This document shows, piece after piece, positions 1 through 64,000 of a DNA stretch of 64,000 nucleotides; positions within the stretch are counted from its first letter, which is position 1; every line of letters starts with the position of its first letter. Origin of the DNA: Squalus acanthias (taxonomy: Eukaryota); assembly GCA_030390025.1 (NCBI GenBank), contig CM059425.1, forward strand, positions 260,586,001 to 260,650,000, read 5' to 3'. The notes under the pieces are model-generated. The model was not told where the DNA came from. It made no database searches and saw nothing but the letters and a program-made list of their open reading frames with translations. The position numbers were made by a program, and so were the translations under genes.

Positions 1-3000
1 AATGGAGGGTTTGTGTTTTTGATAAAGGAGGGTTTGTGTTTTTGATAACGGAGAGTTTGTGTTTTTGATAACGGAGGGTTTGTGTTTTTGATAACGGAGG
101 GTTTGTGTTTTTGATAACGGAGGGTTTGTGTTTTTGATAACGGAGGGTTTGTGTTTTTGATAATGGAGGGTTTGGATATTTGATAATGGAGGGTTTGTGT
201 TTTTGATAATGGAGGGTTTGGATTTTTGATAACGGAGGGTTTGGGTTTTTGATAACGGAGGGTTTGTGTTTTAGATAAGGGAGGGTTTGTGTTTTTGATA
301 ACGGGGGGTTTGTGTTTTTGATAACGGAGGGTTTGTGTTTTTGATAACGGGGGGTTTGTGTTTTTCATAACGGAGAGTTTGGGTTTTTGATAATGGAGGG
401 TTTGGGTTTTTGATAATGGAGGGTTTGTGTTTTTGATAAAGGAGGGTTTGTGATTTTGATAACGGGGGTTTGTGTTTTTGATAATGGAGGGTTTGTGTTT
501 TTGATAACGGGGGGTTTGTGTTTTTCATAACGGAGAGTTTGGGTTTTTGATAATGGAGGGTTTGTGTTTTTGATAATGGAGGGTTTGTGTTTTTGATAAT
601 GGAGGGTTTGTGTTTTTCATAATGGAGAGTTTGGGTTTTTGATAATGGAGGGTTTGTTTTTTTGATAATGGAGGGTTTGGATTTTTGATAACGGAGGGTT
701 TGGGTTTTTGATAAAGGAGGGTTTGTGTTTTTGATAAAGGAGGGTGTGCGTTTTTGATAATGGAGGGTTTGTGTTTTTGATAATGGAGAGTTTGTGTTTA
801 TGATAACGGACAGTTTGGGTTTTTGATAATGGAGGGTTTGTGTTTTCGATAATGGAGGGTTTGTGTCTTTGATAACGGAGGGTTTGTGTTTTTGATAATG
901 GCGGGTTTCTGTTTTTGATAACGGGGGGTTTGTGTTTTTGATAACGGGGGGTTTGTGTTTTTAATAACGGGGGGTTTGTGTTTTTGATAATGGGGGGGTT
1001 GTGTTTTTGATAACGGGGGCTTTGTGTTTTTGATAATGGAGGGTTTGTGTTTTTGATAACGGGGGTTTGTGTTTTTGATAACGGGGGGTTTGAGTTTTTG
1101 ATAACGGAGGGTTTGTGTTTTTGATAACGGGGGGTTTGTGTTTTTGATAATGGAGGGTTTGTGTTTTTGATAAAGGAGGGTTTGGGTTTTTGATAAAGGA
1201 GGGTTTGGGTTTTTGATAATGGAGAGTTTGTGTTTTTGATAATGGAGGGTTTGTGTTTTTGATAAAGGAGGTTTTGGGTTTTTGATAAAGGAGGGTTTGG
1301 GTTTTTGATAATGGAGGGTTTGTATTGATAATGGAGGGTTTGTGTTTATGATAACGGAGGGTTTGGGGTTTTGATAATGGAGGGTTTGTGTTTTTGATAA
1401 CGGAGGGTTTGTGTTTTTGATAACGGAGGGTTTGTGTTTTTGATAACGGAGGGTATGTGCTTTTGATAATGGAGGGTTTGTGTTTTTGATAACGGAGGGT
1501 TTGTGTTTTTGATAATGGAGGGTTTGTGATTTTGATAACAGAGGGTTTGTGTTTTTGATAATGGGGGGTTTGTGTTTTTGATAATGGGGGGTTTGTGTTT
1601 TTGATAATGGAGGGTTTGTGTTTTTGATAATGGAGGGTTTGTGTTATTGATAACGGAAGGTTTGTGTTTTTGATAATGGAGTGTTTGTGTTTTTGATAAT
1701 GGAGAGTTTGGGTTTTTGATAATGGAGGGTTTGTGTTTTTGATAACGGAGGGTGTTTTTTTGATAAAGGAGGGTTTGTGTTTTTGATAACGGAGGGTTTG
1801 GGTTTTTGATAATGGAGGGTTTGTGTTTTTGATAAAGGAGGGTTTGTGTTTTTGATAATGGAGGGTTTGGGGTTTTGATAACGGAGGGTTTGTGATTTTG
1901 ATAACGGAGGGTTTGTGTTTTTGATAACGGAGAGTTTGTGTTTTTGATAAATGAGGGTTTGCGTTTTTGATAATGGAGGGTTTGTGTTTTTGATAATGGA
2001 GGGTTTGGGTTTTTGATAATGGAGGGTTTGTGTTTTTGATAATGGAGGGTTTGGGTTTTTGATAACGGAGGGTTTGTGTTTTTGATAATGGAGGGTTTGT
2101 GTTTTTGATAAATGAGGGTTTGCGTTTTTGATAATGGAGGGTTTGTGTTTTTGATAATGGAGGGTTTGGGTTTTTGATAACGGAGGGTTTGTGTTTTTGA
2201 TAACGGAGGGTTTGTGTTTTTGATAATGGAGGGTTTGTGTTTTTGATAATGGAGGGTTTGGGTTTTTGATAACGGAGGGTTTGTGTTTTTGATAACGGAG
2301 TGTTTGTGTTTTTGATAACGGAGGGTTTGGGGTTTTGATAACGGAGGGTTTGTGATTTTGATAACGGAGGGTTTGTGTTTTTGATAACGGAGGGTTTGTG
2401 TTTTTGATAATGGAGGTTTTGTGTTTTTGATAACGGAGAGTTTGTGTTTTTGATAACGGAGGGTTTGTGTTTTTGATAATGGAGGGTTTTTTTTTGATAA
2501 AGGAGGGTTTGTGTTTTTGATAATGGAGGGTTTGTGTTTTTGATAACGGAGGGTTTGTGTTTATGATAACGGAGGGTTTGTGTTTTTGATAAAGGAGGGT
2601 TTGTGTTTTTGATAACGGAGAGTTTGTTTTTTTGATAACGGGGGGTTTGTGTTTTTGATAATGGAGGGTTTGTGTTTTTGATAATGGAGGGTTTGTGTTT
2701 TTGATAACGGAGGGTTTGTGTTTTTGATAATGGAGTGTTTGTGTTTTTGATAATGGAGAGTTTGGGTTTTTGATAATGGAGGGTTTGTGTTTTTGATAAC
2801 GGAGGTTTTTTTTGATAAAGTAGGGTTTGTGTTTTTGATAACGGAGGGTTTGTGTTTTTGATAAAGGAGGGTTTGTGTTTTTGATAATCGAGGGTTTGTG
2901 TTTTTGCTAACGGAGGGTTTGTGTTTTTGATAACGGAGGGTTAGTGTTTTTGATAACGGAGGGTTTGTGTTTTTGATAATGGAGGGTTTGTGTTTTTGAT

Positions 3001-6000
3001 AAAGGAGGGTTTTGGTTTTTGATAATGGAGGGTTTGTGTTTTTGATAATGGAGGGTTTGGGTTTTTGATAATGGAGGGTTTGTGTTATTGATAATGGAGG
3101 GTTTGGCTTTTTGATAATGGAGGGTTTATGTTTTTGATAAAGGCGGGTTTGGGTTTTTGATAACGGAGGGTTTGTGTTTTTGATAACGGAGGGTTTGTGT
3201 GTTTGATAACGGGGGGTTTGTGTTTTTGATAACGGAGGGTTTGTGTTTTTGATAACGGAGGGTTTGTGTTTTTGATAACGGGGGTTAGTGTTTTTGATAA
3301 TGGAGGGTTTGTGTTTTTGATAATGGAGGGTTTGTGTTTTTGATAATGGAGGGTTTGTGTTTATGATAAAGGAGGGTTTGGGTTTTTGATAAAGGAGGGT
3401 TTGGGTTTTTGATAATGGAGGGTTTGTGTTTTTGATAATGGAGAGTTTGTGTTTTTGATAATGGAGGGTTTGTGTTTTTGATAACGGAGGTTTTTTTTTT
3501 GATAATGGAGGGTTAGTGTTTTTGATAATGGAGGGTTTTAGTTTTTGATAACGGGGGGTTTGAGTTTTTGATAACGGAGGGTTTGTGTTTTTGATAACGG
3601 GGGGTTTGTGTTTTTGATAATGGAGGGTTTCTGTTTTTGATAAGGAGGGTTTGGGTTTTTGATAAAGGAGGGTTTGGGTTTTTGATAATGGAGAGTTTGT
3701 GTTTTTGATAATGGAGGGTTTGTGTTTTTGATGAAGGAGGTTTTGGGTTTTTGATAAAGGAGGGTTTGGGTTTTTGATAATGGAGGGTTTGTGTTTTTGA
3801 TAATGGAGGGTTTGTGTTTATGATAACGGAGGGTTTGGGGTTTTGATAATGGAGGGTTTGTGTTTTTGATAACGGAGGGTTTGTGTTTTTGATAACGGAG
3901 GGTTTGTGTTTATGATAACAGAGGGTTTGTGTTTTTGATAATGGGGGGTTTGTGTTTTTGATAATGGAGGGTTTGTGTTTTTGATAATGGAGGGTTTGTG
4001 TTTTTGATAACGGAAGGTTTGTGTTTTTGATAATGGAGTGTTTGTGTTTTTGATAATGGAGAGTTTGGGTTTTTGATAATGGAGGGTTTGTGTTTTTGAT
4101 AACGGAGGGTGTTTTTTTGATAAAGGAGGGTTTGTGTTTTTGATAACGGAGGGTTTGGGTTTTTGATAATGGAGGGTTTGTGTTTTTGATAAAGGAGGGT
4201 TTGTGTTTTTGATAATGGAGGGTTTGGGGTTTTGATAACGGAGGGTTTGTGATTTTGATAACGGAGGGTTTGTGTTTTTGATAACGGAGGGTTTGTGTTT
4301 TTGATAATGGAGGGTTTGTGTTTTTGGTAACGGAGGTTTAGTGTTTCTTATAACGGAGGGTTTGTGTTTTTGATAACGGAGGGTTTGTGTTTTTGATAAC
4401 GGGGGTTTGTGTTTTTGATAACGGAGGGTTTGTGTTTTTGATAACGGAGGGTTTGTGTTTTTGATAATGGGGGGTTTGTGTTTTTCATAATGGAGAGTTT
4501 GGGTTTTTGATAATGGAGGGTTTGTGTTTTTGATAATGGAGGGTTTGGATTTTTGATAACGGAGGGTTTGGGTTTTTGATAACGGAGGGTTTGTGTTTTT
4601 GATAACGGGGGTTTTGTGTTTTTCATAACGGAGAGTTTGTGTTTTTGATAATGGAGGGTTTGTGTTTTTGATAATGGAGGGTTTGGATTTTTGATAACGG
4701 AGGGTTTGTGTTTTTGATAATGGAGGGTTTGGATTTTTGATAACGGAGGGTTTGGTTTTTTGATAACGGAGGGTTTGTGTTTGAGATAAAGGAGGGTTTG
4801 TGTTTTTGATAACGAAGGGTTTGTGTTTTTGATAAAGGAGGGTTTGTGTTTTTGATAATGGAGGGTTTGGGTTTTTGATAATGCAGTGTTTGTGTTTTTG
4901 ATAAAGGAGGGTTTGTGTTTTTGATAATGGAGTGTTTGTGTTTTTGATAATGGAGGGTTTGTGTTTTTGATAAAGGAAGGTTTGTGTTTTTGATAATGGA
5001 GTGTTTGTGTTTTTGATAAAGGAGGGTTTGTGTTTTTGATAATGGAGTGTTTGTGTTTTTGATAATGCAGTGTTTGTGTTTTTGATAAAGGAGGGTTTGT
5101 GTTTTTGATAATGGAGTGTTTGTGTTTTTGATAATGGAGGGTTTGTGTTTTTGATAAAGGAGGGTTTGTGTTTTTGATAATGGAGTGTTTGTGTTTTTGA
5201 TAAAGGAGGGTTTGTGTTTTTGATAATGGAGTGTTTGTGTTTTTGATAATGGAGGGTTTGTGTTTTTGATAACGGAGGTTTAGTGTTTTTGATAACGGAG
5301 GGTTTGTGTTTTTGATAATGGAGGGTTTGTGTTTTTGATAATGGAGGGTTTGGGTTTTTGATAACTGAGTGCTTGTGTTTTTGAAAACGGGGGTTTGTGT
5401 TTTTGATAACTGAGGGTTTGTGTTTATGATAACGGAGGGTTTGTGTTTTTGATAACGGAGGGTTTGTGTTTTTGATAACGGAGGGTTTGTGTTTTTGATA
5501 ACGGAGGGTTTGTGTTTTTGATAACGGAGGGTTTGTGTTTTTGATAACGGAGGGTTTGTGTTTTTGATAACGGAGGGTTTGTGTTTTTGATAATGGAGGG
5601 TTTGGATATTTGATAATGGAGGGTTTGTGTTTTTGATAATGGAGGGTTTGGATTTTTGATAACGGAGGGTTTGGGTTTTTGATAACGGAGGGTTTGTGTT
5701 TTAGATAAGGGAGGGTTTGTGTTTTTGATAACGGGGGGTTTGTGTTTTTGATAACGGAGGGTTTGTGTTTTTGATAACGGGGGGTTTGTGTTTTTCATAA
5801 CGGAGAGTTTGGGTTTTTGATAATGGAGGGTTTGTGTTTTTGATAAAGGAGGGTTTGTGATTTTGATAACGGGGGTTTGTGTTTTTGATAATGGAGGGTT
5901 TGTGTTTTTGATAACGGGGGGTTTGTGTTTTTCATAACGGAGAGTTTGGGTTTTTGATAATGGAGGGTTTGTGTTTTTGATAATGGAGGGTTTGTGTTTT

Positions 6001-9000
6001 TGATAATGGAGGGTTTGTGTTTTTCATAATGGAGAGTTTGGGTTTTTGATAATGGAGGGTTTGTTTTTTTGATAATGGAGGGTTTGGATTTTTGATAACG
6101 GAGGGTTTGGGTTTTTGATAACGGAGGGTTTGTGTTTTTGATAAAGGAGGGTTTGTGTTTTTGATAACGAAGGGTTTGTGTTTTTGATAATGGAGGGTTT
6201 GGATTTTTGATAACGGAGGGTTTGGGTTTTTGATAATGGAGGGTTTGGATTTTTGATAACGGAGGGTTTGGGTTTTTGATAACGGAGGGTTTGTGTTTTT
6301 GATAAAGGAGGGTTTGTGTTTTTGATAACGAAGGGTTTGTGTTTTTGATAATGGAGGGTTTGGATTTTTGATAACGGAGGGTTTGGGTTTTTGATAACGG
6401 ACGGTTTGTGTTTTTGATAATGGAGGGTTTGGGTTTTTGATAACGGAGGGTTTGTGTTTTTGATAATGGAGGTTTTGTGTTTTTGATAATGGAGGATTTG
6501 TGTTTTTGATAATGGGGGGTTTGTGTTTTTGATAATGGAGGGTTTGTGTTTTTGATAATGGAGGTTTTGTGTTTTTGATAATGGAGGGTTTGTGTTTTTG
6601 ATAATGGAGGGTTTGTGTTTTTGATAATGGGGAGTTTGTGTTTTTGATAAAGGAGGGTTTGTATTTTTGATAACGCGGGGTTTGTGTTTTTGATAAAGGA
6701 GAGTTTGTGTTTTTGATAATGGAGGGTTTGTGTTTTTGATAATGGAGGGTTTGGATTTTTGATAACGGAGGGTTTAGGTTTTTGATAACGGAGTGTTTGT
6801 GTTTTAGATAAAGGAGGGTTTGTGTTTTTGATAACGGAGGGTTTGTGTTTTTGATAAAGGAGGGTTTGTGTTTTAGATAAAGGAGGGTTTGGGATTTTGA
6901 TAATGGAGGGTTTGTGTTTTTGATAAAGGAGGGTTTGTGTTTTTGATCATGGAGGGTTTGTGTTTTTGATAACGGAGGGTTTGTTTTTTTGATAACGGAG
7001 TGTTTGTGTTTTTGATAACTGAGGGTTTGTGTTTTTGATAATGGAGGGTTTGGGTTTTTGATAACGGACGGTTTGTGTTTTTGATAATGGAGGGTTTGGG
7101 TTTTTGATAACGGAGGGTTTGGGTTTTTGATAATGGAGTGTTTGTGTTTTTGATAAAGGAGGGTTTGTGTTTTTGATAATGGAGGGTTTGTGTTTTTGAT
7201 AACGGAGGGTTTGTATTTTGATAACGGAGGGTTTGTGTTTTTGATAACGGAGGGTTTGTGTTTTTGATAACGGAGGGTTTGTGTTTTTGATAATGGAGGT
7301 TTTGTGTTTTTGATAATGGAGGGTTTGTGTTTTTGATAACGGAGGGTTTGTGTTTTTGATAACGGAGGGTTTGTGTTTTTGATAACGGAGGGTTTGTGTT
7401 TTTGATAATGGAGAGCTTGTGTTTTTGATAACGGAGGGTTTGTGTTTTTGATAATGGAGGTTTTGTGTTTTTGATAATGGAGGGTTTGTGTTTTTGATAA
7501 CGGAGGGTTTGTGTTTTTGATAATGGAGGGTTTGTGTTTTTGATAACGGAGGGTTTGTGTTTTTGATAATGGAGGTTTTGTGTTTTTGATAATGGAGGGT
7601 TTGTGTTTTTGATAACGGAGGGTTTGTGTTTTTGATAATGGAGGGTTTGGATTTTTGATAACGGAGGGTTTGGGTTTTTGATAACGGAGGGTTTGTGTTT
7701 TTGATAACGGGGGGTTTGTGTTTTTCATAACGGAGAGTTTGGGTTTTTGATAATGGAGGGTTTGTGTTTTTGATAATGGAGGGTTTGGATTTTTGATAAC
7801 GGAGGGTTTGTGTTTTTGATAATGGAGGGTTTGGATTTTTGATAACGGAGGGTTTGGTTTTTTGATAACGGAGGGTTTGTGTTTTAGATAATGGAGGGTT
7901 TGGGTTTTTGATAACGGAGGGTTTGTGTTTTTGATAATGGAGGTTTTGTGTTTTTGATAATGGAGGATTTGTGTTTTTGATAATGGGGGGTTTGTGTTTT
8001 TGATAATGGAGGGTTTGTGTTTTTGATAATGGAGGTTTTGTGTTTTTGATAATGGAGGGTTTGTGTTTTTGATAATGGAGGGTTTGTGTTTTTGATAATG
8101 GGGAGTTTGTGTTTTTGATAAAGGAGGGTTTGTATTTTTGATAACGCGGGGTTTGTGTTTTTGATAAAGGAGAGTTTGTGTTTTTGATAATGGAGGGTTT
8201 GTGTTTTTGATAATGGAGGGTTTGGATTTTTGATAACGGAGGGTTTAGGTTTTTGATAACGGAGTGTTTGTGTTTTAGATAAAGGAGGGTTTGTGTTTTT
8301 GATAACGGAGGGTTTGTGTTTTTGATAAAGGAGGGTTTGTGTTTTAGATAAAGGAGGGTTTGGGATTTTGATAATGGAGGGTTTGTGTTTTTGATAAAGG
8401 AGGGTTTGTGTTTTTGATCATGGAGGGTTTGTGTTTTTGATAACGGAGGGTTTGTTTTTTTGATAACGGAGTGTTTGTGTTTTTGATAACTGAGGGTTTG
8501 TGTTTTTGATAATGGAGGGTTTGGGTTTTTGATAACGGACGGTTTGTGTTTTTGATAATGGAGGGTTTGGGTTTTTGATAACGGAGGGTTTGGGTTTTTG
8601 ATAATGGAGTGTTTGTGTTTTTGATAAAGGAGGGTTTGTGTTTTTGATAATGGAGGGTTTGTGTTTTTGATAACGGAGGGTTTGTATTTGTGATAACGGA
8701 GGGTTTGTGTTTTTGATAACGGAGGGTTTGTGTTTTTGATAACGGAGGGTTTGTGTTTTTGATAATGGAGGTTTTGTGTTTTTGATAATGGAGGGTTTGT
8801 GTTTTTGATAACGGAGGGTTTGTGTTTTTGATAACGGAGGGTTTGTGTTTTTGATAACGGAGGGTTTGTGTTTTTGATAATGGAGAGCTTGTGTTTTTGA
8901 TAACGGAGGGTTTGTGTTTTTGATAATGGAGGTTTTGTGTTTTTGATAATGGAGGGTTTGTGTTTTTGATAACGGAGGGTTTGTGTTTTTGATAATGGAG

Positions 9001-12000
9001 GGTTTGTGTTTTTGATAACGGAGGGTTTGTGTTTTTGATAATGGAGGTTTTGTGTTTTTGATAATGGAGGGTTTGTGTTTTTGATAACGGAGGGTTTGTG
9101 TTTTTGATAATGGAGGGTTTGGATTTTTGATAACGGAGGGTTTGGGTTTTTGATAACGGAGGGTTTGTGTTTTTGATAACGGGGGGTTTGTGTTTTTCAT
9201 AACGGAGAGTTTGGGTTTTTGATAATGGAGGGTTTGTGTTTTTGATAATGGAGGGTTTGGATTTTTGATAACGGAGGGTTTGTGTTTTTGATAATGGAGG
9301 GTTTGGATTTTTGATAACGGAGGGTTTGGTTTTTTGATAACGGAGGGTTTGTGTTTTAGATAAAGGAGGGTTTGTGTTTTTGATAACGAAGTGTTTGTGT
9401 TTTTGATAAAGGAGGGTTTTTTTTTGATAAAGGAGGGTTTGTGTTTTCGATAACTGAGGGTTTTTTTTTGATAATGGAGGGTTTGTGTTTTTGATAATGG
9501 ACGGTTTGTGTTTTTGATAATGGAGGGTTTGGGTTTTTGATAATGGAGGTTTTGTGTTTTTGATAATGGAGGGTTTGTGTTTTTGATAATGGAGGGTTTG
9601 TGTTTTTGATAATGGGGGGTTTGTGTTTTTGATAACGGAGGGTTTGTGTTTTTGATAACGGAGGGTTTGTGTTTTTGATAATGGGGGGTTTGTGTTTTTG
9701 ATAACGGAGGGTTTGTGTTTTTGATAATGGAGGTTTTGTGTTTTTGATAATGGAGGGTTTGTGTTTTTGATAACGGAGGGTTTGTGTTTTTGATAATGGA
9801 GGGTTTGTGTTTTTGATAACGGAGGGTTTGTGTTTTTGATAATGGAGGTTTTGTGTTTTTGATAATGGAGGGTTTGTGTTTTTGATAACGGAGGGTTTGT
9901 GTTTTTGATAATGGAGGGTTTGGATTTTTGATAACGGAGGGTTTGGGTTTTTGATAACGGAGGGTTTGTGTTTTTGATAACGGGGGGTTTGTGTTTTTCA
10001 TAACGGAGAGTTTGGGTTTTTGATAATGGAGGGTTTGTGTTTTTGATAATGGAGGGTTTGGATTTTTGATAACGGAGGGTTTGTGTTTTTGATAATGGAG
10101 GGTTTGGATTTTTGATAACGGAGGGTTTGGTTTTTTGATAACGGAGGGTTTGTGTTTTAGATAAAGGAGGGTTTGTGTTTTTGATAACGAAGTGTTTGTG
10201 TTTTTGATAAAGGAGGGTTTTTTTTTGATAAAGGAGGGTTTGTGTTTTCGATAACTGAGGGGTTTTTTTTGATAATGGAGGGTTTGTGTTTTTGATAACG
10301 GAGGGTTTGGGTTTTTGATAATGGAGGTTTTGTGTTTTTGATAATGGAGGGTTTGGGTTTTTGATAATGGAGGTTTTGTGTTTTTGATAATGGAGGGTTT
10401 GTGTTTTTGATAATGGAGGGTTTGTGTTTTTGATAATGGGGGGTTTGTGTTTTTGATAACGGAGGGTTTGTGTTTTTGATAACGGAGGGTTTGTGTTTTT
10501 GATAATGGGGGGTTTGTGTTTTTGATAACGGAGGGTTTGTGTTTTTGATAATGGAGGGTTTGTGTTTTTGATAATGGGGGGTTTGTGTTTTTGATAAAGG
10601 AGGGTTTGTATTTTTGATAACGCGGGGTTTGTGTTTTTGATAAAGGAGAGTTTGTGTTTTTGATAATGGAGGGTTTGTGTTTTTGACAATGGAGGGTTTG
10701 GATTTTTGATAACGGAGGGTTTAGGTTTTTGATAACGGAGTGTTTGTGTTTTAGATAAAGGAGGGTTTGTGTTTTTGATAACGGAGGGTTTGTGTTTTTG
10801 ATAAAGGAGGATTTGTGTTTTTGATAACGGAGTGTTTGGGTTTTTGATAATGGAGGGTTTGTGTTTTTGATAAAGGAGGGTTTGTGTTTTTGATAATGGA
10901 GGGTTTGTGTTTTTGATAACGGGGGGTTTGTGTTTTTGATAACTGAGGGTTTGTGTTTTTGATAATGGAGGGTTTGGGTTTTTGATAACGGACGGTTTGT
11001 GTTTTTGATAATGGAGGGTTTGGGTTTTTGATAACGGAGGGTTTGGGTTTTTGATAATGGAGTGTTTGTGTTTTTGATAAAGGAGGGTTTGTGTTTTTGA
11101 TAATGGAGGGTTTGTGTTTTTGATAACGGAGGGTTTGTGTTTTTGATAACGGAGGGTTTGTGTTTTTGATAACGGAGGGTTTGTGTTTTTGATAACGGAG
11201 GGTTTGTGTTTTTGATAATGGAGGGTTTGGATTTTTGATAATGGAGGGTTTGTGTTTTTGATAATGGAGGGTTTGGATTTTTGATAACGGAGGGTTTGGG
11301 TTTTTGATAACGGAGGGTTTGTGTTTTTGATAACGGGGGGTTTGTGTTTTTCATAACGGAGAGTTTGGGTTTTTGATAATGGAGGGTTTGTGTTTTTGAT
11401 AATGGAGGGTTTGGATTTTTGATAACGGAGGGTTTGTGTTTTTGATAATGGAGGGTTTGGATTTTTGATAACGGAGGGTTTGGTTTTTTGATAACGGAGG
11501 GTTTGTGTTTTAGATAAAGGAGGGTTTGTGTTTTTGATAATGAAGGGTTTGTGTATTTGATATAGGAGGGTTTGTGTTTTTGATAACGGAGGGTTTGTGT
11601 TTTTGATAAAGGAGGGTTTGTGTTTTTGATAACGGAGGGTTTGTGTTTTTGATAATGGAGGGTTTGTGTTTTTGATAACGGAGGGTTTGTTTTTTTGATA
11701 ACGGAGTGTTTGTGTTTTCGATAACTGAGGGTTTTTTTTTTGATAATGGAGGGTTTGGGTTTTTGATAACGGACGGTTTGTGTTTTTGATAATGGAGGGT
11801 TTGGGTTTTTGATAAAGGAGTGTTTGTGTTTTTGATAAAGGAGGGTTTGTGTTTTTGATAATGGAGTGTTTGTGTTTTTGATAATGGAGGGTTTGTGTTT
11901 TTGATAATGGGGTCTTTATGTTTTTTTGATAATGGAGGGTTTCTGTTTTTGATAATGGAGGGTTTGGGTTTTTGATAATGGAGGGTTTGAGTTTTTGATA

Positions 12001-15000
12001 ACGGAGGGTTTGTGTTTTTGATAATGGAGGTTTTGTGTTTTTGATAATGGAGGGTTTGTGTTTTTGATAATGGAGGGTTTGTGTTTTTGATAATGGGGGG
12101 TTTGTGTTTTTGATAAAGGAGGGTTTGTATTTTTGATAACGCGGGGTTTGTGTTTTTGATAAAGGAGAGTTTGTGTTTTTGATAATGGAGGGTTTGTGTT
12201 TTTGATAATGGAGGGTTTGTGTTTTTGATAACGGAGGGTTTGGATTTTTGATAACGGAGGGTTTAGGTTTTTGATAACGGAGTGTTTGTGTTTTAGATAA
12301 AGGAGGGTTTGTGTTTTTGATAACGGAGGGTTTGTGTTTTTGATAAAGGAGGATTTGTGTTTTTGATAACGGAGGGTTTGGGTTTTTGATAATGGAGGGT
12401 TTGTGTTTTTGATAAAGGAGGGTTTGTGTTTTTGATAATGGAGGGTTTGTGTTTTTGATAACTGAGGGTTTGTGTTTTTGATAATGGAGGGTTTGGGTTT
12501 TTGATAACGGACGGTTTGTGTTTTTGATAATGGAGGGTTTGGGTTTTTGATAATGGAGTGTTTGTGTTTTTGATAAAGGAGGGTTTGTGTTTTTGATAAT
12601 GGAGTGTTTGTGTTTTTGATAATGGAGGGTTTGTGTTTTTGATAAAGGAGGGTTTGTGTTTTTGATAATGGAGTGTTTGTGTTTTTGATAAAGGAGGGTT
12701 TGTGTTTTTGATAATGGAGTGTTTGTGTTTATGATAACGGAGGGTTTGTGTTTTTGATAACGGAGGGTTTGTGTTTTTGATAACGGAGGGTTTGTGTTTT
12801 TGATAACGGAGGGTTTGCGTTTTTGATAACGGAGGGTTTGCGTTTTTGATAACGGAGGGTTTGTGTTTTTGATAACGGAGGGTTTGTGTTTTTGATAATG
12901 GAGGGTTTGGATTTTTGATAATGGAGGGTTTGTGTTTTTGATAATGGAGGGTTTGGATTTTTGATAACGGAGGGTTTGGGTTTTTGATAACGGAGGGTTT
13001 GTGTTTTCGATAACTGAGGGTTTTTTTTTTGATAATGGAGGGTTTGGGTTTTTGATAAGAGACGGTTTGTGTTTTTGATAATGGAGGGTTTGGGTTTTTG
13101 ATAAAGGAGTGTTTGTGTTTTTGATAAAGGAGGGTTTGTGTTTTTGATAATGGAGTGTTTGTGTTTTTGATAATGGAGGGTTTGTGTTTTTGATAATGGG
13201 GTCTTTATGTTTTTTTGATAATGGAGGGTTTCTGTTTTTGATAATGGAGGGTTTGGGTTTTTGATAATGGAGGGTTTGAGTTCTTGATAACGGAGGGTTT
13301 GTGTTTTTGATAATGGAGGTTTTGTGTTTTTGATAATGGAGGGTTTGTGTTTTTGATAATGGAGGGTTTGTGTTTTTGATAATGGGGGGTTTGTGTTTTT
13401 GATAAAGGAGGGTTTGTATTTTTGATAACGCGGGGTTTGTGTTTTTGATAAAGGAGAGTTTGTGTTTTTGATAATGGAAGGTTTGTGTTTTTGATAACGG
13501 AGGGTTTGTGTTTTTGATAACGGAGGGTTTGGATTTTTGATAACGGAGGGTTTAGGTTTTTGATAACGGAGTGTTTGTGTTTTTGATAAAGGAGGGTTTG
13601 TGTTTTTGATAATGGAGGGTTTGTGTTTTTGATAACGGAGGGTTTGTTTTTTTGATAACGGAGTGTTTGTGTTTTTGATAACTGAGGGATTGTGTTTTTG
13701 ATAATGGAGGGTTTGGGTTTTTGATAACGGACGGTTTGTGTTTTTGATAATGGAGGGTTTGGGTTTTTGATAATGGAGTGTTTGTGTTTTTGATAAAGGA
13801 GGGTTTGTGTTTTTGATAATGGAGTGTTTGTGTTTTTGATAATGGAGGGTTTGTGTTTTTGATAAAGGAGGGTTTGTGTTTTTGATAATGGAGTGTTTGT
13901 GTTTTTGATAACGGAGGTTTAGTGTTTTTGATAACGGAGGGTTTGTGTTTTTGATAATGGAGTGTTTGTGTTTTTGATAATGGAGGGTTTGGGTTTTTGA
14001 TAATGGAGGGTTTGTGTTTTTGATAAAGGAGGGTTTGTGTTTTTGATAATGGAGTGTTTGTGTTTTTGATAACGGAGGTTTAGTGTTTTTGATAACGGAG
14101 GGTTTGTGTTTTTGATAATGGAGTGTTTGTGTTTTTGATAATGGAGGGTTTGTGTTTTTGATCAAGGAGGGTTTGTGTTTTTGATAATGGAGTGTTTGTG
14201 TTTTTGATAACGGAGGTTTAGTGTTTTTGATAACGGAGGGTTTGTGTTTTTGATAATGGAGGGTTTGTGTTTTTGATAATGGAGGGTTTGGGTTTTTGAT
14301 AATGGAGGGTTTGTGTTTTTGATAACGGGGGTTTGGGTTTTTGATAAAGCAGGGTTTGTGTTTTTGATAATGGAGGGTTTGTGTTTTTGATAAAGGAGGG
14401 TTTGGGTTTTTGATAACCGAGTGTTTGTGTTTTTGATAACGGGGGTTTGTGTTTTTGATAACTGAGGGTTTGTGTTTATGATAACGGAGGGTTTGTGTTT
14501 TTGATAACGGAGGGTTTGTGTTTTTGATAACGGAGGGTTTGTGTTTTTGATAACGGAGAGTTTGCGTTTTTGATAACGGAGGGTTTGCGTTTTTGATAAC
14601 GGAGGGTTTGTGTTTTTGATAACGGAGGGTTTGTGTTTTTGATAATGGAGGGTTTGGATTTTTGATAATGGAGGGTTTGTGTTTTTGATAATGGAGGGTT
14701 TGGATTTTTGATAACGGAGTGTTTGGGTTTTTGATAACGGAGGGTTTGTGTTTTTGATAACGGGGAGTTTGTGTTTTTCATAACGGAGAGTTTGGGTTTT
14801 TGATAATGGAGGGTTTGTGTTTTTGATAATGGAGGGTTTGGATTTTTGATAACGGAGGGTTTGGTTTTTTGATAACGGAGGGTTTGTGTTTTAGATAAAG
14901 GAGGGTTTGTGTTTTTGATAACGAAGGGTTTGTGTTTTTGATAAAGGAGGGTTTGTGTTTTTGATAACGGAGGGTTTGTGTTTTTGATAAAGGAGGGTTT

Positions 15001-16250
15001 GTGTTTTTGATAACGGAGGGTTTGTGTTTTTGATAATGGAGGGTTTGTGTTTTTGATAACGGAGGGTTTGTTTTTTTGATAACGGAGTGTTTGTGTTTTC
15101 GATAACTGAGGGGTTTTTTTTTTGATAATGGAGGGTTTGGGTTTTTGATAACGGACGGTTTGTGTTTTTGATAATGGAGGGTTTGGGTTTTTGATAAAGG
15201 AGTGTTTGTGTTTTTGATAAAGGAGGGTTTGTGTTTTTGATAATGGAGGGTTTGTGTTTTTGATAATGGAGGGTTTGTGTTTTAGATAACGGAGTGTTTG
15301 TGTTTTTGATAACGGAGGGTTTGTGTTTTTGATAATGGAGGATTTGTGTTTTTGATAACGGAGGGTTTGTGTTTTTGATAATGGGGGTTTATGTTTTGAT
15401 AACGGAGGGTTTGTGTTTTTGATAATGGAGGGTTTGTGTTTTAGATAATGGAGGGTTTGTGTTTTGATAATGGAGTGTTTGGGGTTTTTGATAATGGAGG
15501 GTTTGTGTTTTAGATAATGGAGGATTTGTGTTTTGATAATGGAGGTTTTGTGTTTTTGATAATGGAGGGTTTGTGTTTTAGATAATGGAGGGTTTGTGTT
15601 TTGATAATGGAGGGTTTGTGTTTTGATAATGGAGGGTTTGGGGTTTTTGATAATGGAGGGTTTGTGTTTTAGATAATGGAGGGTTTGTGTTTTGATAATG
15701 GAGGGTTTGTGTTTTGATAATGGAGGGTTTGTGTTTTGATAATGGAGGGTTTGGGGTTTTTGATAATGCAGGGTTTGTGTTTTTGATAAAGGAGGGTTTG
15801 TGTTTTGATAACGGGGGGTTTGTGTTTTTGATAACGGAGGGTTTGGGTTTTTGATAATGGAGTGTTTGGGGTTTTGATAATGGAGGGTTTGTGTTTTTGA
15901 TAACGGAGGGTTTGTATTTTGGATAACGGAGGGTTTGTGTTTTTGATAACGGAGGTTTTGTGTTTTTGATAACGGAGGGTTTGTGTTTTTGATCATGGAC
16001 GGTTTGAGTTTTTGATAATGGACGGTTTGAGTTTTTGATAATGGAGGGTTTGTGTTTTTGATAACGGAGGGTTTGAGTTTTTGATAATGGAGGTTTTGTG
16101 TTTTTGATAACGGAGGGTTTGTGTTTTTGATAATGGAGGGTTTGTGTTTTTGATAATGGAGGGTTTGAGTTTTTGATAACGGAGTGTTTGAGTTTTTGAT
16201 AAAGGAGGGTTTGAGTTTTTGACAATGGAGGGTTTGGGTTTTTGATAAAG
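1..16250. repeat. 23-bp tandem satellite, consensus AAYGGAGGGTTTGTGTTTTTGAT, ~700 copies, continues off the left edge
   Basis: Units start at 1, 24, 47...; minus-strand ORFs repeat a 23-aa motif (3 units = 69 bp); array ends abruptly at ~16250. Confidence 0.98.
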
Positions 16251-16824
16251 GGCAGCTCTTGTTGAACCAAGCCAAATCACGAGTAAAAATGGGAGGGAAA
16301 AATATTCAAGGGGTTTTCCCAACGGTGTAAAGAATGGATTCACCACGTGATGTGGGACAGACCTGAAATGTCCCAAGTTCAGCCCCTGGTCAGTGGTTAG
16401 CACCATGGGAGTTACACTCGATCCGTGGCTAGCGAAACCAGGGGATGGGGAGGAAATCAGACAGGATTGCCATTCCAGATTGGCATCCAACTGTAAAAGA
16501 TACGCGTTGGGACATCTGATGTGCGCAAGATCAGGATGGATTGTGATCATTCCCATGGTTGAATAGCCCTGCTAACAGAAAAGTCATGGATACATTCCAG
16601 CTTTTCCCACACCAGGACTGCCAGGCGATGATTCCTTATTGATAAATCTTAGCGCACCACTCAACAGATACTTTGTAGAATCTGTCGCTAACTCTCAACA
16701 TAATAGAAAATGCTGAGAATATTTTGGCAAATGACCAAAAGGAGACGGTGGTTTCCTTACCTTGGTTGACGTTGAGTCTGCAGCAAACCTGAATAAATCG
16801 AAAAGGACAAGGTCAATTTAATCT

Positions 16825-17040
16825 GAAAGACATTGTGGACAGTGGGAATCAGGAACTCGCTCCCACAGCAGGCGGTGGATGCTGGGGGTCAATTCACACT
16901 TTCAAGATAGAGATTGACAGATTGTTGTTGGGGAAGGGTATCAAGGGATATGAAGCAAAGGTGGGTAAATGGAGATGAGGTACAGATCAGCCATGATCTG
17001 ATTAAATGGCGGAACAGGCTCGAGGGGCTGAATGGCCTTC
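16825..17040 (+). mobile_element. CR1 LINE 3' fragment
   Basis: Degenerate ORF2 C-terminus followed by the CR1-type tail GATCAGCCATGATC...GGCTCGAGGGGCTGAATGGCC. Confidence 0.75.
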
Positions 17041-17224
17041 TTTAACTGAATGAAGGAACAAGCTCGAGGGGCTGAATGGCCTTCTTCAACAATGGAGGAA
17101 CAGACTCGAGGGGCTGAATGGCCTTCTTTAACTGAATGAAGGAACAGGCTCGAGGGGCTGAATGGCCTTCTTCAACAATGGAGGAACAGACTCGAGGGGC
17201 TGAATGGCCTTCTTTAACTGAATG
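17011..17224 (+). repeat. Minisatellite of five 30-bp CR1-tail cores with alternating 14/12-bp linkers
   Basis: GGAACAGRCTCGAGGGGCTGAATGGCCTTC x5 (one copy with a variant base), separated alternately by TTTAACTGAATGAA and TTCAACAATGGA. Confidence 0.9.
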
Positions 17225-17461
17225 TAAGCTGTCAAAAGATGACAATTCATCTGTCAAAAATTGTTAACAGATGAAACGTCTTACACTGACGTTCTCTGTC
17301 ACTGGCTTTCCCTTAATTTGCCTGCTAAGCCTGGTGGGCAGGATTAACAAGGTCAATCAAGGGACAATAGCGTGGGTTGGCCGGACGTCAATGGAGGCGG
17401 GACTAAAACCCGACAAGCAGCAGTACCGCCTCCATCACGTCCCCATTGGCAAAATCACCCC
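17225..17461 (-). mobile_element. Terminal fragment of a Harbinger-type MITE
   Basis: Reverse complement GGGGTGATTTTGCCAATGGGGACGTGATGGAGGCGG matches the MITE end at 37392 joined to 39745. Confidence 0.6.
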
Positions 17462-18370
17462 CTTTGTGTCCTCCTCACAGCTTACTTTCCCACCCAGCTT
17501 TGTATCGTCAGCAAACTTGGATACATTACACTCGGTCCCTTCATCTAAGTCATTAATATACATTGTAAATAGCTGAGGCCCAAGCACTGATCCTTGCGGC
17601 ACCCCACTAGTTACAGCCTGCCAACCTGAAAATGACCCGTTTATCCCTACTCTCTGTTTTCTGTCCGTTAACCAATCCTCTGTCCATGCTAATATATTAC
17701 CCCCAACCCCATGAGCCCTCATCTTGCGTAACAACCTATCTCTGTAACCTCCTGCGGCCCTACAACCCTCCGAGATATCTGCGCTCCTCCAATTCCGGCC
17801 TCTTGTGCATCTCTTGAGTTCCTTCGCCCCACCATTGGCGGCCGTGCCTTCAGCTGTCTGGACCCTAAGCTCTGGAATTCCTGCCCTAAACCTCTCCGCC
17901 TCTGCACTTTTCTCTGCTCCTTTAGCTACATCATTAAATAAATTTAAAACAGAAATAGACAGTTTCCTAGAAGTAAAGGGAATTAGGGGTTACGGGGAGC
18001 GGGCAGGAAATTGGACATGAGGCTGAGTTCGGATCGGTCAAGGCCCTGTGGGTGGCGGAGCGGGCCCAGGGGCTGAGTGGCCGGGTCCTGCTCCTACTTC
18101 TTGTGTTCTTTAGATTTGAGGTTAGGATCAGATCAGCCATGATCTTATTGAATGGCGGAGCAGGCTCGAGGGGCCGATTGGCCTACTCCTGCTCCTATTT
18201 CTTATGTTCTTATGTTTCTGAAAACCTACCTCTTTGAACAAGCTATTGGTCACCTGCCCTAATATCTCCTTATGTAGCAAATTTTGTCTGATTACGCTCC
18301 TGTGAAGCACCTGACATTTTAATATGTTGATAAGGCGCTATATAAATGCAGGTTGTTGTTGTTGTTGTTG
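17462..18370. mobile_element. CR1 RT fragment (-), then an L2-like 3' fragment (+) interrupted by a CR1 3' end (+, ~17923-18217)
   Basis: [10 protein letters not shown] and FADDTK motifs; L2-type tail ending AAATGCAGGTTGTTGTTG; CR1 tail ending TTCTTATG repeats. Confidence 0.75.
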
Positions 18371-18447
18371 TAAGGATCAGCTAGTCACTAATTACTGTTC
18401 GAAGGGTTTGCGGACAATTTTTGCTGATAAAACAGATGTTTACTTAC

Positions 18448-18804
18448 CAAATACTTGTAGACTTATCTCATCTTGTGTCACAAAGATCTCCCTTTCTGGA
18501 TTACTATGACTGCACTCAACGTGACAGAAGTACATATTGGTGTCGTTCACCCTCAGGTTTCTGATCCTGATGGAAGCGTTTCCACTCATCAGATGTCCAC
18601 TCAGTTCAAATCGATCATTCGCATTCGTGAGGTTCAGTTTTGTAGAATGGTTAAAGACGACCTGGCCCTTCTGCTCGTACGGGTTCCCTCTGGTCCAGAT
18701 CACAGCGATGTTCTGGGGATCTTTGGGCTCCAGGGTGAAGGAGCAGGACAACGTGACCGAACCTCCTTCAGTCTCACTCACTGACCTGCTGCTTGGATCA
18801 GCTT
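18448..18804 (-). CDS. Gene A exon: Ig V-set domain, Siglec-like, His in place of the essential Arg (YFCHVE)
   Basis: Acceptor ctctctttcAG at 18806-18805, donor GTAAGT at 18447; 357 bp, phase 1-1; VTLSC...VIW...NASIRIRNLRVNDTNMYFC V-set pattern. Confidence 0.88.
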
Positions 18805-19004
18805 CTGAAAGAGAGAATGGATGAAAGCTCAGATCCTCCCTGGACTGTATTGGAACATAAAGCATAAAGTAAGAAAGAATATGCAGTATATCATGAGAAG
18901 AAGTAAGGGCAGGAGTCGGCCATACGGCCCCTCAAGCCTGCTCCGCCATTCGATAAGATCATGGCCAATCATCGACCTCAACTCCACTTTCCCGCCCGAT
19001 CTAT

Positions 19005-19400
19005 GAGAACATATCGCGCCTTTCACAACCGCAGGACGTCCCAAAGCGCTTCACAGCCAATGAAGTACTTTGTGAAGTGTAGTCACTGTTGCAATGTAGG
19101 AAACGCGGCAGCCAATTTGTGCACAGCAAGCTCCCACAATATCACCAGATCATTTTTTTTTGGCAATGTTGGCTCAGAACACCCCAACTCTTCTTCAAAA
19201 TAGAGCCACGGGATCTTCTACATCCACCTGAGAGGGCAGACGGGGCCTCAGTTTAACGTCTCATCCAAACAACAGCCCCTCCGGTAGTGCAGCGCTCCCT
19301 CAGTACTGCACTGAGCCGAGATCTTGCACTTCCAAGTCTCTGGAGCGGGACCTGAACCCACAACCTTGTGACTGAGAGGCGAGAGAGATACCCACTGAGC
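19005..19400 (-). mobile_element. Deu-SINE (SacSINE1-like)
   Basis: Deu-domain core TGTGGGAGCTTGCTGTGCACAAATTGGCTGCCGCGTTTCC on the minus strand; tRNA-like head near 19390. Confidence 0.75.
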
Positions 19401-19771
19401 TCCAGCTTACACAATGAGAACAACTCATTCAGCTCATCGCCCCTGCTGCTTCCACAGATCAGGTACACTCTTCCCCAAGATGGACTCTAAATCAACAATC
19501 CATTGTGGAGACGCACTCCTGCACGAAAATATAAGCAATCAAAAATTGTAAATTATACAAGCTCTCATAGAATCATAGACATTTACGGCACAGAAGGAGG
19601 CCATTCGGCCCATCGTGTCCGCGCCGGCCGACAAAGAGCTATCCAGCCTCATCCCACTTTCCAGCTCTTGGTCCGTAACCCTGTAGGTTACAGCACTTCA
19701 AGTGCACATCCAAGTACTTTTTAAATGTGATGAGAGTTTCTGCCTCTACCACCCTTTCAGGCAGTGAGTTC

Positions 19772-21677
19772 CAGACCCCCACCACCCTCTGGGTGAAAAC
19801 ATTTCTCCTCAACTCCCCTCTAATCCTTCTACCAATTACTAAAAATCTATGCCCACTGGTTATTGACCTCTCTGCTAAGGGAAATAGGTCCATCCTATCC
19901 ACTCTGTCTAGGCCTCTCATAATTTTATACACCTCAATTAAATCTCCCCTCAGCCTCCTCTGTTCCAAAGAAAACAACCCCAGCCCTCTCTTTGCTTTCC
20001 TAGTTTCCTTTTTAATTTCACCTCTATTTCAACTACATAAGCAACAGAAAGATCGAATCAATATTCCTGGACTCCAAACCTGTATGTTGTGGCCTTGCGG
20101 AAAGGCTGTAACCCTTCCTCCAGTATTAGACACTGAAAGAACACTCTCCTTAACCCAATTTCAGTTTTAGACACCGGATCTACTCTGCCTCAGTCTGGGG
20201 TCTAGAAGTTTAGAATTGAAATAAAAACAGAAAATGCATTCAGCAGGTCAGGCAGCATCTGCGGAGAGAGAAACAGAGTTAACGTTTCAGGTCGATGACC
20301 TTTCATCAGCACTCAGTTTAGAATTGAAGTTCAGTTGCAGGCAAGTCCTTACCTATTACCTGTAGACTTGTTCCAAGTTTATGTTCAAACTGTTCCCCGG
20401 GCTTGTCAAGCTCCACACGGCAGAAGTAGTTATTCGTATCATTTTTCATAAGTTTTTGTATCATTATTGAAGCATCATTTTTCCTTGGGTCTCCTGTCAG
20501 TCGATAGTGATTCTCTCCAGTTTGATCAGTCACATTCTGATTTATGCAATTCTGCTGTGGGTCGACAGTTATACATTTAAAAATAGGCGGTCCATTTAAA
20601 AACTCATCTATTCTCCAGATTACTTCGATTTTCCCGTTAGAGCCAGTGTGGGGGTGCGTGAACTTGCAGGACAAGATGACAGACTCTCCTTCCCGACCGG
20701 TCACTTTCCGTGGGGCTGACATTGACCATTGACTCTGACTGCTGCCTGTGGGACAGGGATAGTATGTTAGTCTTGTACACCAAGCTCTTGTGACGCAACG
20801 GTTCAAGAAGAAGGCTCAGCACCACCATCTCAAGGGCAACTAGGGATTGGTAATAAAATGCCAGCGATGACCACATCCCGTGAATGAATACACAATTACA
20901 ATAAAGCAAATACAGAGCCACAGACATCACAATAAGACCTGACAGTCTAGACCGAACACGCTTACTTTACAAATGATAAATGACAGTCGAAAGAACTTGC
21001 ATTTATCTAGCAACTTTCACAACCTCAGGATGTCTCAAAGCGCTTTACAGCCAATGAAGTACTGTTTGAAGTGTAGTCACTGTTGCAATGTGGGAAACGC
21101 GGCAGCCAATTTGTGCACAGCAAGCTCCCACAAACAGCAATGTGATAAATGACCAGATAATCTGGGGTTTTTTTTAAGTGATGTTGGTTGAGGGATAAAT
21201 ATCAGCCGAATCACCAGGGATAACTCCCCTGCTCTTATCGAATCGTAGAATCATAGAATAATACAGGACAGAAGGAGGCCTTTTGGCCCATCATGCCTGT
21301 GCCGGCTCTTTGAAAGAGCTATCCAGTTAACGCCTTTCCCCATCGCCCTGAAAATGTTTCCCCTTCAAGTGGTTATCCAATTCCCTTTTAAAATTTATTA
21401 TTGAATCTGCTTTCAGGCAGAGCTTTCCAGATAATAACAAGTATTGCGCAAAAAATTTCTCCTCATCTCGCATCTGGCCCCTGCCACAGTACCAAAACGG
21501 CTCTTATTAAAGTCACAGATGACATCCTATGTGTCTGTGGTCATGGAAAACTATCCCTCCTCGTCCTTCTCGACTTGTCTGCAGCCTTTGACACGGTTGA
21601 CCACTCCATCCTCCTCCAATGCCTCTTCACCGTCGTCCAGCTGGGTGGGACTGCCCTTGCCTGGTTCCACCATCTAC
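19772..21677. repeat. Segmental duplicate copy B (~1.9 kb) carrying a V-set exon
   Basis: About 97-98% identical by eye to 22069-23973, offset 2296-2297. Confidence 0.95.
20353..20745 (-). CDS. Gene A exon: Siglec-15-like V-set domain, copy B, essential Arg retained (YFCRVE)
   Basis: Acceptor ctgtcccacAG, donor GTAAGG; 393 bp, phase 1-1; WSMS.P..V.G..G.SVILSCKFTHPH...GPPIFKC...C...YRLTGDPRKNDAS...YFCRVE closely follows the Siglec-15 V domain. Confidence 0.92.
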
Positions 21678-22068
21678 AAGCCACAAGTCTGGAGTGTGAT
21701 GGAATACTCTCCACTTGCCTGGATGAGTGCAGCTCCAACAACACTCAAGAAGCTCGACATCATCCAGGACAAAGCAGCCGCTTGATTGGCACCCCATCCA
21801 CCACCTTAAACATTCACTCCCTGCACCAGCGGTGCACCGTAGCTGCAGTGTGTACCATCTACAAGATGCACTGCAGCAACTTGCCAAGGCTTCTTTGGCA
21901 GCACCTCCCAAACCCGCAACCTCTTCCACCTAGAAACAGCTAAAGTGACGTCACAACCAGGGAAGGAGCTGATTGGTAAATAGGACCTGGTGAGTATTTC
22001 TACAGTCCAGTCGTTAAAGTAAAAGTAAGGTCTCTAGTTTAGAGTAAGTAGTGTTTAAAGGGAAGTTG

Positions 22069-23973
22069 CAGACCCCCACCACCCTCTGGGTGAAAACATT
22101 TCTCCTCAACTCCCCTCTAATCCTTCTACCAATTACTAAAAATCCATGCCCCCTGGTTATTGACCTCTCTGCTAAGGGAAATAGGTCCATCCTATCCACT
22201 CTGTCTAGGCCTCTCATAATTTTATACACCTCAATTAAATCTCCCCTCAGCCTCCTCTGTTCCAAAGAAAACAACCCCAGCCCTCTCTTTGCTTTCCTAG
22301 TTTCCTTTTTAATTTCACCTCTATTTCAACTACATAAGCAACAGAAAGATCGAATCAATATTCCTGGACTTCAAGCCTGTATGTTGTGGCCTTGCGGAAA
22401 GGCTGTAACACTTCCTCCAGTATTAGACACTGAAAGAACACTCTCCTTTACCCAATTTCAGTTTTAGACACCGGATCTACTCTGCCTCAGTCTGGGGTCT
22501 AGAAGTTTAGAATTGAAATAAAAACAGAAAATGCATTCAGCAGGTCAGGCAGCATCTGCAGAGAGAGAAACAGAGTTAACGTTTCAGGTCGATGACATTT
22601 CATCAGCACTTAGTTTAGAATTGAAGTTCAGTTGCAGGCAAGTCCTTACCTATTACCTGTAGACGTGTTCCACGTTTATGTTCAAACTCTTCCCCGGGCT
22701 TGTCAAGCTCCACACGGCAGAAGTAGTTATTCGTATCATTTTTCATAAGTTTTTGTATCATTATTGAAGCATCATTTTTCCTTGGGTCTCCTGTCAGTCG
22801 ATAGCGATTCTCTCCAGTTTGATCAGTCACATTCTGATTTATGCAATTCTGCTGTGGGTCGACAGTTATACATTTAAAAATAGGCGGTCCATTAAAATGC
22901 TCATCTATTCTCCAGATGACTTCGATTTTCCCGTTATAGCCTGTGTGGGGTTGCGTGAACTTGCAGGACAAGATGACAGACTCTCCTTCCCGACCGGTCA
23001 CTTTCCGTGGGACTGACATTGACCATTGACTCTGACTGCTGCCTGTGGGACAGGGATAGTATGTTAGTCTTGTACACAAAGCTCTTGTGACGCAACGGTT
23101 CAAGAAGAAGGCTCAGCACCACCATCTCAAGGGCAACTAGGGATTGGTAATAAAGTGCCAGCGATGACCACATCCCGTGAATGAATACACAATTACAATA
23201 AAGCAAATACAGAGCCACAGATATCACAATAAGACCTGACAGTCCAGACCGAACACGCTTACTTTTCAAATGATAAATGACAGTAGAAAGAACTTGCATT
23301 TATCTAGCAACTTTCACAACCTCAGGATGTCCCAAAGCGCTTTACAGCCAATGAAGTACTGTTTGAAGTGTAGTCACTGTTGCAATGTGGGAAACGCGGC
23401 AGCCAATTTGTGCACAGCAAGCTCCCACAAACAGCAATGTGATAAATGACCAGATAATCTGGGGTTTACTTAAGTGATATTGGTTGAGGGATAAATATCA
23501 GCCAAATCACCAGGGATAACTCCCCTGCTCTTGTCGAATCGTAGAATCATAGAATAATACAGGACAGAAGGAGGCCTTTTGGCCCATCGTGCCTGTGCCG
23601 GCTCTTTGAAAGAGCTATCCAGTTAACGCCTTTCCCCATAGCCCTGCAAATGTTTCCCCTTCAAGTGGTTATCCAATTCCCTTTTAAAATTTATTATTGA
23701 ATCTGCTTTCAGGCAGAGCTTTCCAGATAATAACATCTATTGCGTAAAAAATTCTCCTCATCTCGCATCTGGCCCCTGCCACAGTACCAAAATGGCTCTT
23801 ATTAAAGTCACAGATGACATCCTATGTGACTGTGGTCATGGAAAACTATCCCTCCTCGTCCTTCTCGACTTGTCTGCAGCCTTTGACACGGTTGACCACT
23901 CCATCCTCCTCCAATGCCTCTTCACCGTCTGTCCAGCTGTGTGGGACTGCCCTTGCCTGGTTCCACCATCTAC
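22069..23973. repeat. Segmental duplicate copy A (~1.9 kb) carrying a V-set exon
   Basis: Same order as copy B: CR1 3' piece, Penelope-like tail, V exon, Deu-SINE piece, CR1 tail, L2 piece. Confidence 0.95.
22650..23042 (-). CDS. Gene A exon: Siglec-15-like V-set domain, copy A, essential Arg retained (YFCRVE)
   Basis: Acceptor AG at 23044-23043, donor GTAAGG at 22649; 393 bp, phase 1-1; open frame; joins the leader as ...SMLN-S-SSQSQWSMSVP. Confidence 0.92.
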
Positions 23974-24620
23974 CTCACTGCCACTTCTCTCGACCCCTCC
24001 ACTGTCTCTAAATTGTCAAACTGCTTGTCCGACATCCAGTGCTGGAGGAGCAGAAATTTTCTCCAACTAAGTATTGGGAAAAATGAAGCCATTGTTTTCG
24101 GTCCCAGTCACAAACGCCATTCCCTAGGAACCGACTCCATCCCTCTGACTGGCAACTGTCTGAGGCTGAACCAGACTGTTCGCAAACTTGGTGTCATATT
24201 TGACCTCGAAATGAGCTTCCAACCACATTTCCGTGTCATCACTAAGACCGCCTATTTCCACCTCTGGAACACCACTAAGTTACCTAATTACAAATTTAAT
24301 TAAATTTAATTGAATAAAACAAGGTCATATAGGGATGGCAGTGCAGGTGGTGTGCTGCAACTGCAGCATGTGGGAGTTTGTGGAGAGCATTGTGATCCCG
24401 GACAACCACGTTTGCAGTAAGTGTCTGCATCTTGAGGAACTTCAGCTCAGAGTTGTTGAGCTGGAGTCTGAGGTGCAGATATTGCAGGGCATCAGGGATG
24501 GGGAGAGTTACCTGGACACTTTGATGCAGGAGGCAGTCACACCCCTTAGGTTATGTAGTGGTACAGGTCTGGTTAGTGGTCAGGGACAGGAGGATGTGAC
24601 TGCAACTCAGGCAGGTAAGG

Positions 24621-25757
24621 CACATGTGATTGGGGGCAAGGTATTGACTTGGATAGAGAACTGGTTCTCGGACAGAAAGCAGAGAGTAGGAATTAATGGG
24701 TCTTTTTCCGAGTGGCAAGCAGTGACTAGTGGGGTACCGCAGGGATCGGTCCTTGGACCCCAGCTATTCACAATATACATTAATGATCTAGATAAGGGAA
24801 CTAAATGTAATATCTCCAAGTTTGCAGATGACACAAAGCTGGGTGGGAGTGTGTGCTGCGAGGAGGATACCGAGAAACTCCAGGATGATTTGGACAGGTT
24901 GGGTGAGTGGTCAGAAGCGTGGCAGATGCAATATAACGTGGATAAATGCGAGGTTATCCACTTTGGTGTCAAAAACAGAAAGGCAGACTATTATCTGAAT
25001 GGCAATAGATTGGGAGAAGGGAAAGTGCAACGAGACCTGGGTGTCCTTGTGCACCAGTCGCTGAAGGTAAGCATGCAGGTGCAGCAGGCGGTGAAGAAGG
25101 CAAATGGTATGTTGACCTTCATAGCGAAAGGGTTTGAGTATAGGAACAGGGATGTCCTGCTGCAGTTGTACAGGGCCTTGGTGAGACCACACCTTGAGTA
25201 CTGTGTGCAGTTTGGGTCGCCTTATCTGAGGAAGGATGTTCTTGCCATGGAAGGAGTTCAGCGAAGATTCACAAGGCTGATACCTGGGATGGCAGGAATG
25301 ACATATGAGGAGAGATTGGGTCGATTGGGCTTATACTCGCTGGAGTATAGAAGAATGAGAGGGGATCTCATCGAAACATATAAAATTCTGACAGGTCTGG
25401 ACAAACTAGATGCAGGAAGGATGTTCCCGATGGTCGGAGAGTCCAGAACCAGGGGTCATAATCTAAGGATAAGGGGTAAGCCATTTAGGACAGAAATGAG
25501 GAAGAATTTCTTCACCCAGAGAGTGGTGAACCTGTGGAATTCTCTACCACAGAAGGTAGTGTCGGCCAAGTCATTAAATATATTCAAGAATGAGTTAGAT
25601 ATATTTCTGAAAGCTAAAGGTATCAAGGGATATGGGGAGAAGGCAGGTACAGGGTACTGAGTTTGGATGATCAGCCATGATCTCATCGAATGGCGGAGCA
25701 GGCTCGAGGGGCCGAATGGCCTACTCCTGCTCCTATTTTCTATGTTTCTATGTTTCT
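24621..25757 (+). mobile_element. 5'-truncated CR1 (RT C-terminal half plus tail) inserted in ORF1 of another CR1
   Basis: TSD AGGTAAGG at 24613-24620 and 25758-25765; QGSVLGP, FADD; (TTTCTATG)n tail. Confidence 0.9.
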
Positions 25758-27525
25758 AGGTAAGGGGACACCAGGTGCAATGCTGGAGGAACCTCAGGCT
25801 TTGCCCTTGTCCAACAGGTATGAGGTTCTTGCTGCCTGTGTGGATGAGGGAAAAGCCCGCAGGATGGATGAGCAAACTGACCATGGCACCATGGTGCAGG
25901 AGGCCATTCAAGTGGGGGGAGTGAAGGGAATATAGTTGTGGTAGGGGACAGTATAGTCAGGGGGATAGATACTGTTCTCTGCCGCTGCGACCGAGAGTTC
26001 CGAAGGTTGTGTTGCCTGCCCTGAGCCAGGGTTAAGGTCATCTCCTCGCAGCTGGAGAAGAATCTGGAGTGTGAGGGAGAAGATCCAGTTGTCTTGGTCC
26101 ACATATGAACCAATGACATAGGTAGAACTAGGAATGAGGTTCTGCTGAGGGAGTTTGAGGAGCTAGGATCCAAATTAAAAAGCAGAACCTCAAAGGTAAT
26201 AATCTCAGGATTGTTACCTGAGCCACGCGCAAATTGGCATAGGGACAAACAGATTGGAGGTTTAAATGCGTGGATCAAACAGTGGTGTGGGAGGAAGGGG
26301 GTTTCAGTTCATGGGCACTGGCACCAGTACTGGGGAAAGAGGGAGCTGTTCCATTTGGGACGGGCTCCAATTAAACTGAGCTGGGACCAGTGTCCTGGCG
26401 AACCGAATAACTAGGGCAGTAGACAGGGCTTTAAACTAATGAAGGGGGGTGGGAGGATTCAGGAAAGAGTAAATTTAAAAGCAGCGAGAGACATGTCAAG
26501 GCTCTAGAGCAGAGTAGTTTTGGGTAAAAATAAGCAGAGTGGGTCAGGAAGAGACAGAGAGAGTAACAAAGCTAATAAGGCATCAGTGACTAAGGTAACA
26601 TCAGGGAAAAAGAGAAATAAGTCAAAGCTAAAGGCACTATATCTGAATGCGCAAAGCATTCGCAACAAAATAGATGAATTAATAGCGCAGATAGAAATTA
26701 ATAGCTTTGATCTAATAGCCATTAAGGAGACGTGGTTGCAATGTGGCCAAGGTTGGGAACTAAATATTCCAGGATACTTAACTTTTAGAAGAGATAGGCA
26801 AAAAGGAAAAGGAGGAGGGGTAGCCCTGATAATAAAGGATGGGATAAAGACAGTAGAGAGAAAGGATCTGAGCTCCGAAAATCAAGAAGTAGAATCAGTT
26901 TGGGTAGAGCTAAGAAACAGCAAGGGGCAGAAAACATTGGTGGGAGTTGTTTATAGACCCCCAAAACAATAGTTGTAATGTAAGGCAGCGTATAAATCAG
27001 GAAATTAGAGGTGCATGTAACAAGGGTAATACAGTAATCATGGGGGACTTTAATCTACATATAGACTGGGCAAACCAAATTTGCAGTAATAGTGTGAAGG
27101 ACAAATTCATGGAATGTATGTAAGATAGTTTTCTTGATCAGTATGTTGCAGAACCAACTAGGGAACAGGCTATTTTAGATCTAGTATTGTGCAATGAGAA
27201 AGGGTTAATTAATAACCTTGTAGTAAAGGGGCCTTTAGGGAAGAGTGACCATAATATGATAGAATTTTATATTGAGTTTGAAAGTGATTTTGTTAAATCC
27301 AAAACTAGGGTCTTAAATCTAAACAAAGCAAACTACGTAGGTATGAGGGGTGAGTTGGCTAAGGTAGATTGGGAAACTACATTAAAAGGTATGACAGTAG
27401 ACAAGCAATGGCTAGCAGTTAAAGAATTAATACATAATTTACAACAAATACACATTCCTTTAAGGCACAAAAACCCCACAGGAAAAGTGGCCCAACCGTG
27501 GCTAACAAGAGAAGTTAAAGATAGT

Positions 27526-28391
27526 GAGCGGAATCTTACCTGGAAGGCCGAGTTCGAGGCGGGACTGCTGCTTTTCGGGTTCCAGTCCCGCCCCCGGCAA
27601 CGTCTGATGAACAGATGCTATTTTCCCCTGATTGGCCTTGTAAGCCCGCCCTGCGGGCTTGCCGGCCAATTAAGGGAAAGCCGGTGTCAGATGACGTCAG
27701 TTGATGACGCTTAATCTGCCGGTTTTCTTAAAGGCATATGCACCACACTTGTTTGACAGATGATTTGACAGTGTTTGACAGCATTGAGGTGCTGTCAAAC
27801 ACTGACAATCACTGTCCAAAGGTGAGCCCTTTCACCCAAGCTCTCCAATTACTCTCTCCTTAGGATAAAACAGATGGCAGCTGCAGCTGAGATTGCAGAA
27901 GCCATCTGTCACTTCTCCCGATGAGATGAGGCTACACAAACACTTCACAGCTTGTCACCTGCAGAAACATCTAACCACAATAAAAATTACTTTCATAACT
28001 TTTCCTTACCTCTGATATTCACCAGTGTCCCATTGAATCCTTTAAACCACTTCTGCAGCTGTCATATACACACAAAAATTACAGTAGACCCACATCACGC
28101 CTCACTTACCCTGGTGGGATTCCCCAACGTTGGGAAGCCCGGAGCAGGAGGCTCAAAATGGGAAAGAGCCTCTTAACTGCATGTTATCTACCTGTTAACA
28201 GGCAGTTAAGTGGCTGTAATCCTCTTCCCACCTCTAGGAGTCAGGACCCTGCACAAATTGGGGACCCGACTCCCGGGAAGATTGTTTGGAGGCGGATTGG
28301 GAGCGGGTTTGGGACCTGCTCCCAATTTTGGGGATTTTCCCAGCAGTCCCGCCTCCACGCCCACCTCCTCAGGACTGGTAAAATCCAGCCC
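27526..28391. mobile_element. Non-autonomous Harbinger-type MITE
   Basis: Imperfect TIRs GAGCGGAATCTTACC / GGTAAAATCCAGCCC; 3-bp TSD AGT; removal restores CR1 GATAGTATTAGATC. Confidence 0.8.
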
Positions 28392-28449
28392 AGTATTAGA
28401 TCAAAGGAGGAGGCTTATAATGTTGCTAAAAAGAGTAGTAAGCTTGAGG

Positions 28450-30060
28450 TAAAAACAGAAAATGCTGGAGATACTCAGCAGGTCAGGCAGCATCTGTGAA
28501 GAGAGAAACAGAGTTAACGATTCAGGTCGATGACCTTTCCTCAGAACTGGAAAAAAGCAGGAAATGGAACAGATTTTTAAGCAAAGGTAGGGGCAGGGAA
28601 ATTGGGGAGGGGATGAAAGAACAAAAGGGAAGGTCTGTGATAGGATAGAAGGCAGGAGAGGTTAAAAGACATTAAGAGATATTCAAGGCAGAAGGAGATG
28701 GTAATGGGACAGGTTAAGAAACAAAGGATGGCTCTAGATGAAGTGTGAATTGCGCTGGCAGAATGAAAGACAGCTGCCATGTGGGAGAGAAGAAAAAAAG
28801 ACAAAGAGTGTGGATAAAAAATATATATATGATAGGGGCCGAGGTTATGATCTGAAATTGTTGAACTCGATATTGAGTCCGGAAGGCTGTAGAGTGCCTA
28901 ATCAAAAGATGAGGTGCTGTTCCTCAAGCTTACACTGAGCTTCCGTGGAACAATGCAAGAGGCCGAGGACGGTGAGGTCTGAGTGGGAGTGGAGTGATGA
29001 ATTAAAGTGACAGGCGAGCGGAAGCTCGGGGTCCCCCTTACGGACTGAACGGAAGTGTTCTGCAAAGCGGTCACCCAATCTGCGTTTCGTCTCCCCAATG
29101 TAGAGGAGACCACATCGTGAGCAGCGAATACAGTATACTAAATTGCAAGAAGTACAAGTAAATCGCTGTTTCACCTGGAAGGGGTGTTTGGGGCCCTGGA
29201 CAGTGGGAAGGGGGGAGGTATAAGGGCATGTGTTGCATCTCCTGCGCTTGCAGGGGAAGGTGCTGGGCGAAGGGGAAGGGGTGTTGGGGGTGATAGAGGA
29301 GTGGACTAGGGTGTCGCGGAGGGAGCGGTCCCTACGGAATGCTGAAAGGGGAGGTGAGGGGAAGATGTGTTTGGTGGTGGGATCACGCTGGAGGTGGCGG
29401 AAATGGCGGAGGATGATCCGTTGAATGTGAAGGCTGGTGGGGTGAAAAGTGAGGACAAGGGGAACTCTATCGTGGTTCCGGGAGGGAGGGGCAGGGGTGA
29501 GGACCAAGAAATTGATAAAGGAAGGGAAAATAGAATATGAGAGTAAACTGGTTGGGCCTCTGTTCAAGGAAGAAGCGGAGCACCCTCAGGCCATCCTGGT
29601 GGGGGATTGAGGTGTAGAGGGATTGGACGTCCATAGTGCAAAGGAGACGGTTGGGGCCAGGAAACTGGAAACTGTTAAAGTGGCGGAGGGCGTTGGAAGA
29701 GTCGCGGATGTAGGTGGGAATAGACTGGACAAAGGGAGAAAAAATAGAGTCAAGATAGGAAGAGATAAGTTCCGTGGGGCAAGAACAGGCTGAAACAATG
29801 GGACTACCAGGGCAGTCCTGTTTGTGGATCTTGGGAAGGAGGTAGAAACGGGCTGTGCGGGGTTGGGGAACTATGAGGTTGGCGGTCGTGGGGGGAAGAT
29901 CTCCAGAGGAGATGAGGTCAGTGACAGTCTTGGAAACAGTGGCTTGATTTTCGGTGGTGGGGTCATGGTCCAGGCGGAGATAGGAGGAGGTGTCGGAGAG
30001 TTGGCGTTCAGCTTCTGCTAGGTAGAGGTCGGTTCACCAAACAACAACAGCACCACCCTT
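28450..30060 (-). mobile_element. Penelope-like element fragment (RT remnant plus GIY-YIG endonuclease)
   Basis: ORF 28902-29567 NLVYCIRCSRCGLLYIGETKRRLGDRFAEH, RVPLVLTFHP; 12-bp TSD GTAAGCTTGAGG at 28438 and 30061. Confidence 0.88.
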
Positions 30061-30589
30061 GTAAGCTTGAGGATTGGGAGGATTTTAAAATTCAGCAAAG
30101 GAGGACCAAGAAATTGATAAAGAAAGGGAAAATAGAATATGAGAGTAAACTCGCGAAAGACATAAAAACAGACTGTAAAAGCTTCTATAGGTATGTAAAA
30201 AGGAAAAGATTAGCGAAAGTAAATGTGGGTCCCTTACAGCCTGAGGCAGGAGAAATTATAATGGGGAACAAGGAAACGGCAAAGAAATTAAACAAATACT
30301 TTTGTCAATAGGGAGCTTTTGGAGGCGGGACTCGCACTTGTCAGGCTTTAGTTCCGCTTCCTCGACTTGTGGCCAACCAATGCTATTTTCCCTTGATTGA
30401 CCTTGCTAAGCCCGCTGTTGTTTCAGTTCGTTTTTGGTTCTTTGATCAATTATCTTCAATCTGTGTCCTTCGGTTACCGACCCTTCTGCCACGAGAAACA
30501 AGTTCTCCTTATCTACGCCATCAAAACCATTCATGATTCTGAATACCTCTATTAAATCTCCCCTTAACCTTTTGTCCTCTAAATAGTGC

Positions 30590-31000
30590 GTAGGATCTTT
30601 TACTTCCATCTGAGAAGCAGGTGAACAGCCAACAATGCTTTCAGTTGTCAAAACCCGGCTGCTCGTGTCCTAACTCGCACCAAGTCCCGCTCACCCATCA
30701 CCCCTGTGCTCGCAGGCCGACATTGGCTCCCGGTCCACCTTCAATTTAAGATTCGTATCCTCATGTTCAAATCCCTCTGTGGCCTCGACCCTCCCTATCT
30801 CTGTAATCTCCTCCAGCCCCACCACCTCTCCCTCTTCCTTTAAGACATTCCTGAAAACCTACCTCTTTGACCAAGCATTTGGACACCCATCTCCTTCTTT
30901 GCCTCGGTACTAATTTCTGTCTGATCACACTCCTCTGAAGCACCTTGAGATATTTTGTTACCTTCAAGGCGATATATATACTCAAGTTGTTGTTGTTGTT
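30590..31000 (+). mobile_element. L2-like LINE 3' fragment
   Basis: CGCTCACCCATCACCCCTGTGCTC...CATTGGCTCCCGG (PITPVL..LHWLP) and (GTT)n tail. Confidence 0.7.
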
Positions 31001-31317
31001 GCACTGGGCTAAAAATATAGCAAGAGATCTCAAGTCGCGGAGAAAATAAATTTCTGAAACTGATGGCCTCCTATAGTTGAAGGGAGCGCTGGCCAGAGAA
31101 ATCTGTGATACTGTCTCGCCGATCCTCAGCTCCCTTCGAGATCTTCATTGGGAGCATGGGATCGCTCGGTCCAACCTGATATCTGTGGTACCTTCGTAAA
31201 CGGACTTTCATTCTCAACTTTAAAACAATGTATGTTGCTTACTGGAATATCAGAGTCTGTATTTTACACGTACACCCATCCAGTTCTGATTAAAGTTCGG
31301 CATCCAAAAGGTAAGAA

Positions 31318-32250
31318 TCACATCCTCTCTGCATCTACCTTGTCGAGCCCCCTCAGTATCTTATATGTTTCAATAAGACCACCTCTCATTCTTCTAAATT
31401 CCAATGAGTATAGGCCCAACCTGCTCAACCTTTCTTCAAAACTCAACCCCCTCATCTCTGTAATTAACCTAGTGAATCGTCTCTGAACTGCCTCCAATGC
31501 AAGTATATCCTTCCTTAAATAAGGAGACCAAAACTGTACGCAGTACTCAAGGTGTAGTCTCACCAATACCCTGTACAGTTGTAGCAGGACTTCCCTGTTT
31601 TTATACTCCAACCCCTTTGCAATAAAGGCCAACATTCCATTTGCCTTTTTGATTACTTGCTGTACCTGCATGCTAACTTTTTGTGTTTCATGCACAAGGA
31701 TCCCCAGGTCCCTCTGAACTGTAGCATTTTGTAATCCTTCCTAAAGTGTGGTTCCCAGAATTGGACACAATATTCCAGCTGAGGCCCAAGTAGTATTTTA
31801 TTAGGTTTAGCTTAACTTCCTTGCTTTTGCACTCTACGCCTCTATTTATAAAGCCGAGGATCCCGTATGCTTTTATAACAGACTTCTCTACTTGTCCTGC
31901 CACCTTCAAAGATTTGCGTACTTACACCCCCAGGTTCCTGCTCCCACTTTAGAATTGGACCATTCAGTTCATATTTCCTCTCCTCATTCTTATTACCAAA
32001 ATGCTTTAATTCCCACTTCTCTGGGTTAAATTTCATCTGCCGCGTGTCAGCCCATTTCACCAGTCAGTCTGCGTCCTCCTGAAGTCTGTCACTCTCCTCC
32101 TCACTGTTTACTACATTTCCGAGTTTCGTATCATCTGCAAACTTTGAAATGATGGCCCTGTGTGCCCAAGTCCAGGTCATTAATATAGATCAAAAGGAGC
32201 AGTAACCTGGGGAACAGCGCTGTATCCCTCCCTCCAGTCTGAAACAACAA
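31318..32250 (-). mobile_element. CR1 RT fragments
   Basis: ANGMLAFI, HLEYCVQFWSP motifs in ORF 31318-31695 and adjoining degenerate RT. Confidence 0.8.
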
Positions 32251-32719
32251 CAAGGTGATCTCCATCCTTTCCCTTTTCAGACACTGGCTGACCCGCTGTC
32301 ACTGCAGCATTTTCACTTTCTTTCGTATTTTCAGCATTTGCAGATCTCTTACTTTTGCATTACCTCCAGTTTATACGGGCCTGTCAAGAGTCACAGCTTA
32401 TTCTTCGTATAAAGCAGTGTTGTCCAACACAAATCCTTGACAGGTCGCAGGTGTGGCTGTGGAGTTGCTGTTCCGGCCGCATGCAATGATTTTAAGTAGA
32501 AATCGCCAGACACACATTCAGAAAATACAGGAAAGTGTGCCTGTTCACTTAACTTCACTTATATTTGGGTGCCAGCCTTGGTTCAGTTGGTAGCACTCTC
32601 GAATGTGAGTCAGAAGGTCGTGGGTTCAAGTCCCTACTCCAGAGACTTGAGTAGAAAAATCTAGTCTGATAGTTCAGTGCAGTACTGAGGGAGCACCGCC
32701 CTGTCAGAGGATTACCTAG

Positions 32720-35680
32720 GATTATATAGGATATACAGCAATGAAACAGGCGTTTCTGCTCCACTCGAGCCTCCTCCTGTCTTTCCTCATCTAAATCTAT
32801 CAGCGTAACCCTCTATTCTCTTCTCCCTCATATGCTTGTCCCGCCTCCCCTTAAATGCATCTATACTATTCGCCTCAACCACTCCCTGTGGTAGCGAGTT
32901 CCACATTCGCACCACTCTCTGGGTAAAGAAGTTTCTTCTGAATTCCCTACTGGATTTCTTGGTGACTATCTTATATTGATGGCCTCTAGTTATGCTCTTC
33001 CCCACAAGTGGAAACATTCTCTCTGTATCCACTCTATCAAAACCTTTCATAATTTTAAAGACCTCTATTAGGTCACCCCTCAGCCTTCTTTTTCAAGTGA
33101 AAAGAGACCCAGCCTGTTCATCCTTTCCTGATATGTATACCCTCGCATTTCTGGTATCATCCTTGTAAATCTTCTCTGCACCCTCTCCAGTGCCTCTATA
33201 TCCTTTTTATAATATGGCGGCCAGAATTGTACGCAGTACTCCAAGTGTGGTCTAACCAAGGTTCGGTAGAAGTTTAGCATAACCTCACTACTTTTCAATT
33301 CTATCCCTCTAGAAATAAACCCTAATGCCTGGTTTGCTTTATTGATGGCCTTGCTAACCTGTGTCGCAACTTTTAGTGATTTGTGTATTTGTACTCCGAG
33401 ATCCCTTTGTTCCTCTACCCCACCTAGACTCGCACCCTCCAAGTGATAAGTGACCTCCCTATTCTTCCTACCAAAATGTAATACCTCACATTTATCTGTG
33501 TTGAATTTCATTTGCCAATTATATGCCCATTCTGCAAGTTTATTGATGTCTTCCTGTAATTTGTTGCAGTCCTCCTCAGTATTATCTATCCCCCCAATTT
33601 GGTGTCGTCAGCAAATTTAGAAATTGTGTTTTTGATTCCAAAGTCTAAATCCTTGATATAAATTGTGAACAGCAGTGGTCCCAGCACTGATCCTTGTGGA
33701 ACACCACTACCCACCTTCTGCCACTGTGAATAGCTACCCTTTACCCCTACTCTCTGCTTTCTGTCTTGAAGCCAGCTAGCTATCCATTCTGCTACTTGTC
33801 CCCTGACTCTGCATTCGCTGACCTTATTCATTAGTCTATTGTGTGGTACTTTGTCAAAGGCCTTTTGAAAATCTCGATAAATTACATCTACTACATTACC
33901 CTTGTCTATTCTCTCTGTTACCTCTTCAAAAAATTCAATAAGGTTGGTCAAGCAAGACTTTCCCTTTTGAAACCCATGCTGACTATTCATTATTATACTT
34001 TTTGTTGCTAGATGTTCTTCTATTCTCTCCTTTAGTAGGGATTCCATTATTTTTCCTACCACCGATGTTAAGCTGACAGGTCTATAATTCCCTGGACATG
34101 TTCTATCTCCCTTCTTAAATATAGGTATTAGGTTTGCTATCCGCCAGTCCTCTGGCACTACAACTTTTTCTAATGAATTATTAAATATGTATACTAATGC
34201 CTCTGCTATCTCTTCCCTAGATTCTTTTAAAATGTGCGGATGTAATCCATCTGGACCAGTTTGAGTTTGATTAGTTTATTTAATATATGTCCTCTTTTTA
34301 TTTTAAATGCAGTTATTTCATTACTAATCTCATGATCCAATGTCATGTCCACCTGTTCTATCTCCCTGGTAAATACTGAGGCAAAGTAATTATTTAATAT
34401 TTCTGCCATCTCTGTATCACTGCCTGTGGTATTATCTGTCCATCCCTTAGTGACCTTATTCCCATCCCAACCTTCCTTTTTTATTGATGTGCCTGTAAAA
34501 TATTTTACTATTTTGTTTTATTTTCCTTGATAATTTAATTTCATTGTTCCTCTTTGCCTTCCTAATTGTTTTTTTGACTTCTTTCCTAATCTCTTTGTAT
34601 TTTCCCTTATCATGCTCTCCCATGCTGTATATGTACTTAATGTATGCCTCTTTCCTTACCCTCAATGTTTTCCTTATGGCTTTATTCATCCATGGTGTCT
34701 CATTAGTATTTAGCTTGTTCTTGTTTTTTCGTGGAATATATTTTTCTGGACTCTGTTGAACACCGTTTTAAATGTTTCCCATTGCTGTTCTACATCATTG
34801 TTTGCCAATAATGCCCATTTTATTTTCCCAGGTTCGATTCTCAGCCTCTCAAAATCAACTTTTCTCCAATCTATTACCCATGTCTTCATCATACTTATGT
34901 CCTTCTCAATTATTATTTTAAAACGTATTATATTATGGTCACTATTGCTTAGATGTTCCCCTACTTTTATTTCTCTTATCTGCTCTGGCTCATTCCCCAT
35001 CCAATAGCGAATGCTCCCTTGTTGGGCTTTTTACATATTGGGTTAGAATGGAGTCCTGTAGACATTGTAGGAACTCCATTCCCTTATCCCCTTTACCTAC
35101 CTCTTCTGTCCAATTAATATCGGGGTAGTTGAAATTCCCCATGATTATTATTCTATGTTTTTTACTCATTTCCCTAATTTGTCTGCATATTTCTTCCTCC
35201 ACCTCCCTTCCACTATTAGGTGGTCTGTAGACTACCCCTATTAGTGTGATTGATCCTTTATTACCTTTTATCTCTATCCACATGGATTCTATTTCTGTCT
35301 TGATGATAGCTGCGTCACTTTTTTCTACTGCCATTATGTTATCCCTAATAAGTACAGCTACTCCACCTCCCCTTTTCCCCTCTCTATCTTTTCTAAATAT
35401 GTTATACCCTGCAATGTTTAATTCCAAGTCCTGATTTTTCTGTAGCCATGCCTCAGTAATCCCTATTACATCTGGTTCCTCGCAATGCATGCTTGCCTCC
35501 AGCTCCCCTGTTTTATTATGGAAATTGTGTGCATTGCTGTACAGACAGTTTAACTCATTTTTAATACCAGTTCCTTTCAATTTATTTTTAACCATCTTTT
35601 TATAATCCTGCTCGATAACTCTATTTATTCCCTGGCCATCAATGTCTTCCCTTACTTTACTCTTTTGTATGTTCTCATTA
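32720..35680 (-). mobile_element. Decayed CR1 ORF2 (APE plus RT) of a second subfamily
   Basis: Collinear fragments [48 protein letters not shown], with frameshifts. Confidence 0.88.
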
Positions 35681-37414
35681 GAAAATAAAAAATAGAAGCA
35701 GGAATAGGCCATTTGGCCCTTCGAGCCTGCTCCGCCATTCAATAAGATCATGGCTGATCTTCTACCTTTACTCCACTGTCCTGAACTATCCCCATATCCC
35801 TTGATTCCCTTAATATTCAAAAATCTATCGATCTCTGTCTTGAATATACTCAATGAAAGAGCCTCCACAGTCCTCTGGGAGAGAGAATTCCAAACATTCA
35901 CCATCCACTTGAGTGAAGAAATTTCTCCTCCTCTCAGTCCTAAATGGCCGACCCCTTATTCTGAGACTGTGACCCCTGGTTCTAGACTCCCCAGCCAGGG
36001 GAAACATTCTCCCTGCATCTACCCTGTTAAGCCCTGTACGAATTTTGTATGTTTCAATTAGATCACCTCTCATTCTTCTAAACTCTAGAGAATATAAGCC
36101 TAGTCTACTCAATCTGTCCTCATAGGACAATCGGCCCATCCCAGCGACCAGTCTGGTGAACCTTTGTTGCACTCCCTCTATGGCAAGTATATCCTTCCTT
36201 AGGTAAGGAGACCAAAACTGTACACAATACTCCAGGTGTGGTCTCACCAGGGCCCTATATAATTACAGTAAGACATCTTTACTCTTATACTCAAATCCTC
36301 TTGTAGTAAAGGCCAACATACCATTTGCTTTCCTAATTGCTTGCTATCCCTGCATGTTAGCATTCAGTGATTTGTGTACAAGGACACCCAGGTCCCTCTT
36401 AACACCAACATTTCCTAATCTCTCACCATTTAAAAAATACTCTGCTTTTCTATTTTTCCTACCAAAGTGGATAACTTCACATTTCTCCACATTATATTCC
36501 ATTTGCCATGTTCTTGCCCACTCACTTAGCCTGTCTATATCCCCTTGAAGCCTCCTTGCATCCTCCTCATCCTCCACCCAGCTTTGTATCATCAGCAAAC
36601 TTGAATATTTTACATTTGGTCCCCTCATCCAAATCATTGATGTAGATTGTGAATAGCTGAGGCCCAAGCACTGATCCTTGCGGTACCCCACTAGTTACAG
36701 CATGCCAAACCGAAAATAACACGTTTATTTCTACTCTCTGGTTTCTGTCCGTTAACCAATCCTCAATCCATGCTAGTATATTACCCCCAATCCCATGAGC
36801 CCTAATTTTGTTTAATAACCTCTTGTGTGGCACCTTATCGGATGCCTTCTGAAAATCCAAATACACCACATCCACTGGTTCCCCCTTATCTATTCTGCTA
36901 GTTACAACCTCAAAAAACTCCAACAGATTTGTCAAACAACATTTCCCTTTCATAAATCCGTGTTGACACTGCCCAATCCTATTATTATTTTCTAAGTGCC
37001 CTGTTACCTCGTCTTTAATAAAATATTCTAGCATTTTCCATACTGCTGATGTCAGGCTAACAGGTCTGTTGTTCCCCGTTTTCTCTCTCCCTCCTTTCTT
37101 AAATACTGGGGTTACATTTGCTACCTTCCAATCCATGGGAACTATTCTAGAATCTATGGAATTTTGGAAAATGACAACCAAAGCATCCACTATCTCTCGC
37201 CACCTCTTTCAAAACCCGAGGACGTAGGCCATCAGGTCCAGGGGATTTATCGGCTTTCAGTCCCATTAATTTCTCCAGTACTACTTTTTTACTAATACTA
37301 ATATATTTCAGTTCCTCATTCTCGCTAGATCCTTGGTTGTCCACAATTTCCAGGAAGTTTTTGTTTCTTCTTCTGTGAAGACAGACACAAAGGGCTCGAT
37401 TTTGTCAATGGGGA

Positions 37415-39742
37415 CATAAGAACATAAGAACATAAGAAATAGGAGCAGGAGTAGACCAATCGGCCCCTCGAGCCTGCTCCGCCATTCAATGAGATCATGG
37501 CTGATCTGATCCAACCTCAACTCTAAAGAACACAAGAAGTAGGAGCAGGACCAGGCCACTCGGCCCCTGGGCCTGCTCCGCCACCCACAGGGCCTTGACT
37601 GATCCGAACTCAAACTCATGTCCATTTTCCAGCCCGCTCCCCGTAACCCCTGATTCCCTTTACTTCTAGGAAACGGTCTATTTCTGTTTTAAATTTATTT
37701 AATGAAGTAGCTTCCACAGCTTCCTGGGGTAGCAAATTCCACAGACCCACTACCCTCTGAGTGAAAAAGTTTCTCCTCATCTCAGTTTTGAAAGAGGAGC
37801 CCCTTACTCTAAGATTATGTCCCCTAGTTCTAGTTTCACCCATCATTGGGAACATCCTCACCGCGTCCACCCGATCCAGCCCCTTCACAATCTTATATGT
37901 TTCAATAAGATTGCCTCTCATTCTTCTGAACTCCAATGAGTAGAGTCCCAATCTACTCAACCTCTCCTCGTATGTCCACCCCCTCATCCCCGGAATTAAC
38001 CGAGTGAACCTTCTTTGTACTGCCTCGAGAGCAAGTATGTCTTTTCTTAAGTATGGACACCAAAACTGTATGCAGTACTCCAGGTGCGGTCTCACCAATA
38101 CCCTATACAACTGCAGCAATACCTCCCTGTTTTTATATTCTATCCCCCTAGCAATAAAAGCCAACATTCCATTGGCTTTCTTGATCACCTGCTGCACCTG
38201 CATACTAACTTTTTGATTTTCTTGCACCAAGACCCCCAGATCCCTTTGTACTGCAGTACTTTCCAGTTTCTCGCCATTAAGATAATAACTTGCTCTCTGA
38301 TTTTTCCTGCCAAAGTGCATAACCTCACATTTTCCAATATTGTATTGCATCTGCCAAATCTCTGCCCACTCACCCAGCCTGTCTATATCCCCTTGTAGGT
38401 TTTTTATGTCCTCCTCACTCTCTACTTTCCCTCCCATCTTTGTATCATCTGCAAACTTTGATATGTTACACTCGGTCCCCTCCTCCAAATCGTTAATATA
38501 GATTGTAAAGAGTTGGGGACCCAGCACCGACCCCTGCTGAACACCACTGGCTACTGGTTGCCAGTCTGAGAATGAACCATTTATCCCAACTCTCTGCTTC
38601 CTGTTAGATAACCAATCCTCCACCCATGCCAGAATATTACCCCCAATCCAGTGATTTTTTATCTTGAGTAATAATCTTTTATGTGGCACCTTGTCGAATG
38701 CCTTCTGGAAGTCTAAATACACTACATCCACTGGTTCCCCTTTATCCACCCTGTACATTATGTCCTCAAAGAACTCGAGCAAATTTGTCAGACATGACTT
38801 CCCCTTCATAAAGCCATGCTGACTTTGTCCTATTAAATTATGTTTATCTAAATGTTCCGTTACTGTCTCCTTAATAATAGACTCCAAAATTTTACCCACC
38901 ACAGATGTTAGGCTAACTGGTCTATAATTTCCAGCCTTCTGCCTACAACCCTTTTTAAATAAGGGTGTTACATTAGCAGTTTTCCAATCTGCCGGGACCT
39001 TTGCTGAGTTCAGGGAGTTTTGGAAAATTATTACCAAAGCATCCACAATTCCTACTGCCACTTCCCTCAAGACCCTAGGATGTAAGCCATCAGGTCCAGG
39101 GGATTTATCCGCCATGAGTCTCATTATTTTACTGAGTACCAATTCCTTAGTGATTTTAATCGTATTTAGCTCCTGCCCCACTAGAGCCCCCTGTTTGTCC
39201 AGTGTTGGGATATTCTTAGTGTCCTCTACCGTAAAGACTGAAACAAAATATTTGTTCAGCATTTTTGCCATCTCCATGTTTCCCACCATTAATTTCCCGG
39301 TCTCATCCTCTAAGGGACCTACGTTTGCCTTAACCACCCTTTTTCTTTTTATATAACTATAGAAACTCTTGCTATCTGTTTTTATATTTTTTGCTAATTT
39401 ATTTTCATAGTCTATTTTCCCTTTCTTAATCAATCCTTTAGTTACTTTTTGTTGTCTTTTGAAGACTTCCCAATCTTCTATCCTCCCACTAACTTTGGCT
39501 ACCTTATATGTCCTTGTTTTTAGTTGGATACTTCCTTTAATTTCTTTTCTTAGCCATGGATGGCTGTCATTTCTTTTACACCCTTTTGTCCTCAGTGGAA
39601 TATATTTATTTTGAAAGTTGTAAAATAACTCCTTGAATGAACACCACTGCTCATGTACCGTCTTACCCTTTAATCTATTTTCCCAGTCCACTTTAATCAA
39701 TTCTGCTCTCATGCCATCATAGTCTCCTTTATTCAAGCTCAG
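37415..39742 (-). mobile_element. Young 5'-truncated CR1 with an uninterrupted RT ORF (37616-39793, 725 aa) and a doubled 3' tail
   Basis: All RT motifs open ([28 protein letters not shown]); tail (TTCTTATG)n. Confidence 0.92.
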
Positions 39743-39858
39743 TACGTGATGGAGGCGGGACTCCCACTTTTTGGGTTGTAGTCCCGCCTCCATCGACTTG
39801 TGGCCAACCCACTGTATTTTCCCTTGATTGACCTTGTTAAGCCCGCCCAGCAGAGCAC

Positions 39859-41195
39859 TTGAAAAACAGTGACAGGATTGGACAAAGTCAACATGGATTT
39901 ACAAAAGGTAAATCGTGCTTGACTAATGTACTGGAATTTTTTGAGGATGTAACTGATAGAATAGATAAGGGAGAACCAGTGGATGTGGCGTATTTGGACT
40001 TTCAGAAGGCTTTCGATAAGGTCCCGCATAAGAGATTAGCGTGTAAAGTTAAGGCACATGGGATTGGGGGCAAGGTACTGACTTGGATAGAGAACTGGTT
40101 GGCAGACAGGAAGCAAAGAGTTGGAATAAACGGGTCTTTTTCCGAGTGGCAGGCAGTGACTAGTGGGGTTCCGCAGGGATCGGTACGAGGACCCCAGCTA
40201 TTCACTATATATATTAATGATCTAGACAAGGGAACTAGATGTAATATCTCCAAGTTTGCAGATGACACAAAGCTGGGTGGGCATGTGTGCTGTGAGGAGG
40301 ATGCCAAGAAACTCCAGTATGATTTGGACAGGTTGGGTGATTGGGCAGAAGCATGGCAGATGCAGTATAATGTGGATAAATGCGAGGTTATCCACTTTGG
40401 TGGCAAAAACAGAAAGGCAGATTATTATCTGAACGGCAATAGATTGGGAGAAGGGGAAGTGCAATGAGACCTGGGTGTCCTTGTGCACCAGTCACTGAAG
40501 GTAAGCATGCAGGTACAGCAGACGGTTAAGAAGGCAAATGGTATGTTGGCCTTCGTAGCGAGAGAGTTTGAGTACAGGAACAAAGATGTCATGCTGCAGC
40601 TGTACAGGGCCTTGGTGAGACCACACCTTGAGTACTGTGTGCAGTTTTGGTCGCCTTATCTGAGGAAGGATGTTCTTGCCATGGAGGGTGTGCAGCGAAG
40701 ATTCACCAGACTGATACCTGGGATGGCAGGAATGACGTACGAGGAGAGATTGGGTCGATTGGGCTTATACTCACTGGAGTTTAGAAGAATGAGAGGAGAT
40801 CTCATTGAAACTTATAAAATTCTAACAGGGCTAGACAGACTGGATGCAGGAAGGATGTTCCCGATGGCGGGTGAGTCCAGAACAAGAGGTCACAGTCAAA
40901 AGATAAGGGGTAAGCCATTTAGGACAGAGATGAGGAGGAATTTCTTCACGCAGAGAGTGGTGAACCTGTGGAATTCTCTACCACAGAAGGCAGTTGAGGC
41001 CAAGTCAGTAAATATATTCAAGAAGGAGTTAGACATATTTCTTAAGGCTAAAGGTATCAAGGGATATGGGGAGAAGGCAGGGACAGGGTACTGAGTTTGG
41101 ATGATCAGCCATGATCTCATTAAATGGCGGAGCAGGCTCGAGGGGCCGCATGGCCTACTCCTGCTCCTATCTTCTATGTTTCTATGTTTCTATGG
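39859..41195 (+). mobile_element. 5'-truncated CR1 RT with one stop (same subfamily as 24621-25757)
   Basis: ORFs 39859-40467 and 40483-41094; CGA>TGA stop; (TTTCTATG)n tail. Confidence 0.9.
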
Positions 41196-43639
41196 ATACA
41201 GGTGACGTCAGCCATTGAAATTTCATCTGTCAAGAGCTTTTGACAGATGAAATTTCAGCGTTTGACAGCTCTGTGAAGCTGTCAAACACTGACAATATGA
41301 TTTCTAACGTGAGTCCCTGTACTTAGACTCAGTTAGAAATCAATCCAGCACAGAAAGCAGAACTGCAGCTTTTGACAGCTCTGCGGCCATTCTGCTTTCT
41401 GTGCCGGTGAGATTTCTGACTCCCGAGACCTGAAGGGCTGACACCTGCAGGAGGAAGTTAAGGTAAGTAAAACTTTTTTCCACACTTTACACTTACCTTA
41501 CAGACTTACCTCTGCAGACATGCACCCATCACTCACCTGCCCACTGGACATATTGACCCCTCCAACTCCTGCAGACCCACGGTCCGCCTTGCTGAAACGG
41601 CGTGGTTGGGACCTGTCGCGTAGCCCACACTTCAGGGCTAAAAATAGGGATTAGGCAACAAACTGCCTGTTAACTACCTGTTAACAGGCAGTTAATTGTC
41701 ACTAATCCCCTTCCCGCCTCGGGGAAGCGGCTCCCAGCACAGGTCGGGTACCCGCCTCCTGTGAAACTGGCATGGAGGCAGGTTGGGGGCAGGATGGGTT
41801 CGGGACCCCCGAATCTGCTATTTTGACACCCCACGCGCCTCCAAACCCGCCTCCACGGGCCGGTGTAAATTCTGCACAAAGTATTTGTTTAATTTCACTG
41901 CCATTTCCTTATTCCCCATTATAATTTCTCCTGTCTCAGCCTGTAAGGCACCCACATTTACTTTTGCTAATCTTTTCCTTTTTACATACCTATAGAAGCT
42001 TTTACAGTCTGTTTTTATGTCTCTCGCTTGTTTATTATCATATTCTATTTTCTCTTTCTTTATCAATTTCTTGGTCCTCCTTTGCTGAATTGTAAAATCC
42101 TCCCAATCCTCAGGCTTATAACTCTTTTTGGCAGCTTTATAAGCATCTTCCTTTGATCTAATACTATCTTTAACTTCTCTTGTTAGCCATGGTTGGATCA
42201 CTTTTCCTGTGGGGTTTTTGTGCCTTAAAGGAATGTATATTTGTGGAAATTATGTATTAATTCTTTAAATGCTAGCCATTGCTCATCCAATGTCATACCT
42301 TTTAATGTAATTTCCCAATCTACCTTCGCCAACTCACCCCTCATACCTACGTAGTTTGCTTCATTTAGATTTAAGACACTAGTTTCGGATTTAACTAAGT
42401 CACTTTCAAACTCAATATAAAATTCTATCATATTATGGTCACTCTTCCCTAAAGGCCCCTCTACTGTAAGGTTATTAATTAACCCTTTCTCATTGCACAA
42501 TACTAGATCTAAAATAGCCTGTTCCCTAGTTGGTTCCTCAACATACTGATCTAAAAACTATCTTGCATACATTCCATGAATTCGTCCTCCTCACTATTAC
42601 TGCAAATTTGGTTTGCCCAGTCTATATGTAGATTAAAGTCCCCCATGATTACTGTATTACCCTTGTTGCATGTGCCTCTAATTTCCTGATTTATACTCTG
42701 CCCTACATTACAACTACTGCTTGGGGGCCTATAAACAACTCCCACCAATGTTTTCTGCCATTGCTGTTTCTTAGCTCCACCCAAATTGATTCTACTTCTT
42801 GATTTTCGGAGCTCAGATCCTTTCTCTCTACTGTCTTTATCCCATCCTTTATTATCAGGGCTACCCCTCCTCCTTTTCCATTTTGCCTATCTCTAATAAA
42901 AGTTAAGTATCCTGGAATATTTAGTTCCCAAACTTGGCCACTTTGCAACCATGTCTCTGTTATGGCTATTAGATCAAACCTGTTAATTTCTATCTGCGCT
43001 ATTAATTCATCTATTTTGTTGCGAATGCTTCGCGCATTCAGATATAGTGCCTTTAGCTTTGACTTAGTTCTATTTTTCCCTGATGTCACCTTAGTCACTG
43101 ATGCCCTATTGCCTTTGTTACTCTCTCTGTCCCTTCCTGACCCACTCTGCTTATTTTTACCCAAAACTCTACTCTGCTCTAGAGTCTTGACATTTCTCTC
43201 GCTGCTTTTAAATTTACTCTTTCCTGAATCATCCCACCCCACCTTCATTAGTTTAAAATCCTGTCTACTGCCCTAGTTATTCGGTTCACCAGGACACTGG
43301 TCCCAGCCCGGTTTAAGTGGAGCCCATCCCAACGGAATGTTTGTCCCTATGCCAGTTTGCGCGTGGCTTAGGTAACAATCCAGAGATTATTACCTTTGAA
43401 GTTCTGCTTTTTAATTTGGATCCTAGCTCCTGAAACTGCCTCAGCAGAACCTCATTCCGAATTCTACCTATGTCGTTGGTTCCTACATGGACCATGACAA
43501 TTGGATCCTCCCCCTCCCACTCCAGATTCTTCTCCAGCTGCGAGGAGATGACCTTAACCCTGGCTCAGGGCCGGCAACACAACCTTCGGAACTCTTGGTC
43601 GCAGCGGCAGAGAACAGTATCTCTCCCCCTGACTATACC

Positions 43640-43915
43640 GAGACCCCCGTCTGCCCTCGCGGGTGGTTGTAAAAATCCCATGGCACTTCAAGAAGAGCAG
43701 CCGAGTTCTCCCTAGCGTCCTGGCCAATACGTAAACCCTCAACCCACATCACTGAAACATCGGTCATTATCTCATTGCTGTTTGTGTGACTTTGCTGTGC
43801 ACAAATTGGCAGTCGCATTTCCCTGCATTACAACAGCAAGGAGTCATCATTGATTGTAAAGCGCTTTAGGACGACCTGAGTTTGTAAAAGGCGCTGTATA
43901 AATGCAAGTCTTTCT
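43640..43915 (+). mobile_element. Deu-SINE 3' part
   Basis: ATTGCTGTTTGTG...TTGCTGTGCACAAATTGGC and AAATGCAAGTCTTTC end. Confidence 0.7.
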
Positions 43916-44230
43916 TTATCAAACATCTACCACTATTAAGGAAGTAAAACACTCACAAGAATCAAAAAAACCCTTGCACACTCTGCTTTGCGTCTTACCG
44001 TTTTAACAACAAACGCACAAAAACCTTACACGCACACACCGTGCGAATATGAGTATTGAAGTCACAGGTCTACTACTCAGGTTTTATTTACCGAATCAGA
44101 AATTCAATTAGGCACATCTGCATTCCCAATTATCCACATGTGGCTAGCGGCAAATGTATTGGACAACACTGACATAAAGCAAAGTTAGTGAAACATCGGT
44201 TGGTACAATTGTTCTTTCGGATGTACTCAC

Positions 44231-44282
44231 TGTTCAGCATGGACACAGTCAGTAAAAGAAGGTGAATGAGAGAATGCGGCAT
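44231..44282 (-). CDS. Gene A first coding exon: signal peptide MPHSLIHLLLLTVSMLN
   Basis: ATG in CAAACATGC context, hydrophobic core, consensus donor A|GTGAGT, phase 1 matching the V exons; lies in non-repeat DNA. Confidence 0.75.
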
Positions 44283-44530
44283 GTTTGCTTGTTGAGAGCC
44301 CAATTCCTTCTCAGAATTCTCCAGTTACTGTTGGTGAAGAGGAAGCTTCAAGTTATTTAAGGCTCACGTCGGAGTGACATCGCACATTTCACTATCTCAG
44401 CCATCGCACTGAAAATACGTAACAGGAAGCACCGATTAAATAGAGGTTTCATTCTTCAGAAGGTAACGTTAAACGAACAGTCCATTAAGAATCAATTTGA
44501 AACATGGGGACTATTTAATGAGCGAATATT
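44283..44530 (-). promoter_or_regulatory. Candidate gene A promoter: TATA-like TTAAATAA (44360-44353), ETS/PU.1-like AAGAGGAAGC (44337) and CAGGAAGC (44423)
   Basis: Motifs in unique DNA just upstream of the leader exon; function inferred only. Confidence 0.4.
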
Positions 44531-44534
44531 GTGT

Positions 44535-44990
44535 TAGCCGTGTCTCAGTTGTTGGACTCTGGCCTCTGAGTTAGAAGGTGAGTTCAAGACCCACTCCAGA
44601 GACTTGAGCACTAAATCCAGGCTGACACTCCCAGTGCGGTGCTGAGGGAGTGCTGCACTGTCAGAGGTGCCATGGTTTGGATGAGACGTTAAACCGACGC
44701 CCCGTCTGCTCTCTCAGGTGGACGTAAAAGATCCCACGCCACTATTTCGAAGAAGAGTAGCGGAGTTATCCCCGGTACCCTGGCCAATATTTAACCCACA
44801 ATCAACATCACTAAAAAACAAATTATCTCCTTATTTATCACATTGCTGTTTGTGGGAGCTTGCTGTGCGTAAATTGGCTTCCGCGTTTCTTTCATTACAA
44901 CAGTGATTACACTTCAAAAAGTACTTAATTGGCTGTAAATCACTTTGGGACGTCTCGAGCTGGTGAAAAGCGCCATATAAATGCAAATTG
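44535..44990 (+). mobile_element. Full-length Deu-SINE (SacSINE1-like)
   Basis: tRNA-like head, GGGAGTGCTGCACTGTCAGAGG, Deu domain, AAATGCAA end. Confidence 0.8.
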
Positions 44991-45626
44991 TCTGCCGCGT
45001 TGCCTGGAGCTGGTCAGTAATGCTGCCTGCAATCCTGTGACTTGTTCTCAATCACATTCACTATGTAGCACAAGATCCTATTTGCCCTTATTTACTGCTG
45101 TTGCCCACCACGCAGACACTGAGCTGACAGGGGAGGGAGCAATATCTGCCCTGGCAGGACACAAGCCTATCCCGTGGAGGCTGGGACATTAAATACATTT
45201 AAGGTGGAGATAGACAGATTTTTGCAAGATAAGGGAGTGAAGGGTTGTGGGGAGCGGGCGGGGAAGTGGCTTTGAGCCCAAGTTCAGCCATGATCTTATT
45301 GAATGGCGGAGCAGGCTCGAGGGGCCAAGTGGCCTATTCCTGCTCCTATTTCTTATGTTCTTATTAGCTTCAGAGCTGCTATGGGTTAACCGCTTACGTG
45401 GAGCTGCTCACTTGTGCTTGGTGTCTGCGTTGGCGGGGACTTGGTGGGTGAAATCAAACGTGCTGAAAGGGACTTCCTCATCTGAAGCTGGCTGGTTTGC
45501 CTTGTCAAATATCACAAGTATTTTTATTTTCTTCGTTAACTCGAAATTTAAGAAGGAAGTAACATGAAAATAGCGAGGAACCGTCACGGTTCCACAGAGT
45601 CAGTGGTCGGCCGTCAGAGAGATCTC

Positions 45627-48600
45627 ATAAGAACATAAGAAGTAAGAGCAGGAGTGGGCCATACGGCCCCTCGAGCCTGCTCCGCCATTCAATAAGATAA
45701 TGGCTGATCATCGACCTCAACTCCACTTTCCCACCCGATCTCCATATCCCTTGATTCCCCTAGAGTCCAAAAATCTATCTATCTCAGCCTTAAATATACT
45801 CAAAGACTCAGCATCCACAGCCCTCTGGGGTAGAGAATTCCAAAGATTCACAACCCTCTGAGTGAAGAAATTCCTCCTCATCTCAGTCTTAAATGGCCGA
45901 CCCCTTATCCTGAGACTATGGCCCCTAGTTCTAGACACTCCAGCCAGGGGAAACAACCTCTCAGCATCTACCCTGTCAATCCCCTTCAGAATCTTGTATG
46001 TTTCAATGAGATCACCTCTCATTCTTCTAAACTCCAGAGAGTATAGGCCCATTCTACTCAACCTCTCATCATAGGACAGCCCTCTCATCCCAGGAATCAA
46101 TCTAGTGAACCTTTGTTGCACCGCCTCCAAGGCAAGTATAACCTTCCTTAGATAAGGAGACCAAAACTGTGCACCGTACTCCAGTTGTGGTCTCTCCAAG
46201 CCCCTGTACAATTGTAGCAAGACTTCCTTACTCTTATACTCCAACCCCCTTGCAATAAAGACCAACATGCCATTTGCCTTCCTTATTGCTTGCTGTACCT
46301 GCATGCTAGTTTTCTGTGTTTCTTGCGCAAGGACACCCAAATCTCTCTGAACACCAACATTAGAAATTTTCTCACCATTTAAAAAATATTCTGTTTTTCT
46401 ATTCTTCCTACCAAAGTGAATAACCTCACATTTCCCCACATTATACTCCATCTGCCACCTTACTGCCCACTCACTTAGTCTATCTATATCCCTTTGCAGA
46501 CTCTTTGTGTTCTCCTCACCGCTTACTGTCCCACCTAGCTTTGTATCATCAGCAAACTTGGATATATTACACTCGGTCCCTTCATCTAGGGCATTAATAT
46601 AGATTGTAAATAGCTGAGGCCCCAACACTGATCCTTGCGGCACCCCACTAGTTACAGCCTGCCAACCTGAAAAAGATTTGTTTATCCCTACTCTCTGTTT
46701 TCTGTTTGTTAACCAATCCTCTATAAGAACATAAGAACATAAGAAATAGGAGCAGGAATAGGCCACTTGGCCCCTCGAGCCTGCTCCGCCATTCAATAAG
46801 ATCATGGCTGATCTTGGGCTCAAAGCCACTCCCCTGCCCGCTCCCCATAACCCTTCACTCCCTTATCTTGCAAAAATCTGTCTATCTCCACCTTAAATGC
46901 ATTTAATGATCCAGCCTCCACAGCTCTCTGGGACAGAGAATTCCACAGATTTACGACCCTCTGAGAGAAGAAATTCCTCCTCATCTCAGTTCTAAAAGGG
47001 CGACCCTTTATTCTGAAACTATGCCCCTGAGTTCTAGATTTCCCCACGAGGAGAAACATCCTCTCTGCATCTACCTTGTCGAGCCCCCTTAGTATCTTAT
47101 ATGTTTCAATAAGATCACTTCTCATTCTTCTAAATTCCAATGAGTATAGGCCCAACCTGCTCAACCTTTCTTCATAAATCAACCCGCTCATCTCAGGAGT
47201 CAACCTAGTGAATCGTCTCTGAACTGCCTCCAATGCAAGTATATCCTTCCTTAAATAAGGAGACCAAAACTGTACGCAGTACTCAAGGTGTGGTCTCACC
47301 AACGCCCTGTACAGTTGTAGCAGGACTTCCCTGCTTTTATACTCCAACCCCCTTGCAATAAAGGCCAACATTCCATTTGCCTTTTTGATTACTTGCTGTA
47401 CCTGCATGCTAACTTTTTGTGTTTCATGCACAAGGACCCCCAGGTCCCTCTGAATTGTAGCATTTTGTAATCTCTCTACATTTAAATAATTTGATTTTTT
47501 ATTTTTCCTGCCAAAGTGGATAACCTCGCACTTTCCCACATTATACTCCATCTGCCAAATGTTTGCCCATTCACTTAGCCTGTCTATATCCCTTTGCAGG
47601 TTCTTTGAGTCCTCTGCACAACTTGCTTTCCCACCCATTTTTGTATCATCCGCAAACTTGGCTACATTACACTCAGTCCCTTCATCCAAGTCATTAATGT
47701 AGATTGTAAATAGTTGAGGCCCCAGCACCGATCCCTGTGGCACCCCACTAGTTACCATTTGCCAACCGGAAAATGACCCATTTATCCCGACTCTCTGCTT
47801 TCTGTTAGTTAGCCAATTCTCTATCCATGCTACTATATTACCCCCAACCCCATGAGCCCTAATCTTGTGTAATAACCTTTTATGTGGCACCTTATCAAAT
47901 GCCTTTTGGAAAACCAAATGTAAGACATCCACTGGTTCCCCTTTATCTACCCTGGTAGTTACATCCTCAAAAAACTCTAATAAATTAGTCAAACATGATT
48001 TCCCTTTCATAAAACCATGTTGACTCTGCCTAATCATGTTATGATTTTCTAAGTGACTTGATACCACTTCCTTAACAATGGATTCCCCCATTTTCCCGAC
48101 AACTGATGTCAGGCTAACTGGCCTGTAGTTCCCTGTTTTTTCTCTCCCTTCTTTCTTGAATAGCGGTGTTACATTTGCGACCTTCCAATCCACTGGGACC
48201 ATTTCAGAAACTAGGGAAATTTGGAAGATCAAAACCAATGCATCCATTATCTCTTCAGCCACCTCTTTGAGAACCCTAGGATGTAGGCCGTCAGGTCCCG
48301 GGGATTTGTCGGCTTTTAGTCCCATTAGTTTCTCTAGTACTTTTTCTCTACTTATGTTAATTACGTTAAGTTCCTCACCCTCATTAGACCCTTGGTTCCC
48401 CGCCATTTTTGGTATGCTTTTTGTGTCTTCTACTGTGAAGACAGAAACAAAATATTTTTTCACATTTCTGCCATTTCCTTATTCCCCATAATAATTTATC
48501 CTGTCTCAGCCTCTAAGGGACCAACGTTTACTTTGGCTACTCCTTTCCTTTTTACATACTTGTAGAAACTCTTGCAATCTGCTTTTATATTTCTTGCTAG

Positions 48601-49440
48601 TTTTCTTTCATATTCTATTTTTTCCCTTTTTATCAATTTTTTGGTCAACCTTTGCTGGTTTCTGAAACTCTCCCAATCCTCAGGATTTCTATTATTCTTT
48701 GCAACATTATAAGATTCTTCTTTCAATCTAATGCTGTCGTGAACTTATTTTTTTCAGCCACGGTTGGAACACTTTTCCCGTGGAATTTTTGTTTCTCAAT
48801 GGAATGTATTTTTGTTGAGAATTATGAAATATTTCTTTAAATGCTAGCCACTGCTTATCTACCGCCATACCTTTTAATCTATTTTTCCAATCTGCCTTAG
48901 CCAACTCGCCCCTCATACCTATGTAATTGGATTTACTTAAGTTTAAGACTCTAGTTTCGGACTTAGGACAAGTCACTCTCAAAATTAATGCGCCGTATTT
49001 TCCGATGCCTACGGGTGTGTACGCGCTGTGTACAAACCCGTAGGGACATCAGAAATGACGGATTCAGGCAAGCGAAGTGCATGTGCTGAAAACCGGTATT
49101 TCCGATCTGTCAAGAATGATCTTTTAAAATACTTTAAAAAAAGTTAAGTTTATTTTTAGCCATGTAAAAAACTTTAATTATTTTTTTTTTAATTTCATTT
49201 TTGTTTAAAATATTAAATTTATTGTAATTTCAACTCATTTAAAAAATGTGATGTTTTTTTAAAATGTATTTAATGTTTTACTGTATTTTTGGGGTGATCT
49301 CCATTCATAGAATTTCACATTGGCCTGTCAAATATATCGTATTGTGATCACTCTGTCCCAGAGGATCCTTTACTATGAGATTGCTAATTAAACCTGTCTC
49401 ATTGCACAATACAATATCTGAAATAGCCTGTTCCCTGGTC
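45627..49440 (-). mobile_element. Composite of CR1 copies (45627-46723; 46724-48985; 49320-49440) with a small MITE-like insert at ~48985-49320
   Basis: RT ORFs 45717-46829 and 46820-48463; two CR1 tails at 45627 and 46724. Confidence 0.88.
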
Positions 49441-49461
49441 ACCACTGAAGGAGTGAAGAGA

Positions 49462-49510
49462 ATGCTGTGGATTGTCTTTTGTGCACTCGCCCTGGCCATC
49501 TCGGCAGAAC
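49462..49510 (+). CDS. Gene B first coding exon: signal peptide MLWIVFCALALAISAE
   Basis: ATG in AGAATGC, strongly hydrophobic, donor C|GTACGT, phase 1 matching the V exon at 54756. Confidence 0.75.
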
Positions 49511-50064
49511 GTACGTATTCCCCAAGAGGAGGCAGGAACCCATTTTCTTAACGTTAAACCGTTTTAGTAAAATAATTAACTGCGTAGGAAAGAACTGGAC
49601 CTCACTGGAAACTGAGAAGGATCAGTTCTTTGGTACTATACTGAAGTCTCGAACCAAGTGAGGCCCCTGCCACGGATAAAAACCTTTATATTTATGCATA
49701 CGCGTGTTGTTACGTTTGTGTGTGTGATCTAATTATCTTTGTAAATTAGAAGATTTTGCGATACAGTATATGAGCAACTTGAGACAAGATGTAGAATCAC
49801 GTTGAGTGGAGCTAAGAAACAGCAAAGGGCAGGAAACACTGGTGAGAGGAGTTTATAGGCCCCCCAACAGTAGATGTAGAGTCGGGCACAGTATAAATCA
49901 GGAAATTAGAGGTACATGTAACAAAGGTAATACAGTAATCATGGGAGAATTTAATTTTCATATAGACTGGGCAAAGCAAATTTGCAGTAATAGTGCGGAA
50001 GATGAGTTCATGGAATGCATTCAAGATAGTTTGAGATCAGTGTGTCGAGGCACCAACTAGGGAC

Positions 50065-52700
50065 CAACAACAGCTTGTATTTATATAGCGCCTTTAACAT
50101 AGTAAAAAGTCCCAAAGCGCTTCACAGAAGTATTATGGACAAAAATTTGACACCGAGCCACATAAGGAGAAATTAGGGCAGATGAGCAAAAGCTTAGTCA
50201 AAGAGGTAGGTTTTAAGGGGCGTCTTAAAGGAGAAAAGAGAGGTAGACAGGCGGAGAGATTTAGACAGGGAATTCCAGATCTTAGAGCCTAGGCAACAAG
50301 AAGGCACGGCCACCAAAGGTTGAGCGATTATAATCAGAGATGCTCAAGAGGCCAGAATTAGAGGAGCGCAGATATCTCGGGGGGTTGTGGGGCTGGGGGA
50401 AATTACAGAGATAGGGAGGGGCGAGGGCATGGCGGGATTTGAAAACAAGGATGAGAATTTTGAAATCGCGGTGTTGCTTAACCGGGAGCTAATGTAGGTC
50501 AGCGAGCACAGGGGTAATGGGTGAACAGAACTCCATGCGAGTTAGGTCACGGGCAGCCAAGATTTGGCTGATCTCAAGTTTACGTAGGGTAGAATGTGGG
50601 AGGCCAGCCAGGAGTGCGTTGGAATAGTCAGTCTAGAGGTAACAAAGGCATGGATGAGGGTTTCAGCAGCGGATGAGCTGAGGCAGGGGCGGAGACGGGT
50701 GATGTTACGTAGGTGGAAATAGGCGGTCTTAATTATTCCACAGATATGTGTTCGGAAGCTCATTTCAGGGTCAAAAAGCCAACCCTGAGGAGAGAGAACC
50801 GTTAACAATGTCAGCTAACATGCTCATTTCTGCCCCAGACAGATGTTAGGGAGAGGGATGGAGTCAGTGGCTAGGGAATGGAGTTGGTGGCGGGGACCGA
50901 AAACAATGGCTTCGGTCTTCCCAATATTCAAGTGGAGAAAATTTCTACTCATCCAGAACTGTATGTCCGACAAGCAGTCTGACAATTTAGAGATGGTGGA
51001 GGGGTCGAGAGAAGTGGTGGAGAGGTAGAGCTGGGTGTCGTCAGCGTACATGTGGAAACTGACGCCGTGTTTTCGGATTATGTAGCCAAGGGGCAACATG
51101 TAGTTGAGAAATAGGAGGGGGCCAAGGATAGATCCTTGGGGGACACCAGAGGTAACGATGCGGGAGTGGGAAGAGAAGCTATTGCAGGTGATTCTCTGGC
51201 TATGATTAGATAGATAAGAATGGAAACAGGCGACAACACATTCAAGGACTTTGGAGAAGAAAGGGAGTTTGGAGATGGGGCGCTAGTTTGCAAGGACAGA
51301 GGGATCAATGGTTGTTTTTTTGAGGAGAGGGGTGATGATGGCAGATTTGAGGGAGGGGCACAGTACCTGAGGAGAGAGAACCGTTAACAATGTCAGCTAA
51401 CATGGGAGCCAGAAAAGGAAGTTGGGTGGTCAGCAGTTTGGTCGGAATAGGGTCGAGGGAGCAGGAGGTGGGTCTCCTGGACTAGATGAGCGTGGAGAGG
51501 TCATGAGGGGAGATCGGACAGAAACTGGAAAAAGATGCGGGTTTAGGGCTAGGGCAGGGGGGAACCTTCGAGAAAGTGCCCGGTGGGCATGGGGAAGGAA
51601 GGGAAGTGGCAGAGGCAGCTAATCAGATTGGTTCAATCTTAGAGACAAAGAAGTCCATGAGCTCCTCTCTTGTAAGAGTATTAGAAGAGAGTTTTTTCCA
51701 GATGCGGTCACAGAAGGAAGTAGGGTTGGTAGGGGGAAGGGGGATGTGGGTGGAGAGCGATATGAGGAAGTGGTCAGAGATGGCCTTATCTGCGATTGAC
51801 ACATTGGGAGTAGCGAGGCCACGAGAGATGGCAAGGTCGAGGGGGTGGCCGTGAATATGGGTTGGGGACTTTACATGGAGGAAGAGATTAAGGGAGGATA
51901 GGAGGCTAGTGAATTCGGAGGACAGAGAGAATGATGAGATGAGATGGAGGTTGAAATTACCGAGGATGAGAAGTCGATCGGTGCAGATGCTGAGGGAGGA
52001 GAACAGTGAAGATATCTCGGTAATAAAATTTTAATGGTACTTGGGTAGGCGGTAGAGAATGGGAATTTTAAATGAGAGGTGAGAGGGGAGGAATAAGGTG
52101 AGATGCTCAAAGGAGGAGAAAGTGCCGGAGGAGTAGGGGGCAGACCAAAGTGTGATTTGGTGATGAGAGCCACACCGCCACCATGCCAGTCTGAGCGGGG
52201 CAAGTGGTGGGAGGTATAGCCAGGCGGGGAGGCTTCATTTAAGGGTAAGGTGTCATCACCCCTCAACCAAGTTTCCGTCAGGGCCATGATGTCAATGCAT
52301 GATAAGCTCATGGATGGCAAGGGCCTTGTTCACAAGTGAACGGACATTCTGGAAGGAGATGCGGAGAGGGTTGGTGATGGCTGACCCACTGCCAGTGTCC
52401 ACAGGGTCAGCGCTGGGAGGGGCGAGTTGGACGGGGAGGAGATTGGCAACATTAGCACCCAGTGGACGCGCTGGGCGGGAATGTCGGTGAGAGAGTATGA
52501 TGGGGCAGTTGGGGTTGTTGCTCGTGAGGGGGCAGCGACGAGTGCCACGGTGGGCCTTTTGGAGGATGCCAAGAGAGGCACAGAGCTGTAGGCTTATCTA
52601 AGAGGGAGTCAAGCCTGGAACAGTGGCAGGAGAGTAGGAAGGTCGAAGAGTAATGAAGGATTGGGATGGTGTTTGGGTGAGCAGTGTATCCGAGAGAGAA
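50065..52700 (-). mobile_element. Decayed L2-like LINE (APE plus RT) with internal deletions
   Basis: IDIMALTETWL, YADDTQLY, HLNIGKTEAI, AETLIHAFVTSRL. Confidence 0.85.
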
Positions 52701-54460
52701 CATAAGAGCATAAGAAATAGGAGCAGGAGTAGGCCATTTGGCCCTTCGAGCCTGCTCTGCAATTCAATAAGATCATGGCTGATCTTCTACCTCATCTCCA
52801 CTTTCCTGCACTATCTCCATAACCTTTGACTCTCTTAAGATTCAAAAATCTATTGATCTCTCTCTTGAATATACTCAACTAAGCCTCCACAGCCCTCTGG
52901 GGTAGAGAATTCCAAAGATTCACCACACTCTGAGTGAAGAAATTTCTCCTCATCTCAGTCCTAAATGGCCGAGCCCTTATTCTGAGACTGTGACTGTGAC
53001 CCCGCGTTCTAGACTCCCCAGCCAGGGCAAACATCTTCCCTGCATCTATCCTATTGGGCAACACGGTGGCATAGTGGTTAGCACCGGTGCCTCACAGCGC
53101 CAGGGACCCAGATTCGAATCTGACCTCGGGTGACTGTCTGTGTGGAGTTTGCACATTCTCCCCGTGTCTGCGTGGGTTTCCTCCGGGTGCTCTGGTTTCC
53201 TCCCACAGTCCAAAAATGTGCGGGTTAGGTTGATTTGGCTATGATAAATTGACCCTTAGTGTTAGGGGGGGATTAAATATGTGGGGTTATGGGGATAGGA
53301 TGGGATATGTTAGGGGGAATTAAATACGTGGGGTTACGGAGGTAGGGTGGGATATGTGTACTGTGGGGATTAAAAGCAGGGACAGGGTACTGGATTTGGA
53401 TGATCAGCCATGATCGTATTGAATGGTGGAGCAGGCTCGACGGGCCGAATGGCCTACTCCTGCTCCTAGTTTCTATGTTTCTATGTTTCTATCCTGTCAA
53501 GCCCTGTAAGAATTTTGTATGTTTCAATGAGATTACCTCTCATTCTTCTAAACTCTAGAGAATATAGGCCTAGTCTACTCAATCTCTCCTCATAGGACAA
53601 TCCCCCCATCCCAGGAACCAGTCTGGTGAACCTTAGTTGCACTCCCTCTATGGCAAGTATATCCTTCCTTCGGTAAGGAGACCAAAACTGGACACAATAC
53701 TCCAGGTGTGGTCTCACCAGGACCCTATATAATTACAGTAAGACATCTTTACTCTTATACTCAAATCCTCTTGCAATAAATAACATTTGCTTTCTTAATT
53801 GCTTGCTGTACCTGCATGTTAACTTTCAGTGATTCGTGTACAAGGACACCCAGGTCCCAGTGAACACCAACATTTCTTTCTGTCGCAAAAACACAAAAGG
53901 AAAAGCGGCCCAAACATGGCTAACAAAAGAAATTAAGGATAGTATTAGATCCAAAGAGGAGTCATATAAAGTTGCCAGAAACAGTTTCAAGCCTGAGGAT
54001 TGGGAGCAGTTTAGAATTCAGCAAAAAAGGACTAAGAGATTGATTAAGAGGGGAAAAATAGAGTATGAGAGTAAACATGCAAGGAACATAAAAGCAGACT
54101 GTAAAAGCTTCTACAAGTATGAAAAAGAAAAAGATTAGTGAAAACAAATGTAGGTCCCTTACAGTCAGAAACGGGAGAATTTATAATGAGGAACAAGGAA
54201 ATGGCAGAGCAATTAAACAAATACTTTGGTTCTGTCTTCACGGAAGAGAACACAAATAACTTCCCAGAAATGCCAGGGAACCAAGGGTCTAGTGAGAAGG
54301 AGGAATTAAAGGAAATTAGTATTCGTAAAAAAATGGTGCTGGAGAAATTAATGGGACTGAAAGCCGATAAATCCCCAGGGCCTGATAATCCGCATCCCAG
54401 AGTACTAAAAGAAGTAGCCATGGAAATAATGGATGCATTGGTTGTCATCTTCCAAAATTA
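52700..54460. mobile_element. CR1 fragments (minus 52700-53870, plus 53870-54460)
   Basis: RPHLEYCVQFWSP, ADKSPGPD motifs; CR1 tail at 52700. Confidence 0.8.
53053..53488 (+). mobile_element. HE1-type V-SINE with a CR1-derived tail, inserted in CR1
   Basis: tRNA A/B-box-like head, V-domain TGTGTGGAGTTTGCACATTCTCCCCGTGTCTGCGTGGGTTTCCTCCGGG; CTATCCT repeated on both flanks. Confidence 0.85.
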
Positions 54461-54755
54461 AACAATCCAGTAGTTTCATGGTCACCATTACTGATACTAG
54501 CTTTTTATTCCAGATTTATATAATTAACTGAATTTAAATTCCCCAGCTGCCTATGAAGGGTTTTGAGAGAGTGAATAGGAAGGAAATGTTTTACTGTGTT
54601 AAAGTCGCTGTTTAAATGTAAGCTGCTGTTGTCTGCCTGCACTGCCGTCAGAGCAAACCTCACAGTGCACAGGGGACATATATGTTGTATAAACTGTGTT
54701 TAATGCTCTGTGCTAATGAATAATGTCCATTCTTTAAAACCCTTCTCTACCTCAG

Positions 54756-55124
54756 CTGATAAGAACAATACCCGGACAGTGACTGGGATGAAGGGAGATT
54801 CTGCCACACTGCCCTGCACCTTCAGTCCCCCTGGCCGGTATCCGAGCTCCATCACTGTCCTCTGGATGAAGGAGAATCCATGCCAAGAGTCCACTGTTTT
54901 TAATCACATTTGTTCCCTCGCCACTGGTTCTCACTATACTGACACAGTTAGTGTAAATCAAGGAGATCGATATGAGCTGATCGGAAACACAACCCAAGGA
55001 GACGCCTCCATAAGGATGAGGGACCTGGGGCTGAACGACACCAGCGACTACTTCTGTCACGTGCACATCGAGAATGGGCAAGGGGAAAACGTGACTCAGG
55101 ATGTGATGAGACTACAGGTTGTTG
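54756..55124 (+). CDS. Gene B exon: Ig V-set domain, Siglec-like, His at the Arg position (YFCHVH)
   Basis: Acceptor ttctctacctcAG, donor G|GTAAGG; 369 bp, phase 1-1; ATLPCTF...VLW...DASIRMRDLGLNDTSDYFC. Confidence 0.88.
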
Positions 55125-56016
55125 GTAAGGAAACATCTACGTCAATGATATGGTGAAGGTGATAAAATCACGTTGAACAAACACAAGAGCAAATTCGCTC
55201 CCAGTGAGGAGCTGAGACCTGAGAGACGCCTGTAACAGTTTTGGAGGGCATTTAGGCAGCCCAATTTCCAGGCCGCTGTGTTGTTCAGATCCACTCACTC
55301 AGGCTAATTCCATCCGCCTCCTCCGTTAACATCAAACTCATGTCCCTTTACAATCAGAAGCCAGTCCACTTGCTCTCTGAATATTTCAATCCAGTCTCCT
55401 GTTGGGTGTCACCTCTCCATGCTCACGTGTTTCTCTCTGCCACGTAATGGAGGTTGTCACCACGGACCGTTTAATAAAGACTAATTAGATTGAGTTAACT
55501 CATTGGGCTAAAAATTCAGTTGGTTGCGCCTCCCGTTAGCGCCTTAAGAGGGCGCTAATGGGGCGCAAAGCAGCTAGAGCCCGGGCGCAGCGATGTTTGC
55601 GCCGCTCGCGAACTTCACTAGACATTTTGCGGTGGCGCTAAACTTTATCGCCGCGGTCCCCTGCGCCCGCGGATTGTGACGTCATACGAGAGTGCAACGC
55701 CCTTGTGGCGCCCCGGAGCAGAAATTCAGTGGCGCCCCCATCCTTACCGCCTGGCGCATCCAACGACCGGTAGAGTGGAACGCTAACAATCGCTGTGGGG
55801 CTCGGGGGGGGCGCTATTTAAAGGGGGCCTCTTCCTGTCTTTCTCTGTGGTTGACATTTTTGCACCACTCGTTCTGAGAGAGAGAGAGAGATTCGGAGAG
55901 AGAGAGAGAGAGACTTGTACATTGAGTCAACGCTGTGTGAGGTAGTTTTGGCTACTGATCCTAACTTCGCTGGTACTTTGGTTTCTGGCCTTCATAACTT
56001 TGCTTGCTAAGAGACT

Positions 56017-57047
56017 ATGGGGGCTGCACTGATGGGGGGCGTCGTCCTGCGCCAGCTGAATCGGAGGAGACGGAGACACAGAGAGAGAGTGGCAATGATG
56101 GCCAGACGGAGGAGGGCCAACAGGCATCTGTACAGGAGAGCTTACCCTCCCAGGGTATATCGTGAACAGCTCTCCGACATTCATATGTCTGATGACCAGT
56201 GTCTGCGAAGGCTGCGCTTCAGCAAGGAGGTGGTCACTGAGCTCTGCCACCTGCTGCAGCCAGATCTGCAGCCTCAACTGAGGTCCAGGACGTCTCTGTC
56301 GGTGGCAGTGAAGGTCACAGTGGCTCTGAACTTTTATGCTACTGGCTCATTTCAATCTGCTGCTGGGGACATCGCCAATCTCTCCCAGTTGGCGGTGCAT
56401 TGCTGCATCCGGCAGGTCACAAATGCCCTCTTTAAAAGGAGACGAGAGTTCATCTCTTTCCCCATGACCCCAGACAAGCAGCAAGAACGCGCTCTGGGCT
56501 TTGCGAGGATAGCGGGCTTCCCCATGGTGCAGGGCGCCATTGACTGCACGCATGTGGCTTTGCGTGCTCCGCATGAGAATGCCAAGGATTTCCGGAACAG
56601 AAAGTGGTTCCATTCCTTGAATGTTCAGTTGGTCTGTGACCACAGACAGCTGATACTCGCTGTCAATGCCCACTATCCTGGCAGCTGCCACGATGCTTTC
56701 ATCCTGCGCCAGACTACTGTGGCAGAACTTTTCGAGGCACCGCATCAGCCAGTTGGTTGGCTTCTCGGGGACAAGGGGTATCCACTGAGCACCTGGCTGA
56801 TGACACCGCTCCGTACGCCCAACACCCCTGCTGAGCTGCGGTACAACGAGAGCCATCAAGCTACCAGGAACATCGTGGAGCACACAATCGGCGTGCTCAA
56901 GCAACAGTTCCGCTGTCTCGACCATTCTGGAGGAGCCCTGCAGTACTCGCCTGAGCGAGTTTCCAACCTCGTAGTTGTGTGCTGCATGCTGCATAACATG
57001 GCAATCCTCAGGACCCAGCCAATGCCACCAGGCCTTGGAGCACCACC

Positions 57048-57078
<31 letters not shown>

Positions 57079-57177
57079 GAGGAGGATGATCAGCAGCAGC
57101 ACCAAGGCGTGAGGGCGGCCCACAATGGTGAAACTGCAAGGGCCGTCCGTCAGCGGCTGATAGCAAGCCGCTTCTAG
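56017..57177 (+). CDS. Harbinger DDE transposase (HARBI1-like), 386 aa
   Basis: GAIDCTH, HDAFIL, LLGDKGY, NIVEHTIGVLK, CMLHN motifs; acidic C-terminus; single open ORF. Confidence 0.93.
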
Positions 57178-57488
57178 GCCCCTGCTGTGGAAATGGCTTC
57201 TGCCATTGAGAACAGCATGAATGAACCCAACACGCAACCCCTAAGCCGGCCAAGGCACCAATGATTCCAAACACCAAACATGTATATTTTGAGTACCAAA
57301 ACTTATTTATTTTACAAACTCTGTGTGTGTCATTTCTTCATGACAAACTCATACAAATAAACACAAAAAAACAGTCATTACCATAACTGGTTCTCACAAC
57401 CTGGAGATCATGTGCAAAACACTCAACAAAAGTTTGACCACGAACCTCGGCCTTTAATAAAAAAATGACCAGCATTTTGTCACACCTC

Positions 57489-59224
57489 CTACATCGAGGG
57501 TGAACTCCTTCCCGTGCGCCCTTCCCCCCTTCTTACCCTACTGCTCCTCCGCAATGGGACCTCAGTGGCTGCAGCAAGGCTGGTGGAAGGCTGCTGACTG
57601 TCGGGCCCTGACAATGCAGATGCCCTTGAGGGACGGCCTCGACCAGTTCTGGGCCTGGAGGGCCCGGCTGCAGACTGCACCAACTCTGCATGGGCGGCAG
57701 CAGTCTGTCCTACAGGCGGTGGCAACTGCAGTGGAGAAGTGACAGTGGTGGCAGCAGGAATGCTGTCATCTTGAGCGAGGACAGCAACTCCCTGCTCGAC
57801 CGGCACACTGGCGCTCCCACGGGGCAGCACCTCAGCATCCGGAGCAATCTGCTGGAGCACAGATTGCTGGCCTGCTGCGGCGCGGTGAGAGCCCCGGGGA
57901 AATGTGTCCGAACCAGCGAGGATGGCAGCAGACAGTGCTCGCGTGGCCTCAATCTGAGTCTGCATGAGAGCAGTCTGAGATTGAATTGCAGCACTGAGCT
58001 TCAGTGTCGCATCCGCCTGCGCTGCAGCGAAGTGCTCCACACTCCTTGCCAGTGTTTCAATGCATTCGGGCACCCTACCCACTGCAGCCATGAGCTCAGT
58101 GTGCATGGCCACCGCCTGGGTGTTCATTTCCGCGATCAGCCGCTCCTCCTCTGCGTCCAGTGCAGCAGGACCCGCTGGCCTACTCGCCCTCCGGGGAGAA
58201 GGCCCCAGTGCTTCCCTACCCCCATGGCGTTGCTGCAGCCCGCTGGGTCCTGGAGCTTCACCCTCATCAGACCCTTCCCCCCTGCTCCCCTCCAGGGAAG
58301 GCGTGTCCTCAGTGTCGGCATGGGCTTCCTCGGGAGAGGGTGGCTCTGATGCACCGGCTTCCTCTTCCTCCTCGGCTGCAGCCTCACTCCCACTGGCAGC
58401 TTCAGGGCCCGTCTCCTCAGCTGGTGAATCACCATCTGAAAGCAGGGAGGTACAAGAGTGGCTTTAGCGTGAGGACAGGGTGGCAGTAAGGGAGGAATAA
58501 GTGCAGCGAGTTAGTAAGTTGGATTGAAAGTGTCAAAGGCTGGTGTTGTGAGGGACAAGTGGAAGGACAAAGGACAAAAAGGTGATGACCTTACCATTGC
58601 TGTCCAGAAAGGGGTCGGCGTCTCCAGTGGCGACGGGACCGATCACCTGGCTTGCCACAATCCTGTGGACGCGCTCCTCAAGATCGCTGAGGGGTTGCAG
58701 CTGAGGCGGCCCTCCACCCGTCCATTGCTGCTGTCTCCTATTATGCGCCAGCTTGGCCTGCAAGAAAAAGGACGGCGTCTGAGTAAATATACAGCCATGG
58801 TCTTGCCTGATGTGCCTCCCATAGGTGAATAGCCCTTACTGTATGCAAAGTGTGGAATGTGTGTGTGTGCTTCATGAAAGGGCCATAGGTGTTGGATGAG
58901 TGCTGTTAATTGTGGTTTTAAGACCCTCTGGCCATAGAGTGAGGCTGAGATGGAGGGATGGAGAGGTATTGCAAAAAAGCCACTCACCCTGACGACCCAA
59001 GTGAGGTCGTTGAACTTTTTCCGGCATAGGACATGGGTCCTGGGCACCATGCTCCTGGAGGAGACGTGCTGAGCCACCTCCCTCCACAACCTTCTGTAGT
59101 CGCGCGGCAAAGGCCTCCTGCCACTCTCTGGGTACAGTGTTGATCCTCGGCGCTCCACCGCGCCAACCAGAGCATCCAAGGCCCGCCCGCTGAAGCGCTG
59201 AGCTCGTTCTCTCGCCCTCTCCAT
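57489..59224 (-). CDS. Harbinger Myb/SANT-like DNA-binding partner, 3 exons (59224-58988, 58757-58595, 58435-57489), ~448 aa
   Basis: RFS...LV..V...LY...LWREVA...CRKKFNDL trihelix motif, TGGG motif; GT-AG junctions (phases 0, 1) give a continuous open frame. Confidence 0.85.
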
Positions 59225-59601
59225 CCTTGGCTGGAAAATGGAAGCTCAGGTCTCTCCAGGTCGAGATTCAAGGCTGCAATGAGCAGGGTGTGGCTGGGGA
59301 GCAAGATCGCCCCCCCTTTAAGAACTGGCCGGCGCCAGTGTGTCTGTGTTCCCTCGCTAACTGGCAGCACCTGCGCTGCGCTCGCGCTCTGAGTTAGCGC
59401 CTCACTCCTCGGCCGTTGCGCCTTAAGACAGGTGTGCAGCGCCTGATTTAGCGCTCCAATCACCTCCCGGGGCGTTAAAAGTGAAGTTTCCAGTCAGTGG
59501 CGATAATTAGCGCCAGGCGCTAATCTTTGCGCCCGGACAATAATTGCGCCCCAAATGGGGCGATACTGAATTTTTCCCCCATTGTCTCTTTCCTCCCCAA
59601 G

Positions 59602-59976
59602 CCCCAGCCACCATCCTGGAGCTGTCGGTTGTGACCGATAATACAACTGGAGACACCATCGTGTGCAAGGTTGAAGGGGAGCCACTCGCAAACATCACAT
59701 GGATCGACCCTGAAAACAGCGCACTGCCCGTGGACAGCAATAGCACGACAGTCACACGAGTGCCGGACAAACATCAAACTGTGGGAGAGAATCTGAACCC
59801 AATGCTGAGAGGGGACTACAGCTGTGTGGCTGTAAATGAACACGGGAGTGACATCCGTCAGATCCACTTCCCCGCTGATGACAAGGACAAGTTGAACATC
59901 GACCTCTACATTCGAATCTCCATTTCAATTATCTTCTTTCTTTTAAGTGGGTTTACTATCTGGAGGTTGAAGAGAG
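59602..59976 (+). CDS. Gene B exon: C2-type Ig domain plus transmembrane helix containing Arg
   Basis: Acceptor ctctttcctccccaAG, donor G|GTAAGG; 375 bp, phase 1-1; IVCKVEGEPLANITW...GDYSCVAVNEHG then LYIRISISIIFFLLSGFTIWRLKR. Confidence 0.88.
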
Positions 59977-60066
59977 GTAAGGTTCACAATAGAATCTCTA
60001 CTGGTGTGGGACATCATGGTAATACTGGGGCCTCTTCACAGATAGTTACACGGGGAATATTTTCAG

Positions 60067-60092
60067 CTGTCGGTTCTGATGATGCGGAACAG
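60067..60092 (+). CDS. Gene B candidate cytoplasmic micro-exon (AVGSDDAEQ)
   Basis: tattttcAG acceptor and CAG|GTAAAG donor, phase 1-0, 90-bp intron after the TM exon. Confidence 0.5.
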
Positions 60093-60984
60093 GTAAAGTA
60101 ACTTCTGAAAGAAAAAATAAGGCATTTCTCATTCTTAGTGCTCAATTGAAATTCCAATCGAGACTTCTGTGTTTGAGAGCCCCTCGTAATACAGCATCAA
60201 ATGATCAAGGAGAGAGTGATGGGAATTCATCTCCTGCCATAACATTGGCGGAGGATCGGTGGAAAGTTTCATCATTGACGATTGAGACAATGGAGGGTTT
60301 TGTTGGTACAGGGAACTCGGCCAATTCAGCTTCTGAAAAGTATTTATGTTTTGCTCATTCAATGGAGAGCAAAAAAAGTGATTGACATCATTGGAAAGAG
60401 AGAGAGAGAGAAAGAATTGCAGATCACCCTAGCAGTAGCCAATATTCAAGACTGAAGTAAAGCCTTGGGATGTTTATAGTAGTGCCTTACTATAAACATT
60501 CCACTACATATTACTGCAACCTACACGAAAGGGTGTTGATGTACATATGTTGTAGAGAAATGTAAACTTGTGTGTGTAAGAATCGGCTGAAGGACAGTGC
60601 ATTGACTGGAGGCTACCATATAAGGCAATACCATTTCCAGTTTGATAAGGAAGAAACAGTGTCTAAAAAAAGATTCTTTTGTGTTAAGTTTGACAAGTAA
60701 TAAGTGTACAAGACTGAACGCATGCCTACGTTCAAATCTGCTAACAAAACTCCGCTTGTAAATTGTGTTATACTCTGAAGAAAGTATACTCCGCTTTTAG
60801 ATTTTTTTTTTATGTTAAAGTAGAAAAAATAAAGTGATTATAACCCTAACACTGAATTCATTACTACTCAAGTGAACAACAGAAGATTGTTCAAAACAAC
60901 AGTTTGAGTGTTTTTAAGTTGAGCATCTAGTTGGGGACTGGCCATCTGTAAGGTAGATAAACTCAATGCACAGCAGATTCAGGA

Positions 60985-61682
60985 AGCCTCTGGTATCCCA
61001 AGGACCCCTCCTATTTCTCATCTTCATGCTACCCCTCAGCGACATCATCCATAATCACAGCGTTATATTACTCACGTACGCTGACGGGCATCCAGCTTTG
61101 CCTCACCACCATATCTCAACCCCTCCACTGTCTCTAAATTGTCAGACTGTTTGTCCGACATCCAGTACTGTATGAGCAGAAATTTCCACCAACTAAATAT
61201 TGGGAAGACCGAAGCCAAGTCCCGTTCACCCATCACCCCTGTGCTTGCTGACCTACATTGGCTCCCAGTTAAGCAATGCCTCGATTTTAAAATTCTCATC
61301 CTTGTTTTAAATCCCTCAATGGCCTCGCCCCTCCCTATCTCTGTAATCTCCTCCAGCTCCATAACACTCTGAGATATATGCACTCTTCTAATTCTGGCCT
61401 CTTGAACATCCCTGAATATAATCGCTCAACCATTGATGGCCGTGCCTTCAGCTGCCAAGGCCTTATGCTTTGGAATTCCCTCCCTAAACCTCTCTGCCTC
61501 TCTACCTCTCTCTCCTCCTTTAAGACGCTCCTTCAAACCTACCTCTTTGACCAAGCTTTTGGTCACCTGCCCTAATATCTCCTAACGTGGCTCGGTATCA
61601 AATTTTGTTTGAGAACACTCCTGTGAAACACCTTGTGACGTTTTACTATTTAAGGTGCTATATGAATACAAGCTGTTGTTGG
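60985..61682 (+). mobile_element. L2-like LINE 3' fragment
   Basis: YAD, LNIGKTE, PITPVLADLHWLP, WNSLP motifs; GTTGTT tail. Confidence 0.8.
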
Positions 61683-63205
61683 TTTTGTGAAATGTGGAGG
61701 ATCTGGTGTGGAGGACTTTTGATACATGTTTTAAGGAAGACTAAAATAATGGACTTGTGGTGAAGCCTTTGCTTTCTTGGTCAAGAACTCCGCTGTCACA
61801 TTGACTGAAGTCAGGATGCATATTGTCCAGGAGGCTGAGTGAGAGATACGTCTGTGTTAGCCAGGATGAAACGGAGCCTTGGTAAGATTATACCTGAGGT
61901 AACTGACGGGAAGAAACAATGCGGACGGTTGCAGAGATAAGGAAGCAAGGTCTGCAAACTGTTAAGAGATCCTTTGATAATTAAGCAGCAGATTTTGGAG
62001 AGGAAACCACATAAAACGGTTCATTCTACACGGGGTTTTTCAAGAGAACCACGTAAGACATTGGAACAAGACGCCAAAGGAAAGGAAGATTTGTTTTCTG
62101 CCCGAGACAAGGAATCCGATCAATTCTTTGTCCTGAGTTGCACTCGCTAGAAAAGGAAAAGGTTGTATGAAAAGTTACTGCTTTCTTTCTGGTACAAACT
62201 GTGGGTCAAATTAAATTCTTTAAAGTTAGATAACAACTACAGCGTCTCGCTTGACATCTTTTGTATTCTGAAGAGAGGACAGTAATCTCACAGGTGAATA
62301 TATCGATGCATAATCGGAGAGACATGGCGGGACATCTTTAAAGGTTAGTGTCCTGCTGGGAGAGGCAGATCCTTTGAGTCAATGAGCCCAGATGCCGAAA
62401 GCTGACTTTCCACACACCCCGACAGAGGCCAGGACCGAGGTTACGGTACAAGGATTGCTCGCAGGGGCTAAGGTTGTAACCCAGGCTGTTTGGGGGTGTC
62501 AGAAAGGAGTGTAAAAGAAATGAAACAAACAGGACGAGAAGACTCTGAAAGAACTAAAAGGAAAGTGCAAAGAACGAGAAGCTGATACAGAAACAGTTAG
62601 AGGTGCAAGCAATGGAGAGTGAAATCCAGGAACTTAAAGATAAGATTGTTGAGCAACAAGCAGCAGCAGTAACTTGCTCAGAAGCTCTTAAAGTTTGTAG
62701 AAAGGGACCGTCTCAAAACTGAGGATGAGCTGCTCAGTGAGAAGCAGAAATGTGAGTGGTGGAAAGATGGTGGGAAGGAATGTGGAATGGGGGTTGCAGG
62801 GTTGGAATCAGCAGAGAGAGAGGTGGTTGTAATGGTTCAGGAACCGAGAATGGGACTGTGACTCTCGCCTGGTTCCCCAGCGCACCCTCCCCCTGTACTC
62901 TGTGTCGCTGCACCCCTCCCATACACCAATTTAAGGAAGTCCTACTTTGTCTCATTCGGTTTGTTGTATTGTTAAGTAAATGAGAACAATGAATTCAGCC
63001 TGGTGACTCAACCGTGGCTAACAAGGGAAATTAGGGACAGCATAAGATCCAAGGAGTGGGCATATAAATTGGCCAGAAAAAGCGGTAACCCTGAGGATTG
63101 GGAGCAGTTTAGGATTCAACAATGGAGGACAAAGGGATTAATTAAGAAGGGGAAAATAGAATATGAAAGTAAGCTTGCAGGGAACATAAAAACTGACTCT
63201 AAGAG

Positions 63206-63715
63206 TGTTGTAGGGGCTAATCGGAGCCTTAAGCGGACTAACCGTGAAGGAGAGTCGACGCGTTACCCGACTTAGCCCGACTGAGCAATAAAACTCAGAC
63301 ACCAATTTACACGGTTAAATGCGGGAGTACACTTTATTCAGAGCGCTCTGGGAGAGAATTGATGCACCCGCGTGCAGTCACCGACCTCTCAAATAAGTCA
63401 CTCTGGGGCACAGTATTTTATACATCCATCATTGATTACATCGTGCTCACATGAGCATGTGATAGTCATTAGAATCCAATCAATTTTATGTATACAATTG
63501 TTAAGCATAGTAAATCAATTAACGTCAGGATACAGTTGATGTGATCAGCCTCGTCTATGTGACAGTGTTATCTCGAGCCCTGTATGTTGCAACGTTGTCT
63601 GACAAGGCAGACTGCCAACCCATTGCAGAAAAGTCCTGTGTCAGCGAATTTAAAGTTCATTAACTGGATGAGTTTTTCTTCTCCGACATTTCTTTAATAA
63701 TTTTCTTCTCCAACA
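63206..63715 (-). mobile_element. ERV 3' LTR (510 bp), inserted in a CR1 fragment
   Basis: TGTTG...CAACA ends; polypurine tract AGAAGGGAG (63724-63716) abutting the LTR; minus-strand TATAAAA (~63422) then AATAAA (63338-63333). Confidence 0.8.
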
Positions 63716-63793
63716 CTCCCTTCTGTTGGTCCGGGGGCACGACCTTCTTGCCCCCAGGAAACCACTGCTCCGTGCCTCTTCACGGGGTCGACG

Positions 63794-64000
63794 CTACAGC
63801 CACTGGCTCATCTCTTGAGGGCTGGCTACCCCGGCGACGGTGTCATGCGTTTCCTCCATGGGCTGGAGATCGGTGTATCCTTCCTTTTCTTCGTCTTTGA
63901 GCAACGGCTCCTCTTCCCGTACGGCGCTGACTGACATTAGCTGGGTTGTGGCAATCTTACAACATGTCTTTAACAAGGTTATCAAGCAACATACAGCGAC
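63794..64000 (-). CDS. C-terminus of a probable ERV env (end of TM helix plus cytoplasmic tail)
   Basis: VAVCCLITLLKTCCK...GYTDL...stop directly upstream of the PPT/LTR; open to the window edge. Confidence 0.55.
   Translation of the reverse strand, partial: VAVCCLITLLKTCCKIATTQLMSVSAVREEEPLLKDEEKEGYTDLQPMEETHDTVAGVASPQEMSQWL

What the first reader, a model, noticed from the sequence alone, without database searches (positions are those of the whole stretch)
18448..44282. Siglec-like gene with three consecutive V-set exons, or alternative V cassettes
Seen: one leader then three V-set exons, all phase 1-1 with intact splice sites and open frames, and no leader found between them. Established: Siglecs normally carry one N-terminal V-set domain (Siglec-12 has two). 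Inference: either a V-V-V ectodomain with two sialic-acid sites (avidity), or swappable V exons giving isoform diversity in ligand recognition, since any subset splices in frame.
Basis: partly seen in the sequence, partly recalled or inferred. Interest (0 to 1): 0.75.

Follow-up and report, generated by a model that had tools for sequence, protein, structure and literature searches.

The report
Shark Siglec gene, duplicated binding exon
A likely shark immune-receptor gene resembling Siglec-15 carries two near-identical copies of the exon for its predicted sialic-acid-binding domain ahead of a different domain that lacks the binding arginine, so splicing likely yields forms with one or two binding sites, an arrangement already seen in predicted genes of a chimaera, gar and lungfish.

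Summary
In detail: one leader (44282-44231) and three open, phase 1-1 V-set exons on the minus strand (A 23042-22650, B 20745-20353, C 18804-18448). They are not three equivalent cassettes. A and B are 93% identical Siglec-15-type domains that keep the essential Arg and both disulfides, and they lie in a recent 1.9-kb duplication (97.6%). C lacks the Arg and belongs to the second-position ('V2') domains of cartilaginous-fish Siglec-15-like proteins (100/98 support); a common origin of A, B and C is rejected (p-AU 0.0002). The gene is the family's usual V1-V2 layout with V1 doubled. A public contig from a related organism joins a B-type exon exactly to C. No A-to-B join was shown, but the join list was cut. 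DNA contig depth (weak hint) and A- and B-type variants in other runs argue against an assembly artefact. Multi-V layouts are common: 39 of 150 relatives have two or more V domains, and elephant-shark LOC103188797 has RefSeq isoforms V1-V1-V1-V2 and V1-V1-V2. No C2 or transmembrane exon lies in the window; the 3' end is likely beyond a 16-kb satellite. Real, modest interest, not a new mechanism.

The parts
44231..44282 (-). Leader (signal peptide) coding exon, 17 codons + 1 nt, phase 1
   Evidence: sequence; only minus-strand hit of the leader scan; join to A inferred, not observed
22650..23042 (-). V exon A: Siglec-15-type V1 domain with W6, C26-C108, C57-C66, R109, F119
   Evidence: 7zoz E 2.8e-25; Foldseek TM 0.87, rmsd 1.8
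20353..20745 (-). V exon B: recent copy of V1, 93% identical to A, Arg and Cys kept
   Evidence: B-type exon joined to C in run X17
18448..18804 (-). V exon C: second-position V2 domain, His in place of the essential Arg
   Evidence: both borders matched exactly by contigs in X16 and X17
16761..16788 (-). 28-nt mini-exon after C (phase 1 to 2), likely optional
   Evidence: AG/GT sites in the sequence; about 30 letters of X17 cover inferred from the depth bin
22064..23973 (.). Duplicated segment holding exon A
   Evidence: 97.6% identical to 19767-21677 over 1912 nt, 43 mismatches, 3 gaps
19767..21677 (.). Duplicated segment holding exon B
21678..22063 (.). 386-nt spacer between the two copies that is not duplicated
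1..16248 (.). 23-bp satellite, 708 copies, likely inside the intron before the missing 3' exons
   Evidence: no non-repeat island
49462..49510 (+). Leader exon of a head-to-head paralogue
   Evidence: (71% to the Heptranchias XP_067838218.1 leader)
54756..55124 (+). V2 exon (Arg-less) of the paralogue; no V1 exon between it and its leader
   Evidence: 74% to Heptranchias V2
59602..59976 (+). C2-set + transmembrane exon of the paralogue

Best explanation
This is a likely shark Siglec-15-like receptor gene of the V1-V2 type whose predicted sialic-acid-binding V1 exon was recently duplicated inside the gene, and because both copies sit in frame with identical splice sites it likely makes a mixture of forms with one or two V1 domains ahead of the Arg-less V2 domain. 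Shown: exon anatomy, the 1.9-kb duplication, Siglec-15-like sequence of A and B, V2 identity of C, and one spliced B-type-to-C join in a related organism. Inferred: that V1 binds sialic acid through R109 as Siglec-15 does through R143; that V2 acts as a spacer in place of a C2 domain; that A+B+C is made by default while single-V1 forms arise by cassette skipping; that the main effect is on reach and valency, with at most a small shift in specificity from the CC' loop change (HF in A, FL in B); and that the transmembrane or secreted end lies beyond the satellite.
For: A and B match Siglec-15 best by sequence (E 2.8e-25 and 5.7e-22, next hits near 1e-7) and A by fold. They keep C64-C142, C95-C104, R143 and W44 equivalents, with F for Y154 (numbering from PMC10264397, passages). 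C falls in a starred clade made only of chondrichthyan-type second-position domains (24 rows 100/98; 11 rows 100/99); A+B+C as one clade is rejected, p-AU 0.00025. V1-V2 proteins are annotated in Heptranchias, Callorhinchus, Mobula, Narcine, Mustelus and Leucoraja. Callorhinchus LOC103188797 X1 has V1-V1-V1-V2-C2-TM and X2 lacks exactly one 130-residue V1. In one search, X17 record 20 joins 20353-20595 (1 difference from B over 4 sites that tell A from B) to 18804-18448 at the exact borders. X16 record 16 covers a whole V1 exon laid on A, stops at the donor and has 30 further letters, while X16 record 12 starts at the first base of C: the pattern expected if a non-B V1 copy is spliced to C (inference from k-1 overlap; letters not seen). 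No steric, frame or pairing device forces exclusivity: A-B intron 1904 nt, both exons in frame, no inverted repeat of 20 nt or more except one local palindrome in 18400-24500.
Against: No A-to-B join was displayed in 3 of 3 RNA-guess runs, although 1825 joints were not shown and depth was 3-10, so the two-site form is unobserved. The runs come from organisms that differ from the window (best share of words 0.57; shared differences in exon C), so their copy order may differ. X16 record 16 has 19 differences in 420 letters, more than A from B, and includes 27 letters of upstream intron, so it may be a third copy or another gene. The comparison proteins are predicted models; near-identical tandem exons are hard to annotate and some multi-V hits look like fused neighbours (P0008, P0013, P0025). 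A versus B shows no sign of selection (10 of 12 changes non-synonymous, 9.4 expected), and B has the rarer residue at 5 of 9 changed sites. The 3' end was not found.
Confidence: 0.58

Rival explanations
1. Constitutive V1-V1-V2 protein: both copies are always included and give two binding sites (avidity), with skipping only as noise.
For: Identical splice sites and ordinary intron sizes; B-to-C join fits this chain; lungfish XP_043935463.1 keeps the Arg in 7 of 7 tandem V domains and gar SIG15 in 2 of 2.
Against: X16 contig borders hint that a non-B V1 copy joins C and that a second path enters C at its first base; RefSeq lists a V1-skipping isoform for the chimaera gene.
Confidence: 0.17
2. 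Young, nearly neutral duplicate: one copy (probably B) is drifting, and its inclusion has no selected role.
For: Non-synonymous share equals the neutral expectation (P 0.51); B branch 0.057 against A 0.009; B has the rarer residue at sites 10, 35, 49, 79 and 126 among 49 other rows, and loses the aromatic at the Y87 position.
Against: B keeps its frame, Arg, four Cys and splice sites; a B-type exon is spliced in a second organism and B-type bases dominate the DNA contig of another (8 of 10 sites); 12 changes give little power. This rival can coexist with the best explanation.
Confidence: 0.13
3. Mutually exclusive cassettes: each transcript takes A or B, never both, giving two specificities.
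For: Only V1-to-C joins were seen or hinted; 2 of 9 changes fall on positions equivalent to Siglec-15 ligand contacts (Y87, R153).
Against: No enforcing device found; contact enrichment not significant (P 0.075); the join list was cut, so absence of A-B is not shown; chimaera models include several V1 at once.
Confidence: 0.07
4. Assembly artefact: two alleles of one exon placed in tandem.
For: 2.4% divergence could be allelic at an immune locus; no displayed record spans the junction between the copies.
Against: No gaps (0 N); the repeat is not flush, a 386-nt unduplicated spacer lies between the copies; in DNA run X5 contigs on the V1 exon have depth 78-86 against 33-34 on exon C and its flank (weak hint), with further cover on A; variants nearer A and nearer B both occur in other runs.
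Confidence: 0.05

Closest known systems
Callorhinchus milii LOC103188797 (XP_042192088.1 isoform X1, XP_042192095.1 isoform X2; predicted models)
   Same: Leader, tandem near-identical Arg-bearing V1 domains, then one Arg-less V2; isoforms differ by one V1.
   Different: Independent duplication (its V1 copies group with each other); three copies, not two; lacks the C'-C'' Cys pair; has C2, TM and tail, which were not found here.
Chondrichthyan Siglec-15-like V1-V2 receptors (Heptranchias XP_067838218.1 and XP_067838506.1, Mustelus XP_078071345.1, Leucoraja XP_055488063.1, Mobula XP_062903801.1, Amblyraja XP_032874704.1)
   Same: V1 then V2 order, phase 1-1 domain exons here, clustered paralogues; C belongs to their V2 clade; A/B group with their V1 at 96/90 in the 35-row tree.
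   Different: No close orthologue found (best single-domain identity 48% or less); the A/B placement was open in the 86-row tree; the skate protein multiplied V2, not V1.
Human Siglec-15 (PDB 7zoz)
   Same: V domain fold, R143, W44, C64-C142 and the unusual C95-C104 disulfide.
   Different: Siglec-15 has one V, one C2 and a TM lysine for DAP10/12 (PMC7226832, PMC6829431, passages); here V is followed by V, and no C2 or TM was found.
Siglec-12/XII and CD33m
   Same: Two V-set domains in Siglec-XII (PMC7876704, passages); a short CD33 splice form and V-set exon 2 inclusion appear in PMC6829431 (passages and reference titles).
   Different: CD33-related branch, not Siglec-15 type; human Siglec-XII has lost the Arg; CD33 has one V.
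Lungfish XP_043935463.1 and XP_043934105.1, gar MBN3317296.1 (predicted models)
   Same: Tandem Arg-bearing Siglec-15-type V domains (7, 2 and 2; up to 97% and 94% identical pairs).
   Different: No V2-type domain; separate duplications.

Membership tests
Siglec family (general) | N-terminal V-set Ig domain | tested here: met
   Pfam V-set above cut-off for A and B; fold match to 7zoz and sialoadhesin
Siglec family (general) | Conserved F-strand arginine | tested here: met
   R109 in A and B aligns to R143; absent in C (His)
Siglec family (general) | One or more C2-set domains after the V domain | tested here: inconclusive
   None on the minus strand of the window; the 3' part of the gene is outside the window
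Siglec family (general) | Transmembrane segment and signalling tail | not testable with these tools
   No genome held; 355 letters of X17 record 20 lie 3' of C but were not printed
Siglec family (general) | Sialic-acid-dependent binding | not testable with these tools
   Needs a glycan array or cell binding
Siglec-15 orthologue | C64-C142 and C95-C104 disulfides in the V domain | tested here: met
   C26, C108, C57, C66 align to them
Siglec-15 orthologue | Single V followed directly by a single C2 | tested here: not met
   V1 is followed by V1 and V2 exons; a B-type exon is spliced to V2
Siglec-15 orthologue | Lysine in the transmembrane segment | not testable with these tools
   TM exon not in the window
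Siglec-15 orthologue | Groups with Siglec-15 proteins in a tree | tested here: inconclusive
   Best tree puts A/B with chondrichthyan V1 (96/90), but grouping with the Siglec-15 set is not rejected, p-AU 0.216; open
Chondrichthyan Siglec-15-like V1-V2 receptors (working name, from RefSeq models) | Siglec-15-like V1 followed by an Arg-less V2 of the V2 clade | tested here: met
   V1-to-V2 splice
Chondrichthyan Siglec-15-like V1-V2 receptors (working name, from RefSeq models) | Lies next to paralogues of the same family | tested here: met
   Head-to-head paralogue at 49462-59976, 64-71% to Heptranchias XP_067838218.1
Mutually exclusive Ig exon cassettes (Dscam-like; recalled) | Device that forces one-of-n choice (short intron, frame shift, pairing elements) | tested here: not met
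   1904-nt intron, in-frame exons, no long inverted repeat; weak or protein-based devices not testable
Skate MDIR receptors | CD300/TREM/pIgR-like Ig domains | tested here: inconclusive
   MDIR sequences were not fetched; A's best solved relatives are Siglec-15 and CD33, and no CD300 or TREM entry is among the 39 hits; description from PMC3031540 (passages)

The most novel reading that the evidence does not exclude
One shark locus builds a small splice-selected repertoire of sialic-acid sensors: V1 copies that differ in the CC' loop and G strand are chosen singly or together, a leader-to-V2 skip gives a sialic-acid-blind form, and a frame-shifting mini-exon switches the C-terminus, with V1 copy number varying between species. 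It would be a Siglec that diversifies ligand recognition by exon cassettes instead of by whole-gene duplication.
Probability: 0.12. Interest if true: 0.65.

Novelty: new member of a known kind. Interest (0 to 1): 0.3.

Why it matters
The single-V rule in Siglec reviews comes from mammals. This gene and the predicted models found with it suggest that Siglec-15-like receptors of cartilaginous fishes, gar and lungfish gain and lose V exons repeatedly: this gene doubled V1, and its neighbour has no V1 exon at all. A 93% identical A/B pair with changes at the Y87 position is a cheap natural test of what tunes Siglec-15-type specificity and of whether an inner V domain can bind. The layout itself is already in public gene models, so the finding adds a case, not a mechanism.

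Tried and rejected
Word-index protein searches found no relative: A longer (0 of 51 candidates), C longer (0 of 64), A near length (0 of 1); these blanks are weak. No whole genome is held, so the 3' exons and synteny could not be followed. Sequencing runs: no RNA holder listed on record; the three 'RNA?' runs are guesses, and only the exact exon-to-exon join shows splicing. A candidate exon at about 16568 (acceptor before the satellite) was considered as the 3' end; bin 16260-16524 had no cover in the 3 RNA-guess runs and had cover in the DNA run, which does not exclude it. The frames printed for it used a start one base off and were not used. The long open frames in the satellite are an effect of the 23-bp unit and were rejected as coding. 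Recent triplication of one exon rejected. Positive selection between A and B not supported. The 27 extra letters of X16 record 16 were compared with the leader end (21 mismatches) and the A, B and C ends (19, 18, 23); none explains an alignment extension, so the record stays ambiguous. X12 record 8 was first read as copy A, but its one difference also fits the B-type haplotype of X5, so it is not used. Earlier scan notes: 3 look-ups, nothing shown. Literature: searches listed no paper on multi-V Siglec-15-like genes of cartilaginous fishes; subscription papers on Siglec evolution (for example Angata 2007, cited in PMC7226832) were not available, and no supplements were opened. No complex prediction was run.
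Full report
Setting. The window has no N, opens with a 23-bp satellite of 708 copies (1-16248) and is otherwise rich in LINE-like repeats (repeat classes recalled). That it comes from a shark is inferred from the plus-strand gene, whose exons are 64-71% identical to Heptranchias perlo XP_067838218.1. No whole genome is held.

Observation. On the minus strand there is a leader exon at 44282-44231, V exons at 23042-22650 (A), 20745-20353 (B) and 18804-18448 (C), and a 28-nt mini-exon at 16788-16761. The V exons are 393, 393 and 357 nt, phase 1-1, open, with AG/GT borders. Introns are 21188, 1904, 1548 and 1659 nt. All three pass the Pfam V-set cut-off. A leader scan over 16300-45500 gave one minus-strand hit, and profile searches of six frames with stops read through gave no further V exon and no C2 or TM exon on that strand.

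A and B are a recent duplicate. Segments 22064-23973 and 19767-21677 are 97.6% identical over 1912 nt, with a 386-nt unduplicated spacer between them. The exons differ at 12 of 390 coding bases, 10 non-synonymous and 2 synonymous; with 306.5 of 390 sites non-synonymous this is the neutral expectation (P 0.51). Nine residues differ. Against 49 other rows of alignment A1, A has the commoner residue at 5 sites (10, 35, 49, 79, 126), B at 1 (30), and 3 are uninformative. Branch lengths are 0.009 for A and 0.057 for B.

A and B are Siglec-15-type. The best solved relative is Siglec-15 (7zoz; E 2.8e-25 for A, 5.7e-22 for B; next hits 4e-8 and 2e-7). An AlphaFold model of A (pLDDT 88.8) matches 7zoz first of at least 500 (E 8.9e-14, TM 0.87, rmsd 1.8); the model was built with Siglec-15 relatives in its alignment, so this is not independent of the sequence match. 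PMC10264397 (passages) names R143 as essential, disulfides C64-C142 and C95-C104, and simulated contacts at W44, Y87, V150, R153, Y154 and E155. By the alignment these map to R109, C26-C108, C57-C66, W6, F49 (L in B), E118 (Q in B), F119 and E120. Two of nine A/B changes fall on 7 contact positions (P 0.075): suggestive only. Binding is inferred, not shown.

C is a different, older domain. It has His at the Arg position, is 40-41% identical to A and B, and has no clear Siglec match among solved structures (7zoz E 1e-4, last of the 60 shown). In a tree of 86 V domains it lies in a starred clade of 24 rows (100/98) made of non-leading domains of cartilaginous-fish proteins plus the neighbouring gene's V; a 35-row tree agrees (100/99) and rejects A+B+C as a clade (p-AU 0.00025). 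A/B group with chondrichthyan first domains at 96/90 in the small tree, are unresolved in the large one, and grouping with true Siglec-15 is not rejected (p-AU 0.216). The 86 and 35 rows were chosen by me from 43 proteins among the hits, favouring top scores and cartilaginous fishes.

The family. A HMMER search of 1.84 billion representatives gave 263 hits, 150 listed. With a family V profile, 39 of 150 have two or more V domains at 50 bits or more, 93 have one and 18 none; some of the 39 look like fused neighbours. Names were looked up for 30 hits. V1-V2-C2-TM occurs in Heptranchias, Callorhinchus and Mobula; V1-V2-TM in Mustelus, Leucoraja and Heptranchias; V1-V2-V2-V2-C2 in Amblyraja; seven Arg-bearing V domains in lungfish XP_043935463.1; two 94% identical ones in gar. 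Callorhinchus LOC103188797 is the closest parallel: X1 has three near-identical V1 and one V2, X2 lacks exactly one 130-residue V1. All are predicted models whose RNA support I could not see. The head-to-head neighbour in the window has leader, V2 and C2-TM exons but no V1 exon, so exon number changes in both directions within 45 kb.

Reads. Four of 22 listed runs were laid on 16260-24200; all are contigs from organisms that differ somewhat from the window. X17 record 20 joins 20353-20595 to 18804-18448 at the exact borders, with 1 difference from B over a span with 4 sites that tell A from B; 355 further letters lie 3' of C, of which about 30 fall in the mini-exon bin by depth arithmetic, so the rest of the gene likely lies outside the laid stretch, beyond the satellite, which has no unique island. 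X16 record 16 covers a whole V1 exon laid on A (19 differences in 420 letters), ends at the donor with 30 letters left over, and X16 record 12 begins at the first base of C. With 31-letter words this fits a V1-to-C join plus a second entry into C whose last base is not G; the leader ends in A. This is inference from borders; the letters were not shown, and the record may be a third copy. X16 has no cover in the mini-exon bin. X12 record 7 is laid on A with 3 differences, which needs at least 2 A-type bases at 4 sites. No A-to-B join is among the rows shown, but 1825 joints and most pieces were cut. In DNA run X5, contigs on the V1 exon have depth 86 and 78 against 33-34 on exon C and its flank, and are B-type at 8 of 10 sites in one record; the tool warns that depth is a poor copy measure, so this is a weak hint of two to three copies. 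No shown record spans the junction between the copies.

Mechanism. Domain exons of equal phase can be duplicated and skipped without changing the frame (established). A 1.9-kb duplication copied V1 with its splice sites. Nothing found forces exclusivity. The likely outcome is A+B+C by default with single-V1 forms by skipping, which changes reach and valency more than specificity. I put this at 0.58, constitutive inclusion at 0.17, a drifting copy without role at 0.13, strict exclusivity at 0.07 and artefact at 0.05.

Comparison with the literature. [quoted passage not shown] PMC13262535, PMC8455134 and PMC3031540 (passages) added nothing on this family. Searches (listings only) showed no paper on multi-V Siglec-15-like genes in cartilaginous fishes; the library lacks most subscription papers and supplements were not opened.

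Verdict. A real feature. It works like a Siglec-15-type lectin, is not filed as a Siglec-15 orthologue (V-C2 layout not met, TM untested), and is a new member of a kind already present in public gene models. Interest 0.3.

Noticed in passing
window 49462-59976 (+): Head-to-head paralogue with leader, Arg-less V2 and C2+TM exons but no V1 exon, unlike its close relative Heptranchias XP_067838218.1; likely a Siglec-like receptor that lost its binding domain. Its TM has no lysine; tail exons were not found in the window.
   Followed up: partly
window about 55501-59584: Harbinger-like DNA transposon in the paralogue's V2-C2 intron: open 386-codon DDE_Tnp_4 frame (56017-57174, E 4.6e-40), an opposite-strand open frame without Pfam hit (58463-57492), and imperfect terminal inverted repeats; the right end lies about 17 nt before the C2 exon. 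Family name recalled.
   Followed up: partly
window 1-16248: Pure 23-bp satellite (708 copies, GC skew about 0.87) that begins about 510 nt after the mini-exon and probably lies inside an intron of the gene.
   Followed up: partly
window 16761-16788 (-): 28-nt mini-exon that is not a multiple of three and holds a second possible acceptor 11 nt in; covered in X17 and X12 bins but not X16, so it may switch the frame of the 3' end.
   Followed up: partly
window 23043-23177 (-): Contigs in X12 and X16 include the last 27-135 nt of the 21-kb first intron; the V1 frame is open through this stretch, so a retained intron end or an upstream acceptor is possible.
   Followed up: no
window 28905-29585 (-): Open 227-codon frame with a GIY-YIG hit (E 8.3e-5), probably a Penelope-like retroelement piece in intron 1 (label recalled).
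   Followed up: no
window 17005-17224: Five tandem copies of a 42-44 bp unit derived from a common repeat end, between exon C and the mini-exon.
   Followed up: no
proteins P0006, P0010, P0012: Lungfish model with seven Arg-bearing Siglec-15-type V domains, lamprey models with three or more V domains that score against this family, and a skate model with three V2 domains: V-exon expansion recurs across fish lineages.
   Followed up: partly

Follow-up and report, generated by a model that had tools for sequence, protein, structure and literature searches.

Two divergently oriented Siglec-15-related receptor genes in Squalus acanthias, probable members of a multigene family of cartilaginous fishes

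Within a 64,000-nucleotide stretch of the Squalus acanthias genome (assembly GCA_030390025.1, contig CM059425.1, positions 260,586,001 to 260,650,000; hereafter the window), we find two sets of immunoglobulin (Ig) exons on opposite strands, which we read, with somewhat better than even confidence, as two genes transcribed away from each other that belong to a Siglec-15-related multigene family and have the roles proposed below. The family would consist of type I Ig receptors present throughout cartilaginous fishes. In sharks, rays and chimaera these typically appear to comprise a leader, at least one N-terminal Siglec-15-type V domain, a conserved second V domain with a histidine at the arginine site, one C2 domain and a transmembrane (TM) segment. 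Gene A, on the minus strand, would carry two recently duplicated Arg-type V exons followed by a His-type V exon, with its signalling end encoded outside the window, and would most likely be a tandem-V receptor capable of binding sialic acid. Gene B, on the plus strand, would be an orthologue-grade relative of the neutral-TM genes of Heptranchias and Heterodontus that has lost its N-terminal Arg-type V exon and has an arginine in the membrane segment; if expressed, it would most likely act as a lectin-less V(His)-C2 receptor signalling via an ITAM adaptor.

The window sequence is free of N, and all five Ig exons (Table 1) are of phase 1-1 with AG/GT borders. Against the Pfam V-set profile (PF07686, curated cut-off 26 bits) the four V exons score 56.6 (V1), 50.3 (V2), 66.2 (V3) and 58.0 (VB) bits, with E values between 3e-13 and 3e-18 (3.4e-15 for V1, 3.4e-18 for V3), and the C2 exon reaches 27.4 bits (E = 3.5e-6) against the I-set profile (PF07679, cut-off 23.7 bits). 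The residue following the F-strand cysteine is Arg in V1 and V2 and His in V3 and VB; gene A thus holds the arginine expected of a sialic-acid binder, and gene B does not. The order V(Arg)-V(Arg)-V(His), proposed for gene A in an earlier sequence-only reading, is real. So is the order V(His)-C2-TM(Arg) proposed for gene B, with the refinement that C2 and TM share one exon; up to its first donor this exon spans 59602-59976, and position 60092, previously taken as its end, marks the second possible donor.

Table 1. Features of the two genes and of the surrounding repeats (window coordinates)
Feature	Position	Strand	Remarks
Gene A candidate leader (signal-peptide) exon	44231..44282	-	MPHSLIHLLLLTVSMLN + 1 nt; 17 codons + 1 nt; phase-1 donor gtgagt
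Gene A V1 exon	22650..23042	-	Siglec-15-type V-set, YFCRVE Arg; contigs of X1, X2, X5
Gene A V2 exon	20353..20745	-	tandem duplicate of V1, Arg kept; X3 record 19 covers 20353-20595
Gene A V3 exon	18448..18804	-	second-type V-set, FCHVE His; contigs of X1, X2, X3, X5
23-bp satellite array	1..16248	.	708 copies, 90% matches; downstream of gene A V3
LINE-derived sequence filling most of the leader-leader spacer	45614..49439	-	reverse-transcriptase ORFs at 45720-48478
Gene B leader exon	49462..49510	+	MLWIVFCALALAISAE + 1 nt; 16 codons + 1 nt; phase-1 donor gtacgt
Gene B V(His) exon, VB	54756..55124	+	V-set, YFCHVH; closest solved structure Siglec-15
Transposon ORFs in gene B V-to-C2 intron	56011-57174; 57492-58463	+; -	from ORF list; the first transposase-like
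Gene B C2 + TM(Arg) exon	59602..60101	+	donors after 59976 (phase 1) and 60092 (phase 0); read-through stop 60099-60101

Each Ig series is preceded by a leader-like exon with a phase-1 donor. The Ig exons are phase-compatible with it, and the two leaders point apart, with their ATGs 5.2 kb from each other on opposite strands, as previously described. A scan for an ATG, a hydrophobic core and a phase-1 donor returned only these two candidates, at 44282 (-) and 49462 (+), from the upstream spaces searched. Over the 96 kb that the two strands contribute outside the satellite, it yielded nine candidates at seven loci, among which these two alone have a 7/9 donor match. The gene B leader is matched by residues 1-17 of the Heptranchias protein P0010 over 49462-49512 with 71% identity (tblastn). 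The gene A leader, the sole candidate on the minus strand of 23043-46000, is a plausible assignment from the sequence, separated from V1 by a 21-kb intron filled with transposable elements.

Transcript-like contigs bear on gene A. Record 19 of run X3 covers 18448-18804 and 20353-20595 and joins 20353 directly to 18804 at adjoining record positions 712/713, so that the V2-to-V3 splice matches the predicted borders exactly. The runs had been labelled 'RNA?' as a guess, and we infer that they are RNA because this joint lacks the intron; on that basis gene A is probably transcribed and spliced. Furthermore, contigs of X1, X2, X3 and X5 stop exactly at 18448, and those of X1, X2 and X5 at 18448 or 22650, before continuing elsewhere; beyond V3 the contig goes on for 355 nt, which lie outside 17250-18447. 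A V1-to-V2 joint is absent from the contigs of the runs examined. Their records also contain no leader-to-V1 joint, since those that extend upstream of V1 (X1 record 8, by 135 nt, and X2 record 16, by 27 nt) run into the intron. V1 and V2 are identical at 381 of 393 nt (97%), and 10 of their 12 exon differences alter the protein. The membrane and tail exons of gene A lie outside the window, in which tblastn with Heptranchias P0010 finds no match to a gene A C2/TM exon; lying downstream of V3, the satellite array falls within the next intron of gene A or beyond the part of the gene that the window holds.

The Siglec-15-like character that the sequence-only reading assigned to both genes is borne out by structure and sequence comparisons. 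Among solved structures, human Siglec-15 (7zoz) is the top match of V1 and V2, at E = 2.8e-25 for V1 with the next match at 3.8e-8, and is also the top match of VB (1.6e-12), the histidine of which aligns with the human arginine. V3 is not specially Siglec-15-like, with Siglec-15 (E = 1e-4) last among the 60 matches listed. The 7ZOZ structure paper describes a C64-C142 disulfide, an extra C95-C104 disulfide, a salt bridge from R143 to sialic acid and a charged TM segment. V1 and V2 retain all four cysteines and the arginine, their YFCRVE Arg aligning with R143 (FCR of 7zoz), while of the extra cysteine pair only the first aligns in VB and neither in the VB orthologues. The C2 exon matches the C2 of coelacanth Siglec-15 at E = 7e-23 and that of lungfish at 1.7e-16. 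Human Siglec-15 was considered as a match to this exon and is absent at E ≤ 0.1; the homology is carried only via coelacanth, lungfish, bowfin and turtle proteins.

A phmmer search of the whole library gave 263 matches at E ≤ 1e-3, many of them with two to seven V stretches. Relatives occur in Heptranchias, Heterodontus, Cetorhinus, Mustelus, Pristis, Leucoraja, Rhinoraja and Callorhinchus and further in lungfish, gar, bowfin, coelacanth and turtle, under the source names Siglec-15, Siglec-12, CXADR-like or uncharacterized. Because the family occurs in chimaera, sharks and rays, with multi-V relatives in lungfish, lamprey and amphibians, and thus spans Chondrichthyes and beyond, the suggestion that the window holds a lineage-specific cluster is unsupported. 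For a phylogeny of the individual domains, as the earlier reading had called for, 342 domains were reduced by a 3-mer redundancy filter to 228 and then to 87 rows, taken from named proteins together with the four exons of the window. The resulting trees place V1 and V2 in a clade of Siglec-15-type N-terminal V domains (38 rows, SH-aLRT 92) and V3 and VB in a second-V clade (26 rows, SH-aLRT 91). Judged from the latter, in which 15 of 19 rows have His at the Arg site, the His V is the family's conserved second V domain and not a decayed lectin domain, contrary to the idea that the V of gene B is the disabled lectin domain of a paralogue.

The domains of gene A are only 33-46% identical to any fetched protein, and the whole-library search found no close orthologue (identity ≤ 48%). 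A search seeded with the open frame that contains V1 (165 aa) found no homologous protein among proteins of 91-289 aa, a size range so restricted that this null result says little. The proposal that gene A represents a separate third lineage was not adopted: V1 and V2 form their own branch in the trees, but joining them with the N-terminal V of family 1, that of gene B, costs an lnL difference of only 0.34 and is not rejected by the AU test (p = 0.5). The V order of gene A is matched by Callorhinchus milii LOC103188797 (P0155), a protein in which three Arg-type V domains precede V(His), C2 and TM.

The exons of gene B are 64-77% identical to those of Heptranchias perlo XP_067838218 ('Siglec-12 isoform X3', P0010), P0163 and P0171. 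Specifically, VB is 77% identical to Cetorhinus P0163 and 69-72% to P0010, and the C2-TM part is 64% identical to P0010 (tblastn), 76% to Heterodontus P0171 and 80-81% to P0192 and P0191. The C-termini of the family would be of three kinds, namely a Lys TM with almost no tail, in the style of Siglec-15 and DAP12, a neutral TM followed by a long tail with Tyr motifs, in the inhibitory style, and an Arg TM with a short tail. A TM Lys is present in 15 of the 39 relatives listed, and 10 of the 17 tails examined have ITIM-consensus matches outside the TM. The TM stretch of gene B, LYIRISISIIFFLLSGFTIW, contains an arginine where P0010 has Gly and P0171 (Heterodontus francisci 'CXADR-like') has Trp, and this residue aligns with an Arg in P0182 and P0183. 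Unlike P0010 and P0171, gene B is without the first V. An Arg-type V exon is present in all of its full-length orthologues, and tblastn of P0010 on the window at E ≤ 1 finds none in gene B. A relaxed search for a relic in intron 1 gave a weak match with two stops at 51076-51246 (+), which is antisense to a LINE reverse-transcriptase ORF (50827-51282) and was rejected as chance.

This exon loss, together with LINE homology that extends to 22 nt before the ATG and transposon ORFs in the second intron, raises the question of whether gene B is a decaying copy, in other words a member of family 1 from which transposons removed the lectin-type V and the proximal promoter and whose exons look intact only because the loss is recent. 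A relaxed tblastn using seven C-terminal fragments from related proteins, which found nothing credible as a tail or Lys-TM exon in 60100-64000, would fit such a history. We nonetheless consider decay rather unlikely: the reading frame is open throughout the three exons, their splice sites are canonical, their phases agree and the Ig signature residues are intact, a TM-Arg relative with a short tail exists in Rhinoraja (P0182), its Arg aligned with that of gene B, and an AATAAA at 60828-60833, downstream of the C2 + TM exon, would fit a terminal exon.

Gene B could also be an ordinary member of the inhibitory class, with Tyr-motif tail exons past the window end and a TM Arg that is a snorkelling edge residue instead of a docking site for an adaptor, a reading that we consider doubtful. 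In its favour, the donor G|GTAAGG at 59977 sits exactly at the point where the tail of P0171 and P0010 begins after LKR/LKK, so that ITIM exons beyond the window are conceivable; a second donor follows 60092, the introns here range from 4.5 to 21 kb with only 3.9 kb of the window left after the exon, and the Arg is the fourth residue of the hydrophobic stretch. However, the read-through tail, 41 aa long with no Tyr, is similar both to the short tail of the TM-Arg protein P0182 and to the juxtamembrane segment of Callorhinchus P0155, which suggests that it is coding, and 60100-64000 contains no tail-like exon. We favour, if gene B is expressed, the lectin-less receptor outlined at the outset.

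The earlier reading proposed that A and B form one co-regulated paired unit, made up of a multi-V sialic-acid sensor and a non-binding activating partner; in its full form the two would share a bidirectional promoter. The head-to-head leaders agree with it, as does gene B, with its TM Arg and without an Arg-type V, and true paired members do exist in the family: Heptranchias P0192 and P0010 are identical at 198 of 207 positions (95.7%) over V(His) + C2 and have opposite C-termini, in keeping with near-identical ectodomains joined to opposite signalling ends, which is how PMC6288428 defines paired Siglecs. A and B do not form a matched pair by that definition, since the comparable domains V3 and VB are only 39% identical (V1 and VB 33%), well short of the near-identity by which pairs are recognised. 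Moreover, the TM and tail of gene A lie outside the window, and the stretch 44283-49600, within which the spacer lies, is 78% repetitive, 4137 of its 5318 nt recurring elsewhere in the window. The unique DNA adjoining the two ATGs amounts to only 245 nt at gene A and 22 nt at gene B. A shared, co-regulated unit is accordingly very unlikely, and we retain the reading of two divergent members of one family.

More tentatively, and with somewhat less than even confidence, we propose that cartilaginous fishes made the single Siglec-15 modular, with a variable number of lectin V domains on a fixed V(His)-C2 stalk, three interchangeable ends and near-identical true pairs. Gene A would be a fast-evolving tandem-lectin member, and gene B an offshoot of the inhibitory branch, with an Arg TM and its lectin domain shed, that may serve as a ligand-blind or protein-binding activating counterpart. 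Siglec-15 is pursued as a drug target both in bone disease and in oncology, and its TM Lys recruits DAP12/DAP10. If the lectin V was indeed multiplied, the His V fixed and the ends (Lys-TM, Arg-TM, ITIM) swapped between near-identical ectodomains, then the paired-receptor logic of the CD33-related Siglecs would also have arisen on the Siglec-15 branch, and the family would offer naturally occurring variants with which to study the roles of the stalk domains and of the TM charge. PMC6288428 and PMC9630641 count Siglec-15 among the small number of conserved Siglecs. Since public annotation already includes these genes, though named inconsistently, what is added is a coherent reading of a family and not a new kind of molecule; searches of a literature library found no paper on this cartilaginous-fish family. 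A whale-shark paper reportedly lists Siglec gene families in its supplementary file 9, which may bear on novelty.

Compared with known systems, the shark genes are closest to Siglec-15, with which V1 and V2 share the B-F disulfide, the Arg after the F-strand Cys and the extra Cys pair; a single C2 homologous to that of coelacanth and lungfish precedes the TM, and many shark relatives have a TM Lys and almost no tail. They differ in carrying an additional, conserved second V with His at the Arg site, in the tandemly repeated N-terminal V of gene A, which brings it to three V exons, and in gene B, which is without an Arg-type V and has Arg rather than Lys, in another TM class. The V + C2 ectodomain of Siglec-15 is thus not matched, the V of gene B being of the second type and full-length shark relatives combining two V types with C2, and the family is multi-copy as opposed to the single conserved gene of humans. 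The near-identical ectodomains and opposite signalling ends of Heptranchias P0192/P0010 recall Siglec-5/14 and Siglec-11/16, from which A and B differ by falling below the definition of a pair at 39% identity and the shark family as a whole by descending from the Siglec-15 branch and not from the CD33-related Siglecs. Finally, the modular domain immune-type receptors (MDIR) of skate are likewise multi-V Ig receptors with charged-TM and ITIM forms, whose CD300/TREM-like affinity would set them apart from the Siglec-15 affinity found here.

The exons and domain order that the sequence-only reading assigned to genes A and B are real (see table), and their designation as Siglec-15-like was likewise right. 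In a window free of Ns and rich in LINE fragments outside its satellite, Pfam detects a V-set domain in all four V exons (E 3e-13 to 3e-18) and an I-set domain in the gene B C2+TM exon (E 3.5e-6); the residue next to the F-strand Cys is Arg in V1 and V2 and His in V3 and VB, and an Arg lies inside the hydrophobic stretch LYIRISISIIFFLLSGFTIW of gene B. All homology searches of the gene models were run exon by exon, and among all solved structures V1 retrieves human Siglec-15 (7zoz) at E 2.8e-25, with the runner-up at 3.8e-8. According to an excerpt of PMC10264397, human Siglec-15 carries the disulfides C64-C142 and C95-C104, and its R143 on strand F forms a salt bridge with sialic acid; aligned to 7zoz, V1 keeps all four Cys as well as the Arg, and so does V2. 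Siglec-15 is also the best structural match of VB (E 1.6e-12), where a His stands opposite the Siglec-15 Arg, and V3 on its own reads as a generic V domain among solved structures, with Siglec-15 last among the 60 matches listed (E 1e-4). The gene B C2 exon does not reach human Siglec-15 among solved structures; it matches the C2 of Siglec-15-named proteins from coelacanth (35%, E 7e-23), lungfish (E 1.7e-16), bowfin (2.9e-10) and turtle (3e-6). Within the VB exon (54860-54925) there are two extra Cys, in NPC and HIC, which are absent at those places from every fetched orthologue and may either bond to each other as a new disulfide or stay unpaired.

Features of genes A and B and the flanking satellite in the window
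Feature	Position	Strand	Description
Satellite	1-16248		23-bp unit, 708 copies, 90% matches; strong G/T skew; first quarter of the window
Gene A V3	18804-18448	minus	V-set; AG/GT borders, phase 1-1
Gene A V2	20745-20353	minus	V-set; AG/GT borders, phase 1-1
Gene A V1	23042-22650	minus	V-set; AG/GT borders, phase 1-1
Gene A leader-like exon	ATG 44282 to 44231	minus	17 codons + 1 base, donor gtgagt
Gene B leader exon	ATG 49462 to 49510	plus	16 codons + 1 base, donor gtacgt
Gene B VB	54756-55124	plus	V-set; AG/GT borders, phase 1-1
Gene B C2+TM exon	starts 59602	plus	I-set; AG/GT borders, phase 1-1
Gene B possible end 1	after 59976	plus	donor G/GTAAGG
Gene B possible end 2	after 60092	plus	second donor
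Gene B possible end 3	60099-60101	plus	stop on read-through

The head-to-head disposition claimed for the two leaders is real on the gene B side and plausible on the gene A side. A scan for an ATG, 12-32 codons, a phase-1 donor matching at least 6/9 of the consensus and a hydrophobic 9-mer returned 9 candidates at 7 loci in the non-satellite DNA of the two strands, 96 kb in all, and 7/9 donors occur only in the candidates at 44282 and 49462. Upstream of V1, 44282 is the sole candidate over 23 kb, as is 49462 over 10.5 kb upstream of VB. The gene B leader (49462-49512) is 71% identical to residues 1-17 of the Heptranchias perlo protein P0010 (XP_067838218); homology of this kind does not extend to the gene A leader, which is a good candidate only.

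VB is 77% identical to its Cetorhinus relative P0163 and 72% to P0010, and the gene B C2-TM sequence is 76% identical to Heterodontus P0171, its C2 part reaching 80-81% with the annotated relatives P0192 and P0191. Standard and relaxed tblastn found no Arg-type V exon, present in all full-length relatives, between 49512 and 54743. The gene B TM belongs by sequence to the neutral-TM class, the site of its Arg being Gly in P0010 and Trp in P0171, and the Arg of the Rhinoraja P0182 TM aligns with it. The charged TM residue of human Siglec-15 is Lys; an Arg close to the outer TM edge may favour FcR-gamma-type adaptors. Downstream of the C2+TM exon, which has three possible ends, an AATAAA lies at 60828-60833, and the read-through peptide has no Tyr and resembles the P0182 tail and, in Callorhinchus P0155, the juxtamembrane part. 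The 3.9 kb that the window still offers after the C2+TM exon yielded no tail exon; tail exons beyond the window are possible because introns here reach 21 kb, and gene B may be an ordinary inhibitory member that is incompletely visible in the window. It may also be a decaying copy: a minus-strand LINE fragment (49335-49439) stops 22 nt short of the gene B ATG, so that either the proximal upstream DNA is transposon-derived or a further upstream exon exists, and the V-to-C2 intron harbours, within 56011-58463, a transposase-like ORF of 388 aa (plus) and an ORF of 324 aa (minus). The missing Arg-type V, the TM Arg, the alternative ends, the adjoining LINE and the intronic transposon ORFs together admit three readings, of which we favour, though not strongly, the prediction that gene B encodes an Arg-TM, lectin-less receptor.

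In gene A, V1 and V2 sit in a tandem duplication (19767-23974) with a period of 2297 bp and 97.5% overall identity, the exons being identical at 381/393 positions and the flanks at 1485/1520. Where the exons differ, 10 of the 12 changes alter the encoded protein, and two hit the residue aligned with human Siglec-15 Y87, a ligand contact according to PMC10264397. Four read runs, X1 and X2 from organism A and X3 and X5 from organism B, whose RNA nature is a guess, were compared with 17250-23240: low-depth contigs cover the V exons, and only short, very deep repeat pieces cover the introns. In X3 record 19 (960 nt), 18448-18804 and then 20353-20595 occupy adjoining record positions, so that V2 is spliced to V3 precisely where predicted, the run being presumed RNA; this joint rests on the record placement and is not among the 15 rows listed, of 80, in a separate tabulation. 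The same record continues for 355 letters past V3 that have no match in 17250-18447, contigs of X1, X2 and X5 likewise depart from the genome exactly at 18448, and X2 record 16 departs at 22650. No V1-to-V2 joint was seen in the four runs; contigs over V2 come from X3 alone, and those over V1 solely from X1, X2 and X5. Two contigs read on past the upstream border of V1 into the adjoining intron. The transcript-like X2 record 16 (22650-23069) and V1 disagree at 19 of 420 places, four of V2 type and the rest unique, which points to another copy, an allele or a sister species in organism A. The search of flanking sequence for the membrane end of gene A gave no C2 or TM exon within the window. With the satellite downstream of V3, the next intron would cross it and the next exon must lie beyond it, unless the gene is interrupted there.

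A phmmer search with V1 against 1.84 billion representatives gave 263 matches at E<=1e-3, of which 118 also pass E<=1e-10. Multi-V proteins are common among them, with up to seven V stretches in a lungfish protein of 1128 aa, and the matches bear the automatic names Siglec-15, Siglec-12, CXADR-like or uncharacterized. They come from sharks, rays and chimaera (Heptranchias, Heterodontus, Cetorhinus, Mustelus, Chiloscyllium, Rhincodon, Pristis, Leucoraja, Rhinoraja, Mobula, Narcine, Callorhinchus) and from lungfish, gar, bowfin, coelacanth, turtle, newt, caecilians and lampreys, a spread that contradicts the proposed lineage specificity. Our literature search turned up no publication about a Siglec-15 family in sharks; the relevant part of the whale-shark genome paper merely lists Siglecs among gnathostome Ig families, and a passage of PMC9630641 describes Siglec-15 as ancient and conserved. 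The cartilaginous-fish sequences follow a plan of leader, Siglec-15-type N-terminal V, second V with YFCHV, C2 and TM, and in Callorhinchus P0155 the His V follows on three N-terminal V domains, the same order as in gene A. Their C-termini are of three kinds: a Lys TM with nearly no tail (15 of the 39 listed proteins); a neutral TM with a long tail, where an ITIM consensus outside the TM occurs in 10 of 17 tails examined; and an Arg TM with a short tail, seen in P0182 and P0183 of Rhinoraja and in the first half of P0003. This last protein, an 874-aa model from Mobula birostris, runs from its Arg-TM unit directly into another complete unit, whose TM is neutral and whose tail has Tyr motifs, and reads like a fusion of two adjacent genes. 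In a second subfamily an Arg-type V is joined to a V with YLCLVE, followed by TM and tail; it is devoid of C2 and in Heptranchias shares a contig with the C2-bearing one.

Two domain trees agree, one from FastTree (228 domains) and a quick one from IQ-TREE (87 domains from named proteins together with the four window exons). V1 and V2 belong to a clade of V domains of the N-terminal Siglec-15 type (38 rows, SH-aLRT 92), in which Siglec-15 of bony vertebrates is represented along with the two cartilaginous-fish subfamilies. V3 and VB fall in a second-V clade (26 rows, SH-aLRT 91), VB among sharks, in which the Arg site is His in 15/19 rows of the C2-bearing subfamily. V1/V2 and V3 each form their own branch in both trees, and several placements of gene A are possible, because an AU test does not reject joining V1/V2 with the C2-bearing subfamily (p 0.5).

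The proposal that A and B are paired receptors is not backed by their domains: VB shares 39% identity with V3 and 33% with V1, values that mark the two genes as old paralogues rather than a matched pair. A compact promoter common to both is unlikely, as 4137 of the 5318 nt in 44283-49600 recur elsewhere in the window, and the reading of the two genes as paired, co-regulated and lineage-specific, taken as one, is not borne out. The family as a whole, as judged from its predicted proteins, shows paired-receptor traits nonetheless. On one Heptranchias perlo contig, P0192 and P0010 are identical at 198 of 207 V(His)+C2 positions (95.7%) and unrelated afterwards, P0192 having a Lys TM without a tail and P0010 a neutral TM with a tail of ITIM/ITSM-type Tyr motifs. 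By sequence, these two proteins give the Siglec-15 branch a textbook paired-receptor signature, which fits the definition of such receptors in PMC6288428.
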